In this document: positions 1 to 64,000 of the stretch, in pieces
Position numbering within the stretch: position 1 is the stretch's first letter
How the letters are laid out: every line of letters begins with the position of its first letter
Source of the DNA: an uncultured virus (IMG/VR IMGVR_UViG_2540341072_000002)
Lineage: Duplodnaviria; Heunggongvirae; Uroviricota; Caudoviricetes
Direction: 5' to 3' (one strand)
Length of the DNA stretch: 64,000 nucleotides
IMG/VR virus record: IMGVR_UViG_2540341072_000002
Notes under the pieces: model-generated
What the model was told of the DNA's origin: nothing
Seen by the model: the letters and a program-made list of their open reading frames with translations, nothing else
Databases searched by the model: none
Made by a program: the position numbers and the translations under genes

Positions 1-1230
<1,230 letters not shown>

Positions 1231-1518
1231 TTATAGGGTTTCTGACTCATAAACAACTTATTCCCCAAAGAGGTGGTGAGATGACTTTGCCAGATTTACT
1301 TTTGCGGAGCGAAATAAAAATATGTTGAATATTTAGTACATTATTTATTTAGTTTTGTTTTTCCCTAGTTACGTCCGTTTTTCCATTTTCTATTAAAAAA
1401 GAACACTTTGTGACATGATCATTCCCCTAAATTTTGTTTTATTGGTTGCTTTCATTAATTCGATTACAAAGTTGAACATATGATGCATGGTAGAGAAACG
1501 AGAGTTGGAGGATAAGCC

Positions 1519-1944
1519 ATGCCTAAACAGCAAACAGCAGAACTAAAACCATTTTTCCATAACAAAACAGTTTTAGTCACTGGCGGAACGGGTTCAATCG
1601 GGAGTCAAATTGTCAAACGCCTTTTGATGCTTACACCTAAACAGGTGATTGTATTCAGCAAAGACGACAGTAAACAGTATGTCATGAGCCAAAAGTATGC
1701 GGAGGATAAGCGGCTATTATTTGTACTTGGAGATGTACGCGATCACAGAAGGGTGAATCAGGTGATGAAAGGCGTCGATATCGTCTTTCACGCGGCTGCG
1801 CTGAAACAGGTTCCGACATGTGAGGACCATCCATTTGAAGCGATCCAGACCAATCTCATCGGCGGACAAAATGTGGTGGAAGCTGCCCTTTCACACCGAG
1901 TGCAGCATGTCATTAATATCAGTACAGATAAAGCTGTATATTAA
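1519..1944 (+). pseudogene. spsM: 5' half of spsM (spore polysaccharide NDP-sugar dehydratase/epimerase), interrupted by the prophage
   Basis: TGGTGSIG Rossmann motif, FHAAALKQVP; the ORF stops right after ISTDKAV at the att core. Confidence 0.95.
1924..1939. other. SPbeta attL core
   Basis: ACAGATAAAGCTGTAT with TACAG/CTGTA inverted arms at the spsM breakpoint. Confidence 0.9.
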
Positions 1945-1978
1945 GATACTTACTACATATCTAACGAAAAAAAGAAGC

Positions 1979-2745
<767 letters not shown>

Positions 2746-2819
2746 TCAATCACTCTCCTAATCTATATTGAAGGTAAATTATGTATGTGCTAAAATCGTT
2801 GCTGAAAGAGGTGTGCATA

Positions 2820-3062
2820 GTGAAAAAACAATGGAAACCAGTTGATTCAAGACTCAATGAGCTCATGCATGAATATAGCGTTTCAATTGAAGATCTTGTT
2901 GAATGTACTGGATTATCAAAACAACGTATTAATGATTATGTAGGTGGTTTTAAATCAAATATGAATATTGGAACAGCAATGACATTTGCTGATGCCATAG
3001 GTTGCTCTATAGAAGAGCTTTATGTATGGAACTTTAAAGAGCGCAGACAATTAACCAAATAA
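2820..3062 (+). CDS. yotL: XRE-family HTH regulator
   Basis: HTH pattern; GTG start after GAGGTG RBS. Confidence 0.8.
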   Translation: MKKQWKPVDSRLNELMHEYSVSIEDLVECTGLSKQRINDYVGGFKSNMNIGTAMTFADAIGCSIEELYVWNFKERRQLTK

Positions 3063-3063
3063 C

Positions 3064-3249
3064 TTATAATATGGTTCCCTTTTTGACCCACCTTATTTCC
3101 TGCATTAATTCCTCATTATTGTCAGCCAAGTTAATTAAGTTACGATGTGCTCTTTGCAAATCTTTTTCTTCAATGGCCTCCTTCACTGTCTTCATTTGTC
3201 TATCCATCTTGTTTAACAGTGTTTGAATTGAATGATAAGCCTCGTTAAT
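3064..3249 (-). CDS. yotK: Hypothetical 61-aa protein, probable ATT start
   Basis: Read manually: (M)NEAYHSIQTLL...WVKKGTIL. Confidence 0.65.
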   Translation of the reverse strand: MNEAYHSIQTLLNKMDRQMKTVKEAIEEKDLQRAHRNLINLADNNEELMQEIRWVKKGTIL

Positions 3250-3332
3250 TTTTCTCGCCTCTTTCCCATATGTGCAATATTTAGTTCATTACTTTTTGCA
3301 TATTAAACTGTTGTTTGCAATACCCTACTCTT

Positions 3333-3545
3333 TTAAAAAGAGAAACTAGAGACTTTTTTATTCTTTTTAAGCTGCATTATTAAGCATTTATATTCGTTGT
3401 AATCCTCTTCACTATCAAATGCGAACATTGGATATTGTGAATACTCTTTTTGAAAATACTCAATTCGCCCCCCTACCTGGTGTAGTATTGAATACTTTGA
3501 CATATCCTCTTCATATGGAATTGTAATAACATTTCGATTACACAT
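3333..3545 (-). CDS. yotJ: Hypothetical phage protein
   Basis: ORF with GGAGG RBS. Confidence 0.75.
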   Translation of the reverse strand: MCNRNVITIPYEEDMSKYSILHQVGGRIEYFQKEYSQYPMFAFDSEEDYNEYKCLIMQLKKNKKVSSFSF

Positions 3546-3610
3546 AATACCTCCACTAATTTTATTTTTATTCTAAATAAAAGACCGATTTTATCCTGTT
3601 CCTATTTACA

Positions 3611-3973
3611 TTAATCTAGATAAACAACTTCTTTTACAATTGGAAATGGACTACTGATTCTCTCACTTAAATGCAAAACTATTTCAGTTACGTCTTTTGA
3701 TGTTGCCACGTGGACTGCCTTTGTAATTTTAAAATTGAATTCATTTTCAATTAAGAGACGTTTACCTTCGGAAAATATATCTATTGAACTAACCGCAAAA
3801 TCACACTTTCCATTTATTCGATACGGATTAAAGCATTTCACAAAATAACATTTATTTAATTCCTTACTGTCTGATAAAACAATGTCAAATTCCACATCCC
3901 AAACAAACGTGTTAATCTTAGAATGATAAACTAAATCATGGGTAGCTCCTGTATCTTTAAAAATTTCAATCAT
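3611..3973 (-). CDS. yotI: Hypothetical phage protein
   Basis: ORF coupled to the upstream gene. Confidence 0.7.
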
Positions 3974-4158
3974 TGAAATAATCCTCCCCAAATCACTCCT
4001 GCTGCAATAGCAGCTATAAAGACAGAAACAAATTTCATTAAAATGAAAAACTTAATATGCTTTGTTTCGTTCTCAGTTAAGTCAAAATCTGATAAAGCGA
4101 ATAAACCAAACACAATTAACAATATCCAGGCTGTAACAATCAGGTATCTTTCCTCCAA
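3970..4158 (-). CDS. yotH: Small membrane protein (2 TM)
   Basis: Two hydrophobic segments. Confidence 0.65.
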
Positions 4159-4566
4159 TCATGTTTTATTGTGGCAGATATTAATATATTCCTTCAGGCT
4201 ATTAACTGTTGAAATAATACACCCTCGAACCTCTTCAGGATCTTCAAAATCCATTTCATTTTGCAGAACAAATTCATCAAACTCAATCATGGCAAGAAAG
4301 CGATCGTCATTGGGTAGCTTATTAAAATCAATATTCTTTAATCTTGGAATACCTTTTTCCTTTATCCATTCAAGGAAGGGATAATCAACATCATTCTTTG
4401 CTACTGCGATTTTTAAAAACTCATGAATATCAGAAGAGTTTTCAATATTGAAATAAATCATGAGACTTTCCTTCATAAGATCAAATAATCACAATAAAGT
4501 TTTATCAATGTTATTGTCTGATTTAATTTCAAAGTCTATATTAAACCAGGACATTACGTTCTCCAT
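4159..4566 (-). pseudogene. yotG: yotF+yotG: one reading frame split by an in-frame TGA at 4489-4491
   Basis: AGGAGG RBS and ATG at 4566; 25 codons, TGA, then LFDL in frame with the 105-aa ORF 4159-4476. Confidence 0.6.
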
Positions 4567-4597
4567 TCAATCCCTCCTTGTACATCTAAACTATTAC

Positions 4598-4744
4598 TCA
4601 CTTGACTAACCCCCTTAAGCGTTCGACTTCTGCAACTAACCATTCTGCATAACTGATATGAATTTTTATCACCTTGGTTGATCTAAGTCGCCGAGACATT
4701 ACTTCAACAAATTTTTTAACTTCTTCAAATTCAATCTCTTTCAT
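4598..4744 (-). CDS. yotE: Hypothetical small protein
   Basis: ORF track; weak RBS. Confidence 0.5.
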   Translation of the reverse strand: MKEIEFEEVKKFVEVMSRRLRSTKVIKIHISYAEWLVAEVERLRGLVK

Positions 4745-4779
4745 TGAGTTTATCCCACTAAATGAAATCAACGTCTTAA

Positions 4780-4911
4780 TCAATCAAGTATCTTATTTTT
4801 TGGCTTTATATCGATTTCATCACAAGAAGGACATGAAAAATCTGAATTGTCACCTATCCAACTAAAATTGCATTCATTACAAGTCCAATCAATTTGTTCT
4901 CTACTGTCCAT
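4780..4911 (-). CDS. yotD: 43-aa zinc-ribbon microprotein
   Basis: Read manually: WTCNEC...SCPSC; GAGGTG RBS. Confidence 0.75.
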   Translation of the reverse strand: MDSREQIDWTCNECNFSWIGDNSDFSCPSCDEIDIKPKNKILD

Positions 4912-4950
4912 TATAGCTACACCTCTTTCTTAATAAATTCAACATTTTAT

Positions 4951-5142
4951 CTACTTCCAATTGTAGTTCTCCTTTTCTTTCTCTGAATCACCTATATGCG
5001 AAAGAATCCAATTATGATAACCCTCTTCTCCACAATTAGGGCAATCCATTTCAGATATAACCTTTAATGTGTTTATCATAGGATTTTTAGCAAACAAGTG
5101 ATGATTGCATTTTCTACAAAAAAACACAACTTCATTTTCCAT
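4951..5142 (-). CDS. yotC: Zinc-ribbon protein
   Basis: CRKC...CPNC motifs. Confidence 0.75.
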   Translation of the reverse strand: MENEVVFFCRKCNHHLFAKNPMINTLKVISEMDCPNCGEEGYHNWILSHIGDSEKEKENYNWK

Positions 5143-5185
5143 GTCTCCCCTTCCCTTCTGTATAAAATTAGAATTTTAATTAAAT

Positions 5186-6013
5186 CTAAATCTCGAATGT
5201 TTTAAGCTCAAACGTTTTATATGAATCTACTTCTTCACCAGGTATCACATTGACACTCGGATAATTATCATAGTCATACGGGTATCCGATACAATTCATG
5301 TGAAAGCTCGTTCCATCTTTGTCAAACTCAGCTTGTAAATGATCATGTCCACAAACCCAGTGTTTTGCGTTAATGAACGGGACATCAACCATGTAGCATG
5401 TATTAGGCTCAAATGGAGAATAAGGATTGTGAACAGGTGGAACATGTGAGACAAATACATCAACTTGTGTATTTTCAAGCGTTTCATACCAATCCATTGA
5501 TTCTTTCCACATCGCTCTTACACCATCTACTTTGTTATAACCATTAAGCCAAATGTAATTAGAATCGTTAGATACTCCTTTAAAGAAGTCCCATCCTTCG
5601 ATTCCTTTTGGAAGGTACCACATTACATCTCCTGCAAAGACTTTTCCTTTGTATGTTTCAGTTGTCTTAATTAATGGTGTTACATTTTTCATGTCAGCAG
5701 CTTTTTGAATTAGATCATTCAACCTGCCTAACGAGTCTGAGTATTTCCTTTTTTGGCTCTTGCTAAGTAAATAAAGATCATGATTACCATATGTAAAGTA
5801 AACCTTCTCGTATTGCTTTGCTGCCTCATCTAAAACCCATAAAGTTTGTTGATTCCATTCAGTAAAATCGCCGGCAATGACCAATACCTCCCCATTACCG
5901 TTTGAGATTAACCTATTTACAATTTCTCTTGTTCGCTTCTCCCACTTAATCTGATTTACATTCCAAGGAATCCAATGATTTATATGGAGATCTGAAACAT
6001 AATCAATTTTCAT
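5186..6013 (-). CDS. yotB: Metallophosphoesterase (calcineurin-like)
   Basis: SDLH, AGD, GNHD, GHDH motifs; start [10 protein letters not shown] after AGGTGG. Confidence 0.88.
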
Positions 6014-6056
6014 TTTGTCTCCACCTTTCTTAATGAAAAATTTATTTCTTTGGCGT

Positions 6057-6085
6057 GTATAAATTAAAATAATCTCTCCATAATA
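6057..6085 (+). promoter_or_regulatory. sigmaG-type promoter of sspC
   Basis: GTATA-N17-CATAATA. Confidence 0.65.
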
Positions 6086-6131
6086 TGATTCAAACAAGCT
6101 TGTTTTCATTACACTTTAGGAGATGAATAAG

Positions 6132-6350
6132 ATGGCTCAACAAAGTAGATCAAGATCAAACAACAATAATGATTTACTAATTCCTCAAGCAGCTTCAGCT
6201 ATTGAACAAATGAAACTTGAAATAGCTTCTGAGTTTGGTGTTCAATTAGGCGCTGAGACTACATCTCGTGCAAACGGTTCAGTTGGTGGAGAAATCACTA
6301 AACGTTTAGTTCGCTTAGCTCAACAAAACATGGGCGGTCAATTTCATTAA
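6132..6350 (+). CDS. sspC: Alpha/beta-type small acid-soluble spore protein
   Basis: EIASEFGV...[17 protein letters not shown] signature. Confidence 0.97.
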
Positions 6351-6355
6351 TTTAT

Positions 6356-6382
6356 GAGGGGGATAATTCCCCTCTCTTTTTT
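6356..6382 (+). terminator. Intrinsic terminator after sspC
   Basis: GAGGGG/CCCCTC stem plus T tract. Confidence 0.8.
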
Positions 6383-6649
6383 AAGTCTTCTCTAAATCCA
6401 TACAGAACTAATGGTATTGTTTCCACCTCTTTTTATGTCACTAACTACTATTATTAAGCTCCTCGACTTGCACTGTGTAATGTCTGTACCATTTTATTGC
6501 CTCCTTTGATTAGCCACTCTATAAATTGCGTTCTCTTCATTTAGAATATATCCAGCGCTCCGTCACAATAAGAACATTTGCCACTACCCTCTTCACATGT
6601 ACACATATATTTGTCACCTCCAATTTCGCTACCGTCAACTGACAACTCC

Positions 6650-7003
6650 TCAGATATCATTTAATTGTTGTTTCAGCTCAAAGAATTCATCATGAAGAAA
6701 TTTAAATTTATCCTTATTTACGTATGCTTTGTCATCATTAAGATCAAAGAGATCTAAGTACTTTCTTTTATTTCTTTTAATAATTCGTAAAGCAATAGTG
6801 GCACTTACCCACTCTTCACCTTCCAATTGGGTTAAGACTTCACTTAGCTCGAATAACAATTCAAGCTTAGCTTTGTTTTGCTGTGTTTCGAGTTTTAACA
6901 GATCCCTTTGTTTTTCAAGTAAAGTTGTTTCAATTTGGTATTTCTTTTTCTCTAAGGCTGTTATCTGTTCGTTGGTGTTATGTATTTTGTCTCCTACTTC
7001 CAA
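6650..7003 (-). CDS. yosX: Hypothetical coiled-coil protein
   Basis: ORF with AAGGAGGTG RBS. Confidence 0.75.
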
Positions 7004-7110
7004 TGAATCACCTCCTTAAAGTTTGAATAAAATATTAGTTTTAAAAAATGTATATTTTTTGTTTTTGTATATTAGATAAAAAAACTGTCATTTCATCATC
7101 TTCTATTATT

Positions 7111-7140
7111 ATATTATACATATTATTTGTATTTGTCTAT
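7111..7140 (-). promoter_or_regulatory. SPbeta repeated element (promoter/operator) upstream of yosX
   Basis: TATACATATTATTTGTATTTGTCTA; minus strand reads TAGACA...TATAAT. Confidence 0.7.
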
Positions 7141-7233
7141 AGTTATTTTATTTTCATTCTTAAATCCATTTACTTAGCCCTGACAAATGCTAAAAGGGCT
7201 TGAGCCGTATAATGAGTGCAGCTAAACACAATT

Positions 7234-7647
7234 TCACATTATATGAAAAATAATACTCAAAGCAAAGATAAGGTTCCCAAAGACATAAGCCAAATAAATA
7301 TACCTACTATGGCTCACTGTTTCGCCCTCCAACACGTCTAAAACCTTAAACATGCTTAGGACTGTGTATATAACTGAAAATGCTGTCCAACAGAGTATAA
7401 GGATATTTTCATGCATAATTAAACCGTTATATGCCAAGGGGATGATTAAAGAACTCCCCTTAAGCAAAGTAAACAGGTAAATTAAATTCTTATTTCGTTT
7501 CGCATCTTCTGGAGTTGAATTATCAAGCACACTCTTTACTTTTATATACGTATTGCTTTCCCCTCGCATAATCAACCTGACCTCATTAATGTTTAATACA
7601 ATTAGATAAGCTGATAGAAATAAAGTTACATATGTTATAGTAAACAT
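7234..7647 (-). CDS. yosW: Membrane protein
   Basis: Multiple hydrophobic segments. Confidence 0.7.
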
Positions 7648-7721
7648 CTCCTAATTTTATATTTGTGTTGGGTTGGCTTTTACTCACCCTCAAACTCTAT
7701 ACCGTTAATATTTGCTTTTAT

Positions 7722-8012
7722 TCAAATAGCTCCCCCTTTAAAATCATTCACTTGATCAGCAATGTTTTCTTTAATTGTATGTGGCAACTGATCAATCCCT
7801 TTTATAATCCGTTTCTGACCAGTTTTCCTAATTTTTGTAGTCATCTCTTTAAAACACTCTAAAGCAGTATCTGAGATTTCATCATATAGCCCCTGAATTT
7901 TCACTAATACACTTAAATATTCTTCGTCACCTTCTTCAAATAGCGACAACCCTTCTTCAAGTTTGTTGATCTTTTCAACACTCTTTATTATTTTATTTTT
8001 ATCCTTAAACAA
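7722..8012 (-). CDS. yosV: Hypothetical phage protein
   Basis: ORF track. Confidence 0.7.
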   Translation of the reverse strand: MFKDKNKIIKSVEKINKLEEGLSLFEEGDEEYLSVLVKIQGLYDEISDTALECFKEMTTKIRKTGQKRIIKGIDQLPHTIKENIADQVNDFKGGAI

Positions 8013-8222
8013 TTAATCCCCCACCCAGTTTTGGTCATGCATCTTCATGAAGTTAGCTGCTGCCTTCTTGTATCTCAGGTCTTTCTCGTACTCAGCAACT
8101 TGTCTCATATGTTCAATAAATTCATCTTCAAGTCCTTGTAACTGAAGAAACCCAAAGCAAAGACCGTTCCTATAAAGCATGTCGTCATATTTCGCTTGTA
8201 AATCTCTTTCTTTGCTGTTAAT
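8013..8222 (-). CDS. yojW: Hypothetical 69-aa protein, probable ATT start
   Basis: AAGGAGG 8 nt upstream of ATT; (M)NSKERDLQAKYDDMLYRNG...NWVGD. Confidence 0.6.
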   Translation of the reverse strand: MNSKERDLQAKYDDMLYRNGLCFGFLQLQGLEDEFIEHMRQVAEYEKDLRYKKAAANFMKMHDQNWVGD

Positions 8223-8331
8223 AATCTCTTCCTCCTTAAATATTAGATAAAAGTATTCTTTTATTCGGAAATATTTCCAACAAAAATCTTTTATGGTAAA
8301 TTAAAAACAATGTATTTAAAGGAGTGTTAAT

Positions 8332-8577
8332 TTGCGAAAAATATTAAAAATCGTTAGCTTACTGATTCTATTGTTATTATTGGTTTATTCTTTCTTCAGT
8401 CCTAATTCACAATTATTTGTGTTCGTTCAGCTAATCATAATTGCATTTTTGATTGGTTTTGGAATTAACTGTTTTGTTAAAAAAGAACGATACCAAGGTA
8501 CTCTATACTTCGTAATTGCAATATGCAACATTACCATTAATCTTGATAAAATAAACGAGTTAATTCAGAGCATTTAA
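8332..8577 (+). CDS. yosU: Small membrane protein (3 TM)
   Basis: Hydrophobic ORF with AAGGAG RBS. Confidence 0.7.
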   Translation: MRKILKIVSLLILLLLLVYSFFSPNSQLFVFVQLIIIAFLIGFGINCFVKKERYQGTLYFVIAICNITINLDKINELIQSI

Positions 8578-8590
8578 CTTATACATATAT

Positions 8591-8618
8591 AGGAGGTGGG
8601 AAATTACCCACCTTCTTT
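8591..8618. terminator. Hairpin between convergent yosU and yosT
   Basis: AGGTGGG/CCCACCT stem. Confidence 0.6.
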
Positions 8619-9066
8619 ATTGGATAGGAACTAATACTTCACATAAGTGATTATCAATCATTTGTGAAGTATATCTCTCTATAATTGGTTCTCCTCTCAT
8701 AGTTAGACTATTTTTTTCTATTTCAGAGAAAATATTGCCCCAAAATTCACTTACTGCCTCTTTTGTATGGTCAAGCAAGAAAACAGCGTATTTCCCTCCA
8801 GGTAACTTACCAACTTGAGCTGGTTGCAGCACATTAAAATCTTCATTTAATACAACACCAACATCATAACGGCATTCCTCTTTAGGAGTAATACTTGGAT
8901 CATCTTGTGGAATTCCTAAAATTACAGAGTTATGAAATACACCATTCAACTGTGCCCACTTTTTAAAAGATTCCATTAGTTCTTTGTTTTGCTTACCACC
9001 ATACTCTCCAACGTTTCGGAAATAAGCAATCCTTAATTCAGGTAATTCTTCAATAGTTATTTTCAT
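8617..9066 (-). CDS. yosT: GyrI-like small-molecule-binding protein
   Basis: R..GEYG, DDPSITP..CRYD, LPGGKYAVF motifs. Confidence 0.85.
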   Translation of the reverse strand: MKITIEELPELRIAYFRNVGEYGGKQNKELMESFKKWAQLNGVFHNSVILGIPQDDPSITPKEECRYDVGVVLNEDFNVLQPAQVGKLPGGKYAVFLLDHTKEAVSEFWGNIFSEIEKNSLTMRGEPIIERYTSQMIDNHLCEVLVPIQ

Positions 9067-9160
9067 ATTTTAATCCCCTTTCCTAGAAAAAGGTAATATG
9101 ATTAAAAATGTTTTTCAAGATGACTTTTAAAATAATCTATATTTCAAATACAAAATCCAA

Positions 9161-9589
9161 TTACTTCGTTCCAGTTGATCCGTGCCCACCTCGGTCACCG
9201 TTGCCTAGACGGTCTACCTCGATCAAGTCAACTGCCGGCATCTTCTTCATAATTCTGAACTGGCAGATTCGATCCCCTTTCTTAATCTTTGTGTCACGTA
9301 ACGCATAAGCAGGAAAGAACCAAAAATCGTTGTCACCCTTATAAGACTCATCGATAACACCCATTGAGTTTGTTTGAATCACACCAAAGTTCTTATACGT
9401 ACTCGAACGAGGAACGACATGTGCTTCGTAACCTTCAGGCAATTCCATGGCCACTCCCAATGGAACAAGTTTAAATTCATCTTTTTTGATCGCTACATCT
9501 TCAGCTGCACGAAGATCAATCCAATCACCTTGCTCCATTTTGTTAATTCTTGTTTGTGTTTCATCTAAGTATTTGATTTTAATTTGCAT
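9161..9589 (-). CDS. yosS: Trimeric dUTPase
   Basis: [21 protein letters not shown] motifs. Confidence 0.95.
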
Positions 9590-9634
9590 TATGTATTAGC
9601 TCCTTTTAATTCAAGTTTGTTTAAAATTACCCTT

Positions 9635-9877
9635 TTATCGTAATTCCTTTAGTAACTCATCAAGTTCATTAGGCTTAAAACCAACACTTCGGTTTACTTC
9701 TTCTCCCTGATCACTCAGCAGAATGGTTACCGGTACTCCCATGACACCAAATCTTGCTGCTACTTCTGGTTCCTGTGTAACGTCAACAGTCTCAAATTGA
9801 ATATTTACTTGTTCTAAGTAATTGGACACCATTTTACATGGATTGCAATTAGGCTGCTCTAATTTAATTAATCTCAT
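9635..9877 (-). CDS. yosR: Thioredoxin/NrdH-like redoxin
   Basis: CNPC active site, GVP motif, downstream of nrdF. Confidence 0.88.
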
Positions 9878-11671
9878 TGAATACATCCTTTCTCGGTAAA
9901 AATGAAATCTGAATCCTTTAAAGGCTCCACTGTTGCTTTTTTGTATCCATTCCCTTTAGTTGAAAAGAAGTCATGGGATTTAGTCTTAGTGTTCAAACCA
10001 TTGATAACAATTGGATTAACATCCTCTTCTTCAAACCAATGATCAAAGCCCAGATTGTTTAAAGCTTTATTTGCGTTGTATCTGATGAATTTCTTTACAT
10101 CTGGAGCTAATCCAACCTGATCATAGACATCTTCTGTATACTCCAATTCATTTTCGTAAAGTTCCTGCAGTAAGTTTAAAGCCCATGCGTACAGTTCTTT
10201 TTGCTTCTGTGGCGTTTGCTTCTTATAAATCTCTTGAGCTAACAATCCTACATATACGCCATGTATCGCTTCGTCTCTAATACCCTTAGTTCAACCGAGT
10301 TCGCTACTTTCGGTTCGTTGCTCTGTCGCAACCGCCTTACGTTACCGTAAGGAGCAGACTATATCATCATCCCTGTAGGATGCCTCCCGTTTCGATTTAA
10401 GGGGTTCTCACCCACGCCAATAGCTTGCGCCCTACTCGTTTTGCGGAATTTCGCCGCCTATGCGATAGTCGTTGAACGTTCTATGCGATCCCATAAAGTC
10501 TTCCATCTTCTTTTATGTCGAATTAGACTAACGTAACGAGGATGAAGGCTGTATTTTTCACCAGCTTCAACATTGTTCATTCCAGCAATCAAATCATAGA
10601 TTAAATTTGTTGCCTCCATATTAGTGAGCTTTGACATTGAATTACTTTCTCCAGGTTGTCCTGACATTAATCCAATTTTCATTGCATGTAGAGTATTTTC
10701 TTTAGGTGTAACTATTTCTAAGTTCCGAACGTGGTTGTTTAGTTTATTTCCATCTATGTGGTTTACAAACATTCCTTTTGGTATATCATAAATAAAATAT
10801 TTTGCGACTAACCTATGTACTAAATAGTTCTGTGTTCCTTTTTTCGGATGCGTGTATCCTATCATTTCATAGCCATGTGGAGTAATAAATGTCTTTCTTG
10901 GTTTCTTTAATTTTTTTGATATGATAACTCCCGTTTCCGTTATCCACCAAGGTGCTTCTTCGACTTCTTTCCTTATCATTTTCACCTCCTTTGGGTTCGC
11001 ATAGCTTCGCTGCTGATTGTCCTAATAAGGATTTTCCAGCAATTAGAGAGGTTCACATTTGCCGTTGCCGACAAAAGGGACTATTAAATAATCAGGTTAA
11101 TGATCTCTCCACTTTGCATTAACTTTCCTTGTCCATAAAAATAAAGTGGGTAATAAAACCCTGAGTAGAAAAGAAAACTCTCCAGGAACACAGATGCAAC
11201 CATTCCTTTAAATAAAGAAATTTCATCGTTTTTCTTGATTGTTTTATAGACTGAAACAATTGTTCTAGCTTTCTTTTGAAGAAACCTATTGTTTTTCACC
11301 CATTCAAAGACTTCATTGATCTGCTCGGTTGGAGCCAATGTTAGAAAGATGTTGCTGTAAGACTTTGCATGAACAGCATTTTCCATCATGGCCATGAAAT
11401 TTAAAACTGCCTTTCTTTGATGTCCATCTACGTGTTCAGCCACGATCGGCATCCCCGTATTCCCCTGCTCTGTATCAAGAAGCGTAAGTCCGGCCAGTAC
11501 CTTCATATAAGTGTCCTGCTCATTTTTTCCGAGGTACTTCCATGTGAGGAGATCGCCGTTTAAAGCAATCTCTTCCGGAAGCCAGAACTGTTTCACGTTT
11601 TGGTTATAGAACATTTGGGTAAAATCGTCTTCATGCTTTGACCAGTTTGCTGCGTCATAAATTTTTGTCAA
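9874..11671 (-). CDS. bnrdF: Class Ib ribonucleotide reductase beta subunit; exons 11671-11091 and 10282-9874 (329 aa)
   Basis: [16 protein letters not shown]; splicing restores [11 protein letters not shown]. Confidence 0.93.
10283..11090 (-). ncRNA. Group I intron (808 nt) in bnrdF
   Basis: Exon 1 ends in U, intron ends in G, frame restored; ATATAGTCT core shared with the bnrdE intron. Confidence 0.9.
10458..10979 (-). CDS. yosQ: Intron-encoded HNH homing endonuclease
   Basis: VHRLVA...[14 protein letters not shown]. Confidence 0.92.
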
Positions 11672-11785
11672 TTAATCATGTCCTTTCAATTGAAATATTT
11701 TTTTCCGAAAAAAATGCAGTGAATTTAAAAGCTGAATTGACAGACTCCTATATTACTGTCAAACATTCGAAAGGAATGAAAGACA

Positions 11786-12004
11786 GTGAATTTTTTAGAT
11801 AACCTTATATCTTTGTTAGAGAGTACAGTCATTTCAACTGGATGGTTGTGTGATAGGCTTTTATCATGTTTAATCGAATATATTTTGAAGCTTATATTTG
11901 GTTTACTTTGTAATGCTCTTATGAGAAAATTTAACAAAATTAAGTGCAAACGACGTCCGGGAGATCCTGTTAATTTTGAACCAAAACGTAAACGTACCTA
12001 TTAA
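11786..12004 (+). CDS. Small hydrophobic/basic protein, antisense between bnrdE and bnrdF
   Basis: 72-aa ORF, AAAGGA RBS, TTGACA upstream. Confidence 0.5.
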   Translation: MNFLDNLISLLESTVISTGWLCDRLLSCLIEYILKLIFGLLCNALMRKFNKIKCKRRPGDPVNFEPKRKRTY

Positions 12005-15000
12005 ACTACACAGGACAAGCATCCCTCTTGGGTCGTATCTTTAGTTCTGGCATAATATAAAGTTTTAATTCCACGATGATGTGCGTAGAGGTCTATTCTA
12101 TTTAGGTCTCTCGTCGTCATCGTATCCTTTAAGAACAACGTAAATGAAATCCCTTGGTCGACGTGCTGCTGAATTGTTGCAATAAGATCAACTACCTTAA
12201 ACATATCCATGTCGTATGCTTCCTTATAGAAGAACCAATTCTGAGCCGATAAACCTGGCATCGGATAATATGTCTTACTGTTTCCGTATGTACGTTCCTC
12301 AATTCTCTCCATAATTGGCATTACACCTGCTGTAGATGATTGAACATATGAGATGCTTCCCGTAGGCGCAATAGCTTGTCTATAGGAATGATAAAGACCA
12401 TATTTCATTACATCTTCTTTAAGCTTCATCCAATCTTGAATATTAGGAATATGTTGATCTCCAAATAGCTTTTTAACCTTTTCATACTGAGGGCTATAAT
12501 CATTTGTTACGTACTTTTCGAAATACTCGCCTGATTTATAAGTCGAACCATCAAACTTGTAGTATGTCTCCCCTGTTTCTCGTGCAATTTCCATAGAACG
12601 CTGCAGTGAGTAGAAGTTAACCATCATAAAGTATGTATTTGCAAAATCCTTAGCTTCTTCACTTTCATAAGCAATATTATTTTGAGCTAGAAATCCATGG
12701 AGGTTCATCTGCCCTAGACCAATTGATCTCATTAATGTATTTGCTCTCGCAACTGCTGGAGCATTTACAATGTTTGTTTTCCTTGTGACAGTTGTCAGTG
12801 AGTCAATTGCTATTCTGACTGTTGAAGCAATTGATTGATTACTCATTACATTTACAATGTTCATTGAGCCAAGATTACATGAGATATCTAAGCCAATTTC
12901 ATCCTCTTTATCGTAATCCGTATAAACTGATACTTGTGACGATTGAAGTACCTCTGAACAGTTACCAGTAACAATTCCATTGAAAATCAGAGAGTGATAG
13001 TCTTCTTGTGTTGTATCATAAACATCCTCAACACCATCTTCTTCAATACTAATAATTTCAGCTGTAAAATCATGCTTTGGCTTTCTTGACTTAGGTTGCA
13101 ATGTCTCAGTTAACAAATTGAATTTATAAACATCGTATTCTTTCATTTCAACAATACTCATAAACAACTCTCTTGAGTTTCTATCTTGAATACTGATTTT
13201 GTGTGTTGGTTTTACATTGTAAAGCTTAGAACCACCTTTTCCATCAGGAAGGAGTTCTTGTGAGCGCTTGTTGTTAGAATAAATCGTTGTATAAACACCC
13301 ATGTTCAGTAACAGCTTCTGAACGTCCTGAAGGCTCTCATAGTGGATGGATGTTAACTCAATAGTTAATGCTTTGGCTTTATGATTTGCATTTACACACC
13401 CATCAGTCTGGAATAAACCCGATAAATAAGCTGCTTGCGTTTCCTTATTAGCTTGAAAAATGAATTCTGGGACTCTTGTTTTTGTTTCTTTGTTCATACC
13501 GAACTTCTTCAAGATGTCAAATAAGACAGTACTATTCATGTAGAGCAAATCTTGTTTTTCTGGGTTGGCCATATTAAATGTTGGGAGAAGTGATGTATTG
13601 TGCTTATAAGCACGATCAACCTTGTGTTTTTGAATAATACGGTGAACTGCATCAGTAACTTTCTGCTCAAGAACTTTTTTATTATCGTATAAATAAATCT
13701 TGGCAGTTTTTTCAGTAATGGTTCCATCACCAGCTATAATGCCCATAATGTATGCAAGATCGGGTTCATGAATTTTCCCGTATGCTCCTTCAGCTGATTG
13801 GACTAATAATTTATCGCCTGTTTTCAGTTGATTCAATTGGAGCTTTTGAATTTCACCATCTCTTTTCACATAGAATTTGTGCCACTCAGTTGCCCTAATT
13901 TCATATCCTTGCTTCGTTTTGACTTTAAATATTTCCGCATCTTTTTTAGTCAGTTGCATTGGAATTGCATCTACAATTGTGGTACCTTTGCTACCAACTG
14001 CAAAATCTTTTGTTCTATTATCAATGACCACTTTAAGATCATTCTGCTTTTTATAAAGATCGGCTGCTTTTTCATATCCATTCTCAGTTAAAAGAAGTGT
14101 TTCTCCAGTAACGCACAAATTTGAAAACTTCACTTTTGAAATATGTTCATTTGGATGCACTTTATTTACATTGTCAGCGAACATAATATACGGATAGCCA
14201 GATTCGCTTCTTAGAATAGCCAATTGCTCCAACAACTTTCGAGCATTTCCCTTTGCTTTTCTAACTCTTGGATTTTCAACAAGCTCATCATACATTTCAT
14301 TAATGTCTAGCTCATCTAGATACTGCCCATACTCCTTGTATACTGAATGCGGATAGAACATGTAATAATCCTTGTCTTCCCTTGCCAATTCAATAAATTT
14401 GTCTGGAACAACTACGCCAATAGACAGTGTTTTAACTCGGACATCTTCATCAGCACTTATTTTTTTGGTATCCAGGAAGTCTGTAATGTCTGGATGGAAT
14501 ACACTTAGATAAACTGCTCCTGATCCTTGTCTTTGCAGACCATTCAAACGTGTTCGCTAAGCACGTCCCGCCATATGGCTGCTTCATGTTACCATGAAGG
14601 TTAGACTATATCTTCACCCTCTAAGGGTGCCTCCTGTTTCGACTGCCAATAGCTTGCAGCCTACGCCTTTCGGCTAGTCGTTGCACGTTCAAGACTTAGT
14701 CTTGCTTCGCTCATGATTGTCCCTGTAGGAGTTCCCATGAATTAAAGAGGTTTTCGATCACCATTGCTGATGAAAGGGGCCAAATCAACCCATTTGGTCG
14801 GCATATCTGAAGGCATTATCTAGAAGTTTCATAACACCTACGACACCTTTAGTCGCATTCTCTACGTCTTTAATCGCTTCACCTTTGGCTCTTAGTTTGT
14901 TTAGATTTAATGCTACTCCTCCACCTAGCTTAGAAAGCTGCATGGAAATATCAATAGCACGTGAAATATCATTCAAACTGTCGCCTACTTCAAGTAAGAA

Positions 15001-15507
15001 GCAGCTCACCATTTCACCTCTTCGCTTACGTCCAGCATTAAGGAAAGTAGGTGTTGCTGGCTGATACTCTTGTTTCATCATAGTATGTACTTCCTCAACA
15101 GCCTTCTCGTAATCGCCATCAGCGCAATATAAAGCCACAATTGAGACACGATCCTCATACCTTTCCAGGATCTTTGTTTTATCGTTTGTCTTCAATGCGT
15201 AGTCATTGTAGAACTTAAAGGCACTCATAAAAGAAGGGAATCTGAATTTGTAACTGTAAGCAATCTTATAGATTGATTTAATCTGTTCGAATGTATATTT
15301 GCTTAAGAATTCTTCCTCGTAATAATCATTTTTAATCAGATAGTCCAGCTTCTCTTTCAGATCATGGAAAAAGACTGTGTTTTGATTTATGTAATCAACA
15401 AAGTAACTATGTACGGCCTCCTTATCCTTTTCAAATTGATACTTCCCATCTTTCTGGATCATGATTTCATTATTGAGCTTGATCCAATTTGGTATTGTGT
15501 TTGTCAA
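12001..15507 (-). CDS. bnrdE: Class Ib ribonucleotide reductase alpha subunit; exons 15507-14788 and 14535-12001 (1084 aa with intein)
   Basis: PATPTFLNAG, spliced YADQMG|QRQGSG, APTGSISY, C-terminal CLSC; TTG start after GGAGG. Confidence 0.94.
12961..14115 (-). mobile_element. Intein (385 aa) with LAGLIDADG homing endonuclease in BnrdE
   Basis: SNL|CVTGET...IVTGN|CSEVLQ; IMGIIAGDG and LSGLFQTDG motifs. Confidence 0.93.
14536..14787 (-). ncRNA. Group I intron (252 nt, no ORF) in bnrdE
   Basis: Exon ends GGT, intron ends G, reading frame restored. Confidence 0.9.
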
Positions 15508-15865
15508 TAAGTTGTACCTCCTGAATGATTTTCTGTAGATCTTGTTTCGTTCCACTAAGTTCAAACTTTAATAACAATGGTGTGTGGAACTTAGCTGAAA
15601 GCTTGTCTCCAGCTAAACCATAGTTATCACCCCAAACCTTGTTACCACTAACAGCAACTCCTCTAATTTTATTTTTATTCTTATTGATAAAACTCAAAGT
15701 CCTTTCAGGTACTTCCCCAAAGCCTATCGTATATGTAATATGTATGAATTCTTGATTGATGATCGTATCATCAGTTATTTCAATTGCCTCAACGTCAAAC
15801 TCTTGTTGCAGCGCTTTGACAAACCTTTTTACATTTCCTGTTTTACTCTCATATGTAATGATCAC
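15470..15865 (-). CDS. bnrdI: NrdI flavodoxin
   Basis: YESKTGNVKRF, SGNKVWG, FELSG. Confidence 0.93.
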   Translation of the reverse strand: MIITYESKTGNVKRFVKALQQEFDVEAIEITDDTIINQEFIHITYTIGFGEVPERTLSFINKNKNKIRGVAVSGNKVWGDNYGLAGDKLSAKFHTPLLLKFELSGTKQDLQKIIQEVQLIDKHNTKLDQAQ

Positions 15866-16218
15866 TAATCGTTATAAGCCCCTGTAATTAATTTTGTAGT
15901 CACTGTTTCAGCTTCATTTTCAGCGTAATTGAATGCTTCTGATATCTCACGATTAATGTCGCCCATTTCCATGTAGCCCTGTGCCATACTTTCATATAAG
16001 GAACTTTTCTTAACTGGAACGTAATCATCTAGATTCTTTTCTAATTCAACAAATTGATTTCCTTGTTGGTCAGTTGCAATAATCTCTCCTTTTAATACAG
16101 GGAAAGATTGCCCATCAGCTAAATGAATATGAGTGTTCTCAGTGGCTACTGTAAAGTTAATAATGTTCTTCTTTTTTACATATGGTTGAGTTGGATCAAT
16201 ACGTCTAGCTGCCCCCAT
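15865..16218 (-). CDS. yosL: YosL, protein with a MazE-like C-terminus
   Basis: ESMAQGYMEMGDINREIS...AENEAET resembles the B. subtilis MazE C-terminus. Confidence 0.75.
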   Translation of the reverse strand: MGAARRIDPTQPYVKKKNIINFTVATENTHIHLADGQSFPVLKGEIIATDQQGNQFVELEKNLDDYVPVKKSSLYESMAQGYMEMGDINREISEAFNYAENEAETVTTKLITGAYND

Positions 16219-16305
16219 TTTACATCTCCTTATTTTTTGTATTTTGAATAAAGCTGTGATTTTATCTAGATTCAAGCAGTACCTATTCGTCCTCCTTAGG
16301 AATTG

Positions 16306-16506
16306 TCACTCTTCTTCGATCGTCCATCCGTTTAATCTTGCGTACTTTAATTTTCTTGAATATCTACGCTTCCACTCGTCCCAGTCCTTCTTCTCTTGAC
16401 CTGACGTTAGTGAGCCTCTGTACTGATTTTGTCTTCTTTTCTTGTCTAGCTCTAGTATATCGCCAACCCATCTAGGAACTGACGGCCTATAATTACTTTG
16501 CGACAT
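16306..16506 (-). CDS. yosK: Hypothetical phage protein
   Basis: ORF with GGAGG RBS. Confidence 0.7.
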   Translation of the reverse strand: MSQSNYRPSVPRWVGDILELDKKRRQNQYRGSLTSGQEKKDWDEWKRRYSRKLKYARLNGWTIEEE

Positions 16507-16550
16507 CTATTCGTCCTCCAATTGTTTCTGTATAAATTTCATTGTGTCTT

Positions 16551-16745
16551 CTATTGTTTCGGCCACCCTTCTCCAAGGAGTTTTTTAGCCTCTTCAACAT
16601 CTGTGAATCTTTCAATCTTGTGTCTATAATCATCGATCCACCGGTAAACACATACTGCATTTTCTTCAACTTTCATGACGGTGTACTGCTGCATAGGATC
16701 TTCTAGAAGATGAAGTTTCTGATCTTTATAAAACCCTTGAATCAT
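16551..16745 (-). CDS. yosJ: Hypothetical phage protein
   Basis: ORF with AGGAGG RBS. Confidence 0.7.
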   Translation of the reverse strand: MIQGFYKDQKLHLLEDPMQQYTVMKVEENAVCVYRWIDDYRHKIERFTDVEEAKKLLGEGWPKQ

Positions 16746-16765
16746 ATAATATCCTCCTCTTATTT

Positions 16766-16900
16766 TTATTGAATTTCTCTTACTTCATGCGGTACTCCGC
16801 TTTCTTCTTGAGCATATACTGCATCATTATGAGCCTCAATTGCATCATCATAAGTATTAACAAGTGATCCCATACAATAAAGTCCATATTTCATTTTCAT
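16766..16900 (-). CDS. yosI: Hypothetical 44-aa protein
   Basis: Read manually: MKMKYGLYCMG...VREIQ. Confidence 0.6.
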   Translation of the reverse strand: MKMKYGLYCMGSLVNTYDDAIEAHNDAVYAQEESGVPHEVREIQ

Positions 16901-16931
16901 CTTCATCATCCTCTTAATTTATTTTTATTCT

Positions 16932-17402
16932 TTAAAGTAAACTGCCATCAATAAGCAATACCATCTCTTCGTCATTAGAAATCTCCTCAAGAACCTGTTT
17001 AAACGGCATGAGCTCTTTATCTTCTCCTGGCGCCCTTCCATGTTGTATCGCCGCATAAACTTGCCCAACTTCTGTCATTTCATCACTTAACTCTCCATCA
17101 TCATCATCTGTAACAGTATCTGTATACAGTTCCATTGCCTTTTCTTTTGTATAAGCCTTAATCAATGCATAATAGGGGTCAAACACTTCAAAATACTTCA
17201 TAATGGGTTTTTCAACTTCCAATTCCTCAACGTAATCGCCTTTAATTTTCACATCATCAACTCCGTTTTCGAGCAAATGATCTACCATATCCTTGCCTAG
17301 TTGTTCTAACGCTGCTCCTTGAACAGATGGACTTTCGTCATTAAATCCTTCATGAGCGTAACAAGTTGCTTTTATTTCAAAAACTGCTGCTTTAATTCCC
17401 AT
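16932..17402 (-). CDS. yosH: Hypothetical acidic protein
   Basis: ORF track, RBS. Confidence 0.75.
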   Translation of the reverse strand: MGIKAAVFEIKATCYAHEGFNDESPSVQGAALEQLGKDMVDHLLENGVDDVKIKGDYVEELEVEKPIMKYFEVFDPYYALIKAYTKEKAMELYTDTVTDDDDGELSDEMTEVGQVYAAIQHGRAPGEDKELMPFKQVLEEISNDEEMVLLIDGSLL

Positions 17403-17462
17403 AGCACAATGCTCCTTTTAATATTTATTTTTTAGATTTAGAATCCACTAATCTCTTTAAAA

Positions 17463-17825
17463 TCATCCTTTTATGGAGAACGAATGAATACCAGGTACAC
17501 CCACAACGCTCTGGAATGGATTGAGCACATTAAATTCTATTTCTACCGCCAAATCTCTGTCTGAGTTCATTTGAATTCTTTCGATTTTCACATTAACTTC
17601 GCTTGTTTCATCTTCTAGACTAGTCATTTTCATTTTATAAGTGCCCTTAGATACACCGCCTAGTTCAACCCATTTATAAACCAATAAATCATTACTAATC
17701 CTTACTGTGATTTTATCTTCGTTTTCAGTTGCCTCTACATTTTTGTAATGAAGAACCATTCTTGTTTCATTTGGTAAATGTTTATTCAGTGTTTCTTCAT
17801 ATACGGCAATTTCTTTTAAGATCAT
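17463..17825 (-). CDS. yosG: Hypothetical phage protein
   Basis: ORF track, RBS. Confidence 0.75.
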   Translation of the reverse strand: MILKEIAVYEETLNKHLPNETRMVLHYKNVEATENEDKITVRISNDLLVYKWVELGGVSKGTYKMKMTSLEDETSEVNVKIERIQMNSDRDLAVEIEFNVLNPFQSVVGVPGIHSFSIKG

Positions 17826-17867
17826 ATCTAACTCTCCTTTTGAAAATTTCGGCTTAAAATAAAACTT

Positions 17868-17993
17868 TTATTTAGACTTATTGTCGTTTTGCAAAATGGT
17901 GTCAGCAGCTAAAGATGTAGCTTTCATTTCGCCGACAATTTTACCAGTTGATTTCTTTTTGAAAATAATCTTTGCAGCATTATCATCACTCAT
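17868..17993 (-). CDS. yosF: Hypothetical 41-aa protein
   Basis: Read manually; AAGGAGG RBS. Confidence 0.65.
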   Translation of the reverse strand: MSDDNAAKIIFKKKSTGKIVGEMKATSLAADTILQNDNKSK

Positions 17994-18006
17994 CTTGAGT
18001 GCCTCC

Positions 18007-18354
18007 TTAGATAAACAATGTGCTAACATATAGAACAATCAATGCGAAAGTTGAATGAAATAAAGACTTACCGGCTTTCTTGAAAATGTTCTCATCTTTT
18101 TCCTGATCTGACCGTTTTACACCTTTGACAAATACATTGAGTAAAACACCAATAACAAATGCATGAGGTAAAGTGACATGGACATTTTGAATATTGTATG
18201 TATCAATAAGCAAAGGATTTAACACATGATTCAATCCGTAATAAACAATTAGTGACATAGTCAACGCTTCAACAAAAATAAGTAATCCAACTACAATTAA
18301 CGAACCTGACCCCATAAAGAATCCGCTCCAAATATCTTTTGTATCCTTATTCAA
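18007..18354 (-). CDS. yosE: Membrane protein
   Basis: Hydrophobic segments. Confidence 0.75.
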   Translation of the reverse strand: MNKDTKDIWSGFFMGSGSLIVVGLLIFVEALTMSLIVYYGLNHVLNPLLIDTYNIQNVHVTLPHAFVIGVLLNVFVKGVKRSDQEKDENIFKKAGKSLFHSTFALIVLYVSTLFI

Positions 18355-18368
18355 TAAATATCTCTCCT

Positions 18369-18764
18369 TTAGTCTTTTTTAGTTAGCCTCTGCCACCAGG
18401 AAGTTTTTATCTGTCTTTGATTTTGAGTATCATTGTTTTTTGCTTTCTTATTATTGTGTTCTTCGCATTCCTTCAAGCTTTTTTCATCTATAATTGTCTT
18501 AATAACTCTGTCTGTTTGATATGTCCACTCGTTATGTATGTTTCGCTGCCTGTCAGTCACTATGACATATTCATTAAGTCCAGGGATATAAACTTTACCT
18601 CCAATTTCTATAGGCTCAATATCTATATAGCCCTCGAAGATTGGTTCAGTACGAGTTACCTTACACACTGGCTGAGTAATCCACCTCTCTGTGCCTGGGG
18701 CACGGTGTGAGTAATACCTTTCTTTCATAACCAATCCTTCAATCGTTGCTTTATGGCGTCCCAC
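18369..18764 (-). CDS. yosD: Hypothetical phage protein
   Basis: GTG start after AAGGAGGTG. Confidence 0.75.
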   Translation of the reverse strand: MGRHKATIEGLVMKERYYSHRAPGTERWITQPVCKVTRTEPIFEGYIDIEPIEIGGKVYIPGLNEYVIVTDRQRNIHNEWTYQTDRVIKTIIDEKSLKECEEHNNKKAKNNDTQNQRQIKTSWWQRLTKKD

Positions 18765-18802
18765 TTATTCACCTCCTTATAAGTCTCTTTAAAAATTGAA
18801 TT

Positions 18803-19345
18803 TTAATCTAAATGCTCCATTACAATTTTTAGATAATCTTTATAGTCAGTAGCAACCACACTGTCTCCATTAACAAGCTGTTCAGTTTTAACTCCAAAGA
18901 ACCACCTGTCACCTATCCATTGACGACCAGTCATGTTGTTTAACCCCAGCTCATCATGAGACCTAAATGGATACACTTCTTCAATTTGCTCAATCATAGC
19001 TTTTATTTCTTTAAAGTATTTAGATCGTTTTTTGAAAGCATAGAATCCGTCTACTTGATTTTTAACAATGTCATTTTTAAATATTTCATACGCTTCTGTT
19101 CCTTCGTAGACTCCAAAGTACTCAGAGTGATAAAACGAGAAGCCTTCCTTGACTCCATACTTTTCTTCGAATTTATCAAAGAAAGAGTTTATATCCTCTT
19201 TGCGTTTCTTCTCAGATTTATACCAGTCACTTTCCTGTTTAACTTCGTAAATCGGTGCATCTAAGGTTTGCATACTCTCATCTCCCCTAATATTTCTTTC
19301 TGCTTGTTTTAATTTGTCGTATACTGCGCTTGCCCGGGAAATCAT
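18803..19345 (-). CDS. yosC: Hypothetical phage protein (start may be the internal MQTL)
   Basis: ORF track. Confidence 0.7.
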   Translation of the reverse strand: MISRASAVYDKLKQAERNIRGDESMQTLDAPIYEVKQESDWYKSEKKRKEDINSFFDKFEEKYGVKEGFSFYHSEYFGVYEGTEAYEIFKNDIVKNQVDGFYAFKKRSKYFKEIKAMIEQIEEVYPFRSHDELGLNNMTGRQWIGDRWFFGVKTEQLVNGDSVVATDYKDYLKIVMEHLD

Positions 19346-19389
19346 TAGTATTTCCTTTGATCATATTTCCCCATCTATATCTTTCCTTT

Positions 19390-19569
19390 TTATAGATCCA
19401 CCAACATCAGACCGTCTAGTCCATATACCTTGTCTCTTTCAGTTAACTTTCCGTTTTTTCTCATTGTCTTCAATGCATTTTCTGCTTGTTTAAGATTTGA
19501 GTAAATATGTGGGTGGTAACCATAGAGATATTTCCCTTCACTCTTTGCAGCAATTACAAACATGTTCAT
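19390..19569 (-). CDS. yosB: Hypothetical 59-aa protein
   Basis: Read manually: MNMFVIAAKSEG...MLVDL. Confidence 0.65.
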   Translation of the reverse strand: MNMFVIAAKSEGKYLYGYHPHIYSNLKQAENALKTMRKNGKLTERDKVYGLDGLMLVDL

Positions 19570-19699
19570 TCATCAACTCTCCTTATTCAACTCTTAAATT
19601 TAGACAAAGTCTTCATTTTTTCTTTTTTAGACTGAAATCTATGTCGAATTTTTAACCTTTGCCATACCATATACTATCCTTACTAAAGGAGGTGGCAAT

Positions 19700-19819
19700 A
19701 TGGGATTCTACAGCGGATATTCTGGTGGATACTCTGGCGGCGGATACGGAAGCAGCTTCGTCTTGATCGTTGTGTTATTCATCCTATTGATCATTGTTGG
19801 TGCTACATTCCTATACTAA
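19700..19819 (+). CDS. yosA: YjcZ/SscA-family small sporulation membrane peptide (39 aa)
   Basis: MGFYSGYSGGYSGGGYGSSFVLIVVLFILLIIVGA; AAAGGAGGT RBS. Confidence 0.85.
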   Translation: MGFYSGYSGGYSGGGYGSSFVLIVVLFILLIIVGATFLY

Positions 19820-19863
19820 TCTCAGAGTAAATCCAGAGCCTTTGAATCACCTCCCTGTTCGAT

Positions 19864-19900
19864 AGACGCCATAAAACTTCTTATGGCGTTTTTTATTTTT
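19864..19900 (+). terminator. Terminator after yosA
   Basis: ACGCCATAA/TTATGGCGT stem plus T tract. Confidence 0.75.
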
Positions 19901-19922
19901 ACATTTGTATAAAAGGAATATT

Positions 19923-20135
19923 TTATCCTCTTATTTTGTATTTGATATTTAATCCTAAATGTTCTAATGTCTTCTTAACACTTAAATTGCTGCATTCATT
20001 TTTCACTTTATCGGAATAACCCTTTGCACAACTTTCACAACAGTTGAAGTCTACATAAGTTTTTTCATCGCTGATCCTAAGACAAATTGTTTTTCCGCTT
20101 ATGTACTCCTTACAGATGTCACATATATGATTCAT
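19923..20135 (-). CDS. yorZ: Cys-rich small protein (CxxC...CxxC)
   Basis: CDIC and CCESC motifs. Confidence 0.7.
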   Translation of the reverse strand: MNHICDICKEYISGKTICLRISDEKTYVDFNCCESCAKGYSDKVKNECSNLSVKKTLEHLGLNIKYKIRG

Positions 20136-20165
20136 TAACACTCTCCTTCGCCTCAACGTAAATTT

Positions 20166-20194
20166 ATTATATACATATTATTTGTTTTTGTCTA
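20166..20194 (-). promoter_or_regulatory. SPbeta repeated element / sigmaA-type promoter
   Basis: TAGACA-N17-TATAAT with the conserved spacer. Confidence 0.8.
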
Positions 20195-20201
20195 TCGGTT
20201 T

Positions 20202-20384
20202 TTAAATAATTTCTTTAATATTTTTCAGCTTTGCAAAAACAGACATTATATCTTTATCACACCGCTCCCAAACACGCTTTTCTTCAGGCCTTAAAGTGTT
20301 TTCTAAATAAACATAAAGCTTATCCAATACTCCTTCAGCAGCATCTATATCATCAATTACAAGATCCCTAACAATATCCTTAAT
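20202..20384 (-). CDS. yorY: Hypothetical 60-aa protein, probable ATT start
   Basis: GGAGAGG RBS then ATT; (M)[11 protein letters not shown]...IKEII. Confidence 0.6.
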
Positions 20385-20396
20385 GATACCCTCTCC

Positions 20397-20624
20397 CTAT
20401 GAAAATATGGTTATTGCTTTTCCATTGTCATTTTTTATGTATGGGGAATATTTTCGGTCTAGGCAATTCTTCGACTTTCCTTCTCCCAGGCTTACATTAT
20501 AAATATCCCCTACCTCATAAACTTCGTATGCTTGTTCTTTTGCATGTTCAGGTGATAGCGCCTCAATAACTAGAGACGCATTTTCACCTTTGCTGTCTTT
20601 ACACCTTACATAATACTTTTTCAA
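20397..20624 (-). CDS. yorX: Hypothetical phage protein
   Basis: ORF track. Confidence 0.7.
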   Translation of the reverse strand: MKKYYVRCKDSKGENASLVIEALSPEHAKEQAYEVYEVGDIYNVSLGEGKSKNCLDRKYSPYIKNDNGKAITIFS

Positions 20625-20663
20625 TAAACATCCCTTTATCCTTTCATTTTTTCTCGAAACAAT

Positions 20664-21029
20664 TTAATGAATCAAGCCTTGATATGTATTTGGTTTAATA
20701 TTGTGTAGATTGTTTAGGTTAGTTAACCGCTCGATTTCCTTACTCATCGCATAACATTGATCAACATAAAATTTCTTTGGCATAATCACAAACTGGCCAT
20801 CTTTAAATCCTTCCGCACCGGCTTCTTGCATTGCTGCTGGAAAGATATCAATTAGACTACCTTTCTTAAAGCTCTCAATATACTCATCTACTGAAATAGT
20901 GTGCAAAACCTTAGCTAATACTCCATTAGTCTTTTCATCGTTATGTACGTAAATGCTTTGTGTATGTGGTTCAATAACTACAAAATCAAGAGCGTTTACC
21001 AAGTCAATTTTTTCTTGATCAGTTAGCAT
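20664..21029 (-). CDS. yorW: Hypothetical phage protein
   Basis: ORF track, RBS. Confidence 0.7.
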   Translation of the reverse strand: MLTDQEKIDLVNALDFVVIEPHTQSIYVHNDEKTNGVLAKVLHTISVDEYIESFKKGSLIDIFPAAMQEAGAEGFKDGQFVIMPKKFYVDQCYAMSKEIERLTNLNNLHNIKPNTYQGLIH

Positions 21030-21031
21030 AT

Positions 21032-21250
21032 TCACTCTCCTTTTAAATACGACTTGAAAAACTCACTTAAGTTATCAGCCATAGCTGCAGCAACTTCAGA
21101 AAAGTATTTATGTCTTTTCTCCTCTGATTTCAAAAACTCAACTGTCGTTTCTGCAATTTCTTTAATCTTGTCTTCTTTGATATTTCCATTCCTAACACGC
21201 TCTTTAATCTCCTCTGTCTCTTTTTTTAGGGACTCTGGGTAACTATCCAA
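21032..21250 (-). CDS. yorV: Hypothetical phage protein
   Basis: TTG start after GAGGAG. Confidence 0.7.
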   Translation of the reverse strand: MDSYPESLKKETEEIKERVRNGNIKEDKIKEIAETTVEFLKSEEKRHKYFSEVAAAMADNLSEFFKSYLKGE

Positions 21251-21293
21251 TCGATCCACTCCTCTTATTTTATATTTGTTTAAAAGACAAATT

Positions 21294-22625
21294 TTATTCA
21301 GATTCTTTATTAACATATGTATGTATTAATTCTTGAAATATAGACTCAAGCACACTAACTGTAATTGAATTACCGGCTTGCTTGTATAATTGTGAGTTAC
21401 TTATTCCTGCTGCAAAAGCTTTTTCAAAATCTTCGTCATCAAATGCTTGGAGTCTCCAACATTCTAATGGAGAGAGCTTTCTAATTTTATATTTTGGGTA
21501 TTCTCCGATTGCTACACCATGTCGATCAATTGTATTAACCGTGAAAGCCGGTTCTCCGTTTTCTTTAAAACGTCTTCCATTCTGTCTTTTCTCTTCTCTT
21601 TCTGGCGTTAACACTGCCCTTACTTCTTTCTGCTTTTCTGCGATTTTAGGTTCTCTGTGACCGCCGCCCATTGTAGTTAATGTCGGTGAAAGTCCTTCAG
21701 GCGAGTAAACTCTTTTGATGGCATCGTGACCTTTTAAATCCACGTGTCCCACCATTAACGGCTCCCTTACTTCTTGTTTTTGTAGCGGTGCGGTTCCTAG
21801 TTGCTCAACAAGTTTCTTCGTCTTTTCTTCATTTAAGTAATACTTCTCATCAACAAAATCCTCAAGAATTTCTCTCAACCTCTTTGTGACAGTGTCTTGT
21901 AAAGGCCATTTAAAATTAAAACTCTTTATATTTATTTCTTGCAATCTCTTTTTACCTTTACTCAGAACATCGTTTCGCTTCTGACCTACAACCCATTGTT
22001 CATTTTCAACCAAATCTTCTCTAATGCCAATTATGTATACCCGTTCACGATTCTGTGGAACATTGAAAAACTTTGAATTAAGTAGCTCTAGGTCAATCCT
22101 ATAGCCTATATTGTTCATAGTCTCACTAATTATTCTTAACACTTGTCCATTGCCACTATTAATTAGCCCTTTTACATTTTCTAATATCACAAATTTCGGC
22201 TTCTTCTCTTCTGCTAACAAAGCTGTTTCAAAAAAGAGCGTTCCCCGTTCATCTTTAGCCTTAGAAACAGCTTCACACTTCGGGCATTTGACTCCCTTCT
22301 TATAATCCTCATAAGTAATTAAATGCTCGTGCGAACAATTGCTACACTTATATTCCATACCATCACGGCCGCCGGCTACTGAAAAAGTGGGACAAGGAAA
22401 TCCACTTGTTAACAAATCAAAATATGGAATATTATCTTTCTTAGCTTTACTTATGTCTCCAACATTCAATGTTTCACTTACATTATGAATTGCACAATAA
22501 GATTTGATTGCATATTTATCTATTTCACTAAAGCCAATCAGTTCATAATCAACGCCTATGTTTCTTAATGCAGCTTCAAATGCACCAATTCCACTAAAAA
22601 GGCTCATTACACGTAGTTTACTCAA
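21294..22625 (-). CDS. mtbP: Multispecific DNA (cytosine-5) methyltransferase
   Basis: FSGIG, FPC, ENV, QNRER and YKQAGNS motifs; long variable region. Confidence 0.95.
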   Translation of the reverse strand: MSKLRVMSLFSGIGAFEAALRNIGVDYELIGFSEIDKYAIKSYCAIHNVSETLNVGDISKAKKDNIPYFDLLTSGFPCPTFSVAGGRDGMEYKCSNCSHEHLITYEDYKKGVKCPKCEAVSKAKDERGTLFFETALLAEEKKPKFVILENVKGLINSGNGQVLRIISETMNNIGYRIDLELLNSKFFNVPQNRERVYIIGIREDLVENEQWVVGQKRNDVLSKGKKRLQEINIKSFNFKWPLQDTVTKRLREILEDFVDEKYYLNEEKTKKLVEQLGTAPLQKQEVREPLMVGHVDLKGHDAIKRVYSPEGLSPTLTTMGGGHREPKIAEKQKEVRAVLTPEREEKRQNGRRFKENGEPAFTVNTIDRHGVAIGEYPKYKIRKLSPLECWRLQAFDDEDFEKAFAAGISNSQLYKQAGNSITVSVLESIFQELIHTYVNKESE

Positions 22626-22673
22626 CAAACAACCTCCATATATTTTATTTTTACTCTAAATAAAATTGATCTT

Positions 22674-22793
22674 TTATTTTAATTTCTTTAGCACTTTTTC
22701 AAACTCTGTTTTTGCTTCGTTCATAATTTGATATACCTTGTGATGAATTGTTGACTCACAAGAAGCTGACAGTCTTTTAATAAAACGTTCCAC
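22674..22793 (-). CDS. yorT: Hypothetical 39-aa protein
   Basis: Read manually; AAAGGAG RBS, GTG start. Confidence 0.6.
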   Translation of the reverse strand: MERFIKRLSASCESTIHHKVYQIMNEAKTEFEKVLKKLK

Positions 22794-22824
22794 TGTTTTC
22801 TCCTTTCTGGATAAATGAGATATT

Positions 22825-23343
22825 TTAAAGTAATTTTCGTTCAATCTCTTCCCAATTCATAACACGAATAAATCTATTTTCATTCCTGTTATGGGGAGCA
22901 TCAAATAGTATCTTCATTCCTTCAAATGATTCTAAGTTATGTATTCCATCATCGATCATGATGTCTGCTTTAATTATGTTTTTATTGCCACAAAGCACAA
23001 CATTGCTATGAGGAATAAATGGAAAATATTCTGTAAGCCATTCAAGCTTTGCTTTAAGGGAATCTGGATGGTTTGTTGCTGTAGTCACAACATACACTTC
23101 ATATTTCTTCATCAGCTCTTTTGTCACTCTTTGGCTACCTTCTATAACATTTAGATTTCTGAACAAATCGTAATCTAAATGTCTATAAACATTATTGTTG
23201 GTATTTGTATATTTTTTTATATCCCAACATAGGATGTCTTTCTCTTTGAGAAAAGGATCATCGTATGTGTTAATGTAAGCTACCCAATCACTTAGTAAAT
23301 CAGCTAAGACCTGATCCATGTCAATCGCAATTACTTTTTTCAT
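22825..23343 (-). CDS. yorS: 5'(3')-deoxyribonucleotidase (HAD)
   Basis: IDMDQVL, K..WL, MIDD motifs. Confidence 0.9.
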   Translation of the reverse strand: MKKVIAIDMDQVLADLLSDWVAYINTYDDPFLKEKDILCWDIKKYTNTNNNVYRHLDYDLFRNLNVIEGSQRVTKELMKKYEVYVVTTATNHPDSLKAKLEWLTEYFPFIPHSNVVLCGNKNIIKADIMIDDGIHNLESFEGMKILFDAPHNRNENRFIRVMNWEEIERKLL

Positions 23344-23351
23344 AAATTCCC

Positions 23352-23849
23352 CTATTCCACTAAAAAGATTATGTCTTTAGCAATTTCGTCACTTGACCAT
23401 TGTCCAGTATCCCATGAATATGTATGTAATCCCGCATTGCTCATAACTTCTCTGTACAACTCTAAAATTGAATCAATGTCTTTTCCCTCTATATACTCAT
23501 CTCCACGTACCCTCAACCTTTTCTTAATAACGCTTGGATCAGCGTGTAAGTATACAACCTTCGCTTTTGCTTTAATTTTATCCTCAATAAATCTAAGCTG
23601 TCGCTCTGTAAGGATCGAGTAATCTTTGAATTTCTTTGCATATACCAAGTTAGAATAAACAAACCTGTCAATAATCACGTTGTCTTCATCAGCTAGTTTA
23701 TTGAAGTGTTCAAATAACTTCTCATTTCCGCTTTTGGCCAACTCAAAGCTTGAACCTTTGATAATTGGATACTTCAGTTCTTTACTTAGCTTTGCTGCAA
23801 CTGTTGATTTAAAGCAGCAATCAGGCCCCTCCAAGATAATTAATGTCAT
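23352..23849 (-). CDS. yorR: Deoxynucleoside monophosphate kinase-like protein
   Basis: EGPDCCFKST P-loop variant, IIDR. Confidence 0.85.
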   Translation of the reverse strand: MTLIILEGPDCCFKSTVAAKLSKELKYPIIKGSSFELAKSGNEKLFEHFNKLADEDNVIIDRFVYSNLVYAKKFKDYSILTERQLRFIEDKIKAKAKVVYLHADPSVIKKRLRVRGDEYIEGKDIDSILELYREVMSNAGLHTYSWDTGQWSSDEIAKDIIFLVE

Positions 23850-24004
23850 TAATCCTCCACCTTCCTTACTTTATGAAATCCAACAACCTGGTAAGTGCCA
23901 TCAGGATACTTTACTTCTATCTGGTTGTATCGATAATCAACTTTCGCAACAGCTCCAATCTCATCTGTAAAATCAACAATTACCTTTTGACCTTTTTTAA
24001 ACAT
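23849..24004 (-). CDS. yorQ: 51-aa SH3/KOW-like protein
   Basis: Read manually: MFKKGQKVIV... Confidence 0.65.
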   Translation of the reverse strand: MFKKGQKVIVDFTDEIGAVAKVDYRYNQIEVKYPDGTYQVVGFHKVRKVED

Positions 24005-24212
24005 AAGCTAAACCTCCCTTTAGTGGTGTTAATTCATGTTCTTTAAAGTAAGTAATGTCACCTGTTTCATCGCTAACTGCATAGTCATATGTAGCTGAAT
24101 GTAAATGCTCGATAATCTTTCCTTTTCTCCCCACATGATGTGGGCATCCATATCGTGCATTATTGTTAATTTCTACAGCTAGTCCAACAGGATAACTCCA
24201 GTATTTAGGCAA
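23997..24212 (-). CDS. yorP: Small beta-barrel protein
   Basis: ORF track, GGAGGT RBS. Confidence 0.7.
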   Translation of the reverse strand: MPKYWSYPVGLAVEINNNARYGCPHHVGRKGKIIEHLHSATYDYAVSDETGDITYFKEHELTPLKGGLAYV

Positions 24213-24244
24213 TTTAATACCACCTCCCCTCAATAAAAAACCTC

Positions 24245-24442
24245 TTAATCTTCTGTTACTATTCTCGAAACCTGTTTTTCATTAAACCCAAGGGACGACA
24301 AGAACCTCTTAAAATCATCTAGCAACAATCTAGGGATTTCCCCTTTATGTTCTTCAATAATCGACGGTTTATAAGTCTTATTTAATCTGGTCACCTGTCC
24401 ATATTCGTCTGTGAATGACATTTCAATTTGAATACACTTCAA
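24245..24442 (-). CDS. yorO: Hypothetical phage protein
   Basis: ORF track. Confidence 0.65.
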   Translation of the reverse strand: MKCIQIEMSFTDEYGQVTRLNKTYKPSIIEEHKGEIPRLLLDDFKRFLSSLGFNEKQVSRIVTED

Positions 24443-24477
24443 TTATCTCACCCTATTTTTTATTTTTGTCATGCATT

Positions 24478-24636
24478 TTAACTGCTTGTTGCCATAACAA
24501 CATCATCAAAACGTCTTTCATCATAAGTTCCATCATAATAACAGAGTTCTACTGTTTCTGTTTCAGGATAGATCGCTTCAATAATCCCACGCTCTCCAGT
24601 TGATTTTACCTTAGCCTCTTTATCCAAAATGAACAT
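24478..24636 (-). CDS. yorN: About 50-aa SH3-like protein
   Basis: Read manually: MFILDKEAKVKSTGERGII... Confidence 0.6.
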   Translation of the reverse strand: MFILDKEAKVKSTGERGIIEAIYPETETVELCYYDGTYDERRFDDVVMATSS

Positions 24637-24744
24637 CCTCTTCACTCTCTCTATGTAATAGTTTTCCTTGGGATAAATTTCATGTTATGTATTGCATCGA
24701 ACGAATTGTTGAAATGTTTATACCTTTCAGTCATTTGGATCGAT

Positions 24745-25461
24745 TTACCAGCTTACTCTTACATTTTTACGACCAAATGCATTTGCTTCTTGCTCACTGT
24801 CCATTAGAATATCAATACGATTGTTTTTAATGTCCCCTCCTGTATCTATTGCATATGCTTGAAAGCTATTTCCTTCATATGAAACTTGCACTAATGAATA
24901 CAAAGGAATTACTTCTGGATCAACAGCAATTATTCTTTTTCCATTGTAATAGGATGTGTTTGATACATCGTAGCCGGTTCTTGTTTTCCCTGTGCACCCT
25001 GTAGAGCAAAACGCAGTATAAGCAGTAGCAACAACTTCATGACTCTTCACTGCCTTTGCATTTGTACTTTTTGAAACTGCTTTATCAAGATTTCTCTTTG
25101 TATTGGTTTTTTGCACTTTTTTTGTTTTTGTATGTTTTGCTGCTTTTTTATTTTCTTCTGTTAGATATGTAATTGTCGCATTAAGATACTTTTTTCTACT
25201 TTCAGCCTGCTTTTCTTCCTCACTCTTTAGCCTAGGAAGGATTCTTGGAACGTCAATTTCGTGAATAAGTTTTTGCCTCACCTCTTTTTTATTTAAATAA
25301 AATGACTTTTTTATTGAGACTTGATTATCTTGATGTGTATACAAGTTTTTAGCGCTATATACGAGCCCTACTCCTAACAAACCAATTGTAGCAAAAAGTG
25401 CCATTTTGTTAATTCTATGATATACATATTTTTTATGTTTGTCTATAAGTTTTTTGAAAAT
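24745..25461 (-). CDS. yorM: 3D-domain (MltA-like) cell-wall protein with N-terminal TM; ATT start at 25461 or ATG at 25404
   Basis: ATAYT, IAVDP, DTGG..K.NRIDI motifs. Confidence 0.85.
   Translation of the reverse strand: MFKKLIDKHKKYVYHRINKMALFATIGLLGVGLVYSAKNLYTHQDNQVSIKKSFYLNKKEVRQKLIHEIDVPRILPRLKSEEEKQAESRKKYLNATITYLTEENKKAAKHTKTKKVQKTNTKRNLDKAVSKSTNAKAVKSHEVVATAYTAFCSTGCTGKTRTGYDVSNTSYYNGKRIIAVDPEVIPLYSLVQVSYEGNSFQAYAIDTGGDIKNNRIDILMDSEQEANAFGRKNVRVSW
25417..25445 (-). promoter_or_regulatory. SPbeta repeated element / promoter
   Basis: TAGACA-N17-TATCAT. Confidence 0.7.
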
Positions 25462-25488
25462 TTTTATCTCTCCTATATCAGTTAAGAT

Positions 25489-28400
25489 TTATATTTCTGC
25501 CCTTTTAGTTGTCAAACTCATACTTCCTTCATTATCAACAAAATCTATTCTGCAGACTGTGTGATTATATATGCTATCTTTATAGACCTTCGGAATAAAA
25601 TTGTTACCTCTTCTGAAACCAGTAAACATGAGCAATGTTCCTCTGGTATACCAAGATTTCTCGATTACCTCTTTCTTTCCGCCACCAATTGATCTAGAAA
25701 TCTGTTTATTGTAATGACTAAAGCTGCCCGACCACTGTTTAACTGTAACCACCCCTGTAGGTGTTAGAAGAGTAATTGCATGTTTGTTTTTATCCCTATC
25801 TAAAACAGTGCCTATAATCCGTGTAGTCTCATATTCATAGAGAGTTTTCCCTCTCCATTGATAAGGTTTACCTTTGACCGGCTCTGCTGGCAGTTTATAA
25901 AAGTCAGCAATATCATACTTGGCAAAGTTTACACCAGAAAGCTCATGGTCATTATAATAATAGCTCAATGAATCCATTTCCCACTTTCCTAATGACCCAT
26001 CGGCGTATTTTTCCCACTCTTTTATTAATAAACAATCATTCAATTTCTTCAGTGGTTCTTCTGTTGTTATCCAGGACTTTATATTAGACATCTTGTTATC
26101 ATATTCTTTTTTAAAAGCTTTTTCAGAAATGACAAGCTGCCCGTTTAACATGTCAACTACACTATCCTCACTGAAATGCTGGTTATAAAACGAAGCTGAT
26201 ACATCGTCCAATAAAAAAAGTTTATCTTTTGGCGACTTTAATGTTTTGTACACCTTTTTGCTGATGTAATCTTTAAAACGAAAGAATCTCACTTCTTGTG
26301 CAAATTCTGAAGGAACAATGTTGTTTTCAATTAGCATTTTTAAATTAGACAACGTAAGCTTACTTTTTGGTTCTGATATTAAGCTAATAAAGGCCTTCAT
26401 GATTTCTTGCCTGTTTCCAAAAGAATCAAAGCAGCCTCCTTTTATTAATTGGATTACTTGTCCTTTCTTAATAATGCCGCTCTTAAACATTCTTTCAATA
26501 AAGTCGTTAAAGTCACTATATGGTCTATTTAGAACTATATGATGAATAACATCGTCTCCAATTCCATTCATTCCTTTAAGTCCAAATAAAATTGAATTGT
26601 TGTTAATATCAGTCCTAAAACCAAAATCAGCCTTATTTATATCTGGGAGGTCTATTTTAATCCCTCTTTGTCTAATGTTTCCGATGGCTGAAGCAACTTT
26701 TCCGTAGTTTGTAGCAGCTGTCTTTTTGTTGTCTTTTGTATCCTCGGTATCTATTCCTCCGCTGTTTACCGTTAAACAAGCAGTATTCCAGTATAAAGGA
26801 TTATATCGATAGTTTAAGTTCAATTCCTGTAATGCAATAATTGAATATGCCAAGGTATGAAGTAAACTAAAACTGTAGCCAAACTGTCTTTTAAATTGAA
26901 CATTCCAGACATAATTCAACAGGTTATCAGAAGTGCCAATCTCCTTTCCTTTTTTAAAAAACAATTCTTCCACTTCTTTTAGTACATCTTCTTTCTTTTT
27001 TGCTATGGATTTCCTAAGATAATTTGATTCTTTAATGTCAAAGTTAGCTATATCTTTATCCATAACCATCTGCATAACCACTTCTTGAGTATCAGCAACA
27101 CCATAAATGTCCTTAAGGTGCCTCTCCATTACTCTGATTTCCTTTTCGCTTAGACCGTACCGTGTCATTTCTTCATACCATTTATTAAGGTTATTTTTGT
27201 ATTTAACATATGTATCTACAGGCTGTTCTTCACCGTCTGACATAAGCCTCATTAAAGAATTGGTTACTGCTGCTTCAAGTAAGTTCTTAGGTTTTACTTT
27301 GACAACTGATTGATGACCGACTTCAGTTGAGAACTGGAATAAATCCATGATTTCCCCATTACCAGCCATTTCCCATAGCTTATCATCTTCATACTCAATT
27401 ACGTCTGGATGGATGTATTTGTTGTATGTTTCCTTCAAGCTTCCTTGCCATTCAATTTCATTATTCTCGATTAATTGGTCTAATGTTACTCTAATCTTAT
27501 CTAAAGCTTCAATTGTAAGAAGGTCAAACTTTACTGAGCCCATGGCTTCACTGTCACCCATATTAAACTGTGTAATATAAGCTCCTTTAGGAGTTTTCAT
27601 CATTGCATTCGACTTTGTATATTCATCGTTAAAGATAATTACTCCGGCTGCATGAGAAGAGCGCTTATTAGTTAACCCTTCAATTTTTAAAGCTGTTTCT
27701 TTAAGATTAGGGTATTGTTCAACCTCCCTAATAAACTCTTTAATTGGCTTCCTGCCAGTTTCTTTGTCACCATAAAAACAATGCTTCAAAGGCCAGTTAG
27801 ATCCTCTTTCAAATGGAATCATTCCACTTAAATACTGGGATATATCATTATCGATTCCTAAGCCTCTACATGCTGTCTGAAGCGCTGATTTTGAACCCTC
27901 AGTTCCAAAAGTAGCAATTTGAAGAACACGCTTGTCTCCAAACCTTTCTCTTAGTGCCTTAAGAATTTTTTGTCTTTTTGATCCTTCAGTATCAATATCG
28001 ATATCTGGTAGGTCAGGTCTCGATTTATGTATATGTCTCCAATGTGGTAAATCATATTGCATTGGATTAATTTGAGTATTGTCGAGTAGATAATTAACTA
28101 AGTAACCTGCAGCACTTCCCCTGGCTGCCCCAACTAAACTATCTCCTCCACACTCATCATCCCAAATAATATTAATGATTTCTCTAACTGTTATGTAATA
28201 AGAAGACATAGACTGATTCAGCTTTTGGCTGATTTCCCAAAGTTCACCCAGTTCAACGTTAATCCTGTTCAATATTTTATGAAAAGCTTCTCTCGTTAGT
28301 TCGCTTGTTTTTAATTTCTCTTCAAATCCGTCCTCAATTAACTTAAGGAGATATCTATCTTGTTCATCTGCTGATTCAGACATCTTTTTTATATATTCAT

Positions 28401-29406
28401 ATTGATCATATGCTGGTTTAAATAAATGTCTTAATTTAAAGTTAGGAAGCTCCATCTTAGGGATAATTGGTTCGTGCTCTATAGTATAGTCTTCAATCAT
28501 CTCACCAATGAGCATTGTATTTTTTATGGCCTGATCGATGACTTCTTTATCAATGTAGTCCATTCTCTCGTGAATTTCATCAACGTTTTGAACGAAACAG
28601 GCTTCATAAAAGGAATCAACTTCTCTTTCTCCATCCTTAGCGTTTAAAAAGGCTTGATGAATTGCTCTATCTTCTGGTCTTAGATAGTGAGCATCTGTTG
28701 TAACAATCATTTGCAAGTCATACCCGTTGGCTATATCTATCAGCTTCTTGTTACAGTAAATCTGTTCTTCACTCAGTGCAGGTTGAAGCTCGATAAAAAA
28801 CTTATCCTTCCCAAAAACCTCTATACACCAAGTTATAAACTCATGAATCTTTAGTTTGTGCTGCTTAATTGACTGAGAATCACCAGTTTCTTCAAAAGCC
28901 TTTATCTTTAACAGGTGAATGTTTACCTCAGACCCCAAGCAAGCTGTGGTAGCAATGATGTGGCCTGGATCTTTACTTAATAGCTCCTCTACATCCTTTT
29001 TTACTGTCGGCACTCTTTCCATTGTTCCTGTATAAAATGAGTTTTCCCAGGCTTGAGAAGACAGTATTCTTAACTGCTCATGTCCTTTTGGATCCATTGC
29101 CAACATCAAGAAATGCGGAAATTTTGTCACTCCCGATTTATAGTTATCTCGAACTTCCTCTAAAGAATCGACTAGGTACGCTTCATTGCCCAATATCAGT
29201 TTAAAATCTTCTGGCATATCCCCCTTCTTTTTCATTTCTCTAACTGTTCGAATAGCATCTAAATGTGCTGAGAGGACTTCATGGTCTGTTATGGCCAATC
29301 CCTTATATTCCATCTTTACTGCAGTTTTGAGCAGTTCTTTAACTGAGTTTGTTGAGTCTAGAAGCCTTATGTTACTCCTATCTGTGTGACAGTGACATCC
29401 TATCAA
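25489..29406 (-). CDS. yorL: DNA polymerase III alpha subunit (DnaE-like)
   Basis: PHP domain (HCHT, AITDH), RGSAAG, PDIDID, HAAGV, KFDLL. Confidence 0.95.
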   Translation of the reverse strand: MIGCHCHTDRSNIRLLDSTNSVKELLKTAVKMEYKGLAITDHEVLSAHLDAIRTVREMKKKGDMPEDFKLILGNEAYLVDSLEEVRDNYKSGVTKFPHFLMLAMDPKGHEQLRILSSQAWENSFYTGTMERVPTVKKDVEELLSKDPGHIIATTACLGSEVNIHLLKIKAFEETGDSQSIKQHKLKIHEFITWCIEVFGKDKFFIELQPALSEEQIYCNKKLIDIANGYDLQMIVTTDAHYLRPEDRAIHQAFLNAKDGEREVDSFYEACFVQNVDEIHERMDYIDKEVIDQAIKNTMLIGEMIEDYTIEHEPIIPKMELPNFKLRHLFKPAYDQYEYIKKMSESADEQDRYLLKLIEDGFEEKLKTSELTREAFHKILNRINVELGELWEISQKLNQSMSSYYITVREIINIIWDDECGGDSLVGAARGSAAGYLVNYLLDNTQINPMQYDLPHWRHIHKSRPDLPDIDIDTEGSKRQKILKALRERFGDKRVLQIATFGTEGSKSALQTACRGLGIDNDISQYLSGMIPFERGSNWPLKHCFYGDKETGRKPIKEFIREVEQYPNLKETALKIEGLTNKRSSHAAGVIIFNDEYTKSNAMMKTPKGAYITQFNMGDSEAMGSVKFDLLTIEALDKIRVTLDQLIENNEIEWQGSLKETYNKYIHPDVIEYEDDKLWEMAGNGEIMDLFQFSTEVGHQSVVKVKPKNLLEAAVTNSLMRLMSDGEEQPVDTYVKYKNNLNKWYEEMTRYGLSEKEIRVMERHLKDIYGVADTQEVVMQMVMDKDIANFDIKESNYLRKSIAKKKEDVLKEVEELFFKKGKEIGTSDNLLNYVWNVQFKRQFGYSFSLLHTLAYSIIALQELNLNYRYNPLYWNTACLTVNSGGIDTEDTKDNKKTAATNYGKVASAIGNIRQRGIKIDLPDINKADFGFRTDINNNSILFGLKGMNGIGDDVIHHIVLNRPYSDFNDFIERMFKSGIIKKGQVIQLIKGGCFDSFGNRQEIMKAFISLISEPKSKLTLSNLKMLIENNIVPSEFAQEVRFFRFKDYISKKVYKTLKSPKDKLFLLDDVSASFYNQHFSEDSVVDMLNGQLVISEKAFKKEYDNKMSNIKSWITTEEPLKKLNDCLLIKEWEKYADGSLGKWEMDSLSYYYNDHELSGVNFAKYDIADFYKLPAEPVKGKPYQWRGKTLYEYETTRIIGTVLDRDKNKHAITLLTPTGVVTVKQWSGSFSHYNKQISRSIGGGKKEVIEKSWYTRGTLLMFTGFRRGNNFIPKVYKDSIYNHTVCRIDFVDNEGSMSLTTKRAEI

Positions 29407-29418
29407 CTTTTCTCCCCC

Positions 29419-31149
29419 TTAAAACACAAGTTCTTTTTGTTTTGTGCGAACCACCTCCAATTCATAAATCTCGATTTGAGGTGTTTTCTTGCCTTTGTAT
29501 TCATTTGCCTTTGCTTTGCCAATTACATTAATGACTAACGTTCCATTTGATGCAGTAAGCTGATTAAAGTAATTCTCATCACTTTTAAACCTTATGTATT
29601 CAATATCGCCATGCTTAAATTTAACAGTTGTCTTATTCTTTTTCCCTAAATGCTCAATTTGTTCGACTTCAATTTCAAGATCCGTTATAGCTATTAAGGG
29701 TTCTTCAACTTTGTAACCCCAATAGTCTTTGTAACCATCAAGTTGAAGGATAAATTCTTTTCTCAATCGTTTTGCTGGGATCTCAAAATCAACATTCTGA
29801 ATATCTTCTTCGATATTTATGTCTTTAAATTTTTCATTCAGCACTTTGTTCACCAGGATTAAGTTCTGTCGTTTAATTGCAAAGCCCGCTGCATTTGGGT
29901 GACCTTCAACAAACTCAAATAATCCAGTATCTATAAGCTCTTTCTTAAAATCCTTTATAAACCCTTTATCATATCCTCGTATAGAGCCACTCAAGATATC
30001 TTTACCTTTTTCGGGATCGTTTCTGGCTAACAAGACCGGCTTTTTATATTCTTCTGCAAGCTGATTGGCCACCAGTCCAGTTAGGCTTTTATCTAGAATT
30101 CCTTCAATGTAAACAATGAGTACTTTATTCGCTGTTAAACTTTTCTCTTCTATTCTATTTTTAATTTCCACTCCAGCTGCATCTACAATCCGTTTCTGCT
30201 TTGCTTTTAGATTTCCTAGAATCCTAACTGTGTCTTCATGTATTGATACAAGCTCAGTTTCACTTTGCCCACGTTTTTTGTAGGGAACCTTTTCTTTAGA
30301 AAGGAGGAATGCTCTCATCATTTGATCTTTTTCTTCACTGCTTCCAACCCTAATGGCAGCGTTAATTAAAGGGTTAATAAAGAACTGTGTATTCTGTATG
30401 CTCTTGTCACCCTTGGTTGAAAACTCTTGCTTCTTAAACAGCTTCTTTAATAATGGATGTTTTATTTTCTTCAAGCCTTCATTCATAAAATACCTGGTTT
30501 CAAGGTTTCTTGAATCAGCCGAATCAGCAATGTTACCAATAGATACAAGGTCTAAGAATTGTTCGGCTTCATTTTTATTTAGCTTTTCATCAATTGCCTG
30601 GCAAAATTTATAGGCCATTCCTGCACCTGTCAGAGTTTTATTCGAATAATTAGGCGAAAGTTGATTATTTACTACGATCGCATGTTCAGACACTCGTTCA
30701 CATTCATGGTGATCAATAACAATTATTTCTGTGCCTCTCTTATTAAGAGCCTCATGTTCCTCAAATTGACTTGAACCTGCATCTGGGATTATGACTAAGT
30801 CAACATCATCAGGAATTGTATCAATAAAAATCCCATGCTCTTTCCCATCTTGAATTCTGTAGTGTATATTAGCTTTCGGACAAATCTTCTTTATGTAATT
30901 TATAATGATTGAGCTGGATGTGTATCCATCAACATCACTGTCTACCTGAACAAACAATTTATTTTTATTATTTAAATGCCTGATAAGACAATCTGCAGCT
31001 TTATCAATATTATTAAGCTTTGAATAATGAATAACTGAACTTTGATCAACATTAACAAACAACTTTGGATCTTCTATGCCTCTATTTTTTAAGATAGTAG
31101 CTAAAGGATCGAAATTATAATCATTGTCGCCAATTAGTCTATACTCCAT
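29419..31149 (-). CDS. yorK: RecJ-like ssDNA exonuclease (DHH)
   Basis: DSDVDG, IDHH, GSIRG, GHPNAAG. Confidence 0.92.
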   Translation of the reverse strand: MEYRLIGDNDYNFDPLATILKNRGIEDPKLFVNVDQSSVIHYSKLNNIDKAADCLIRHLNNKNKLFVQVDSDVDGYTSSSIIINYIKKICPKANIHYRIQDGKEHGIFIDTIPDDVDLVIIPDAGSSQFEEHEALNKRGTEIIVIDHHECERVSEHAIVVNNQLSPNYSNKTLTGAGMAYKFCQAIDEKLNKNEAEQFLDLVSIGNIADSADSRNLETRYFMNEGLKKIKHPLLKKLFKKQEFSTKGDKSIQNTQFFINPLINAAIRVGSSEEKDQMMRAFLLSKEKVPYKKRGQSETELVSIHEDTVRILGNLKAKQKRIVDAAGVEIKNRIEEKSLTANKVLIVYIEGILDKSLTGLVANQLAEEYKKPVLLARNDPEKGKDILSGSIRGYDKGFIKDFKKELIDTGLFEFVEGHPNAAGFAIKRQNLILVNKVLNEKFKDINIEEDIQNVDFEIPAKRLRKEFILQLDGYKDYWGYKVEEPLIAITDLEIEVEQIEHLGKKNKTTVKFKHGDIEYIRFKSDENYFNQLTASNGTLVINVIGKAKANEYKGKKTPQIEIYELEVVRTKQKELVF

Positions 31150-32285
31150 TAAATTCCCCCTTCATCTGTGCCAATCTCAATTTTCCTTCTCATTAGCTCC
31201 TCTAGAGTTTCCTTTCCCTTGTCCGCTGGGCTGTCCTTATAATCCAGTAAGCCTTCATAATCCCACAAAACATATACACGAACATAAGGAGTAAATTTTG
31301 CTGCGAGCTTTAGAATTTTCTTCTGATATTCAACCAGTTTTTCTTGATATTTCTCCTCTGTTTCATGTTCTTTTGGTGGTCGATATTTATCAAGAGCAAT
31401 AAAAACTTCTTCAACACCAAGAGACAATAAAATGTCACGGTGAAAATTAGAAATATTACTTGAACAAACAGCACAGGTGAAGTTTGATTCACCGTAAAAG
31501 TCTTGGCATTTTAATACTGATTTTTCTGATTCGAAAATCAATACTTTCTTGAACCTTTCTATCGAATTTTTTGTTTTATGTAATCCATATAGATTCATCA
31601 TTGTTTGATGGTTATATAAGATATTGCCTACTTTTAAAGGCATATATTTATAGCCTGCATCAACTTCTTCTTTAATCATTGAGCGCCTACGTATACCAAT
31701 CAACCTATTATTTAAATCTCGATGAGGAATGGTAATCCCTTCTGTATGAGGTCTAAAATAATACCCAATCTCAAACTCTTTTAATGTCTTGTGACTTATT
31801 CCCTCACCTAGCCACAATTGGTGAGGATAAGGCACAAATACATCTAGAACCGTTTCATTAAAGCTGGGGAGCTCAATATGTATTTTTTTCTTCTTTTTGA
31901 ACTTCCCCATCCATTCCCAGTCATCAATCAAATCATTGTTTATGTATGTCTCTCTATTCCCAAATCCAAATGTTCTTCCTGCTATTTTGGCAACATATTC
32001 GATAGCCTGATTAAAAGAGATATTAATTCCTTTTTGGCTTTTTGCTCTTATAACAAGTTCGAATACATCAAAATTATCCCCACACTCTGTATAACAGTGA
32101 AACTGTTTTGCTTCATGATAGTAATACAGCTTATAGCTCCCACCAGAAGCATTGTGACAAACGGTTCTGTAAATTGGATTTCCTTGTTGATCCCACAGAT
32201 TGTTCTCGCTACCTAAATCTTTTAAAATCTTATGTATATCCTCAATGGTTAGGCTTTCTTTTACTCTGTCTTTATCATACTTCAA
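31149..32285 (-). CDS. yorJ: DNA primase (Zn-binding plus TOPRIM)
   Basis: CH...HCYTECG, IFESEKS, IALD. Confidence 0.85.
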   Translation of the reverse strand: MKYDKDRVKESLTIEDIHKILKDLGSENNLWDQQGNPIYRTVCHNASGGSYKLYYYHEAKQFHCYTECGDNFDVFELVIRAKSQKGINISFNQAIEYVAKIAGRTFGFGNRETYINNDLIDDWEWMGKFKKKKKIHIELPSFNETVLDVFVPYPHQLWLGEGISHKTLKEFEIGYYFRPHTEGITIPHRDLNNRLIGIRRRSMIKEEVDAGYKYMPLKVGNILYNHQTMMNLYGLHKTKNSIERFKKVLIFESEKSVLKCQDFYGESNFTCAVCSSNISNFHRDILLSLGVEEVFIALDKYRPPKEHETEEKYQEKLVEYQKKILKLAAKFTPYVRVYVLWDYEGLLDYKDSPADKGKETLEELMRRKIEIGTDEGGI

Positions 32286-32300
32286 AGGGCGCTACACCCC

Positions 32301-33815
32301 TCATCCTGCTTTTATATTCAATTTCTCAACTGTGATTAGTTCATTGTCAAGATTTGTTGTGAAACAGTCCTTTATCCGCATGTTGCCCATATTGATATGG
32401 GAGAAGACTTTAACTTTGTCATACTCATTTCCCCTATTTTTAAATACATGTGTAACAAAATTTGGCTCTGGATAAAATCCTTCTTTTAAAATTGGATCAA
32501 TTGCATCCTTCTCTTTTTTACTTAAAGGAAGAATTATCATTGCAGCATCTGTTTTATCTGCGATGGCCTTACTTCCTCTCAAGTAAGAAGCATCTATTAC
32601 TTGTCCTTTTAACCATGCTTCTTTCCAATCACCATTTAGCTGAGTTGCACTCATCATATAGACATCGTATTTGTTACATAAGCCTTTTAACTTATCTGAC
32701 ATAAGTAAAAGAATTTGGTCTTCCCTCAAGTTGACACCGCTTTTTTTGCTCATCTCTGAAAAAATGGTTACTGATGAGTGAATATAATCGAAATAAACGT
32801 ACTCTACATTGTTTTTAATGACGTTCTTTTCAATTGTTCTTTCAATCTCCTGAATATTAAAATCAGGCAGATGTTCGAACCATATGTTAGACTCTTGAAG
32901 AACCTTAGCAGCCTTACGAACAAGTTGTTTTTCTTTTTCATTGATTGTGTTTCTAAGGATTTTTTTCTCTTCTACACTACTAATGTAGGCAAGTGCTAAA
33001 CTTTGCAATTCTTCGGCCATCATTTCTGTTGAAATAACTGTAGAACTTTCACTCCATGGGTTTGATACCCATTCCTTCTTTTTAGGATCATAAAGTTCAG
33101 TTGCACTTAAGCGACAAGCGTCAGCGACCATGTTTCTTGTTTTACCGCCACCTGTAATACTTGAGCGCAGATAGAACTTTTTCTTCCGTGATCCCCGAAA
33201 AATTGAAGTAAGCATTTCGCTATTTAATGGAACTCCAATATCCGGCGACTCTTCGAATGAATCCAATAATTCATTAATACCTTCTCCACCCTGGATTCCC
33301 ACACTTTCAGATGAAGTTCTGAATTTTTCTTTTATGTCTACAATCTTCATTTCATAAGCTGTCAAAATTTCATCAATCGACTTCTTATCAAACTGTTCTT
33401 GCATCTTTTCTTGTTCTTTTGGGTCAATCAGAGATTCATCATATATTTCCTTAATATCGAATCCCAAGCCATCCATTTCTCTAAGCAGACTAAACTTTTT
33501 TAATCTTTTATAGTGGTAATCAAAGTTTTCGACAACTGCCAACTCTTGTATTTTTTCTATATATTCAAGACCCTTATTATCATGGAAAATTTTATATTGA
33601 ATATCGTAATCCTTTAGATATCCATCTATTTCAACGTCATTCAATACTTCAGTTCCTTGATGAAATAGGTTGCTCATGGCAAAAAATAATATTGAATGAA
33701 ACCTTGAAGGAAAATCATCCGAAGTTATCTTATATTTATTGCTCTCTGACAAGATTGTGGGATCTTTTAAAATGCTCCCTAAAACTTGAATTATTGCCTG
33801 TTTGTCTTGTAGCAA
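32301..33815 (-). CDS. yorI: DnaB-like replicative helicase
   Basis: GGGKT, STEM, FDYI, ATQLN, KNR motifs. Confidence 0.9.
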   Translation of the reverse strand: MLQDKQAIIQVLGSILKDPTILSESNKYKITSDDFPSRFHSILFFAMSNLFHQGTEVLNDVEIDGYLKDYDIQYKIFHDNKGLEYIEKIQELAVVENFDYHYKRLKKFSLLREMDGLGFDIKEIYDESLIDPKEQEKMQEQFDKKSIDEILTAYEMKIVDIKEKFRTSSESVGIQGGEGINELLDSFEESPDIGVPLNSEMLTSIFRGSRKKKFYLRSSITGGGKTRNMVADACRLSATELYDPKKKEWVSNPWSESSTVISTEMMAEELQSLALAYISSVEEKKILRNTINEKEKQLVRKAAKVLQESNIWFEHLPDFNIQEIERTIEKNVIKNNVEYVYFDYIHSSVTIFSEMSKKSGVNLREDQILLLMSDKLKGLCNKYDVYMMSATQLNGDWKEAWLKGQVIDASYLRGSKAIADKTDAAMIILPLSKKEKDAIDPILKEGFYPEPNFVTHVFKNRGNEYDKVKVFSHINMGNMRIKDCFTTNLDNELITVEKLNIKAG

Positions 33816-33829
33816 ATGGACTCTCCTTC

Positions 33830-34300
33830 CTATAGCATTGAGATATCAACTAGCCCTCTTTTCTTTCTCATTCCTTTTTTTATGACCAAAGTAATTTCTT
33901 CTCTTTTATGATTCTTTGGATCTTCAGCTGATTTTCGGATGGCTTTTTGTCTAATGTAATGCCGCTTTGCTTCATCATAAACAAATGGAACGATTCCAAT
34001 GCCATCACCTTCTCTGGGTTGATTATCCAAAGTTTCATAAAAGTACCTAAGCGCTAGTTCAATGCCTTTAAGCTTATACCCATATTCCTCTTGAAACTCT
34101 TTAATTTGTTTCAACATCATGCCAGTTGGAGATGTAAGACCATATAAATTGCATATGTATTGAATTAACTCTTTTCTGTGATCTGATTCTTGCTTCCAGG
34201 TATTAAAACACTTTTCATGGTAATATCTTTTTTTATAAGGAATGGCTGAGTCTTTGTCTAACTTGGTCTCGCAATAAGGACATTTAACTTGTCTCCCCAA
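33830..34300 (-). CDS. yorH: Zn-finger replication-associated protein
   Basis: CPYC...HEKC; lies in the replication operon. Confidence 0.75.
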   Translation of the reverse strand: MGRQVKCPYCETKLDKDSAIPYKKRYYHEKCFNTWKQESDHRKELIQYICNLYGLTSPTGMMLKQIKEFQEEYGYKLKGIELALRYFYETLDNQPREGDGIGIVPFVYDEAKRHYIRQKAIRKSAEDPKNHKREEITLVIKKGMRKKRGLVDISML

Positions 34301-34342
34301 ATAATCACTCCTAATAAGGAGGAGAGAATAATCTCTCCTCTT

Positions 34343-35314
34343 TTATTCTGCTAGAAGGTCTTTTAGATCATCTAGAATTACAGACATGACACCTACTTGC
34401 TTACGGCTGCACTCAGTAACTTTTACACCCTTACCTAAATGTTTCTCTGTAATCTCATTAACTTCTTCTAAACGGCCTTCTTCATTAAGCTTCATGCCAA
34501 TTTCTTTAATTTGATCCATTAATGAGTTGAAATCAAGTTCTTCTGAAGCGTTGTTTTGTTTTTGCTCTTCGTATGTAACAGCAACAATTCCTTCTGCTTG
34601 CTCCTGTCTTTCGACTGCCTCAATAATTGCTTTTTCTAAGTTTTCTGCAGTAAATTCAGGAAGATACGTGTCAATGTAATCAAATCGGCTACGAGCAAAA
34701 TGCTCTTCAGTTTCAGCTAACCAAGCACTTGATTTGATTACTTTTCTATCTTCATCAACACCATTAGAACTTAGATAGAGAACAATATCGCTGTTATCAA
34801 TTACTGGAGCTAAAACTCGTTTATCCCCCTTCGGATATACTTTGCCTTTTTTGTCTTCAGCAGCATGAGCAATAAAGATAACCGTAAATCCTACGCCAAT
34901 TAATTTATTGATTTCTTCCCATACTTCAGTTTCATACTCTTTCCAAAGGCCAAACCCATCATTACCATCTTTAATCCGTTCTACATCATATTGCTCGCAG
35001 ACATATCTAGTCGCATATTTAGCAAAAGCGTCTACTTCATCAACAATGATTGTTTGATACATCTCTTTGGCCTTTTCAGCATTTTTGGTTAACTGCTTGT
35101 TTACCTTTTTAAAATCAGCCCAACTATTGATAGGCATGAATTGGACACCGGCAATAGCATTTAATCCTTTTTCGAATGGCAGATATAACGGTTTCTTCAT
35201 CCGAGTGCTTTGCTTAGTTTTACCTAAGTTGTTAGAACCGTAGATTGTGATAACTTTTCCTTCTAATCCTTTTGCTACTACAGAAACTTGTGGGTTGAAA
35301 ATATCGATTGCCAT
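34343..35314 (-). CDS. yorG: AAA ATPase (Sak4/AAA_24-like)
   Basis: YGSNNLGKT, IIVDE. Confidence 0.8.
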   Translation of the reverse strand: MAIDIFNPQVSVVAKGLEGKVITIYGSNNLGKTKQSTRMKKPLYLPFEKGLNAIAGVQFMPINSWADFKKVNKQLTKNAEKAKEMYQTIIVDEVDAFAKYATRYVCEQYDVERIKDGNDGFGLWKEYETEVWEEINKLIGVGFTVIFIAHAAEDKKGKVYPKGDKRVLAPVIDNSDIVLYLSSNGVDEDRKVIKSSAWLAETEEHFARSRFDYIDTYLPEFTAENLEKAIIEAVERQEQAEGIVAVTYEEQKQNNASEELDFNSLMDQIKEIGMKLNEEGRLEEVNEITEKHLGKGVKVTECSRKQVGVMSVILDDLKDLLAE

Positions 35315-35396
35315 TTCAGTTCTCCTTTTATTTTGAATTTGTTAGGTGAGTCGGAGCTCACCCCAGTTATGTATTAGATTAATGATCTATTTTATT

Positions 35397-36311
35397 TTAG
35401 AAAGGGAGATCATCATCTGAAATTTCAACCGGCTTTGAAGGCTTGTTATTAGGAGCACTTCCACCAAACCCAGACTTTTTATTGTTTTCTTTATTTCCTT
35501 CTTTCTTAAGCTCGTCTAGATAAATCTCTCTTTCAGTCAACGCTTTTTTAATTGCATCTGCATTAAAAGCATTCTTACTATCCTCATCATAAGGATCATT
35601 ACCACCTGTAATTAGATACTCTCTTCTTGTAATTGAAGTAATTTCTTTCTTATCTTCTCCAAATGCCGCTACTTTGGTTGTTACTTTTTGTTCTTTATAA
35701 TTAATGATCTTCCCAAAAACGTTAACGGTAGTTCCCTTTTCATAATTATTTTCAACATATTGTGAGCCTTCTTTTGTGACTACAAATGTAAAAGGAATTA
35801 CTTTTCCGTTGTACACAGGAATATAGCCATTTAAATTAACTCTACCTGTTTCTTCCCCTTTTACTTTTTCTTCGGTTACGTTCTTTACAAACACCTCAAC
35901 ATCAAATTCTGCTCTGGGATTGAATTCTTCATTAGCATCCAGTCTGTTCACAAAGTTAGCCATTAATTGTGGATATGATTTAAAAATCCCGTGTGAATAA
36001 TACTCATTTAAGCTAATTTTACCTTGAGTAATTCTTACTTTGTCAGCTTCATCTCTACCGTGTTTTGCGATTGACTTATACTCGCTTACAATAGTCTGGT
36101 ACCCCTTTGCAACTGCATTATCAGTACCATCATCTTTCTTATACTTGGAAAAGCCTTTAACTGTATGTACTTCGTTAGGTGCAACCTCAATGTCTAATTC
36201 AATATTTAGTCCATTTCCATTTTTCCATTCAGTGTGTCGTACTTCAGCTAAAGTTCCTTCAATTGTTACAACGTTTGATGCTTCACGTAATACCGTTTTG
36301 TTTTCTGTCAT
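35397..36311 (-). CDS. yorF: Probable single-stranded DNA-binding protein
   Basis: Acidic C-terminal DDDLPF tail; replication context. Confidence 0.7.
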
Positions 36312-36332
36312 ATTTTTAATCATCCTCTATTT

Positions 36333-36704
36333 TTATTTTTGTTTATTGTGATTTTTCTTTGAATATGTAATTTTTCTAAACTTGCAGTCTTTGATTCCAA
36401 GTTCTTTACTAAGTTCTATGTACCTTCTTTTTGGGAACTTCCAATCATTTTGGTCAGAAAAGCATCCTGATTTATTTACAATTTCAAATACCTGCTTTTT
36501 TCTGTTAACTTTGATTATCATATTTCCGTAAGCGTACTCTGTGCAAAATAAACGTTTTTTCACTCGCTCAGGATGAGTTTCTTTGACAAGTAGGACATTC
36601 CTTATCATCTTTAACAGTGCCTGATCAGGAGTAATGGTCTTGTTGTCTTTAACGTTTTCTCTGTAATAGTTTAACGCTTTCTCTGTTATCCCAAGTACCT
36701 CCAA
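36333..36704 (-). CDS. yorE: Hypothetical phage protein
   Basis: TTG start after AAGGAGG. Confidence 0.75.
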   Translation of the reverse strand: MEVLGITEKALNYYRENVKDNKTITPDQALLKMIRNVLLVKETHPERVKKRLFCTEYAYGNMIIKVNRKKQVFEIVNKSGCFSDQNDWKFPKRRYIELSKELGIKDCKFRKITYSKKNHNKQK

Positions 36705-36736
36705 GTAATTCGCCTCCTTCCCTTTAACTCGATTTT

Positions 36737-36765
36737 ATTATATACATATTTTTTATCTTTGTCTA
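36737..36765 (-). promoter_or_regulatory. SPbeta repeated element / promoter of the replication operon
   Basis: TAGACA-N17-TATAAT. Confidence 0.8.
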
Positions 36766-36877
36766 CATGTTTTATAAACTTTTATATTTTTTATTTTTGT
36801 ATTTCATTTGCGCTCTTTTTAATTCGAATAAAATTATCATTTTATTTAAATTTAAAAGCCCCAATAAGGGACTCTTG

Positions 36878-37192
36878 TTAGTTTGTTCCTTCAACCTTAC
36901 TCGTTAAGTAAGCTACTTGTTTTTCTAAATCAGCAACTCTTTCTTCGAGAGTTTTTGGCTTAGGTGCATTTTTCTTCTCTTCAAGCTCAATTGCTGCTTT
37001 TTCAATTTCCTCTAATGTAGGAATAGGTTCACTTTTTCTCCAGGCAGTAAAGATATGTCTTCCGTTGTCATTTACAAATTCCCAATCATAAGATTCGTCT
37101 GAACGAGGGAACATATACATTAAAACTTCCGGAAGAATTGATCCATGGATATTCCAAATTTCTGATACGTCTTGTCCAACTTTAAACTCCAC
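36878..37192 (-). CDS. yorD: XkdW-like protein
   Basis: DNG..I..W...PIPT.EE pattern, coiled-coil tail. Confidence 0.7.
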   Translation of the reverse strand: MEFKVGQDVSEIWNIHGSILPEVLMYMFPRSDESYDWEFVNDNGRHIFTAWRKSEPIPTLEEIEKAAIELEEKKNAPKPKTLEERVADLEKQVAYLTSKVEGTN

Positions 37193-37268
37193 AAAAACAT
37201 CTCCTCAATTATCAATTTCTTCTATATTCTATCATATTTTCATTATATAGGTAAAGAGTTTGCTATTT

Positions 37269-37649
37269 TCAAACAAGCTCACTCCACAACCACATATCCA
37301 TTGTTTGCAATGAAAAGCCATCAGGCAGCTGCTTCATTTTCACATTTACATTGTATCTTCTGCCTGTTGTTTTATGTACAATAGCCAGTTCTTCTCCATT
37401 AAAGAATCGCACAATGGCCTCATCAAATGCAATTGGCTGATTAACCACATAACCTTCCTTTAAAGCTCTAATAAACAAATAGGGATCATTTTTATACAGC
37501 TCATAAAGAATGTTCGCATATTGCTCGTTCTTGTCTCTAAGTAGTTCAAAATTAATCAACGGTATGTATAAGTCTTTGTCTGATAAATTTAATTTGTTTC
37601 TAAAGTATTTAATTGCTTCATCTTGCTCTTTAGAAATGATGTTTGACAT
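37269..37649 (-). CDS. yorC: Hypothetical phage protein
   Basis: ORF track. Confidence 0.75.
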   Translation of the reverse strand: MSNIISKEQDEAIKYFRNKLNLSDKDLYIPLINFELLRDKNEQYANILYELYKNDPYLFIRALKEGYVVNQPIAFDEAIVRFFNGEELAIVHKTTGRRYNVNVKMKQLPDGFSLQTMDMWLWSELV

Positions 37650-37711
37650 TCAGTTAACCCCTTTATTCGTATGATAACTAGGCTAATCTTAGAGACTAGC
37701 CCAGCATTGCC

Positions 37712-38008
37712 TTATAAATATTCTACTAGACCATCGTCTTTAGCCCCTTCTGCTATTAGACTATAGGCAGCCAGAAGATACTCTTTGATTTTCTCTTTAG
37801 TTTCTTCCCCGAATGCATCAAAACCAATTTTAACATCGCTTGAGTAATTAATTTTCCTATTCCCTACTTGAACTACATTTTCCTTTTTAATTTGAGCAAT
37901 AAAATAAGCATTTGCTAGGTTCTTTCCTAAATACTCCTCTGTTAATGGATCATAATCATCGAAAACCTCATACCGTATTTCTCCGATTCTAAGCTTCTGC
38001 TCACTCAT
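37712..38008 (-). CDS. yorB: Hypothetical protein, probably SOS-regulated
   Basis: ORF with an upstream LexA box. Confidence 0.75.
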   Translation of the reverse strand: MSEQKLRIGEIRYEVFDDYDPLTEEYLGKNLANAYFIAQIKKENVVQVGNRKINYSSDVKIGFDAFGEETKEKIKEYLLAAYSLIAEGAKDDGLVEYL

Positions 38009-38070
38009 ACTCTCATCCCCTGTTTTGAAATTTTTGGTACTACTAAATTATATACCAAAACCCATAAAGG

Positions 38071-38082
38071 GAACAAGTGTTC
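38071..38082. promoter_or_regulatory. LexA (DinR) box overlapping the yorB -35
   Basis: GAACaagtGTTC; TATAAT at 38052-38047 on minus strand. Confidence 0.8.
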
Positions 38083-38096
38083 TCGTTAAGAATTTT

Positions 38097-39857
38097 TTAT
38101 TTATAATCGATTACTGTATCATCTAAGGCTAATCTAGGTGTGCCGCTGTCGTATGTATTATGTATTAAAGTTGTACTGGAAGCATTAAACGTTGCAAATG
38201 GATGCGAAAGCACTCTTGCACCAATACCTTGAACATCATTCCTTATTAATCGAACCTTTTTTGTCCCGTTTAAATATATTCCATAGCCTTGATCTGAATC
38301 TCTGTTAAACATAATTTCATTTCCTCTAACCATATGCTCAGAACCGCCTATTAAGTGGATCGCAATGATTGCTTTGCAATTATAGATCTGGTTATCACTT
38401 ATTCTGATATTGTACATATCAGCTGCCCCCATAATTGCAACATTTCTTGGTTCAAATATCTCATTCCTTGTTAGGAAGACTTCTGAATCTTTATCCCAAT
38501 ATATCCCGTAACCTTTTCCACTCAATAAGAAATCGTTTAGCTTAATTCTGACTGCCTGAGATCTCTCACAATATAGACCTCCGTAAAGATTGGAGAACGT
38601 ATTATTTAAGAATTTAACGTCATTCGAATCCATCACTTTAATTGCATATGCTGAAGTTGTACCTTTCCCTTTATTATTGCTTACTTTAATATCTGATGAA
38701 TTTCTCACCTGGATCTGAATACAATCGCTGTCCTGTATTCTGTTGTTTGAAATGGAAACATCTTCGGCCATATGTGTTGCTATTGCACAATTTGAAGCGT
38801 TCTTTACGGTATTATTATCAATCGATACCCCTTTCCCTCTAATCATCATGCCTATTTTAAACCCTTGAATATTGTTATCAGTTATTTGAATTCTGTTGCC
38901 AGTCTCAGTGCTCGAAACACCTACAGAGTCTATTCCGTACTCTTTAGACCCCCCTTCATTTATTATCTTGTTACCCTTAATACTCACATCTGTACTGTAG
39001 CCATATGAAATAACATTGTCACAGTAGTTATCTTTGATGGAAACTTTACCGCTTGTATGAGCAGTAACCGAACCACGACCATTTTTTCTAAACCTGCAAT
39101 CCGATATCGTTAACTCATAAGGATGATCATACTTTCTTCCGTTTTCTCCGTAGCCCTCTAAATCAATACCTAGTTGAGGGCCAATTGTATCTCCTCCAGC
39201 TTCCTCTATATCACAGTCTTCAACCAATAATCCTTCACAACCGTTAGTAGCTAAATTGTTCCGTCTCCCTCTTTTTAGTTCGCATTTTCTTACGGTAACA
39301 CTTTTGGAAGGCGTATAAACCATCCCTGGGTAATTCATCATTCCGTGAGCTGCAATCCAAATGTTGTCTCCAATACAATCTGAGATTTGTACATTTTCAA
39401 TCAAAACATTTTTGCTTCCATGAACATGTATTCCAAATCCCCATTCATGTGTTTTTCTATCGGTATCAATTAGAGAATAATCATGTTGATACCGGTCACC
39501 TATAATACGACCTCCTCTAATTATTACGTTCTCTGCAAGCCCAATATAAAAACAAGAATAGCCCTGATACCCATTAGGGTTAACTTGAAACACTGCTTCT
39601 GGATCCAAAAGGAGCTCCATATTTGATGGGATTTTAATTCCCCCACCAATTTCAGGATTTCGTTGATTTAATGTATTTACTGAATCAATAATAAAATTCC
39701 CTTTTGGAACTTCAACAATAGGAAAGTTGTTCTCTGATGCATATATAAGAGCTTCATTAAATCCTTTAGTTGTTTCAATTGGATTCGAGTTAAATGCATT
39801 TATTCCCCACTGATCAAAGTCAACATAGTATCGTATGGATTTATTCAACAATGTCAT
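38097..39857 (-). CDS. yorA: Right-handed beta-helix (pectate-lyase-like) protein
   Basis: VPKGNFII, repeated GI/NV.I..N units. Confidence 0.85.
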   Translation of the reverse strand: MTLLNKSIRYYVDFDQWGINAFNSNPIETTKGFNEALIYASENNFPIVEVPKGNFIIDSVNTLNQRNPEIGGGIKIPSNMELLLDPEAVFQVNPNGYQGYSCFYIGLAENVIIRGGRIIGDRYQHDYSLIDTDRKTHEWGFGIHVHGSKNVLIENVQISDCIGDNIWIAAHGMMNYPGMVYTPSKSVTVRKCELKRGRRNNLATNGCEGLLVEDCDIEEAGGDTIGPQLGIDLEGYGENGRKYDHPYELTISDCRFRKNGRGSVTAHTSGKVSIKDNYCDNVISYGYSTDVSIKGNKIINEGGSKEYGIDSVGVSSTETGNRIQITDNNIQGFKIGMMIRGKGVSIDNNTVKNASNCAIATHMAEDVSISNNRIQDSDCIQIQVRNSSDIKVSNNKGKGTTSAYAIKVMDSNDVKFLNNTFSNLYGGLYCERSQAVRIKLNDFLLSGKGYGIYWDKDSEVFLTRNEIFEPRNVAIMGAADMYNIRISDNQIYNCKAIIAIHLIGGSEHMVRGNEIMFNRDSDQGYGIYLNGTKKVRLIRNDVQGIGARVLSHPFATFNASSTTLIHNTYDSGTPRLALDDTVIDYK

Positions 39858-40678
39858 GGTGCTACACCAGCCATACAATACACATTTTCATTAATGAATT
39901 TAGTTAGAACAGCAATATAGTCATAAAAAACTTGATTCTGCGTTCCATTGCGTCCAGCCAGTGTAAAAGTATTAAACATTTCTCTTCGTTGTTCAGTGCT
40001 TATTTCAAGTTGAATACTCATACCAGTGCTATTTTTATTAGCAATGTTCTGCTCATTTGTGCCTGCTAAACGGGAATCTTCAGACAGTAATTCTGCAGAA
40101 AAGCCTGCATCGGTAAGTAATGATGTGATCTTTGCTGCTTTTTCTCTGTCTGTCCCACCAACTAAAGTGTGTTTCTTACTTGATGCATACCCATGAATTG
40201 AGATTGTTAAATCATGCTTACTCAATAAATCTAAAGCTTGAGGTTCATCGAAATTCGTACTTGTAATATGCAACTCAGAAGCTCCTGGTATCCTTAAACC
40301 TTCAAATAGATAGGCAGAGTAAGACTTACTTAATTCTCTTGCAAGCTCACTAGTCCCTCCTTCAATACCTCCACCATGGGGTGCCAGAATAAGCACTCTC
40401 CTGTCAACATCGGTAGTTAGAATGTTATAGCTCAAAGGTGACTCATTTTCTTTCAACTCTTCAAAATTACTATACTTATCTGCAGCTAGAACTGAATTGG
40501 GATTAAACAATGCAAACAATGAAGTAACTAGGATTGGAAAAGACTTCTTGTCTGTGATATACTTATATAGCTTCGTAACCTTGCGAAGTGTGCGGTAGAG
40601 AAGGACTGGCCCGCCAAAGCTTGCCTTCTCTGCCCCCTTAACTCTTTTTTCTACTATTCTGTTTTTAAACTTTAACAA
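39854..40678 (-). CDS. yoqZ: Poly-gamma-glutamate hydrolase (PghP family)
   Basis: APHGGGIEGGT, HITS..FDEP, SIHG, QLEIS. Confidence 0.88.
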   Translation of the reverse strand: MLKFKNRIVEKRVKGAEKASFGGPVLLYRTLRKVTKLYKYITDKKSFPILVTSLFALFNPNSVLAADKYSNFEELKENESPLSYNILTTDVDRRVLILAPHGGGIEGGTSELARELSKSYSAYLFEGLRIPGASELHITSTNFDEPQALDLLSKHDLTISIHGYASSKKHTLVGGTDREKAAKITSLLTDAGFSAELLSEDSRLAGTNEQNIANKNSTGMSIQLEISTEQRREMFNTFTLAGRNGTQNQVFYDYIAVLTKFINENVYCMAGVAP

Positions 40679-40776
40679 TCAACAACTCTCCTTAAATAGG
40701 TTTATTTTTATTTTTTACTTTCATCTTATAAGCAATCACATTAGTACCACCCCCTTCTCCGAATAAAAAATTACTT

Positions 40777-41172
40777 TTATGCAGACTCAATACTGATGCC
40801 AGTATCTTTTAACAATTCAATTTGTTCCGATGGAATATCCGATTTCACCATACTCCACCCGACTAAGGTCATTCCGTAATAAAGATCGGTTAGTTCAACT
40901 TCATCATTCAACTCACCTTTTAATCGAATCATTCGATCTTTATATTTTTCATGACCAACAATATCAAAGCTCTGATTATAAATTGCATATGTTTTACCGT
41001 TTGCTTCGTTGTCTTGATATGGGGTATAGACTGCCCTGCCGTCAGACAAGCTCGGATCAGTTTTCAACCATTCATATACCTCTTCATCAGATTGAGCAAG
41101 CAAATATGTAAAGATACCCCGCTCACTTCCCTTGGGTGCAAAGTGCTCTAACATAATTTCATATAAGTTCAT
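40777..41172 (-). CDS. yoqY: Hypothetical phage protein
   Basis: GGGAGGT RBS. Confidence 0.75.
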   Translation of the reverse strand: MNLYEIMLEHFAPKGSERGIFTYLLAQSDEEVYEWLKTDPSLSDGRAVYTPYQDNEANGKTYAIYNQSFDIVGHEKYKDRMIRLKGELNDEVELTDLYYGMTLVGWSMVKSDIPSEQIELLKDTGISIESA

Positions 41173-41226
41173 TTCAATTACCTCCCTGGATTCTGGTTAA
41201 AATATCGTTTTTATCTAGATTTCTGT

Positions 41227-41448
41227 TTACTTATTTCTTCTAATTTTATTTTTATCCAACAAATCAATAATGTAAGTTTCAAACATGTCATCCCAATAAG
41301 GATCTGTTCTCGCTATGTATTTCTTTGTTCTTCCGTTCTCCTCAATCTTAAAGGTTTGCCCCTTTTGAATATCGGTGAACTTTTTCTTTCTCCATATTCC
41401 CCTAATCAACACATCAACTTCTTTAACCTCAACTGTTTGCTGCGGCAT
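41227..41448 (-). CDS. yoqX: Hypothetical phage protein
   Basis: AGGAGG RBS before MPQQ. Confidence 0.7.
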
Positions 41449-41518
41449 CACATTCCTCCTTTTTGATTTTCGTGTATCAAGCCTGTACAATATTCAAAAA
41501 CCCTAAAGGATGATGAAC

Positions 41519-42193
41519 ATGTGTGGCAGGTTCACTTTATTTTCTGAGTTTGATGACATCATTGAGCAATTCAATATAGATCAATTCTTACCTGAAGGTG
41601 AATATCACCCTAGCTATAATGTCGCTCCTTCACAAAACATCCTGACAATCATCAACGATGGATCCAATAACCGTCTGGGCAAACTTAGATGGGGTCTTAT
41701 CCCTCCATGGGCTAAAGACGAAAAGATCGGCTATAAAATGATTAATGCCCGTGCTGAAACATTGTCCGAGAAACCCAGCTTTCGAAAGCCGCTCGTAAGC
41801 AAACGTTGTATCATACCGGCTGACAGTTTTTATGAATGGAAACGCCTTGATCCAAAGACTAAGATTCCTATGCGGATTAAACTTAAATCGTCCAATCTCT
41901 TCGCTTTTGCAGGCTTATACGAAAAGTGGAACACACCAGAAGGCAATCCTTTATACACTTGCACAATCATTACAACAAAGCCTAATGAGCTTATGGAAGA
42001 CATCCATGATCGGATGCCGGTTATCCTTACTGATGAGAACGAAAAGGAATGGCTCAACCCTAAAAATACTGATCCTGATTATCTACAAAGCTTACTGCAG
42101 CCATATGATGCTGATGACATGGAAGCATACCAGGTTTCATCTTTAGTGAATTCACCTAAAAACAATTCACCTGAGCTCATTGAATCCCATTAA
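41519..42193 (+). CDS. yoqW: SRAP-family abasic-site processing protein
   Basis: MCGRF N-terminus, NARAET, FYEW, HDRMP. Confidence 0.93.
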   Translation: MCGRFTLFSEFDDIIEQFNIDQFLPEGEYHPSYNVAPSQNILTIINDGSNNRLGKLRWGLIPPWAKDEKIGYKMINARAETLSEKPSFRKPLVSKRCIIPADSFYEWKRLDPKTKIPMRIKLKSSNLFAFAGLYEKWNTPEGNPLYTCTIITTKPNELMEDIHDRMPVILTDENEKEWLNPKNTDPDYLQSLLQPYDADDMEAYQVSSLVNSPKNNSPELIESH

Positions 42194-42262
42194 GTACCAC
42201 TGCCATATCGCTTTATATATCACCTTCGCTTAGCTAATATGTTCTAAGTAGGAGGTGATATT

Positions 42263-43075
42263 TTGTTTGTATCGCCAATGCTATTGCATTCAATAAAAGA
42301 GCCTTTTAACGACGAGAACTATATCACTGAGCTCAAATTTGATGGAATCAGACTCATCCTTTCTAAATTTGATAATCAGATTAAGCTATACACTCGTCAC
42401 AACAACGAAGTAACAAGTAAGTTCCCAGAACTCATGGACTTAGATATTCCAGATGGAACAGTGCTCGATGGTGAAGTTATTGTAGCTGCCTCAGGTGGTG
42501 CTCCTGACTTTGAGGCTGTAATGGAACGTTTTATGTCCAAAAAATCAGCTCATAATATTGTTTACTGTGTCTTTGATGTTATCTACAAAGACGGTCAATC
42601 AATTGCAGCTAAGCCACTCACTGAGCGTAAGACAGTTCTGAATTCACTTGAACTGGATCATCCTAATGTCTTTGTTATAGAGGGAACTCAAGGTAACGGT
42701 CTTGCTTACTTCAACCTGGCCAAAGAAAAGAATTTAGAGGGAATCGTAATCAAGAAAGCTAACTCCCCTTATGAGATCAATAAACGTTCGCATAATTGGC
42801 TTAAAGTGATTAATTACGATTACACTGAGGTTCTCATAACTGGCTACACCAAAAAGGATATAAAATTCCTTCTGTCTTATCCTGATGGAACTTCAGCTGG
42901 ATTTATGGAATTTATGCCACATGCAGAACGAACTAAGTTCCACTCTATGAAACAAGTTAAGTCTGAATCTGATGAATATGTATTTATCGAACCTATCTTA
43001 TGTAACGTTAAGCACAGATTTAAGACTAAGCACGGTAAACTCCGCATACCTTCCTTTGAATCCTGGAGAGTGTAA
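42263..43075 (+). CDS. ligB: ATP-dependent DNA ligase
   Basis: ELKFDG, LDGEV, EGIVIK. Confidence 0.93.
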   Translation: MFVSPMLLHSIKEPFNDENYITELKFDGIRLILSKFDNQIKLYTRHNNEVTSKFPELMDLDIPDGTVLDGEVIVAASGGAPDFEAVMERFMSKKSAHNIVYCVFDVIYKDGQSIAAKPLTERKTVLNSLELDHPNVFVIEGTQGNGLAYFNLAKEKNLEGIVIKKANSPYEINKRSHNWLKVINYDYTEVLITGYTKKDIKFLLSYPDGTSAGFMEFMPHAERTKFHSMKQVKSESDEYVFIEPILCNVKHRFKTKHGKLRIPSFESWRV

Positions 43076-43140
43076 TCTCTCCGTTACATAACTTCTTAGA
43101 GCCTAGCCTTTTAAAATTCAATGAAAATTTAGTACATGGA

Positions 43141-43554
43141 TCAATTAGTATTCATCCATTCATCGAAGCTATAAGGATAATCAACAGTCTCTATAAACCC
43201 TATTTCTTTTGCCTTCTGACGGATTTTCATACATCCTTCATAGCTGTAAGCCCATATTTCTTTATAATCCCTCAGCTCGCCGCATTTCCCTGTTATGATG
43301 AACTTTCTAAAACTGTTGACCAGTTGCCACATGTTGCCTCCATGCGAAAAGCCGTTTGGACTCCCGTATCCCATTTCATACGGATAAACGTCATCACCCG
43401 TGTAATCATCAACGAAGAACAGTTTTTTCTTAAACCTGAAATACGCTATACGATCCTTTGACTTGCGGTAGAATGTACGATGATCAATGCTTGCAATAAG
43501 CTTTATCAGATCATTAATATCGTTCATGCGTTTTATTTGCTCTTGATTTGGCAC
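43141..43554 (-). CDS. yoqU: Hypothetical phage protein
   Basis: AAGGAGGT RBS, GTG start. Confidence 0.75.
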   Translation of the reverse strand: MPNQEQIKRMNDINDLIKLIASIDHRTFYRKSKDRIAYFRFKKKLFFVDDYTGDDVYPYEMGYGSPNGFSHGGNMWQLVNSFRKFIITGKCGELRDYKEIWAYSYEGCMKIRQKAKEIGFIETVDYPYSFDEWMNTN

Positions 43555-43719
43555 TACGGTTACCTCCTTCCATTAAAATAAATATTTTATTTTAAATGCT
43601 ATTTTTCTTTAAACCTTTTTAAATTTCCAAGCTTCATTTCACCTTTATTACTGCAAGCAGGTTGTCATACGCTTGCCATATAAAAGAGACTGGACATTTT
43701 TGTCTCGGAGGTGAAATAA

Positions 43720-43869
43720 ATGGAATTAATCTTAGATTGTTTCGTGAATTGGTCATTTGACAAAATCATGGACTACATCTTAATTGCAGGACTTTATTTT
43801 GTGTTCAAATCGAAATCTAAACAGAATTATCCTGATCACTTCGAAGAAAAACGCCGGCATAGAAATTAA
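43720..43869 (+). CDS. yoqT: 49-aa hydrophobic/basic microprotein
   Basis: Read manually; GGAGGTG RBS. Confidence 0.7.
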   Translation: MELILDCFVNWSFDKIMDYILIAGLYFVFKSKSKQNYPDHFEEKRRHRN

Positions 43870-43877
43870 TACTTTAT

Positions 43878-43914
43878 GATCGTTATCGATACGTGTGCTT
43901 TTTCGATAACGATC
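43878..43914. terminator. Hairpin after yoqT
   Basis: GATCGTTATCGA/TCGATAACGATC stem. Confidence 0.65.
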
Positions 43915-43945
43915 CATCCTAATATGTTTAGTTAAAAACTATCTT

Positions 43946-44293
43946 TTATTCAATCTCTATATTCAACCCAGTTGATCCAACTTTGATTTCCCTCATCTCT
44001 CCAATCTGTGGCATATATAAATGTTTCTTTTCATTAGAAACAATTTCACCCTTCCAACAACCGTTTTGCACAAAGGATTTTGTCCCGATTGGTAAAGTTT
44101 GAAGATCTGCGTTCTCTATGTATTCTCCCTCCTCTCTATAAATATCTCCTTGTTCAGAAATCCTCCTTTTCGAAACTTTAATGTCGATTTTGTAAAGTGA
44201 ATTTTCATCCTCAATCATTAATTTATATAGCCAATCAGTTATTTTTGATTGCTCTTCACTACCGTTAACCATATCGAAAATCTTCCTGTACAT
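43946..44293 (-). CDS. yoqS: Hypothetical phage protein
   Basis: ORF track. Confidence 0.7.
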   Translation of the reverse strand: MYRKIFDMVNGSEEQSKITDWLYKLMIEDENSLYKIDIKVSKRRISEQGDIYREEGEYIENADLQTLPIGTKSFVQNGCWKGEIVSNEKKHLYMPQIGEMREIKVGSTGLNIEIE

Positions 44294-44294
44294 G

Positions 44295-44651
44295 TCATTC
44301 CTCTTCTTTTGAAAAATACTTGTCTACCACTTGTTTTTCTAAGTAAACGACACCGTCTATCAATATGCCTCTATGTATATCTACATCTTCAACAGTAACG
44401 GTTCCGCCTTTCCAGAAGTTATTTAGGCAATCTTCTTTAACAGTTAATGTTTGACCCTTATAATAATCATTCGAATCTTCTTTATTACTATTCAATTCAA
44501 GAATCTGGTCATTAAATTGAATTGTCACACCATCAGCAATTATCTTATCTCGCCCAACTTTACTTAGCGAATCCGCTAAAATAACAAACTCCTGATTATA
44601 TTCTCCTCCATTAACATCCACTGTAATTGAGTATTGATTTCTTTTTTTCAT
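44295..44651 (-). CDS. yoqR: Hypothetical phage protein
   Basis: ORF track. Confidence 0.7.
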
Positions 44652-44952
44652 TGATTTCCCTTCCGACCCCATCAGCTTGTCTAATAGTGTCTAACAACTC
44701 TTTCTTCTTGAAATAGGTCTTTTCCAAACGATTTACTTCCTTTTGCAATTCAGTAGCAGCATCATACTTAACGATCCATTCTCCTACTCCACAGACTTCT
44801 CTTTGTTCTTTCTCAAACGTTTTTATGTGATGGCCTTCAAACCAAACCCTTACTCTTGTTCCGTTTTCAAATTCATTATTAAAAGCAGCTGCTTTCTCAG
44901 TTCCCGCATAAATACATTTATACTTGCTGTCATCGACTACATAAGTGTTCAT
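44611..44952 (-). CDS. yoqP: Hypothetical phage protein
   Basis: ORF track, RBS. Confidence 0.7.
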
Positions 44953-45065
44953 TATCTCCGCTCCTTTAAATCACGATTTTAATTTAACTTTAATGTGTAT
45001 CATCTTGAGAAAATCCCCTTTAATTGGTAAACTCATACTTAACTTACATAAGAGTAGGTGATTCC

Positions 45066-45440
45066 TTGAGTAAAACAATCGGTATTACTGGATTTTTCTT
45101 AAGCATAGTAGTGCAATCATTTTCGGCGAATGATTCGCTATCCCACAAGATCGCTACGGGTTTATTATTTGTATCAATAGCAATTTATAATTTTGACCAC
45201 GCTAAAGATTATTCCAAAGCATCCCTTGTCGTAATATGCCTCACCTTTTTCGTACTTGCCTTGGGTATTCATAAGCTTCTTTCCTTTTCGAGTGACTTAT
45301 TTGACAATGTGAATATAAATTTCGGAGTAATATTCATCCTCCAAATCACATTAATAATTGGATCTGTTGCAATAGCTATCAGTATAATGAAATTTATCTG
45401 TGATCGTCTAAAAAAGAAACCTAACGGTAAAGAGTGTTAA
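45066..45440 (+). CDS. yoqO: Membrane protein (4 TM)
   Basis: Hydrophobic ORF, AGGTGA RBS. Confidence 0.7.
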   Translation: MSKTIGITGFFLSIVVQSFSANDSLSHKIATGLLFVSIAIYNFDHAKDYSKASLVVICLTFFVLALGIHKLLSFSSDLFDNVNINFGVIFILQITLIIGSVAIAISIMKFICDRLKKKPNGKEC

Positions 45441-45456
45441 TTCCTCTTTGCCTTTT

Positions 45457-45675
45457 TTATGCTAAATACTTCTTCTTATGTGGTCTTCTATGTACAAAAT
45501 CAAATGCTATATCAACTTTTGCATTTTCCTTCTCCTCTGCTACTCGCTCCGTAACAACGATTAGTTGTCCATTTTCCTGGCGGTCAATGCTATGGACTGA
45601 ATATCCTTTAGCAGCGTAATATTCTCCGATAATCTCATCAACGTGGTTGCTAAGCAGATTCCTCTTTATCACCAA
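45457..45675 (-). CDS. yoqN: Hypothetical phage protein
   Basis: GGAGGT RBS. Confidence 0.65.
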   Translation of the reverse strand: MVIKRNLLSNHVDEIIGEYYAAKGYSVHSIDRQENGQLIVVTERVAEEKENAKVDIAFDFVHRRPHKKKYLA

Positions 45676-45878
45676 CATAACCTCCACTTATTTTATTTTT
45701 ATTCTATAGTTTTTTATGATTCCATCCTATAATCCATCTCTCCATTTGCCTTCTCATCTATCACGACATTAACCGACACACAATTTCCATATGTATGGGA
45801 GTAATTTCGCTATTTTGCCTTCTTTAAAAACCATATAATGTAATTGCAATACATTAAAAGGAAATGGAGATGGTTCAA

Positions 45879-46157
45879 ATGAAATTAAGAAAAGTATTGA
45901 CTGGTTCTGTTTTATCTCTTGGATTACTCGTTTCTGCTTCTCCTGCATTCGCTACTAGCCCATCTGCTATGGTTAAAGAGAATAACATTGTTCAAGACGA
46001 AATAAGTGTGAAAGAATTGCATACAAAGTATATTTACCATCACAATATTAATGATTTTAAAAATATTGAGAAAGACGAAAACGGTAGAAACTGGTACTTA
46101 AAAGGCATTGAATATAAAGATGGATGGTATGTAGGGAAGTACCAAGCAAATTATTGA
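45879..46157 (+). CDS. yoqM: Secreted peptide with LCI-like antimicrobial C-terminus
   Basis: Signal peptide ending AFA; G..W..K...GWYVG.Y motif. Confidence 0.65.
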   Translation: MKLRKVLTGSVLSLGLLVSASPAFATSPSAMVKENNIVQDEISVKELHTKYIYHHNINDFKNIEKDENGRNWYLKGIEYKDGWYVGKYQANY

Positions 46158-46163
46158 TTTATC

Positions 46164-46190
46164 GAGGGGGTGTTCCCCCCTCTTTCATTT
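46164..46190 (+). terminator. Terminator after yoqM
   Basis: GAGGGGG/CCCCCTC stem plus T tract. Confidence 0.75.
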
Positions 46191-46281
46191 TTAGGAGATT
46201 TTTTGCGCTCAATGTTTTCAAATTCCCCTCTATTTACTTGTGCAAGTATCATTACAGTATCAATTATGTATTTGTTGCAGC

Positions 46282-46974
46282 CTATCCTTTTGTCCTCCAT
46301 TCTGAATCTTGTCGTTCCTCTTTAAAACGATTTAGCCACTCTTTGATCTTTAGTAATCTTTCGGATGAAAAGTTTTTGTTTGATGAGTTGTACCACTCTT
46401 CAAATGCAAAGTCGTGCTTTGAGCTATTGCAAGATTTACAAGCAGGTATGCAGTTGCTTATATCATTAGCCCCTTTGTGATCTACATGCTCTTTATGAAA
46501 ATCACTTTGTATATAGGTTCCTTTGAATAATATCTTATGATCTTCAATTTTCAGCCCGCAATAGGAACACTTGTTGTTAAAATAGTCTTTGCACTTTTGC
46601 CACTGTACATCTGTAATGTTATGTTTCTTGTGAGCATCTCTTTGTAAACGGTAGTTTTTTAATTTTAGCTTGTTCTTTTCTTGCCAGATTTGTTGTGTTT
46701 TTTTCTTTTTCAAACTTGAGTTGTATTTCTTTTTGGCCTCTTTCATCCCTGGAAGAAGATTTCTTTCCCTCATTCGTTCAAGCTGTTTGTCATAATTCTT
46801 CAACATGCTTTCTTTAGCCTTTTTTAATACACAAGCTTTACAGTATGAATGAAGTCCATCCTTATTTTTCTTCACAGAGTAAAAATTCTCTTCAGTTGCC
46901 GGTAACCAGCTTTTACAACTTATACAATTCTTGTGATAATATCCGTTTATTATTTTATGCTTTTTACTATCAAT
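46282..46974 (-). CDS. yoqL: HNH endonuclease (230 aa, ATT start)
   Basis: CSYCG...EHVD..G..DISNCIPACKSCNSSK; frame open upstream to ATT after AGGTG. Confidence 0.85.
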   Translation of the reverse strand: MDSKKHKIINGYYHKNCISCKSWLPATEENFYSVKKNKDGLHSYCKACVLKKAKESMLKNYDKQLERMRERNLLPGMKEAKKKYNSSLKKKKTQQIWQEKNKLKLKNYRLQRDAHKKHNITDVQWQKCKDYFNNKCSYCGLKIEDHKILFKGTYIQSDFHKEHVDHKGANDISNCIPACKSCNSSKHDFAFEEWYNSSNKNFSSERLLKIKEWLNRFKEERQDSEWRTKG

Positions 46975-47013
46975 TAATTTTTCACCTATATTAATTGCCC
47001 CCTGCTCTTTAGT

Positions 47014-47217
47014 CTATCTGTTAAACACATAATCATCAGTTAATTCCCTCTTGAATCGATAAAACTGTTTTATTTGATTTAGATCAATCCCAACCCAGCA
47101 ATTGTCCACCATCCACCCTTTTGGTTTTAATTCACTTACGAAATGCTTTCTGGCTTCAATATCATCAGAATATATGTACAATCGTTCTTCATATGTTCTT
47201 TCTTCTATTAGTTTCAG
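47014..47217 (-). CDS. yoqK: Hypothetical 67-aa protein (CTG or nearby GTG start)
   Basis: Read manually; AAGGAGAGGTG RBS. Confidence 0.6.
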   Translation of the reverse strand: MKLIEERTYEERLYIYSDDIEARKHFVSELKPKGWMVDNCWVGIDLNQIKQFYRFKRELTDDYVFNR

Positions 47218-47236
47218 AAAAGTTCACCTCTCCTTA

Positions 47237-47863
47237 TCATCCAACAAAATACGTAATATCTAATTCAAAATTAAAATCAGGATGAAGTCTCCATAGCTGA
47301 TGTCCTAAGTAAGTTTTCTTGGCGTAATTTAAGCAGTTTCTTGTACCACTTTTACTTCCATCATAAACAGCTACTATTGCCTCACTGTGATCAATCATGT
47401 ATTCATTTCGCTTTTGCATCTTAGCTGGCGAAAACTCTCCTGGTTTCTCTCCACTAACTTTATATTTATCTAATTCTTCAACATTAATAATCTCATCTGC
47501 TACATTAAGCATACGTTTGTACCACATTTTTTGGTCTGCAGACCAAACTTTATCTTGTTCTTTGAAAGGTGTGGCAATTATGTTTTTGATATGAGGGTGT
47601 TTCTTCTTTAGAATATGCACACACCAACAAGCAGCCTGATCAGTTCCTAACGCTCCTCCAGTTATAAACCTATACTTGTTTTCCTTAGTGATTAATTCTT
47701 CAATTACTGCAAGCAGCTTATCTTTGAGTTTAAGCATTGTTGGATTTTTCATATCGTATCCACCCAATTTGTTCGGCCTATGACCAGTGAAGCACACAGT
47801 TTTCTTTCTTATAGACTCCTTTTCTTGATATATCCGCTCACGTTCATTTCTCTCAATTTCCAT
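47237..47863 (-). CDS. yoqJ: SLOG-superfamily (YspA/DUF1273-like) protein
   Basis: FTGHRP, GGALGTD, RNEYMID, SGT. Confidence 0.85.
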   Translation of the reverse strand: MEIERNERERIYQEKESIRKKTVCFTGHRPNKLGGYDMKNPTMLKLKDKLLAVIEELITKENKYRFITGGALGTDQAACWCVHILKKKHPHIKNIIATPFKEQDKVWSADQKMWYKRMLNVADEIINVEELDKYKVSGEKPGEFSPAKMQKRNEYMIDHSEAIVAVYDGSKSGTRNCLNYAKKTYLGHQLWRLHPDFNFELDITYFVG

Positions 47864-47962
47864 CTGCTTAATATATTCTGGATCACTAAGTTTTTTGAAA
47901 TTGACTATCGGTTCTCACCCTTTCTTTAAAACAGTCTTTTTATTCAACCATTATTAACAGAC

Positions 47963-48157
47963 CTATTCATACTCAACAATGACTTCATGGTTATCTACAA
48001 ATAGATCATTCCCATTTGATAAGTGTACCCAGAAAGCTTCTTCTGGTTCTTCTCTATAGTCATAAATAGCAATTACCTTTGTATTTGATTCATCATTTAT
48101 CGGTTTACCTACAGTTATTTTTGTGTTTTCTTCAGGTAAAATAATCGATTTAATCAT
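47963..48157 (-). CDS. yoqI: Hypothetical phage protein
   Basis: ORF track. Confidence 0.6.
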   Translation of the reverse strand: MIKSIILPEENTKITVGKPINDESNTKVIAIYDYREEPEEAFWVHLSNGNDLFVDNHEVIVEYE

Positions 48158-48205
48158 TTACATCAATCCAATCCAAGTTTGTTTTACACTGTTGCCCCAA
48201 GACAT

Positions 48206-48658
48206 TCAATAACAGGACTCAATATTTTTCGTTAATATACTTGGCCCCAACTTTTGTGTGCTAGAATTTGACAGACGCACTTGCACTTTAACATTCTTCA
48301 TTTCGGCCGAAATTGTGTCAATTCTTCCCGCCCAACTAGGACTCTCTTCCTCAGGAGTAGGATAAAGTTTAAACCGCCAACTAATCTCACCTGGTTTAGT
48401 AGCAAATCCTTCGTAACTGTCGTAATTTCCAAAAGAAGAAGGTGCAGGAAGATGGACAGCAAGAATACTTATATTGGTTCTGGCAGCACTCGGTGGGTTC
48501 AATTGCACCTTATAGATTAATGCTACACCTTTAGCATTTTTAAGATTTTTATCTACCGGCTCCAGTATTACACTGCAAGGCATTGGACTGGCGTTTGTTT
48601 GAATGGGATAGGCAACAATAATACTTAAAAAGGATAAAACTAAAATAAATCGTTTCAT
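48206..48658 (-). CDS. yoqH: Secreted hypothetical protein
   Basis: N-terminal signal peptide. Confidence 0.75.
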   Translation of the reverse strand: MKRFILVLSFLSIIVAYPIQTNASPMPCSVILEPVDKNLKNAKGVALIYKVQLNPPSAARTNISILAVHLPAPSSFGNYDSYEGFATKPGEISWRFKLYPTPEEESPSWAGRIDTISAEMKNVKVQVRLSNSSTQKLGPSILTKNIESCY

Positions 48659-48740
48659 TGAAAATTCCTCACAATTTTTTTAGTTAATTTCCCTTATTTC
48701 TGGATTGATTATTCATTTGTATTTGATTAAAACTTCAATT

Positions 48741-48998
48741 TTATTTTGATTTAATCTCAACAATTAGACTGTCAGGATAGTTTTTCAAATCAAGTGCGTT
48801 TACATGACAGTGACCTACATATCCTTCTTTATCAACGTAATTATAATAAAACTTTTCCCCATTATTAATGATAACTTCGCCATTATGTGTATACTCCATC
48901 TCTGTTCCTTTATACCAAGTTACTTGAACTTTTGTGCCAGGTTTGATTTTATTTAAATCAAATATTGTTATTTCTTTTAGCAGGTTCATTTTCTCCAT
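48741..48998 (-). CDS. yoqG: Hypothetical phage protein
   Basis: ORF track, RBS. Confidence 0.7.
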   Translation of the reverse strand: MEKMNLLKEITIFDLNKIKPGTKVQVTWYKGTEMEYTHNGEVIINNGEKFYYNYVDKEGYVGHCHVNALDLKNYPDSLIVEIKSK

Positions 48999-49042
48999 TT
49001 TTATTCCCCCGATTCTCATTAAACTTCAATTAGACTCTGTTT

Positions 49043-49246
49043 TTAATCCCAATTAAAATGTTTGGGTCTAGCGACAAATTCGTAGTTCTCCTCCCAATCA
49101 AATTGTCTCAAACCATCTTCTTCAAATTCCCAGCATTCGCCGAGTAAAGGATCGTCTAATTCAGGAACTCTTTTTTTTAAAGTTCGAAGTTTGTTGAGAT
49201 GACTAGCTGTTTTAAATTTAACTTTATCCATTGGTGCAAATTTCAT
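49043..49246 (-). CDS. yoqF: Hypothetical phage protein
   Basis: ORF track. Confidence 0.6.
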   Translation of the reverse strand: MKFAPMDKVKFKTASHLNKLRTLKKRVPELDDPLLGECWEFEEDGLRQFDWEENYEFVARPKHFNWD

Positions 49247-49254
49247 TTTTCCAT

Positions 49255-49419
49255 CTACTTTCTTTTAATTTTTCTTATTTCAAAACGCCATTTGTATGCA
49301 TCTGTACCAATTCGATTGAATAGCTCTTTTCTTGCTTTTGTTTTTGAAGGCTCCTCAATTCCAAAGCAAAACTTTCGTGATCTAGTACTGTAAACTCCGT
49401 ATAAAACATTATTCTCCAT
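49255..49419 (-). CDS. yoqE: Hypothetical phage protein
   Basis: GGAGG RBS before MENN. Confidence 0.65.
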   Translation of the reverse strand: MENNVLYGVYSTRSRKFCFGIEEPSKTKARKELFNRIGTDAYKWRFEIRKIKRK

Positions 49420-49472
49420 CTTCCATCCTCCGATTCTCTTTAAAATTTTACTTTTATCTAAAGTTTTCAAAT

Positions 49473-50228
49473 CTATGATGCTATTTCTCTTTTGTGCCCA
49501 TGTTTCTTTAGAAGATCAACAATAAAATCGGCACCTTTAGGAGTAACAAGAGTAATTGTTTTAATTCCAACACTTGTCTCCTGGGTCTTCACTTGAAAGA
49601 ATCCTCTTTCTACATATTTTTGATATGGGGCGTTTTTGTTTGTTCCATCAATAAGAACTTTATTTTCCCTCAAAAAGCGAAATAAATTGTTTTGGCCCAT
49701 TCCTTTTATGCCAATTGCTTTTGCCACTTGTCCTATTTTCATTAATCCATCTGTATTAAGAAAGCGATCATATTTCTCCACTTTTGGTTCAGCCAATGTT
49801 AATTGCTCCTGCAATTCTCGTTTTGCTTTTCTTTCAGTGAAATAAGCAATGGCACGTTCATCTTCATTCATATCTAGATATGTATCAATTAGGGACGGTC
49901 TTGCTTTTAACGCCTTCTCCATTTCTTCAAATTTAGAAACATATTGAGCTGTGAATAATACCCCTTTAGCACCAGTCATTTTATTAGCAACCATATCGCA
50001 TCCTTTTCGGGTTAAATGGAAATGCTTCAATGAGCGACCAGTTGCATCTTTATATGTACTTTCTAAGAAAAATTCCACTGAACGCAATTTTGCGTTTAGT
50101 AAGATCGCTACATATCCATCAATACTTCTAAGTAAATCTGTATGTCTCTTACCTACCATCTCTGCCACTTCACGGCTGTCAACCAAAAGCTGTCCATTCT
50201 GTTCAATTACTGTTAGATAACTTTCCAT
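49473..50228 (-). CDS. yoqD: Rha-family / ANT(KilAC) antirepressor
   Basis: DSREVAEMVGKRH, EPKVEKYD, PYQKYVERG, VTPKG. Confidence 0.9.
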   Translation of the reverse strand: MESYLTVIEQNGQLLVDSREVAEMVGKRHTDLLRSIDGYVAILLNAKLRSVEFFLESTYKDATGRSLKHFHLTRKGCDMVANKMTGAKGVLFTAQYVSKFEEMEKALKARPSLIDTYLDMNEDERAIAYFTERKAKRELQEQLTLAEPKVEKYDRFLNTDGLMKIGQVAKAIGIKGMGQNNLFRFLRENKVLIDGTNKNAPYQKYVERGFFQVKTQETSVGIKTITLVTPKGADFIVDLLKKHGHKREIAS

Positions 50229-50268
50229 TAAATACCTCCGTCTCATTTAATTTAAAATGCATCTTTTA

Positions 50269-50676
50269 TCACTTCTTTGCAGCATAGCTCTCAAAGAATT
50301 CTTCAACTGATCTTAGATAACGGTATTTATTTGGATCTTCTGGGTTTCTGAATCTCTTCGATAACACCAATGACCAATTAAACATCAATGGGGAAAATCT
50401 TGCCCATTTGCTAAAGCTTAACTGTAGGCCTTTCCATTCCCTACCCGCTAGTTCTGCTAATTCTAGAATCTGATCTTCTTTTATGTTCACTTCGTCTTCA
50501 AACATCACTTGAATTTCTTCGTATGGTTTATGCCCAAAACAACAGTGGCGTGTTTTTAATCCAATTTTGAAATTTAAAATATCAATTAAATGAATCATTT
50601 GTGTATCAAGTTCATCATATGGGATACCATTTCGGATGAATTTTTCTCTTTGGTTTGTTTTCACATTAACCTCCAA
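50269..50676 (-). CDS. yoqC: Hypothetical phage protein
   Basis: ORF track. Confidence 0.7.
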
Positions 50677-50682
50677 TAACAG

Positions 50683-51021
50683 TTACACCTCCTGGCCACT
50701 CCACGCTTCAAATTTTTCTATTGCAGCCTTTTGTTTATTTTCATGATTAATTTGCTCCTTTATGGAGTTTTCATAGTTAATAACTTCATTGATTGCCATC
50801 TGTATGTAATCGTAATCCCACTTTTCTTCGAAATAACTCGGAGCGAAGTCTCCTTCTCTTGTAAGACACTTGAATTTTTCTTTCCTGAAAAAACCGCGCA
50901 CCTTTTTATATAAAGATACTTTGACAAAACCTTTTGAGTGTCTATCGTTATAAATGCTAACGGCATACTCATTCCCTTCAACTGATGTCACGGGATATTT
51001 GTGCAAATGAAATTCCTTCAT
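50683..51021 (-). CDS. yoqB: Hypothetical phage protein
   Basis: ORF track, coupled. Confidence 0.7.
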   Translation of the reverse strand: MKEFHLHKYPVTSVEGNEYAVSIYNDRHSKGFVKVSLYKKVRGFFRKEKFKCLTREGDFAPSYFEEKWDYDYIQMAINEVINYENSIKEQINHENKQKAAIEKFEAWSGQEV

Positions 51022-51368
51022 TCCACGTCCTCCTCATAAAGTCGTTTGTATCTTTGAACTGCTTTTCCTTTCGAATATAAAAATTCAGGTTTATATAAGA
51101 TTAAAACCGGTAGTTTGTCTATGGTCAGAACAGTGTTGTCGTCCTTATCTACGACTAATTCAGCCCGTTCAATTGTTTCCTCCAACGGTACGTTACAGTG
51201 TTCAAATGCTTTTTTAATCTCTGCATCGAAAACCCGTTTCTGTTCATCAAACGTCTTCCAAATATCATTTTGCCAGCCTTCAATAGGTGCAGAATTAACC
51301 GGAAATGATTCTCCATCCGGCGTAATCATTCGGAACTTCAATTCGTTGTTATCTATTTCCTCCATCAC
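51018..51368 (-). CDS. yoqA: Hypothetical phage protein
   Basis: ORF track, RBS. Confidence 0.7.
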   Translation of the reverse strand: MMEEIDNNELKFRMITPDGESFPVNSAPIEGWQNDIWKTFDEQKRVFDAEIKKAFEHCNVPLEETIERAELVVDKDDNTVLTIDKLPVLILYKPEFLYSKGKAVQRYKRLYEEDVE

Positions 51369-51380
51369 TCAACGCCCTCC

Positions 51381-51584
51381 TTATCCCCAAAGGTATTTTA
51401 TAGCACTAACAATTCCATAAACGATCCAGGATGAAGCGAAAAACAACAGTCTCCAATTTTGAGTGACGATCTGTTTGTTCTGACATTCGACCGTCTGCCC
51501 TAATTCCTCATTCCTGCGACGCAATTCCTTATTTTCTTTTTCGATAACGTCGATCTGTGCCTGTAATTGCATTTCACTTGTCAC
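51381..51584 (-). CDS. yopZ: Coiled-coil protein with C-terminal TM
   Basis: ORF track. Confidence 0.7.
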   Translation of the reverse strand: MTSEMQLQAQIDVIEKENKELRRRNEELGQTVECQNKQIVTQNWRLLFFASSWIVYGIVSAIKYLWG

Positions 51585-51597
51585 TCCGCGCCCTCCT

Positions 51598-51876
51598 TTA
51601 CTCTTTCCATTGGAACCCGATATTTAAATTCACCTGTTTCGGACTTAATATCTTAATTCGGCTCCAATCTTCAAACAAACTTTTCAAATCGTTCTTTGTT
51701 GATACAGTTTTAACATGGAACGTCTCTAAATCGATTAAATGTATCTTATTTCTATTTGTAACATCCATTTTCACAATCCAAACATCGTCATTTCTTAAAA
51801 TGAAGTATCCATCTTGGATATCATTAATTGATAACCCTTTGCGCTTCTCTTGTTTTACTTTCAAATTGATTGTCAT
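51598..51876 (-). CDS. yopY: Hypothetical phage protein
   Basis: ORF track. Confidence 0.7.
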   Translation of the reverse strand: MTINLKVKQEKRKGLSINDIQDGYFILRNDDVWIVKMDVTNRNKIHLIDLETFHVKTVSTKNDLKSLFEDWSRIKILSPKQVNLNIGFQWKE

Positions 51877-52277
51877 TTCACACCCTCCAATAACTCAGGA
51901 TTTTGATAAACGTCTCCGATTACTTCAATAGTTGCATATTCCACCCACCCGACGGCAGTCACGTCATAATCAGCGGAAATTTTTGATACATCTACTTGGA
52001 AAACGCCATCTGAAAACTTAACTTCGCAAACATCTGATGATTCTTTATCATCACTCGTTATTTTTACTATAGACCTATCATAAATAAATTTGCCTCTTAC
52101 CTTTGCTCCCCACATGAGAGCCGCGTTTCTATTCGTGCTGTCTACAACCGGAACCAAAACATCTGTGTATAAACGTTTCAAAGTCCAATCGCCGTTGCTT
52201 TTGATGATAAGGCTCAAACCTTCATCATCCCAATAATGCATCTGCTCGCCGTCCCAAACTCTGTATGCTGTGTTCAT
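51873..52277 (-). CDS. yopX: YopX-family protein
   Basis: YRVWD...EVIGDVYQNPELL signature. Confidence 0.88.
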   Translation of the reverse strand: MNTAYRVWDGEQMHYWDDEGLSLIIKSNGDWTLKRLYTDVLVPVVDSTNRNAALMWGAKVRGKFIYDRSIVKITSDDKESSDVCEVKFSDGVFQVDVSKISADYDVTAVGWVEYATIEVIGDVYQNPELLEGVK

Positions 52278-52609
52278 TCAACTGGATCCTCCTCATCCGT
52301 ATTTATGATTGCTCCAATTAGCTTAGTTAAATGAATCACTTGATCTTTATTTACAGCTGTGATTGCACCATACGGATGCTCTATGAAACATACTTCATTA
52401 TTTTCATTGGTATATAAAGTACAATTACATGTAGTACACACATAATTTTCGTTAATCGTTTGGTCTGCTAAATTAATTAAAGACCCTTCATCATGATCCA
52501 GCACTTCAATTTTCTTACCTTCTTCATAATCACTGATTTCAAGTTTTAACTCACCGAAAAACACTAATGGTTTAAGACAGAGCTTCAATTCATCTAATGA
52601 TAATTCCAA
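52274..52609 (-). CDS. yopW: Hypothetical phage protein
   Basis: ORF track, RBS. Confidence 0.7.
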   Translation of the reverse strand: MELSLDELKLCLKPLVFFGELKLEISDYEEGKKIEVLDHDEGSLINLADQTINENYVCTTCNCTLYTNENNEVCFIEHPYGAITAVNKDQVIHLTKLIGAIINTDEEDPVE

Positions 52610-52697
52610 GTGATATCCCCCTCCAATTCGAATCTCGATGAAACTTACATTTTATCCACTAATTTTAATTTTGTTACCTTAGTGAAAATTACACAAT

Positions 52698-52892
52698 TCA
52701 ATATGTACTTACTTCTTTGCCCTTACTTTCTTCTTCTCTTAACATATCTTCAGCTATATACATCCCCTCGTAAGCATAATCAATTATTGAATGAAATTCT
52801 CCGATGACTCTTCGTAAATTTTCCTCTTCTTTGTATGCTTTTAATCGCAGAATCGTTTTCATTAATTTATCGAGCTTTTCATCAAGCAACAT
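52698..52892 (-). CDS. yopV: Hypothetical phage protein
   Basis: ORF track. Confidence 0.65.
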   Translation of the reverse strand: MLLDEKLDKLMKTILRLKAYKEEENLRRVIGEFHSIIDYAYEGMYIAEDMLREEESKGKEVSTY

Positions 52893-52911
52893 AGCTCTCT
52901 TTACCATCTCC

Positions 52912-52935
52912 TATATACATATTATTTGTATTTGA
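52912..52935. promoter_or_regulatory. SPbeta repeated element core
   Basis: TATATACATATTATTTGTATTTGA. Confidence 0.65.
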
Positions 52936-53003
52936 ATAAACTATAACCCATCATTTAATATCTGTCAATTAGATTCGGCCAATTTATGTGACCGAATCTA
53001 ATT

Positions 53004-53201
53004 TTAATCTGAGAACATAAAGATCAATTCATTGATGTCATCCCTAAGCTTAACGAGGCTTTGTGGTGTAACTGAAATTGTAATATCTAATTTCTCTCCC
53101 TTGAAACAAAGTAGGAATTGATAATGTTCTGAAGTCAGCAATTTTTTTGTAAGTTTCAGACTAACCTCTTTGTAATTATCTTGATCAACAAATATATTCA
53201 A
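53004..53201 (-). CDS. yopU: Hypothetical phage protein
   Basis: ORF track. Confidence 0.65.
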   Translation of the reverse strand: MNIFVDQDNYKEVSLKLTKKLLTSEHYQFLLCFKGEKLDITISVTPQSLVKLRDDINELIFMFSD

Positions 53202-53270
53202 AACAATACCTTCATTCTCCTCTTGCTGCTGATTACATTATGTTTAATGGAGTCTTTCTTTTTTTTATTT

Positions 53271-53489
53271 TTACTCAGGCAATTCTTCTGTATTTGTTAT
53301 TTCATATTCCATATCACTTAATTTAAAATTTTCAACTGATCCGTCAGCTTTTAAAAACGAGACTTCTTTAGATAAAAGTAAATTTTCACAAATCCTGGTT
53401 ACTAATGTTTCAGAGACTTCTGGACTATCTGCTTTGTTTTTGAGTACAATCTCCAGATTCAGTGCAATATTGTTTAAATAACCTGCCAT
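53271..53489 (-). CDS. yopT: Small phage protein
   Basis: ORF track, RBS. Confidence 0.7.
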   Translation of the reverse strand: MAGYLNNIALNLEIVLKNKADSPEVSETLVTRICENLLLSKEVSFLKADGSVENFKLSDMEYEITNTEELPE

Positions 53490-53540
53490 CCTCATTCTCC
53501 TATGTTCAATTTTCTGTGATAAACCCTTAAGGTGTTAAGG

Positions 53541-53552
53541 GAACGTGCGTTC
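53541..53552. promoter_or_regulatory. LexA (DinR) box between divergent yopT and yopS
   Basis: GAACgtgcGTTC. Confidence 0.7.
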
Positions 53553-53671
53553 TGTTTTGTATAATCATTATACATAGAAAGTAGGTGTTATGCTAGTGGT
53601 TATTTATCGGCTTCGTATGGTATGATATGTATTATGTCTTTCCATAACAGAACGCAGGAGGATGTCCGATT

Positions 53672-53896
53672 ATGATTAAAGTTGAGATCGGGCAATGCTT
53701 GATACCTGAATTATGTAGAAAGAAAGACATTACAATCAATGAACTTTCAGAGATAACTGGGATTAAGAAACAGCAGCTGAGCGACTATAATCGATTAGTT
53801 AAAGTAGATATGTCTATTCGAACTGCAAAAAGAATTGCTGCTGCTTTAGATTGTAATGTCGAAGACCTCTATGAATTCAAGGTTGAAAGGCATTGA
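53672..53896 (+). CDS. yopS: XRE-family HTH regulator
   Basis: HTH pattern, AGGAGG RBS. Confidence 0.85.
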   Translation: MIKVEIGQCLIPELCRKKDITINELSEITGIKKQQLSDYNRLVKVDMSIRTAKRIAAALDCNVEDLYEFKVERH

Positions 53897-54046
53897 AACG
53901 ACTAAGACTTTGGTCTTGGTCTCCTCCTTAGTAAACCATATGGTTTACATGACCATCTTACTACATTTAAACATGTATTTAAAGTGATTATTTTGTCTAT
54001 TTTTGTCGAAATGCGAATTTTTTCACAATTTTTTGAGATAAAAGAA

Positions 54047-54079
54047 AAATCCATTTAACCAAAATAGTCAAATGGATTT
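54047..54079. terminator. Hairpin downstream of yopR
   Basis: AAATCCATTT/AAATGGATTT stem. Confidence 0.6.
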
Positions 54080-54084
54080 CATAT

Positions 54085-55062
54085 TTAAATGGTCGTCTCT
54101 TTTAGACCTAGTTCTTCTGCGTAATATTTATTAACTTCTTCCTCATTAATATAATCTTGCATTGAATAAACTGCTCGATATTTGGATTTTACCCTTAAAT
54201 TAAAGTCATCTATAATCTGATACCTTACAGAGTTATCAATAACCCCTTTTTCTTTATAAAGCTGATATGCTCTATACAAATGACCAGATCTAACAATAGT
54301 ATTTGGTGTTAAAAAGTTAATTTTAAAGAACTCAGATATATCAGTAATTAGATTAGTTATGACAAATTTACTTGCTTGGCCGTCTCCTTTGTTGGACGTT
54401 CTTTTTGTTTTAACTACATAATCATTTTCAACTAAAAAGACTTCTTTTGTTTGGCCTTTTGCCTTCCCATTCTTTAATTTATATTTAGTTTCCTGAGCTG
54501 CATTTAAGGCAATAACAAGACATTCACTACTAACTTTTAGTTTTCGTTCACCGTGCTTTGAATCATAGAGGGTTAAAACGTTACCGTTAAGCATTGCATC
54601 CTCAACTTGCTTCTTCGTTAAACTTAGCAATTCAGAATGAGCTAAACCAGAAACTCCTTCAAAAAGTAGTCTTAACACAGCCTTAGATTGATAATTAACT
54701 AATTGATTTTCCATTTCCTCTAATTCACTATAAGTAATATATAATTTTTTGTCCCCGAGACATTCATAAAGCTCTTCTTCAGAAATAGTTCTTGCTAAAT
54801 TGGTTAATCCTTTACTTAACTTATATGAAATTGCCCAATCAATATACAATGACAATAATGCTAAGGTTCTTCGAACACTACCGATAGTGGTTTGATCGAA
54901 TGATCGTATAAGTTCTAAAATTTGCATTGATGTGAAATCATAAATGTCTTTATTATATAAAGTCTCAGTAATCTCTGCTTTTGCAAAAATAGGCCTCATC
55001 TGCATAACCATACCCTCAGATAAGGTATCTAAATATTTTTCCTTAATCTCACTATTGAACAT
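54085..55062 (-). CDS. yopR: Master repressor MrpR/SroF (catalytically degenerate tyrosine-recombinase fold)
   Basis: Integrase-like N-terminal domain, catalytic motifs eroded; Gly136 present (wild type, not the c2 allele). Confidence 0.85.
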   Translation of the reverse strand: MFNSEIKEKYLDTLSEGMVMQMRPIFAKAEITETLYNKDIYDFTSMQILELIRSFDQTTIGSVRRTLALLSLYIDWAISYKLSKGLTNLARTISEEELYECLGDKKLYITYSELEEMENQLVNYQSKAVLRLLFEGVSGLAHSELLSLTKKQVEDAMLNGNVLTLYDSKHGERKLKVSSECLVIALNAAQETKYKLKNGKAKGQTKEVFLVENDYVVKTKRTSNKGDGQASKFVITNLITDISEFFKINFLTPNTIVRSGHLYRAYQLYKEKGVIDNSVRYQIIDDFNLRVKSKYRAVYSMQDYINEEEVNKYYAEELGLKETTI

Positions 55063-55085
55063 TGCAACAAACAACTCCTAAGTAA

Positions 55086-56468
55086 TTACTCGTCTATTTT
55101 TAAATTATTGAAGAAATTCCATATCTTTTGTGGTGATTTAGCATTTCCATTCTTGTCTACTACACCTAATTCATCCCACAACTTATTTTTCTTACTAAAA
55201 TCTATAGAGCCTAAAACATCAGTAATCTTACTTTCCAACTCGTCTAGGCTTACCCCATCTAATTGCAATTTCTTAGCTAATCCCACATAACCATTAAAGA
55301 ACAAATAGTTGTTTACAAAACTTCTCTTCCGTTCTTTTGCTATATCACCTAAGAACTCATCTACATATTGTGTAGCTAAAGCATCAAAGAAAGATGTAAG
55401 GTATCTTGCAGTTTTTAAGATGTCTGCTTGAGTAGAAAAATCTTTTTTAGAATAGCTTCTTTCAATTGCCTTTTTGAAGTCAGAAAAAGTTATAAGTAAG
55501 TTTTGATTCTGATTTATCCAGTCTCCATTTGTCTTTATATAATCACCAATTATGCTATTGTCCTGAATAAACTTAACAATTTTATTTGAATAAACATTTT
55601 GACTCATCTCAGCCACTTTAGATTTTTTAACTGGGTTTATTGTGTTTTGTTGCCCAAAATGCTCTCTCGCCCTTTTTTGAGTGTAGTTATAGATGTCCAC
55701 TTTAAAGGTTTCTTCAAACAAATGATCTAACTCAGGATGTTGTCTTATAGCCATAGTAATGCCTATTAGCCGGTGATACCCGTCTAAAACGTCTAAAATG
55801 GTGTCTTCAGTCACTGTAAGAGACATAGTGTCGTCATCATATTTTAATTCTTCGCCACAACTTGCGCTTCCAACACGTGCATTAAACGTAAAAACTGATT
55901 TAATTAATTTCCCATCTAAGAACAGTTCCTTTATTTCTTCAACCGATTGTTTATTGAGCTGCGGTACAGGTATCTCAATATCTGAGCCCTCTAGTTTTTT
56001 CGTTTTGTTCGTTCTTTGAGCATTAGGATTATAGTGCAATAACTTATTTTCAAATAGCATAAACAACTCTTTAGCAGTGATGGGGAAGAAATAATTATCA
56101 TCCGAATACTTTACAACTTGTTTGAATGTATACGGAAATTTTATATCTTCCTCCACAGATCCTTCCCATAACGTTTCAATTTCTCTCATATCCGTTTCTG
56201 TGAAGTAATTTCGTGGATTAAACCTTTCACTTTCAAGAACTGAGTATAGGGACTTGGCTAAAAAGTACATATATTCTTTAGAAATTTCGACTTCTGGATT
56301 TTCTATATCATAAATTAATTTTTGTGTTGTCCCTGGAGTAATTTTATTTTTAGCCATCTCTAATTGAATATCGTTAATAAAAGATCTTATGTGTTTATTT
56401 TTCGAGATAGCATCTTTCATTTCTGAAAGCAGTTTCTCATTTGCAGACTGATCAAAGATCACTGTCAT
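55086..56468 (-). CDS. yopQ: DGQHR/DndB-like (ParB superfamily) protein, SroE
   Basis: YNPNAQR, VLDGYHRL, F.QQN motifs. Confidence 0.8.
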   Translation of the reverse strand: MTVIFDQSANEKLLSEMKDAISKNKHIRSFINDIQLEMAKNKITPGTTQKLIYDIENPEVEISKEYMYFLAKSLYSVLESERFNPRNYFTETDMREIETLWEGSVEEDIKFPYTFKQVVKYSDDNYFFPITAKELFMLFENKLLHYNPNAQRTNKTKKLEGSDIEIPVPQLNKQSVEEIKELFLDGKLIKSVFTFNARVGSASCGEELKYDDDTMSLTVTEDTILDVLDGYHRLIGITMAIRQHPELDHLFEETFKVDIYNYTQKRAREHFGQQNTINPVKKSKVAEMSQNVYSNKIVKFIQDNSIIGDYIKTNGDWINQNQNLLITFSDFKKAIERSYSKKDFSTQADILKTARYLTSFFDALATQYVDEFLGDIAKERKRSFVNNYLFFNGYVGLAKKLQLDGVSLDELESKITDVLGSIDFSKKNKLWDELGVVDKNGNAKSPQKIWNFFNNLKIDE

Positions 56469-56574
56469 ATAGCCTTTCACCTCATGTCATGTTGCTAAAT
56501 TTAAAGTTACCAAAGGCAATCTGGTTAATCAAGAAGAATTATCATTTGAACTGAGTAATATACCGAAAAAATGA

Positions 56575-57651
56575 TTATCGCTCATTTACATGCTTTATAA
56601 ACTTTTTTAATGTAACAAGATCAGCGTTTTCAAAAAAACTAATAAAATCCTCTTGGGTTGCTTCATATAGTGGATTTAAATCGATTTTTTCATCCATTGT
56701 TACACCAGCAGAGTTCGCTATGTTAATCTTTCTGCTCATATATCTCTCTGTTGTTAATGTGTTTTTATGATTTCCTTGTTCTTTTGCTGCAAGTAAATCG
56801 TGACCAGAATTCTCATAGACATAGTCAATTCCTACACCCTTAAATGAGTGTAAGACTAATTCTCTTTCAGGAGGTATTCCTAACCTTTTTTTCGACCTTT
56901 TTAAGGAGTGTCGTAAAGATTGTTCCGAAAGCCCCTGAAAAACCAATTCAGTTTCGCTGTCATCCTCTTCCTTCAGCTGCAACAATTCCTCATAAAATAC
57001 CTGGTTAATGCCTGTAGACACAACCTGAGATCCTTTATCAATAACTGTTACTATATAATGGCCTGTACTTTCATCAAGCTGTATGTCTTTCCATCTTACT
57101 CGCAAAATCGCACTTACACGAAAAGAAGTTCTGATGGCGAATTTAACAAACAGCTTTTTCATTAAAGGTTTCTGTCTTTCATTTATATACATATCCTGAG
57201 CGATTCTTTCGGCTTCTGTCTGGGTTGTTTTATCCCAGTTTTTAGTTACTGTTTTAAGCCTTTCGACAGTATTAAACACCGACAAGTCAATATAGTCCTT
57301 ATAATCATGCTCCAAATATGTATAGAGCATCTTCAAGGAGGTCATTTTTCTGTTAATACTATTATTAACTAATCCCTTTTCCTGAAGATACTTCACATAG
57401 TTGCTTAATTCGCTTTTACTTACAACTAAATCATCGGGAACTAAACTTTTGACATCTTTACCTTTAATCACACTAAAGAACTGCTTAATATCCCCTTCAT
57501 AATTCTTTCTGGTGTTCGACACCCTTCTAGTTGATGAAGGCATCATATAGTTAGAATTCCCTGAGCTACTTCTTATATCTTTATTGATTAAAAAGCCCTC
57601 GATATCATCGTAAACCGCATAATTTTTTAATTGTTTAATTTTATTTTGCAT
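56575..57651 (-). CDS. yopP: Tyrosine recombinase-family protein, SroD
   Basis: TSFRVSA, IDKG, LHSFK, GNH, TTERY. Confidence 0.85.
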   Translation of the reverse strand: MQNKIKQLKNYAVYDDIEGFLINKDIRSSSGNSNYMMPSSTRRVSNTRKNYEGDIKQFFSVIKGKDVKSLVPDDLVVSKSELSNYVKYLQEKGLVNNSINRKMTSLKMLYTYLEHDYKDYIDLSVFNTVERLKTVTKNWDKTTQTEAERIAQDMYINERQKPLMKKLFVKFAIRTSFRVSAILRVRWKDIQLDESTGHYIVTVIDKGSQVVSTGINQVFYEELLQLKEEDDSETELVFQGLSEQSLRHSLKRSKKRLGIPPERELVLHSFKGVGIDYVYENSGHDLLAAKEQGNHKNTLTTERYMSRKINIANSAGVTMDEKIDLNPLYEATQEDFISFFENADLVTLKKFIKHVNER

Positions 57652-57853
57652 TATCTTCTCCTCCTTTCTCATCTAATAACTCATCAATAGAGACATTCAA
57701 CACCAGAGCGATAAGCTTTATGGTTGTAACATCTGATTCATCTGGCATTTCAATGATTTTGTTTAATGTCTGCATATCAATCATTGTCTCCCTCGACAAT
57801 TCCTCTATTGTGATGCCACGTTTGACCATTAGCTGTTTTATTCGCTCTGACAT
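57641..57853 (-). CDS. yopO: XRE-family HTH protein, SroC
   Basis: HTH pattern. Confidence 0.82.
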   Translation of the reverse strand: MSERIKQLMVKRGITIEELSRETMIDMQTLNKIIEMPDESDVTTIKLIALVLNVSIDELLDEKGGEDNAK

Positions 57854-57900
57854 GTCAACCTCCTATTTTTATGTATACTATAGACTGCAGTGCGTATATG

Positions 57901-58221
57901 TTATGGTTGATAAATAAACTCTTCAAATTCAATTGCAATGTGTCGTTTTAAATTCTTCACAAAATGTATTAGGGATCTAAAATGCGGATTATTTTCAATG
58001 CTTCTTTTTAATCCATCTCCACCTAATAATACTCTATTTAGATCTTTTAATAATGCTGCTATCTCTATTTTTGCACCATGTAGATCATCTTCAGTTTTTG
58101 CATTAACAATCATTTTCCTAATGTTTAGTACACTCTCTATGTAAGTTTGTTTAGCATTTAATACAAAATCGGCATCAATATCTTTATGATTTGTAGACCT
58201 AAGTTCTACAACATGCATCAT
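57901..58221 (-). CDS. yopN: Lysogeny-promoting protein SroB
   Basis: Position downstream of the arbitrium locus; length. Confidence 0.7.
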
Positions 58222-58421
58222 TAATCCTCCTTGTATTCGCTTAGCAATTTCATGTATCCTTTAGTTAGTTGTTTTCGAACATTTTCATTCTTCATTATTT
58301 TTGACTTTTCAATGCTTTTTTCATGAAAAAACAAATCATTTTTAACTAAGCTTTCAACTTTCTTTTGGTAAATGGTTTTATGCATTGTCATACTGTTTTT
58401 TAAGTAACTAATTGCGGACAT
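58221..58421 (-). CDS. yopM: Small basic protein SroA
   Basis: AGGAGG RBS; first gene of the operon. Confidence 0.7.
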
Positions 58422-58434
58422 ACCACCAACCTCC

Positions 58435-58465
58435 TATATACATATTTTTTATCTTTTGCATCTAT
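58435..58465. promoter_or_regulatory. SPbeta repeated element core upstream of yopM
   Basis: TATATACATATTTTTTATCTTTTG. Confidence 0.6.
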
Positions 58466-58598
58466 AGCAATTGTAATGCATTACAAAAGGGAAGTAAAGA
58501 TTTTTTTAACGACAAATAGCACATTCTACGCAATTTTTTTGCGAATGTGCTGCTTTGTAATGCATTTCATTTAATTAGGGTGTATGTATTTGAAGTTG

Positions 58599-58635
58599 AT
58601 CACTAGATGTTATTAAAACCTAATATTTAAGTGAT
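58599..58635. promoter_or_regulatory. AimR operator
   Basis: ATCACT-N25-AGTGAT inverted repeat. Confidence 0.88.
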
Positions 58636-58650
58636 GGCCTTAAAACTACA

Positions 58651-58683
58651 AAAGACGCTTAGCTCAAAAGAGCCAAACGTCTT
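58651..58683 (-). terminator. Intrinsic terminator downstream of aimP
   Basis: AAGACG..GCTC/GAGC..CGTCTT stem with T tail on minus strand. Confidence 0.75.
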
Positions 58684-58712
58684 CCTTTTCTCTGTTTAAT
58701 TTAATTAAATAA

Positions 58713-58741
58713 ATAATAATACTAATAACTTTATGTGTCAA
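58713..58741 (-). promoter_or_regulatory. sigmaA-type promoter just after the aimP stop
   Basis: TTGACA-N17-TATTAT. Confidence 0.7.
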
Positions 58742-58747
58742 TGGATT

Positions 58748-58873
58748 TTATGCTCCACGTGGCATTCCAGCAACCTCATAATCACCTGAAGCTTGTTGGA
58801 TTGAAGAATCTGCACTTATGTAAGAAGTGCCTAGTGCGCCCAAGATAACTAAAGCCATAATAAGTTTTTTCAT
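58748..58873 (-). CDS. aimP: Arbitrium pre-pro-peptide (41 aa; mature GMPRGA)
   Basis: Read manually: MKKLIMALVILGALGTSYISADSSIQQASGDYEVAGMPRGA; AAAGGAGGTG RBS. Confidence 0.95.
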   Translation of the reverse strand: MKKLIMALVILGALGTSYISADSSIQQASGDYEVAGMPRGA

Positions 58874-58886
58874 TGTCTCACCTCCT

Positions 58887-60047
58887 TTAAAGTAAAAGTA
58901 ATTCTAAAAGTTTTTGATTTTCACCCATCTTTTGCAGTTCTAACAGTGGCAGCCTAATAAGGAATTTGTCATTAGACTTTTTAAAATACTCGATTGAAGA
59001 ATAGAAACATGCTTTATTTTGTTCGAGTCTTCCTTTCAAATAATAATGCATTGCAAGCTCATTATCGTTGTGAACTAAAAGATCTAGTTTATCCAAAACT
59101 TCTTTTGCTTTGGAATTTTCATTAAAGTTGATAAAACAATGAGCTTGCTCCTGCAAATCCATAATTGAATCAGATTCAAAATTAATCCACTTATTTTCTT
59201 TGCGCCATACATTATTTAAGAAGCACAAAGCCTGCTGGAAAATCATGTTGTAATTTTCATTTTGAACAGAAATGCTTAGCCCTTTTAAAAAGTTTTCTTG
59301 AGCCAATTCATAATTCGAAAATAATAGAGAGTTGCCAATAGTTAAGTAGCTGAAAACCTGAAATCTCAGGATATTTGTACTTTCCAATGCCTTTTTAGAG
59401 TACTCTCTGCACTCCTCTAATGAATTTTCATTTAACTTTATATTAGACATTAGAACATGAACTCTTGTTTGATATGTATTTCTAATGTACATGTTCTCAG
59501 AAATCTCACTTAGGTCAATTTGTTTTATAAGTTGGGCCATCGGAGAAAAGTTACCAGTGCTTAAATAATGATAAAGCAGCAAGAGTCTTGAGAAAGAATT
59601 CATTTCAGGTGTTTTTATATTTAATTTGCCGAGTCTTTTCACTGCCTCAAATTCAGTAATAACACTGTTAGACAGTTCTCTATGTATTTTATACACTTTT
59701 CCATATTCTTTACTTTTCATATTGCTGCAAGAAATCATTGAATCTATTAAAACATCTTCTATTTCAAAAAACATATTTGCATCAGCATACTCCAATGCAC
59801 TTCTTGCTGCCTTTGTCTTAACATCTAGGTTTAAACAGTAATCTTTCATTAATTCATATTCACGGTCTGGATACTGACTCTTAACAATGTTGACTATTGA
59901 AGAAAATTCATTAAATGTTTTCCCATCATGGTTTAAGAAGTCATAAAGAGGATTGGGGTTTTTAAGGCCAGCTACTGTTGCCCATTTATTCATTAAAGAG
60001 TTGTCATTTTCCAAGTCTTTCTTCATAGCTATCCTTATTAACTCCAT
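58887..60047 (-). CDS. aimR: Arbitrium peptide receptor (RRNPP family, HTH plus TPR)
   Basis: 386-aa helical-repeat protein directly upstream of a secreted peptide gene. Confidence 0.93.
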   Translation of the reverse strand: MELIRIAMKKDLENDNSLMNKWATVAGLKNPNPLYDFLNHDGKTFNEFSSIVNIVKSQYPDREYELMKDYCLNLDVKTKAARSALEYADANMFFEIEDVLIDSMISCSNMKSKEYGKVYKIHRELSNSVITEFEAVKRLGKLNIKTPEMNSFSRLLLLYHYLSTGNFSPMAQLIKQIDLSEISENMYIRNTYQTRVHVLMSNIKLNENSLEECREYSKKALESTNILRFQVFSYLTIGNSLLFSNYELAQENFLKGLSISVQNENYNMIFQQALCFLNNVWRKENKWINFESDSIMDLQEQAHCFINFNENSKAKEVLDKLDLLVHNDNELAMHYYLKGRLEQNKACFYSSIEYFKKSNDKFLIRLPLLELQKMGENQKLLELLLL

Positions 60048-60090
60048 TATTTCCCCTCATTTCTTTTTGTTGTCTTTATTGGTTAACTTA

Positions 60091-60147
60091 ATAATACTAT
60101 AGATCACATTACGAGTCAATTATTTTATACATATTTTTTGTATTTGT
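60091..60147 (-). promoter_or_regulatory. aimR promoter with adjacent repeated-element core
   Basis: TTGACT-N17-TATTAT (60119-60091); TATACATATTTTTTGTATTTG at 60126-60146. Confidence 0.7.
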
Positions 60148-60176
60148 AATCTCTTTAAAATTCCAATTTTAACTAG

Positions 60177-60205
60177 ACACAATGAGGACTAAACCTCATT
60201 GTGTT
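60177..60205. terminator. Hairpin downstream of yopJ
   Basis: ACACAATGAGG/CCTCATTGTGT stem. Confidence 0.65.
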
Positions 60206-60223
60206 CTTCTAAAGCAAAAGGTC

Positions 60224-60640
60224 CTACTTAAGGCTATAATACACCTCTTCCGCAATATCCTTTGCAAACCTAGCGAAAATTTCTCTATCAAAACTTCTTA
60301 AGCATTTAGCTAAGGACAGGATATTCTGCACATGGTCAAGTGTATTAGTCAAATCTAATGCCGTTACCAAAGAAAGCAACATGTCTTTGTAGTTCATATC
60401 TCCGGCAACGCCTTTATAAACCACATGTTGCCGTTCATCGAAAACTGGGGCATTCTCAGATAGGTGTATATCAAATTTCGCAGCGATATCCTCCCGCTCT
60501 ATAGATATCAACTCTTTAATTAACTCTACTAATTGCTGTTCACTCAAATTAGAATAACTTGCTCTCAATAAATTAAAGGAATCAACACCTATTTCACCAT
60601 GGAGGTCTTCCCATCTAAAATATAAAAATGTGTTTTTCAT
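60224..60640 (-). CDS. yopJ: Hypothetical protein
   Basis: ORF track. Confidence 0.7.
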   Translation of the reverse strand: MKNTFLYFRWEDLHGEIGVDSFNLLRASYSNLSEQQLVELIKELISIEREDIAAKFDIHLSENAPVFDERQHVVYKGVAGDMNYKDMLLSLVTALDLTNTLDHVQNILSLAKCLRSFDREIFARFAKDIAEEVYYSLK

Positions 60641-60641
60641 T

Positions 60642-61175
60642 TTAAAACTCCCCTAAGAATACTTTGTACATTTTCCCGTTATGATCTTTTGCCTCAAGAT
60701 AAACCCTATTGCATTTTTTCACTTGTTTAGTTTCCTTTTCGTTTAAAAATTTTATTATATTAATAGCGATGATTTGCTTAGAAGGCAAATTAATATTAAA
60801 TAACTTATCCCTGTAATAGCCAAACTCAGCAAACTCTTCAGTTGTTGCTTTATCATCAGGGGTAACAGAAACAATTAAATTTGTGTTTTTGTAAAAGCAA
60901 AATTTAATTTCCCGTAGAACCTTGGGGATCTCAGCGCCATTGTATATTTCAATCTGGGAGTGTATTTCTATTTGCTTTGCTTCATCTTTAGATGGCATAA
61001 CATTAGTTCCCCAACCATCATTATCGGTTTTAAAATATATTTCAAAGTCAACTATATAAAATTTAATTTGCCCAAAGTGCTTTAATATGTGAGTAAGAAT
61101 TAAAGTGACTATAACTCCCAATAAAGCCCCAATGATACCTTCAAAATTAGAAATTATTTCTCCTATATTATTCAA
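60642..61175 (-). CDS. yopI: Membrane-anchored hypothetical protein
   Basis: N-terminal TM segment. Confidence 0.7.
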   Translation of the reverse strand: MNNIGEIISNFEGIIGALLGVIVTLILTHILKHFGQIKFYIVDFEIYFKTDNDGWGTNVMPSKDEAKQIEIHSQIEIYNGAEIPKVLREIKFCFYKNTNLIVSVTPDDKATTEEFAEFGYYRDKLFNINLPSKQIIAINIIKFLNEKETKQVKKCNRVYLEAKDHNGKMYKVFLGEF

Positions 61176-61201
61176 ATTTGAATATTTCCTTTCTGTATGT
61201 C

Positions 61202-61738
61202 TTATAAGATGTGATCTATTGACTCATGTAATAAATGCTTGTTTTTTGTTAAATATCCCCTCGCCCAAGGCTGTATGTTGTATGCAAAATAAGAACCACG
61301 ATTACTAATATTAGAACTTCTATAAATAATCTTTAAATGTTCTAATTCCTGAGCTGTCCCATCAGTTATACTTAATTCCACAGACCGAACATCGTCAAAG
61401 ATGTAGGGGCTTAATATTTGTTTTTCCCTCCTATTAAGATTTCGGAGTCTTTCTTTTTGCAGTTTATAACTGTATTTTTGGTCAATTTTATTTTTTATCC
61501 CCAAACTTATCCACCAAATAAAGTGAGATAAAATGAAACTGGTTGATGCTAAGAAAACAAGCCCTAGGTAAAGTTTATAGCTATTTATAGCATCTTTTAT
61601 ACCAAGTGTTTTTCCTAATCCAACATTCCCTAACCAAAGCCCAATTCCAGAAAAAACTGCTAGTCCCAATAAATATTTAGGGCTCAGCTTAATAATGTCA
61701 CCTACCCATGAAGGACTTTTTTCATTTTGGTCACTCAT
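61202..61738 (-). CDS. yopH: Superinfection-exclusion B (SieB)-like membrane protein
   Basis: 2 TM followed by L.NL...EK.IL...L...II. Confidence 0.6.
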
Positions 61739-61776
61739 ATAATCAACCACCTCATATTTATAGAATAGTGAAGATG

Positions 61777-61908
61777 TTATAGCCGCTTCCATTCAACATA
61801 CTCGAACCGCTTCTGATACAAGTCTTCAAGTATAGCAGCCCATTCAATCCAACCTTCTGCAACAATGTTTTTCTTTTCTCCATTCTCAATCCACTCTATC
61901 CAATACAC
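61777..61908 (-). CDS. yopG: 43-aa Trp-rich protein
   Basis: Read manually; AGGAG RBS, GTG start. Confidence 0.6.
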
Positions 61909-61918
61909 CTGAACACTC

Positions 61919-62134
61919 CTAACGCTTTACGACTTGAATTTCCCTTACCTCACATTGCACATTACACTTCGTTTTAAGCTCACTTGCTACCTCGATGACT
62001 TCTAACATATTATGTATTTTAGAAGCTTCATGGAGGTCGCTAGATGTCAAATAACCACTCTCATCTAATTTAAATGCTTTAAAGTATTCCTTGTTTTCAA
62101 ACTGCAGTACATAAAAATAATCAATCAAAGGCAT
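61919..62134 (-). CDS. yopF: Hypothetical protein
   Basis: ORF track. Confidence 0.7.
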   Translation of the reverse strand: MPLIDYFYVLQFENKEYFKAFKLDESGYLTSSDLHEASKIHNMLEVIEVASELKTKCNVQCEVREIQVVKR

Positions 62135-62137
62135 AAA

Positions 62138-62389
62138 TCAACCTCTTTTAAATAATTTTGTAATCCTCATTGCCAATGGCAGTAAACCAATTAACATAAA
62201 AAAAGCAATCACATTAAGCTTATTTTTGAAAAACAGGCTGGCCAAATTCCTTTCCATGCCCGCTGCTGTTTCTTTATCCATGAGTTCTTTAAACTCTTCA
62301 TCATAGACCTGATCAACAAAAATAAACTTAATGCCAGTCAATAATCCAACTCCAAGCCAAATAATTAAAAAATAAGCTAATCCAATCAT
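62138..62389 (-). CDS. yopE: Small membrane protein
   Basis: 2 TM, GGGAGG RBS. Confidence 0.7.
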   Translation of the reverse strand: MIGLAYFLIIWLGVGLLTGIKFIFVDQVYDEEFKELMDKETAAGMERNLASLFFKNKLNVIAFFMLIGLLPLAMRITKLFKRG

Positions 62390-62459
62390 TTGTTCCCTCC
62401 CTATATCGAACGAAATTTGGTATTCTTGAGTATGTTGAATAAATTATGTAGGTGATCTT

Positions 62460-62639
62460 GTGGAAGAGAAATACGAAACAAACGGATATGACACTTCAAT
62501 CGTATATGATTACAAAGAATATCCTGATGTAAAATACGGCCGCTGCGACAATTGTGATTACACTTTGTTTAAAAGCTCTGTGAAGAGTGGAATATTTTTA
62601 CGTGAATGCAGAAGGTGTGGCATGAAAAAGAGCATTTAG
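62460..62639 (+). CDS. 59-aa zinc-ribbon protein
   Basis: Read manually: CDNC...CRRC; AGGTGA RBS; terminator at 62625-62654. Confidence 0.65.
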   Translation: MEEKYETNGYDTSIVYDYKEYPDVKYGRCDNCDYTLFKSSVKSGIFLRECRRCGMKKSI

Positions 62640-62740
62640 TGTAATGCTCTTTTTGTTTAAAACACTTCTTTTATCTTGATTCTTTATGCTCTCGGATTAA
62701 GACGCGTAATCGTGTTAAGGTTAGCATAAGGAGTGATACC

Positions 62741-62971
62741 TTGCTAAAAGTTGCAAAAATTTCGGTTTCTTGCATTGTATTAGTCTTGTGCATATACTCA
62801 TTGTTCAATCAAAATGAATTATTGTTGATTGTTGTGCAATTATTTGTTGCCGCCCTTTTATCATTAGTCGGAGTTGAAGCGATATTAAGCAAACAAAAAC
62901 TGTCCGAATATTTACTGTTTGGATCAGCAGCCTTCTTACTTGTTGTAAACGGTGTGAAATTCATAATTTAA
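62741..62971 (+). CDS. Small membrane protein (3 TM)
   Basis: Hydrophobic ORF, AAGGAG RBS. Confidence 0.7.
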   Translation: MLKVAKISVSCIVLVLCIYSLFNQNELLLIVVQLFVAALLSLVGVEAILSKQKLSEYLLFGSAAFLLVVNGVKFII

Positions 62972-62975
62972 TATG

Positions 62976-63371
62976 TTAATTTCGTAGGAATATCGAATCC
63001 CAAAACCAATAAATAAACGCAGCTACAATACTCATAATGTAATACTCAAAGCTTCTGAACATGGTAAGAGCATTTGGCGGATAATCAACAAACCAGAACA
63101 AAAACACAGCTGAAAAGGCCACTGCAATATAAATTAAAAAATTGATCAAACTGAATTTTCTGCGCCTTCTTCTTAGCCACACTTGCAAAGGGGCAGCAAA
63201 CACCAAGTAAGTGATTAAAGCGTAAAATGCAATGATGGCAATTGTGACTAATGCTATTGCCATAAATCCAGAGTAAACAAACAGATACAGACCAAAAATT
63301 AGACCAAATGACAAACTTGAAAACGCCAGAGTATAAACATAACTGTTTAACGCTTTTTGATTGAGGCTCAA
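62976..63371 (-). CDS. yopD: Membrane protein (4 TM)
   Basis: Hydrophobic ORF, GGAGGTG RBS. Confidence 0.75.
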   Translation of the reverse strand: MSLNQKALNSYVYTLAFSSLSFGLIFGLYLFVYSGFMAIALVTIAIIAFYALITYLVFAAPLQVWLRRRRRKFSLINFLIYIAVAFSAVFLFWFVDYPPNALTMFRSFEYYIMSIVAAFIYWFWDSIFLRN

Positions 63372-63428
63372 ATCAGCACCTCCGCTTGTTTCACATTTCC
63401 CTTTAAAATCGTAGTTTTTAGATTTCAG

Positions 63429-64000
63429 TTACAGTTGGTCTTTAACAACTGATCTATATCTAATTAAAAAGGCCTCTAGTCTCCCCAACTCTGTTTTATG
63501 GTAATCATGATGAGTCCCTTCGGTTTCTGGAAATAATGGATTTTTGATAGGAAGCGATTCTGGTGAGTCCTTATGACTTTGGAACGTTTCCCAAGCTACG
63601 GGGTCAGATATTTGGAATGTCTCGCCCAATAACGAACAATGTCCACTGTCTTTTCTTTGCCTAACAGGAATAGCATAATTCTTATATAGCTTGTAATTTT
63701 CAATTGTTTGTCTGTTAATCTTAGAAGACAAATAACAGATTCCCCAGTATTCCGAAGACTCTGTCTGTTTAACCCATTCAAGCAAAAATTGAGGAATGAT
63801 ATATTCTGGTTTAAAAATGTCTTTTTGTTTTTTTACTCTAATTAGGCATGCAGATATTAAAATCCATGTCATAAAGTATGCATTAAATTTATATATTTTT
63901 CTTCTAAATGTTATTTCAAAAAATTTCTTTAGATTATCTGCCAGTTCCGTAGGTGAAACACTTAAATCCAGAATTTTTATATCTTCATCCTCAAGGTGAA
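63429..64000 (-). CDS. yopC: 3' part of a RES-domain-like protein (start outside the window)
   Basis: Frame open to the window edge; EYIIPQ...GICYLS motif. Confidence 0.6.
   Translation of the reverse strand, partial: HLEDEDIKILDLSVSPTELADNLKKFFEITFRRKIYKFNAYFMTWILISACLIRVKKQKDIFKPEYIIPQFLLEWVKQTESSEYWGICYLSSKINRQTIENYKLYKNYAIPVRQRKDSGHCSLLGETFQISDPVAWETFQSHKDSPESLPIKNPLFPETEGTHHDYHKTELGRLEAFLIRYRSVVKDQL

Follow-up and report, generated by a model that had tools for sequence, protein, structure and literature searches.

A palindrome with a fixed 6-bp spacing recurs in the early half of SPbeta

We analyzed a window of 64,000 nucleotides that covers the early half of the B. subtilis SPbeta prophage. 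We found 25 perfect TAAAA-N6-TTTTA cores in this window, whereas dinucleotide shuffles gave 0.92 on average and never more than 4. Only the 6-bp spacing was enriched: among spacers from N0 to N14, every other length gave 0 to 2 copies. An earlier note on this DNA had claimed a motif beyond chance and proposed the check for N6-specific enrichment, and both expectations were borne out. All 21 of the perfect cores that it placed are among our 25, to which we add four (17458, 25298, 32473, and 54310), and its six one-mismatch copies lie where it put them. Two weaker copies, 35379 and 49030, carry two to three core mismatches each and are doubtful.

Genome-wide, 34 of the 65 perfect cores lie within the 134-kb prophage and 31 are spread across the remaining 4.08 Mb of the host, so that the prophage density is 33-fold that of the host. 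Nine perfect cores are in the late and cargo regions of SPbeta. A 28-bp weight matrix gave 47 SPbeta sites with at least 10 bits, versus 4.0 expected, and about forty copies stand between prophage genes, each with its own six-letter middle. The identical N6-specific motif is present in the phages phi3T, Goe11, Goe14, and SPR, with 18 to 23 perfect cores per phage. The pattern is real and beyond chance.

Site anatomy and gene context

The sites consist of two arms, whose inner 5 bp do not vary and whose outer TYT/ARA is less strictly kept, on either side of a 6-bp center of free sequence. The 11-bp arm symmetry described earlier holds for the inner 5 bp and is only partial beyond them: position -6/+21 pairs in 23/29 sites, and positions -3 to -1 are mostly unpaired. 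This anatomy matches the solved XerH-difH structure. XerH covers arms of 11 and 10 bp with a 6-bp center between them, and its specific readout is of the inner 5 bp (PMC5241119). Between orthologous contexts, differences affect 0 to 0.6% of inner-arm positions and 2 to 3.6% of those in the spacer and flanks; no extra constraint on the spacers was detected in these contexts.

At 10 sites the upstream gene is annotated as ending on the core TAA. These are yosR (yosR/yosS, 9622..9637), yosF (yosF/yosG, 17855..17870), yosC (yosC/yosD, 18790..18805), yorZ (yorZ/yosA, 19910..19925; a generic stem_loop in AF020713), mtbP (mtbP/yorV, 21281..21296), yorT (yorT/mtbP, 22661..22676), yorS (yorS/yorT, 22812..22827), yoqY (yoqY/yoqZ, 40764..40779), yoqS (yoqS/yoqT, 43933..43948), and yoqG (yoqG/yoqH, 48728..48743). 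All have perfect cores except the yorS/yorT site, which has one mismatch. Eleven such cases had been counted before, of which one is the doubtful 49030 copy. At the perfect yosG/yosH core (17458..17473), the yosG TGA stop lies inside the spacer. At 18 sites, 14 to 36 nt separate the core from the start codon that follows, as at the yotI/yotJ junction (3578..3593; perfect core, matrix score 23.8), where the distance is 33 nt. Further junctions are yoqX/yoqY (41198..41213), which is the most symmetric copy, and yoqT/yoqU (43574..43589), both with perfect cores, and yoqO/yoqP (44966..44981), with one mismatch. At yopC/yopD (63404..63419), the one-mismatch copy shares its spacer with a perfect core in other phages.

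Four perfect cores are placed next to transcription signals. Two are in leaders, 3' of an SPBRE promoter (yosX, 7028..7043; yorM, 25298..25313). One lies past the yorD terminator and 5' of the yorE SPBRE promoter (36829..36844), and one lies past the yopJ terminator and precedes the aimR SPBRE by 34 bp (60156..60171). The palindromes differ from SPBRE, the MrpR operator, as the earlier note had held. In the MrpR study, ChAP-seq peaks are at SPBRE promoters and not at the palindromes (PMC10516654).

The claims that all copies sit at gene boundaries and that the replication and sro blocks lack them do not hold strictly, because two perfect cores are intragenic, one in the helicase gene yorI (32473..32488) and one in yopR/mrpR (54310..54325). 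Both have poor outer arms. The yorI core is probably not a functional site. The yopR core behaves like ordinary sequence: its 19 copies have one type of flank on each side.

Homology breaks and whole-gene replacements coincide with the sites

We compared SPbeta with four relatives, phi3T, Goe11, Goe14, and SPR. This was the breakpoint check proposed in the earlier note, and homology breaks did cluster at the sites with base-pair precision. Among 59 boundary-zone breakpoints, 23 fell within 10 bp of a site, versus 11.5% expected. Alignment starts clustered at core -2 to 0, and ends clustered at +13 to +17 and at +21 to +24. On the non-homologous side, identity ended 0 to 2 bp past the 16-bp core in 213/235 upstream-side and 199/279 downstream-side pairs. 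The pairs, some of them between related phages, do not represent independent events.

Individual sites illustrate this. Homology starts at the core at 36829 (with Goe11, Goe14, and SPR), at 7028 (between phi3T and Goe14), at the one-mismatch yotC/yotD copy (4934..4949; Goe11), and at the one-mismatch yopV/yopW copy (52639..52654; phi3T). At the perfect yopD/yopE core (62658..62673), phi3T homology starts 4 bp past the site. Site 22812 is the end of a 13.6-kb stretch of phi3T homology, and the perfect yosU/yosV core (8248..8263) has breakpoints against Goe11, Goe14, and SPR.

Between consecutive shared sites, 33 of 173 segments were wholly replaced. The methylase slot, with its right edge at 21281 and its left edge at 22661, holds either a 444-amino-acid methylase or an unrelated 142-amino-acid protein. 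The yoqD slot holds 257 amino acids or an unrelated 82. The yotC slot (TTCTAA..TGTTGA), whose left edge is the perfect yotB/yotC core (5163..5178), is filled in three unrelated ways in SPbeta, Goe11, and Goe14. The one-mismatch yosK/yosL copy (16249..16264) is the right edge of another replaced slot, GGATGA..TCACAG. Fillings of the yosG slot, whose right edge is the core at 17458, are proteins 25 to 50% identical; some of the "replaced" cassettes are thus highly diverged homologues and not unrelated genes.

We found that 19 of 28 SPbeta palindromes have cores that occur elsewhere with at least two types of flank on both sides, compared with 10/129 other intergenic 16-mers and 1/133 genic 16-mers. 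The perfect yoqI/yoqJ core (47927..47942; sense-strand spacer agactg) has 29 copies that join 12 upstream and 11 downstream types in 26 combinations and pass the four-gamete test. The perfect yoqD/yoqE core (49441..49456) also passes this test, and the perfect yoqC/yoqD core (50253..50268) has 9 upstream and 11 downstream types. The core at 17855 joins two upstream and three downstream modules across four phages, with more in IMG/VR. In phi3T, the left arm of a 48728-type site is fused to a yoqI-type spacer and right arm, and yoqH-yoqI is absent.

The sites are not the sole mosaic joints; many joints lie elsewhere, and 23 site-free gaps also hold breakpoints. When we controlled for gap length, site-bearing gaps held an excess of breakpoints with p = 0.0015 across the whole early region and with p = 0.14 (19/25 versus 21/55) where all four relatives were compared. 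Among the recombination sites of laboratory phi3Ts x SPbeta hybrids, 15/16 fell within long homology (bioRxiv 10.1101/2020.05.06.055103).

The 6-bp centers behave like slot addresses

Within one genome, none of 1,845 site pairs shared a spacer. Across genomes, 183 pairs did so, versus about 8 expected, and the shared spacers were perfectly collinear in 10/10 phage pairs among SPbeta, phi3T, Goe11, Goe14, and SPR. On average, a real spacer was found again in 6.9 of 55 other sequences and a letter-permuted one in 0.25. Thus, the centers behave like addresses: they are slot specific and common to several phages. The earlier note had invoked the tolerance of the Tn916 integrase for mismatched overlaps. 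Since the centers are slot specific and shared, the partners of an exchange match in the 6 bp, and such tolerance need not be invoked.

YopP is the likeliest candidate enzyme for the sites

The gene yopP (sroD; 56575..57672, minus strand) encodes a tyrosine recombinase of Xer-like type, in which Pfam identifies Phage_integrase and SAM-like N domains. Residues R185, K213, H275, K/R278, H302, and Y311 are conserved across 15 relatives down to 32% identity; in SPbeta YopP the second catalytic Arg is replaced by Lys. Among PDB entries, the structure model (pLDDT 80.5) is matched best by XerH on palindromic difH. In 40 of 51 21-kb loci around YopP relatives, TAAAA-N6-TTTTA is the top 5-mer dyad, and it is tied in three more; it is present at some loci where the YopP relative is only 28 to 31% identical. 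The suggestion that YopP might be the recombinase thus gained from the retained catalytic residues and from this co-occurrence with the motif. However, YopP co-occurs with all other core genes of this phage family, and co-occurrence with the motif therefore does not single it out. The arms are also still TAAAA where YopP identity has fallen to about 30%, which is unusual for a cognate pair. YopP/SroD is the likeliest candidate for the enzyme, and the palindromes are probably YopP sites.

A proposed cassette-exchange system is the best explanation of the sites

We put at about 0.5 the probability that the palindromes are double-stranded DNA recognition sites of 11-6-11 geometry that serve as joints for cassette exchange among SPbeta-like phages, probably by YopP. 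A recombinase, most likely the Xer-like YopP/SroD from the sro operon, would pair a site with the same-centered site in the genome of a co-resident relative and exchange strands at the edges of the 6-bp center. In this way, one or more genes flanked by two joints would be traded as a cassette, leaving gene order undisturbed. Each cassette would bring its own ribosome-binding site just past the right arm, and its stop codon would often be the TAA supplied by the left arm that follows. We infer that protein binds the sites and that the exchange is enzymatic rather than recombination through short homology. The earlier reading of the palindromes as cassette-shuffling sites is supported insofar as breakpoints lie at them and whole genes between retained sites are replaced. 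It is not supported in its strictly integron-like form: an integron has an attI/Pc platform, folded attC sites, and circular cassettes, and we found none of these for the SPbeta sites. The palindrome-bounded gene swaps suggest a gene-cassette exchange system built into SPbeta-like phages.

A less probable explanation is that the palindromes are operators of a dimeric DNA-binding regulator that silences or punctuates transcription, with gene exchange as a by-product. Stoperators of mycobacteriophage L5 silence and punctuate transcription from positions between genes. The conservation of arm sequence around a free center would suit an operator, as would inner half-sites that are 11 bp apart, center to center, a distance suited to a helix-turn-helix dimer. 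So would the siting of copies in 5' leaders, past terminators, and ahead of promoters, as well as the nine perfect cores in the late and cargo regions. The regulator could be the second repressor SroE/YopQ, one of the helix-turn-helix proteins YopO, YopS, and YonR, or a host protein. Several helix-turn-helix proteins are encoded nearby; the available part of the SroE preprint reports no DNA target (bioRxiv 10.1101/2025.11.27.690993). If the sites were the sole short identity between otherwise different modules, general or phage homologous recombination would therefore resolve there. A shared 16-bp core with divergent flanks is also the expected trace of such crossing-over in a short identical stretch, and the gap-level enrichment of breakpoints is modest once gap length is controlled. 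The PeSLs of T4-type phages are a precedent for regulatory cassettes that mediate modular shuffling (PMC2839356).

However, an operator does not predict that an unread 6-bp center stays identical from phage to phage while both flanks change, as seen in 19/28 cores (8% for other intergenic 16-mers). Sixteen base pairs is very short for homologous recombination, and of the longer SPBRE boxes just 1/10 has a breakpoint, a comparison of low power. SPbeta and phi3T have no DNA-level homology in the sro region (74.6 to 83.7 kb of the record), and their sro-region proteins are strongly different, yet the motif is identical in both. The MrpR peaks at SPBRE promoters rather than at these sites likewise do not favor an operator.

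It is unlikely that the palindromes are targets of a phage nuclease, such as an HNH endonuclease, whose breaks stimulate repair from a co-resident relative and convert the flanking genes. Freestanding homing endonucleases of T-even phages act in this manner, dimeric nucleases typically have interrupted palindromes as targets, several HNH endonuclease genes are present in SPbeta-like phages (yoqL, yosQ, and phi3T_164), and breakpoints cluster at the sites. However, a phage with about 40 such targets in its own genome would pay a high cost, the HNH genes vary among these phages while the motif is constant, and break repair leaves conversion tracts of variable length, not edges 0 to 2 bp from the core.

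Least probable of all is an intercistronic RNA hairpin for processing, protection of downstream mRNA, or translational coupling: sites in operon arrays do fall between a stop codon and the next ribosome-binding site, and two are annotated as stem_loop in AF020713, but folding is weak (mean, -2.2 kcal/mol as RNA, z = -0.7; -1.9 as DNA), the outer arms pair poorly, the stem is conserved by sequence with neither covariation nor a sense-strand G-U bias, no site matched Rfam, some sites lie past terminators or 5' of promoters, and exchange at the core edges is left unexplained. The element most probably acts at the DNA level and not as a hairpin.

Palindromes with a 6-bp center recur at gene boundaries of the SPbeta early region

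The genome of Bacillus phage SPBc2 (AF020713.1) matches window positions 2000-22000 with 100% identity in reverse orientation, and the window was placed at G000:C1:2150108-2214107. Thus, bases 1924-64000 span yotN to yopC and make up the early half of the SPbeta prophage. Nearly all of the genes in this part are on the minus strand. We found 25 perfect copies of the core TAAAA-N6-TTTTA in the window, compared with a mean of 0.92 and a maximum of 4 in shuffled sequence. An earlier note, made from the sequence alone, had expected about one perfect core by chance; the pattern that it listed holds, although it missed four of the perfect cores. It had also proposed comparing spacer lengths and scanning with a matrix against background. 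Only N6 is enriched, every other spacing from N0 to N14 being present in 0-2 copies each, and a 28-bp matrix built from perfect sites matched 47 SPBc2 positions at 10 bits or more, compared with 4.0 in Markov-simulated sequence. Of the 65 perfect cores found genome-wide, the 134-kb prophage contains 34, and the other 4.08 Mb contain 31. The shuffles, the N6-only spacing, the prophage and host counts, and the matrix scan reject chance or AT-richness as the cause of the palindromes in the window.

By the annotation of the SPBc2 record, the strong sites are nearly all intergenic. The earlier note had placed every copy at a gene boundary, which is too broad: perfect cores also lie inside yorI and yopR, where the outer arms are poor. 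At 10 sites, one fewer than the note had counted, the stop codon of the upstream gene is the TAA of the left inner arm, and at 18 sites the start codon of the next gene lies 14-36 nt past the core. Some sites follow terminators and precede promoters, such as those between yopJ and aimR and between yorD and yorE. The late and cargo regions of the prophage hold nine perfect cores. In the SPBc2 record, two of the sites are labeled as generic stem_loops. The features that the record calls palindromes, at window positions 53929-53946 (the yopR/yopS gap) and 58469-58484 (upstream of yopM), are unrelated dyads outside the TAAAA-N6-TTTTA family.

The sites are conserved in sequence and fold weakly

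The sense-strand logo of 34 perfect sites reads T-Y-t-n-n-A, TAAAA, N6, TTTTA, w-n-y-A-R-A. Of the outer arms, the downstream one is stronger, with A at position +21 in 32 of the 34 sites. Together with the N6-only spacing, this logo gives the layout of a Xer/dif-type site, which has inverted arms of about 11 bp and a central region of 6 to 8 bp. Pairing between the arms is poor beyond the inner 5 bp; about half of the sites have mismatches at positions -3 to -1, and no sense-strand bias in G-U pairs was found in the arms. When folded as 32-mers, the sites gave a mean of -2.2 kcal/mol as RNA and -1.9 kcal/mol as DNA (z -0.7 to -1.1). That the sequence is conserved and the stem is not points to a protein reading the sites as double-stranded DNA. 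An RNA hairpin is argued against by the weak folding and the pairing counts.

An Rfam search returned no family at the sites and only a group I intron (window 14582-14797, minus strand), which lies inside bnrdE. The bnrdF intron annotated in the SPBc2 record, which carries yosQ, scores below the gathering score of the Rfam family. Four RNA runs mapped to window 16000-23500 gave 0 reads in three and 23 in one.

The palindromes are distinct from SPBRE

The repressor MrpR (YopR/SroF) binds an element called SPBRE at ten promoters (PMC10516654), and the box that it occupies, as a monomer, spans 24-26 bp (bioRxiv 10.1101/2025.11.27.690993). We re-derived the SPBRE box independently from ten promoter upstream regions. 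The derived box has about a dozen copies and lies exactly at the yonP, yonT, yonX, aimR, yopM, yopV, yorE, yorM, yorZ, and yosX promoters. No strong copy overlaps a palindrome, the nearest overlaps being 2-mismatch matches, and several palindromes lie 34-120 bp from a copy. SPBRE and the palindromes are alike in being repeated elements of the same phage, and the protein that binds SPBRE has a tyrosine recombinase fold and is encoded two genes from yopP (PMC10516654). However, SPBRE is non-palindromic, bound by a monomer, and located at promoters, and the palindromes never coincide with its copies. We therefore reject the identity of the two, since the independently derived box is another sequence found elsewhere; the earlier note was right to separate them.

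A one-mismatch SPBRE-like box lies on the minus strand at position 40129 of the SPBc2 record, upstream of yomM in the late region and outside the window; the ten MrpR ChAP-seq peaks given in PMC10516654 do not include it. The annotated start of yorM (window 24743-25459; AF020713) is an ATT upstream of both the SPBRE promoter box and the palindrome at 25298. The true start probably lies downstream of this palindrome, where a ribosome binding site follows.

Homology between related phages breaks at the sites

We compared the early regions of phi3T (70 kb) and of Goe11, Goe14, and SPR (50 kb each) with that of SPbeta. Each of these relatives has 18-23 perfect cores, and N6 specificity was checked in phi3T. 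Pairwise BLAST located 84 unique breakpoints of homology along SPbeta; the gene-boundary zones, with 17% of the sequence, contain 59. Of these 59, 23 lie within 10 bp of a site, where 11.5% would be expected (p = 6e-8). The comparison with relatives that the earlier note had put forward as a check thus came out in favor of the sites. When counted by gaps, a breakpoint was present in 23 of 30 gaps with a site and in 23 of 89 without one, but this excess overstates the effect, since gaps that hold a site are longer. With stratification by gap length, the excess gave p = 0.0015 for the whole early region and p = 0.14 for the part compared with all four relatives (19 of 25 versus 21 of 55). No cryptic site was found in the 23 site-free gaps that hold breakpoints. 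Thus, the sites are not the sole mosaic joints, and in these alignments their distinguishing feature is the precision of the breakpoints. Alignment starts cluster at core positions -2 to 0 and alignment ends at +13 to +17 and +21 to +24; these exchange points are compatible with cleavage at the edges of the center. A site is present in both genomes at the junction in 41 of 61 distinct junction alignments.

The core with the spacer gtttta lies between yosF and yosG in SPbeta and between yosF and a second gene in SPR. In phi3T it joins a different upstream gene to the second gene, and in Goe11 it joins that upstream gene to a third. A scan of IMG/VR with one 16-letter core returned mostly chance matches in AT-rich viruses, and we used the 4 of 119 loci that were SPbeta-like. 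IMG/VR contigs show more fillings after the gtttta core, and the ggatga site always follows 358-701 bp on. On this comparative evidence, a role of the palindromes as junctions is well supported.

Shared centers mark slots whose contents are exchanged

The five phages hold 136 sites with 47 distinct spacers, 33 of which are common to at least two phages. No two sites of one genome have equal spacers (0 of 1845 pairs; about 2 expected), whereas 183 cross-genome pairs do (about 8 expected). In these 183 pairs both flanks were homologous in 42, the downstream flank only in 35, the upstream flank only in 34, and neither in 72, some of the last being indel artefacts because the test was ungapped. 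Spacer order is collinear in 10 of 10 phage pairs, with 12-24 spacers shared and zero order breaks. We call the segment between two consecutive sites a slot. Consecutive shared sites delimit 173 segments: homology is complete in 37 and partial in 88, replacement is complete in 33, and 15 differ by an indel. The methylase slot holds either MtbP (444 aa) or an unrelated 142-aa protein, and the yoqD slot holds a 257-aa protein or an unrelated one of 82 aa. In the yosG slot (window 17474-17854; also present in Goe11, SPR, and the IMG/VR loci L027 and L030), we found homologues only 25-50% identical and, in SPR, an unrelated gene. The edges of this slot are two fully conserved sites, and the genomes are elsewhere >90% identical. 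This suggests either that old alleles are kept by exchange or that diversifying selection is strong.

A scan of IMG/VR by YopP alignment gave 51 loci of about 21 kb, which together with the five phages contain 488 perfect-core sites. There are 70 cores found in at least two contexts; 46 of these have more than one type of both flanks, and two cores pass the four-gamete test. The agactg core combines 12 upstream types with 11 downstream types in 26 combinations. Among identical-core pairs from 427 unique contexts, both flanks were homologous in 142, the downstream flank only in 235, the upstream flank only in 279, and neither in 1067 (about 97 expected by chance); these flank and pair counts, like those for the five phages, take in related phages, and the events are not independent. 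On the non-homologous side, identity past the core extends for 0-2 bp in 213 of 235 upstream-side pairs and in 199 of 279 downstream-side pairs. Of the 28 SPbeta palindrome cores, 19 were observed with both flanks in more than one type, compared with 10 of 129 other intergenic 16-mers and 1 of 133 genic ones. A spacer recurs, on average, in 6.9 of 55 other sequences, compared with 0.25 for letter-permuted spacers. In fully orthologous contexts, spacer and flanks differ alike (2-3%), and the inner arms differ by 0-0.6%. Because the spacer differs as often as its flanks, shared centers reflect common descent of the core and not extra constraint.

The center is free in sequence among sites, yet it is common to phages wherever flanks have been exchanged, with two chimeric sites that join unlike centers. 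One is in phi3T, where yoqH-yoqI are absent and the left arm comes from the yoqG site, with a spacer and right arm of the yoqI type. In Goe11 and Goe14, one upstream module sits on a gatcaa center, and the same module sits on tatctc in SPR. Both joints retain the downstream center. They would be consistent with one strand exchange at the center's left edge, and also with a slip on 7 bp of arm identity; two cases prove nothing.

YopP is a candidate enzyme for the sites

The integration enzyme of SPbeta is the serine recombinase SprA (PMC8612738). A second recombinase gene, yopP (sroD; window 56575-57672, minus strand), encodes Phage_integrase and SAM-like domains (PF00589, 41.3 bits with a cut-off of 27.1; PF02899, 26.9 bits with a cut-off of 22.3). 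The gene belongs to the sro operon, midway through the early region, and sites are found on both its sides and into the late genes. Its neighbors are yopQ, which is DndB/ParB-like, and yopR, which encodes MrpR. The yopQ (sroE) gene occupies window 55086-56480 on the minus strand, and its product matches Pfam DndB (DNA-sulfur-modification-associated) with 58.6 bits. In two papers (PMC8612738; PMC10516654), YopP is described solely as the carrier of a XerC-type domain and as a family core gene. We found neither a description of the palindromes nor a function for YopP in the literature searched, a scope outside which Brady et al. 2023 (Cell Host Microbe) and Lazarevic et al. 1999 fall.

Compared with the two Xer proteins of the host, YopP keeps Arg I, His II, His III, and the tyrosine and has Lys at Arg II. 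Across 15 family members, down to 32% identity, R185, K213, H275, H302, and Y311 are invariant and residue 278 is K or R; it is K in SPbeta. YopP therefore has the catalytic residues and the N-terminal core-binding domain of a tyrosine recombinase. A phmmer search of PDB sequences with YopP gave no match. The best fold match of its AlphaFold model (pLDDT 80.5) is XerH on the palindromic difH. Lower-ranked matches include Cre, XerA, lambda Int, Tn1549 Int, and an integron integrase (rank 36). When all 5-mer dyads with spacers of 3-9 were counted without bias in the 51 loci around YopP relatives, TAAAA with spacer 6 came first in 40 loci and tied in 3 more. At least four copies were present in 43 loci, some with YopP relatives of only 28-31% identity. 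The dyad is absent or rare in seven full-length loci (L177-L180 and L184-L186), which hold the most distant YopP relatives. This co-occurrence of motif and gene falls within one phage lineage and does not single YopP out among the lineage core genes.

In XerH-difH, arms of 11 and 10 bp surround a 6-bp center; the inner 5 bp are read specifically, the outer difH bases are contacted mainly on the backbone, and the center is hardly touched (PMC5241119). The SPbeta sites share this layout of arms and a 6-bp center, and in XerH-difH one recombinase acts on a near-palindromic site. We infer that exchange at the sites is enzymatic, and the chances that they are the targets of a recombinase appear to us to be about even. 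The sites could instead be operators of another protein, with crossing-over within short identities leaving the pattern of exchange. Operators of SroE, the second repressor, would give the same pattern; the literature searched, including bioRxiv 10.1101/2025.11.27.690993, reports no DNA target for SroE. The Lys substitution in SPbeta YopP counts against a recombinase. So do the laboratory hybrids of phi3Ts and SPbeta, in which 15 of 16 recombination sites lie in long homology and one non-homologous junction is reported "following yosA" (bioRxiv 10.1101/2020.05.06.055103). The left switch of the hybrid Hyb2phi3Ts-SPbeta lies downstream of a site and cannot be placed because the DNA there is about 97% homologous. 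However, the anatomy of the sites is that of a solved single-recombinase Xer site, a conserved Xer-like recombinase is present in YopP, and a 16-bp core is very short for general recombination. Furthermore, SPBRE boxes, which are longer than the core, do not act as joints: 1 of 10 holds a breakpoint, a count of low power. We consider the operator explanation the less likely of the two.

A proposed cassette exchange and its likeness to known systems

We propose, with a probability of roughly 0.4, that SPbeta-like phages run a natural recombinase-mediated cassette exchange in which about 40 same-armed sites each carry a unique 6-bp overlap as the address of a slot and YopP acts on them. Co-resident phages or prophages would swap accessory genes slot by slot, and their own gene order would be neither scrambled nor deleted; in the proposal, this safety of order follows from the shared arms and the unique 6-bp addresses. 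The genes swapped would be methylases, nucleotide-metabolism genes, and small early genes without an assigned function.

Engineered cassette exchange with heterospecific lox or FRT sites uses identical arms and differing centers, and only like-centered sites pair. The segment between two unlike sites is swapped between molecules, with order and orientation kept. The SPbeta array is similar in that its spacers are unique and collinear and its slots are replaced. However, the engineered system is a laboratory design, whereas dependence on matching centers in SPbeta is suggested by comparative patterns only. We know of no natural multi-site array of this heterospecific kind. A dif site differs in being a single chromosomal site for dimer resolution, whereas SPbeta has about 40 gene-boundary sites, each with its own center, and a YopP with Lys at the second catalytic Arg.

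The earlier note had read the system as integron-like. This is apt for arrays of mostly single-gene cassettes bounded by imperfect palindromes, with a tyrosine recombinase in the same element, a stop codon often in or beside the site, and an integron integrase among the fold matches of YopP. It does not extend to the sites themselves. An attC site is long, poorly conserved in sequence, and recombined as a folded single strand, with structure conserved over sequence. The SPbeta sites are short (28 bp) and conserved in sequence, and they fold weakly (mean -1.9 kcal/mol as DNA, with positions -3 to -1 mostly unpaired). In addition, SPbeta cassettes bring their own ribosome binding sites within long operons.

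In cluster A mycobacteriophages, the immunity repressor binds stoperators, asymmetric 13-mers whose orientation follows transcription. Their number, some two to three dozen, and their placement in short intergenic gaps throughout the genome of a temperate phage resemble those of the SPbeta sites, but the SPbeta sites are dyads with a free center, and the known SPbeta repressor binds elsewhere. The PeSLs of T4-type phages are likewise short conserved intergenic repeats in variable regions, where insertions, deletions, and replacements occur (PMC2839356). A PeSL, however, combines a terminator stem-loop with a sigma-70-like promoter and acts via homology between copies (PMC2839356). The SPbeta sites lack a promoter consensus (no -35-like element is conserved, and positions -12 to -7 are without information) and a stable stem, and their centers differ among copies.

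These observations bear on the constancy of gene order in large temperate phages, whose small accessory genes turn over by the dozen. This is usually explained by illegitimate recombination events that are rare and are sorted by selection. If our proposal is true, this turnover would have a mechanism in the array of addressed joints, YopP/SroD, a conserved core gene of arbitrium phages, would have a function, and the varied early-gene arrays of SPbeta-like phages could be explained. Confirmation would also provide a ready set of mutually orthogonal recombination sites. If exchange is instead independent of a recombinase, about 40 conserved dyads with slot-specific shared centers would still call for a binding protein and a function.

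The core motif may reach past SPbeta-like phages. Four phage contigs of 34.7-42.4 kb (G001-G004; IMG/VR loci L044, L088, L031, and L036), which by their size are unlike SPbeta, contain 4, 7, 10, and 11 TAAAA-N6-TTTTA cores, and the backwards control pattern is present in 0-2 copies. These counts may otherwise be an effect of AT-richness; 1.8-kb loci measured in the contigs have 25-27% GC. The cores are clustered, some are followed by a ribosome binding site, and their spacers repeat within a genome.

What the first reader, a model, noticed from the sequence alone, without database searches (positions are those of the whole stretch)
58599..60119. Arbitrium peptide communication system (aimR-aimP-aimX)
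A TPR/HTH receptor gene is followed by a 41-codon gene missed by the ORF track. It encodes a signal peptide and the C-terminal hexapeptide GMPRGA, and is followed by an ATCACT-N25-AGTGAT operator. Established: this is the SPbeta phage quorum-sensing system controlling lysis versus lysogeny. It is the most remarkable functional system in the window but is already described.
Basis: partly seen in the sequence, partly recalled or inferred. Interest (0 to 1): 0.78.

Follow-up and report, generated by a model that had tools for sequence, protein, structure and literature searches.

The report
SPbeta phage arbitrium signalling locus
This is the well-studied peptide signalling switch of the Bacillus phage SPbeta that helps it choose between killing its host and lying dormant; the one open part, its small aimX RNA, carries a conserved cut site for a host RNA-cutting enzyme that offers a simple test of how it works.

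Summary
Confirmed and already known. Window 54000-62000 is 100% identical to phage SPbeta. aimR (yopK) equals crystallised AimR; aimP (yopL) ends in GMPRGA; the 37-bp operator is the published EMSA and crystal probe. Two corrections: AimR is an antiterminator acting on the terminator at 58685-58650, and SPbeta has no AimX protein; its aimX is an RNA of unknown mechanism, partly outside the given range. Added here: a promoter just after aimP whose predicted start matches the published sRNA ncr1915 (58706-58648); a conserved 3' hairpin; and one UACAUA, the host MazF cut site, at 58588-58583. That hexamer lies within 200 nt after aimP in 28 of 28 distinct related loci (antisense 0 of 28; background 47 of 244 windows), in 2 of 2 further close loci, but 1 of 18 distant ones. 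I infer a MazF-aimX feedback loop; untested, and possibly already in papers I could not read. A word search of earlier scan findings returned none.

The parts
60129..60143 (-). repeated element upstream of aimR; inferred SPBRE, the binding site of the master repressor MrpR/SroF
   Evidence: matches 58440-58454 within 2 mismatches; ChAP-seq peaks at aimR and yopM in PMC10516654; motif letters not seen in the paper text, so the identification is inferred
60091..60119 (-). sigma-A-type promoter of aimR (TTGACT-17-TATTAT)
   Evidence: consensus scan, 10 of 12; not tested
58887..60047 (-). aimR (yopK), 386-aa HTH-TPR peptide receptor and antiterminator
58748..58873 (-). aimP (yopL), 41-aa pre-peptide; mature GMPRGA encoded at 58751-58768
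   Evidence: read pile over the start region 58862-58892 in Ribo-seq run X24
58713..58741 (-). promoter of the aimX RNA (TTGACA-17-TATTAT), upstream of the terminator
   Evidence: 11 of 12 consensus; kept with diverged spacers in 14 of 14 loci with AimR 57-100% identical; start 58706 equals the 5' end of ncr1915
58648..58706 (-). ncr1915, 59-nt RNA: the terminated form of the aimX transcript (identification inferred here)
   Evidence: PMC2965217 table row 2208755-2208813 minus the window offset 2150107
58650..58685 (-). intrinsic terminator that AimR antiterminates
   Evidence: 16-pair stem, annotated stem-loop, PMC10769878 section 7, protected fragment 58652-58686 in run X24
58599..58635 (.). 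AimR operator ATCACT-N25-AGTGAT
   Evidence: same 37-mer in PMC6458997 and PMC6536502
58583..58588 (-). UACAUA, cut site of the host MazF (EndoA) RNase, in the read-through part of the aimX RNA
   Evidence: only 6-mer shared by 8 of 8 SPbeta-type segments; motif specificity from PMC11780869 and 10.64898/2026.08.06.743204; cleavage at this site not shown
58518..58551 (-). hairpin H2, inferred 3' end or pause site of the aimX RNA
   Evidence: 7-pair core stem in 18 of 18 loci, G-C to A-U in 6, A-U to G-U in 3, spacer of variable length; 87% of cells paired
58470..58498 (-). predicted promoter of the yopM-yopR (sroA-F) operon, overlapped by a 16-bp palindrome at 58471-58486
   Evidence: TTTAC[AT]-17-TA[AC]AAT in 14 of 14 ORF-less aimX loci aligned; palindrome annotated in NC_001884
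58440..58454 (-). inferred SPBRE (MrpR/SroF site) in front of yopM
54085..58421 (-). yopMNOPQR = sroABCDEF lysogeny operon, the downstream module (context)

Best explanation
This is the arbitrium module of prophage SPbeta. Shown in print: pre-AimP is secreted, cut to GMPRGA, re-imported, and binds the AimR TPR groove, releasing AimR from the 37-bp operator; peptide-free AimR on the operator lets RNA polymerase read through the terminator just upstream, giving the pro-lytic aimX RNA. Inferred here from sequence plus one published 5' end: in SPbeta that RNA starts at its own promoter (58706), is 59 nt when terminated (ncr1915) and about 190 nt when read through to hairpin H2, and encodes no protein. 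Inferred and untested (about 0.45): the single UACAUA in the read-through part lets host MazF destroy the aimX RNA, so that aimX and MazF oppose each other and sharpen the switch; the RNA's own output most likely lowers the sroA-F lysogeny operon whose promoter begins 19 nt after H2 (about 0.4). The confidence figure is for the identity and the published steps.
For: 100% identity over 8001 nt to AF020713 and NC_001884; identity to crystallised AimR; footprint, EMSA, crystal and peptide-release data on this operator; antitermination and terminator suppressor mutants in SPbeta; aimX reporter needs AimR and falls with GMPRGA; no AimX homology in 58401-58760, the only genome hits being yosL (E 9e-6) and weak ones; promoter conservation and ncr1915; UACAUA in 28 of 28 distinct loci, top 6-mer in 12 of 12 chosen representatives, against 47 of 244 other windows and 2 of 12 aimR upstream windows; 2 of 2 new loci with AimR at least 35% identical, 1 of 18 more distant ones; SPbeta infection of a mazEF deletion becomes insensitive to GMPRGA; the peptide is reported to activate the yopM-R operon (second-hand in PMC10516654).
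Against: For the inferred steps only. In a mazEF deletion SPbeta induction still answered to peptide and lysogen numbers did not fall, so MazF cannot be the whole output. SPbeta DNA is generally rich in UACAUA (0.71 against 0.25 per kb per strand) and L151 and L152 also carry it upstream of aimR. The loci are related, so the products of probabilities overstate. In 10 of 18 loci examined the site lies before the terminator, not after it, so its role may concern aimP mRNA decay. Predicted accessibility of the site varies (unpaired probability 0.1-0.97). The yopM-yopP part of the lysogeny operon also holds 3 UACAUA sites. A search of one end-mapping supplement found no row for these positions. 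The 3' end at H2 is not mapped; its U tail is weak.
Confidence: 0.93

Rival explanations
1. The aimX RNA is a decoy: it ties up MazF as a preferred substrate and so protects lytic mRNAs (a speculation printed in PMC10769878).
For: Conserved UACAUA placed in the AimR-dependent part in 8 of 8 SPbeta-type loci and absent upstream of the terminator there; discussion of PMC10769878.
Against: One site per RNA is a weak sink for a catalytic RNase (inference); SPbeta already has the protein inhibitor YosL; peptide still acts on induction without MazEF.
Confidence: 0.15
2. Only the act of read-through matters: polymerase running to or pausing at H2 occludes the sroA promoter in cis; the RNA and its MazF site are incidental.
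For: H2 ends 18-19 nt before the -35 box in 10 of 14 ORF-less loci and 29 nt in 4; weak U tail; aimR suppressors map to the terminator, yopN and yopR.
Against: Does not explain the conserved hexamer; one preprint judges trans action likely for SPbeta-like phages, without data seen by me.
Confidence: 0.25
3. The aimX RNA is a base-pairing sRNA acting in trans on an unknown mRNA.
For: Original model as restated; defined 5' end and 3' hairpin.
Against: The segment between operator and H2 shares only one 6-mer across 8 loci and varies from 47 to 71 nt, leaving little conserved seed; no Rfam match. No target search was run.
Confidence: 0.12
4. AimR is a classical activator of a promoter downstream of the operator, or aimX encodes a small protein as in phi3T.
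For: Early papers and a 2026 review still describe activation; ORFs of 23-25 codons exist in the interval.
Against: Antitermination shown for SPbeta AimR; no AimX homology; the 25-codon ORF after aimP is lost or frameshifted in close relatives and ends inside the terminator; no Ribo-seq depth in 58446-58633, though coverage was thin.
Confidence: 0.04

Closest known systems
SPbeta arbitrium locus (yopK/aimR, yopL/aimP; AF020713, NC_001884; PDB 6hp3, 6hp5, 6hp7, 5zw5, 6jg8)
   Same: It is this locus: 100% DNA identity over 8 kb, identical receptor, peptide and operator.
   Different: Nothing in 54000-62000.
phi3T arbitrium system (AimR-SAIRGA-AimX protein)
   Same: Gene order, terminator family, operator at the same distance from the terminator, hairpin H2, downstream sro operon, a UACAUA after aimP.
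   Different: AimR 40% identical; other peptide and operator boxes; aimX is a 51-aa MazE mimic read from the aimP promoter; no internal promoter found by the scan; UACAUA lies before the terminator.
Katmira/Goe11-type chimeric systems (GIVRGA)
   Same: Same operator and same aimX region.
   Different: AimR 68% identical, other peptide.
Extended arbitrium systems (aimR-aimP-aimX antirepressor-aimC-aimL)
   Same: AimR/AimP signalling logic.
   Different: AimX is a protein antirepressor of an opposite-strand HTH repressor; no such gene follows aimP here; distant AimR loci mostly lack the MazF site (1 of 18; their clade was not assigned).

Membership tests
Arbitrium system, SPbeta type (clade 2) | AimR: N-terminal HTH plus TPR receptor | tested here: met
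   PF22871 E 3.8e-109; 386 of 386 identical to PDB AimR
Arbitrium system, SPbeta type (clade 2) | Adjacent downstream aimP with signal peptide and C-terminal hexapeptide | tested here: met
   41 aa, 13 nt after aimR, hydrophobic core, GMPRGA; hydropathy only, no signal-peptide predictor run
Arbitrium system, SPbeta type (clade 2) | 6-bp inverted repeats 25 bp apart downstream of aimP | tested here: met
   same sequence
Arbitrium system, SPbeta type (clade 2) | Terminator between aimP and the operator | tested here: met
Arbitrium system, SPbeta type (clade 2) | Downstream sroA-F (yopM-R) operon | tested here: met
   (MrpR domains on yopR)
Arbitrium system, SPbeta type (clade 2) | Peptide blocks AimR-DNA binding and shifts the decision to lysogeny | not testable with these tools
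   published for this identical sequence
phi3T-type system with AimX protein | 51-aa MazE-like AimX ORF after the operator | tested here: not met
   tblastn of phi3T AimX against 58401-58760: best E 1.5; ORF list
Extended arbitrium (aimC/aimL) | Opposite-strand HTH repressor directly after aimX | tested here: not met
   next genes yopM-R are co-directional
MazF (EndoA) substrate | UACAUA in the transcript | tested here: met
   58588-58583 on the transcribed strand
MazF (EndoA) substrate | MazF-dependent cleavage in vivo | not testable with these tools
   no row for these positions in the one supplement searched; no usable RNA reads

The most novel reading that the evidence does not exclude
The ORF-less aimX RNA of SPbeta is a separately promoted, AimR-antiterminated RNA (ncr1915 extended to hairpin H2) whose one conserved word is the host MazF cut site, and a MazF site right after aimP is a general trait of SPbeta-type arbitrium loci. 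MazF would then destroy (or be tied up by) the lysis signal itself, making a double-negative toggle that explains how aimX works without a protein.
Probability: 0.35. Interest if true: 0.6.

Novelty: already known. Interest (0 to 1): 0.27.

Why it matters
The system itself is a textbook case and adds nothing new. What remains open in print is how SPbeta's aimX works as an RNA (stated as unknown in a November 2025 preprint). The boundaries proposed here (start 58706, terminator, operator, MazF site, H2) and the conserved hexamer reduce that question to a one-base mutant and a cis-versus-trans test in a standard laboratory strain.

Tried and rejected
Further AimR operators in the window: three 2-mismatch hits are at chance level; exact boxes with other spacers lie elsewhere in the genome; not followed. 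Ribosome-site sequestration: the read-through RNA of SPbeta is predicted to pair over the yopM Shine-Dalgarno, but that pairing is absent from the predicted folds of L023 and L027, so I dropped it as a general mechanism. The long hairpin between 58469-58487 and 58554-58572 follows from two copies of one DNA palindrome and is not kept in divergent loci. The hexamer as an inverted SPBRE core: best match 9 of 15, and it stays constant where the neighbouring repressor box changes. Rfam: no match at E up to 1. Reads: 3 of 4 runs gave no read, X24 gave 175, so neither the 5' end nor the H2 end could be mapped. One search used a structure one column out of register; one search is the corrected count, and its alignment misplaces three short-loop hairpins. 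Supplement of PMC11780869: no row for the positions or gene names tried. No fold or complex prediction was run: solved structures exist.

Full report
Identity. Megablast of window 54000-62000 gave 100.0% identity over 8001 nt to phage SPbeta (SPBc2; AF020713, NC_001884), 2 of 24 matching records being complete matches. The window lies at G000:C1:2150108-2214107 in a 4,215,606-base genome. The record annotates yopK, yopL ('lysogeny pheromone peptide AimP'), a stem-loop, a palindrome and yopM-yopR in this order.

Observation. aimR is 58887-60047 (-), 386 aa, matches Pfam AimR at E 3.8e-109 and is identical to five PDB sequences of SPbeta AimR. aimP is 58748-58873 (-), 41 aa, with a hydrophobic core and C-terminal GMPRGA. 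The operator is at 58599-58635, the single exact match in the window and the single 25-nt-spacer match in the genome. The same 37-mer is the footprinted, crystallised and EMSA-tested operator (PMC6458997, PMC6536502), and GMPRGA but not SAIRGA releases AimR from it.

Corrections. PMC10769878 section 7 shows that SPbeta AimR prevents termination at a terminator upstream of its site, and that 3 of 8 evolved aimR suppressors carry a base change in that terminator. That terminator is 58685-58650. SPbeta has no AimX ORF: stated in 10.1101/2023.04.27.537455 and confirmed here, since phi3T AimX finds nothing in 58401-58760 (best E 1.5) and in the genome finds yosL (E 9e-6; window 15865-16218) and two weak hits. 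10.1101/2025.11.23.689978 says that SPbeta aimX seems to work as an RNA by an unknown mechanism.

Anatomy of the aimX interval. I gathered 145 loci (L001 left out as the window's own record); 44 encode an AimR relative and collapse to 28 distinct downstream sequences. (a) A promoter TTGACA-17-TATTAT follows the aimP stop at 58741-58713 (11 of 12). It is present 4-8 nt after the stop in 14 of 28 loci, exactly those with AimR 57-100% identical, with the two boxes and the 17-nt spacing kept and the spacer diverged; one more locus (L006) has a promoter further on, 13 have none. PMC2965217 lists a 59-nt RNA, ncr1915, at 2208755-2208813 between yopM and yopL, mapped to NC_000964.3. With the window offset this is 58706-58648: it starts 7 nt after the -10 box and ends at the terminator. 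I read it as the terminated aimX leader. A full-text search for 'ncr1915' returned 6 papers, 5 listed, of which only that one concerns Bacillus. A published SPbeta aimX reporter uses an amplified 'aimX promoter' whose limits I could not see, so the promoter may be known to those authors. (b) Hairpin H2 at 58551-58518: a 7-pair core in 18 of 18 loci examined (of the 28; 6 near-identical SPbeta variants and 4 loci without the sro operon were left out), with G-C to A-U in 6 and A-U to G-U in 3; on 13 of them 87% of cells pair against 81% in shuffles. Six of the 18 were found with a pattern that holds the 3' arm. In phi3T the hairpin follows the AimX ORF, so it likely marks the 3' end of the aimX transcript; this is inferred. 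(c) A conserved promoter for yopM at 58498-58470 in 14 of 14 ORF-less loci and a repeated element at 58440-58454 and 60129-60143 that I infer to be the MrpR/SroF site, because its copies fall at aimR, yopM, yorE and yorM, four of the ten ChAP-seq peaks.

The MazF site. Between operator and H2 the 8 SPbeta-type loci compared share a single 6-mer, UACAUA, in segments of 47-71 nt. I noticed UACAU as the older MazF motif (recalled, then seen); the full hexamer proved to be the strict cut site of B. subtilis MazF/EndoA (PMC11780869; 10.64898/2026.08.06.743204). In the other 10 of the 18 loci it lies 5-12 nt before the terminator and not between terminator and H2. Over all 28 distinct loci it lies within 200 nt after the aimP stop in 28 of 28 on the transcribed strand and 0 of 28 on the other; shuffle expectation is 0.07-0.18 per locus. 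In 12 representatives that I chose it is the commonest 6-mer (12 of 12; next 9), while 47 of 244 other same-strand windows and 2 of 12 aimR upstream windows hold it. As a second set I took 58 loci from Pfam searches of 91 and 401 genomes, dropped 10 duplicates and 28 without an aimP-like ORF, and tested 20: 2 of 2 with AimR at least 35% identical have the site, 1 of 18 more distant ones do (2.6 expected for the 20). The trait thus follows the SPbeta-like clade, the one known to engage MazEF. The loci are kin, so these are not independent trials, and SPbeta DNA is enriched for the motif.

Reads. Of four raw-read runs three gave no read; Ribo-seq run X24 gave 175 from about 6% of the run, piled on the terminator hairpin (58652-58686) and the aimP start, with lesser depth at the aimR and yopM starts and none in 58446-58633. 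This shows RNA over the terminator and fits, weakly, an untranslated aimX.

Mechanism. Published: secretion, processing and re-import of the peptide, binding to AimR, loss of operator binding, loss of read-through, lysogeny. Inferred: the read-through RNA runs 58706 to about 58515; MazF cuts it at 58588, so that active MazF removes the lysis signal (about 0.45); its output most likely lowers sroA-F expression (about 0.4), which would also keep MazF off, as SroA/SroB free MazF by binding MazE. Against: without MazEF, SPbeta induction still answers to peptide and lysogen numbers are unchanged, although infection becomes peptide-insensitive. Rivals are a decoy RNA (printed as speculation), pure cis interference, and a trans sRNA.

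What I saw of each paper. Passages from term searches: PMC8612738, PMC6536502, PMC6458997, PMC10516654, PMC9232636, PMC13389391, PMC2965217, PMC11780869 (plus one supplement search), and preprints 10.1101/2023.04.27.537455, 2021.09.20.460909, 2021.11.22.469490, 2025.11.23.689978, 2025.11.27.690993, 10.64898/2026.08.06.743204. PMC10769878: passages and sections 7 and 14 whole. Not seen: Erez 2017, Cui 2022, Brady 2023, Guler 2024 final version, PMC13220667 beyond its listing; statements from them are second-hand. In the passages returned by searches and reads 42, 58 and 61 I saw no mention of a MazF site in the aimX region, but the unseen papers, above all Guler 2024, which mapped MazF sites on phage transcripts, may hold it.

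Verdict. Already known; observation confirmed; interest 0.27, owed to the testable lead on the aimX RNA rather than to the system itself.

Noticed in passing
   Followed up: partly
window 58471-58486 and 58556-58569: A 16-bp perfect palindrome over the spacer and -10 box of the yopM promoter and a one-mismatch copy inside the aimX RNA; one more copy elsewhere in the genome. Likely a site for an operon-encoded regulator such as YopO; kept only in close relatives.
   Followed up: partly
window 15865-16218: yosL, the MazE-like MazF inhibitor, is the only AimX-like protein of the prophage.
   Followed up: yes
window 58817-58822: A second UACAUA lies inside the aimP coding sequence in most close SPbeta variants but not in L024 or divergent loci.
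   Followed up: partly
L005, L031, L078, L105, between H2 and the sroA -35 box: The distance is 29 nt against 18-19 nt in other loci, about one helical turn more, which could mean that the conserved word after H2 is a protein site phased with the promoter.
   Followed up: no
L027, L028, L104 (aimP to operator): These loci keep the GMPRGA peptide but have AimR about 73% identical and a different, imperfect operator: same signal, different DNA box.
   Followed up: no
L012 yopN, L024 yopM: Truncated yopN (53 aa) and yopM (41 aa) in two close SPbeta relatives.
   Followed up: no
G203, G262, G216, G095, G339, G385: Tandem runs of three to five AimR-family genes about 1.1-1.2 kb apart in other Bacillales; those tested had no aimP-like ORF by my filter.
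   Followed up: no
L158, L194 (after the AimR-family gene): Pre-peptides that repeat their putative mature peptide two or three times.
   Followed up: no
window 61202-61792: yopH carries a SieB superinfection-exclusion domain (E 4e-44), three genes upstream of aimR.
   Followed up: no
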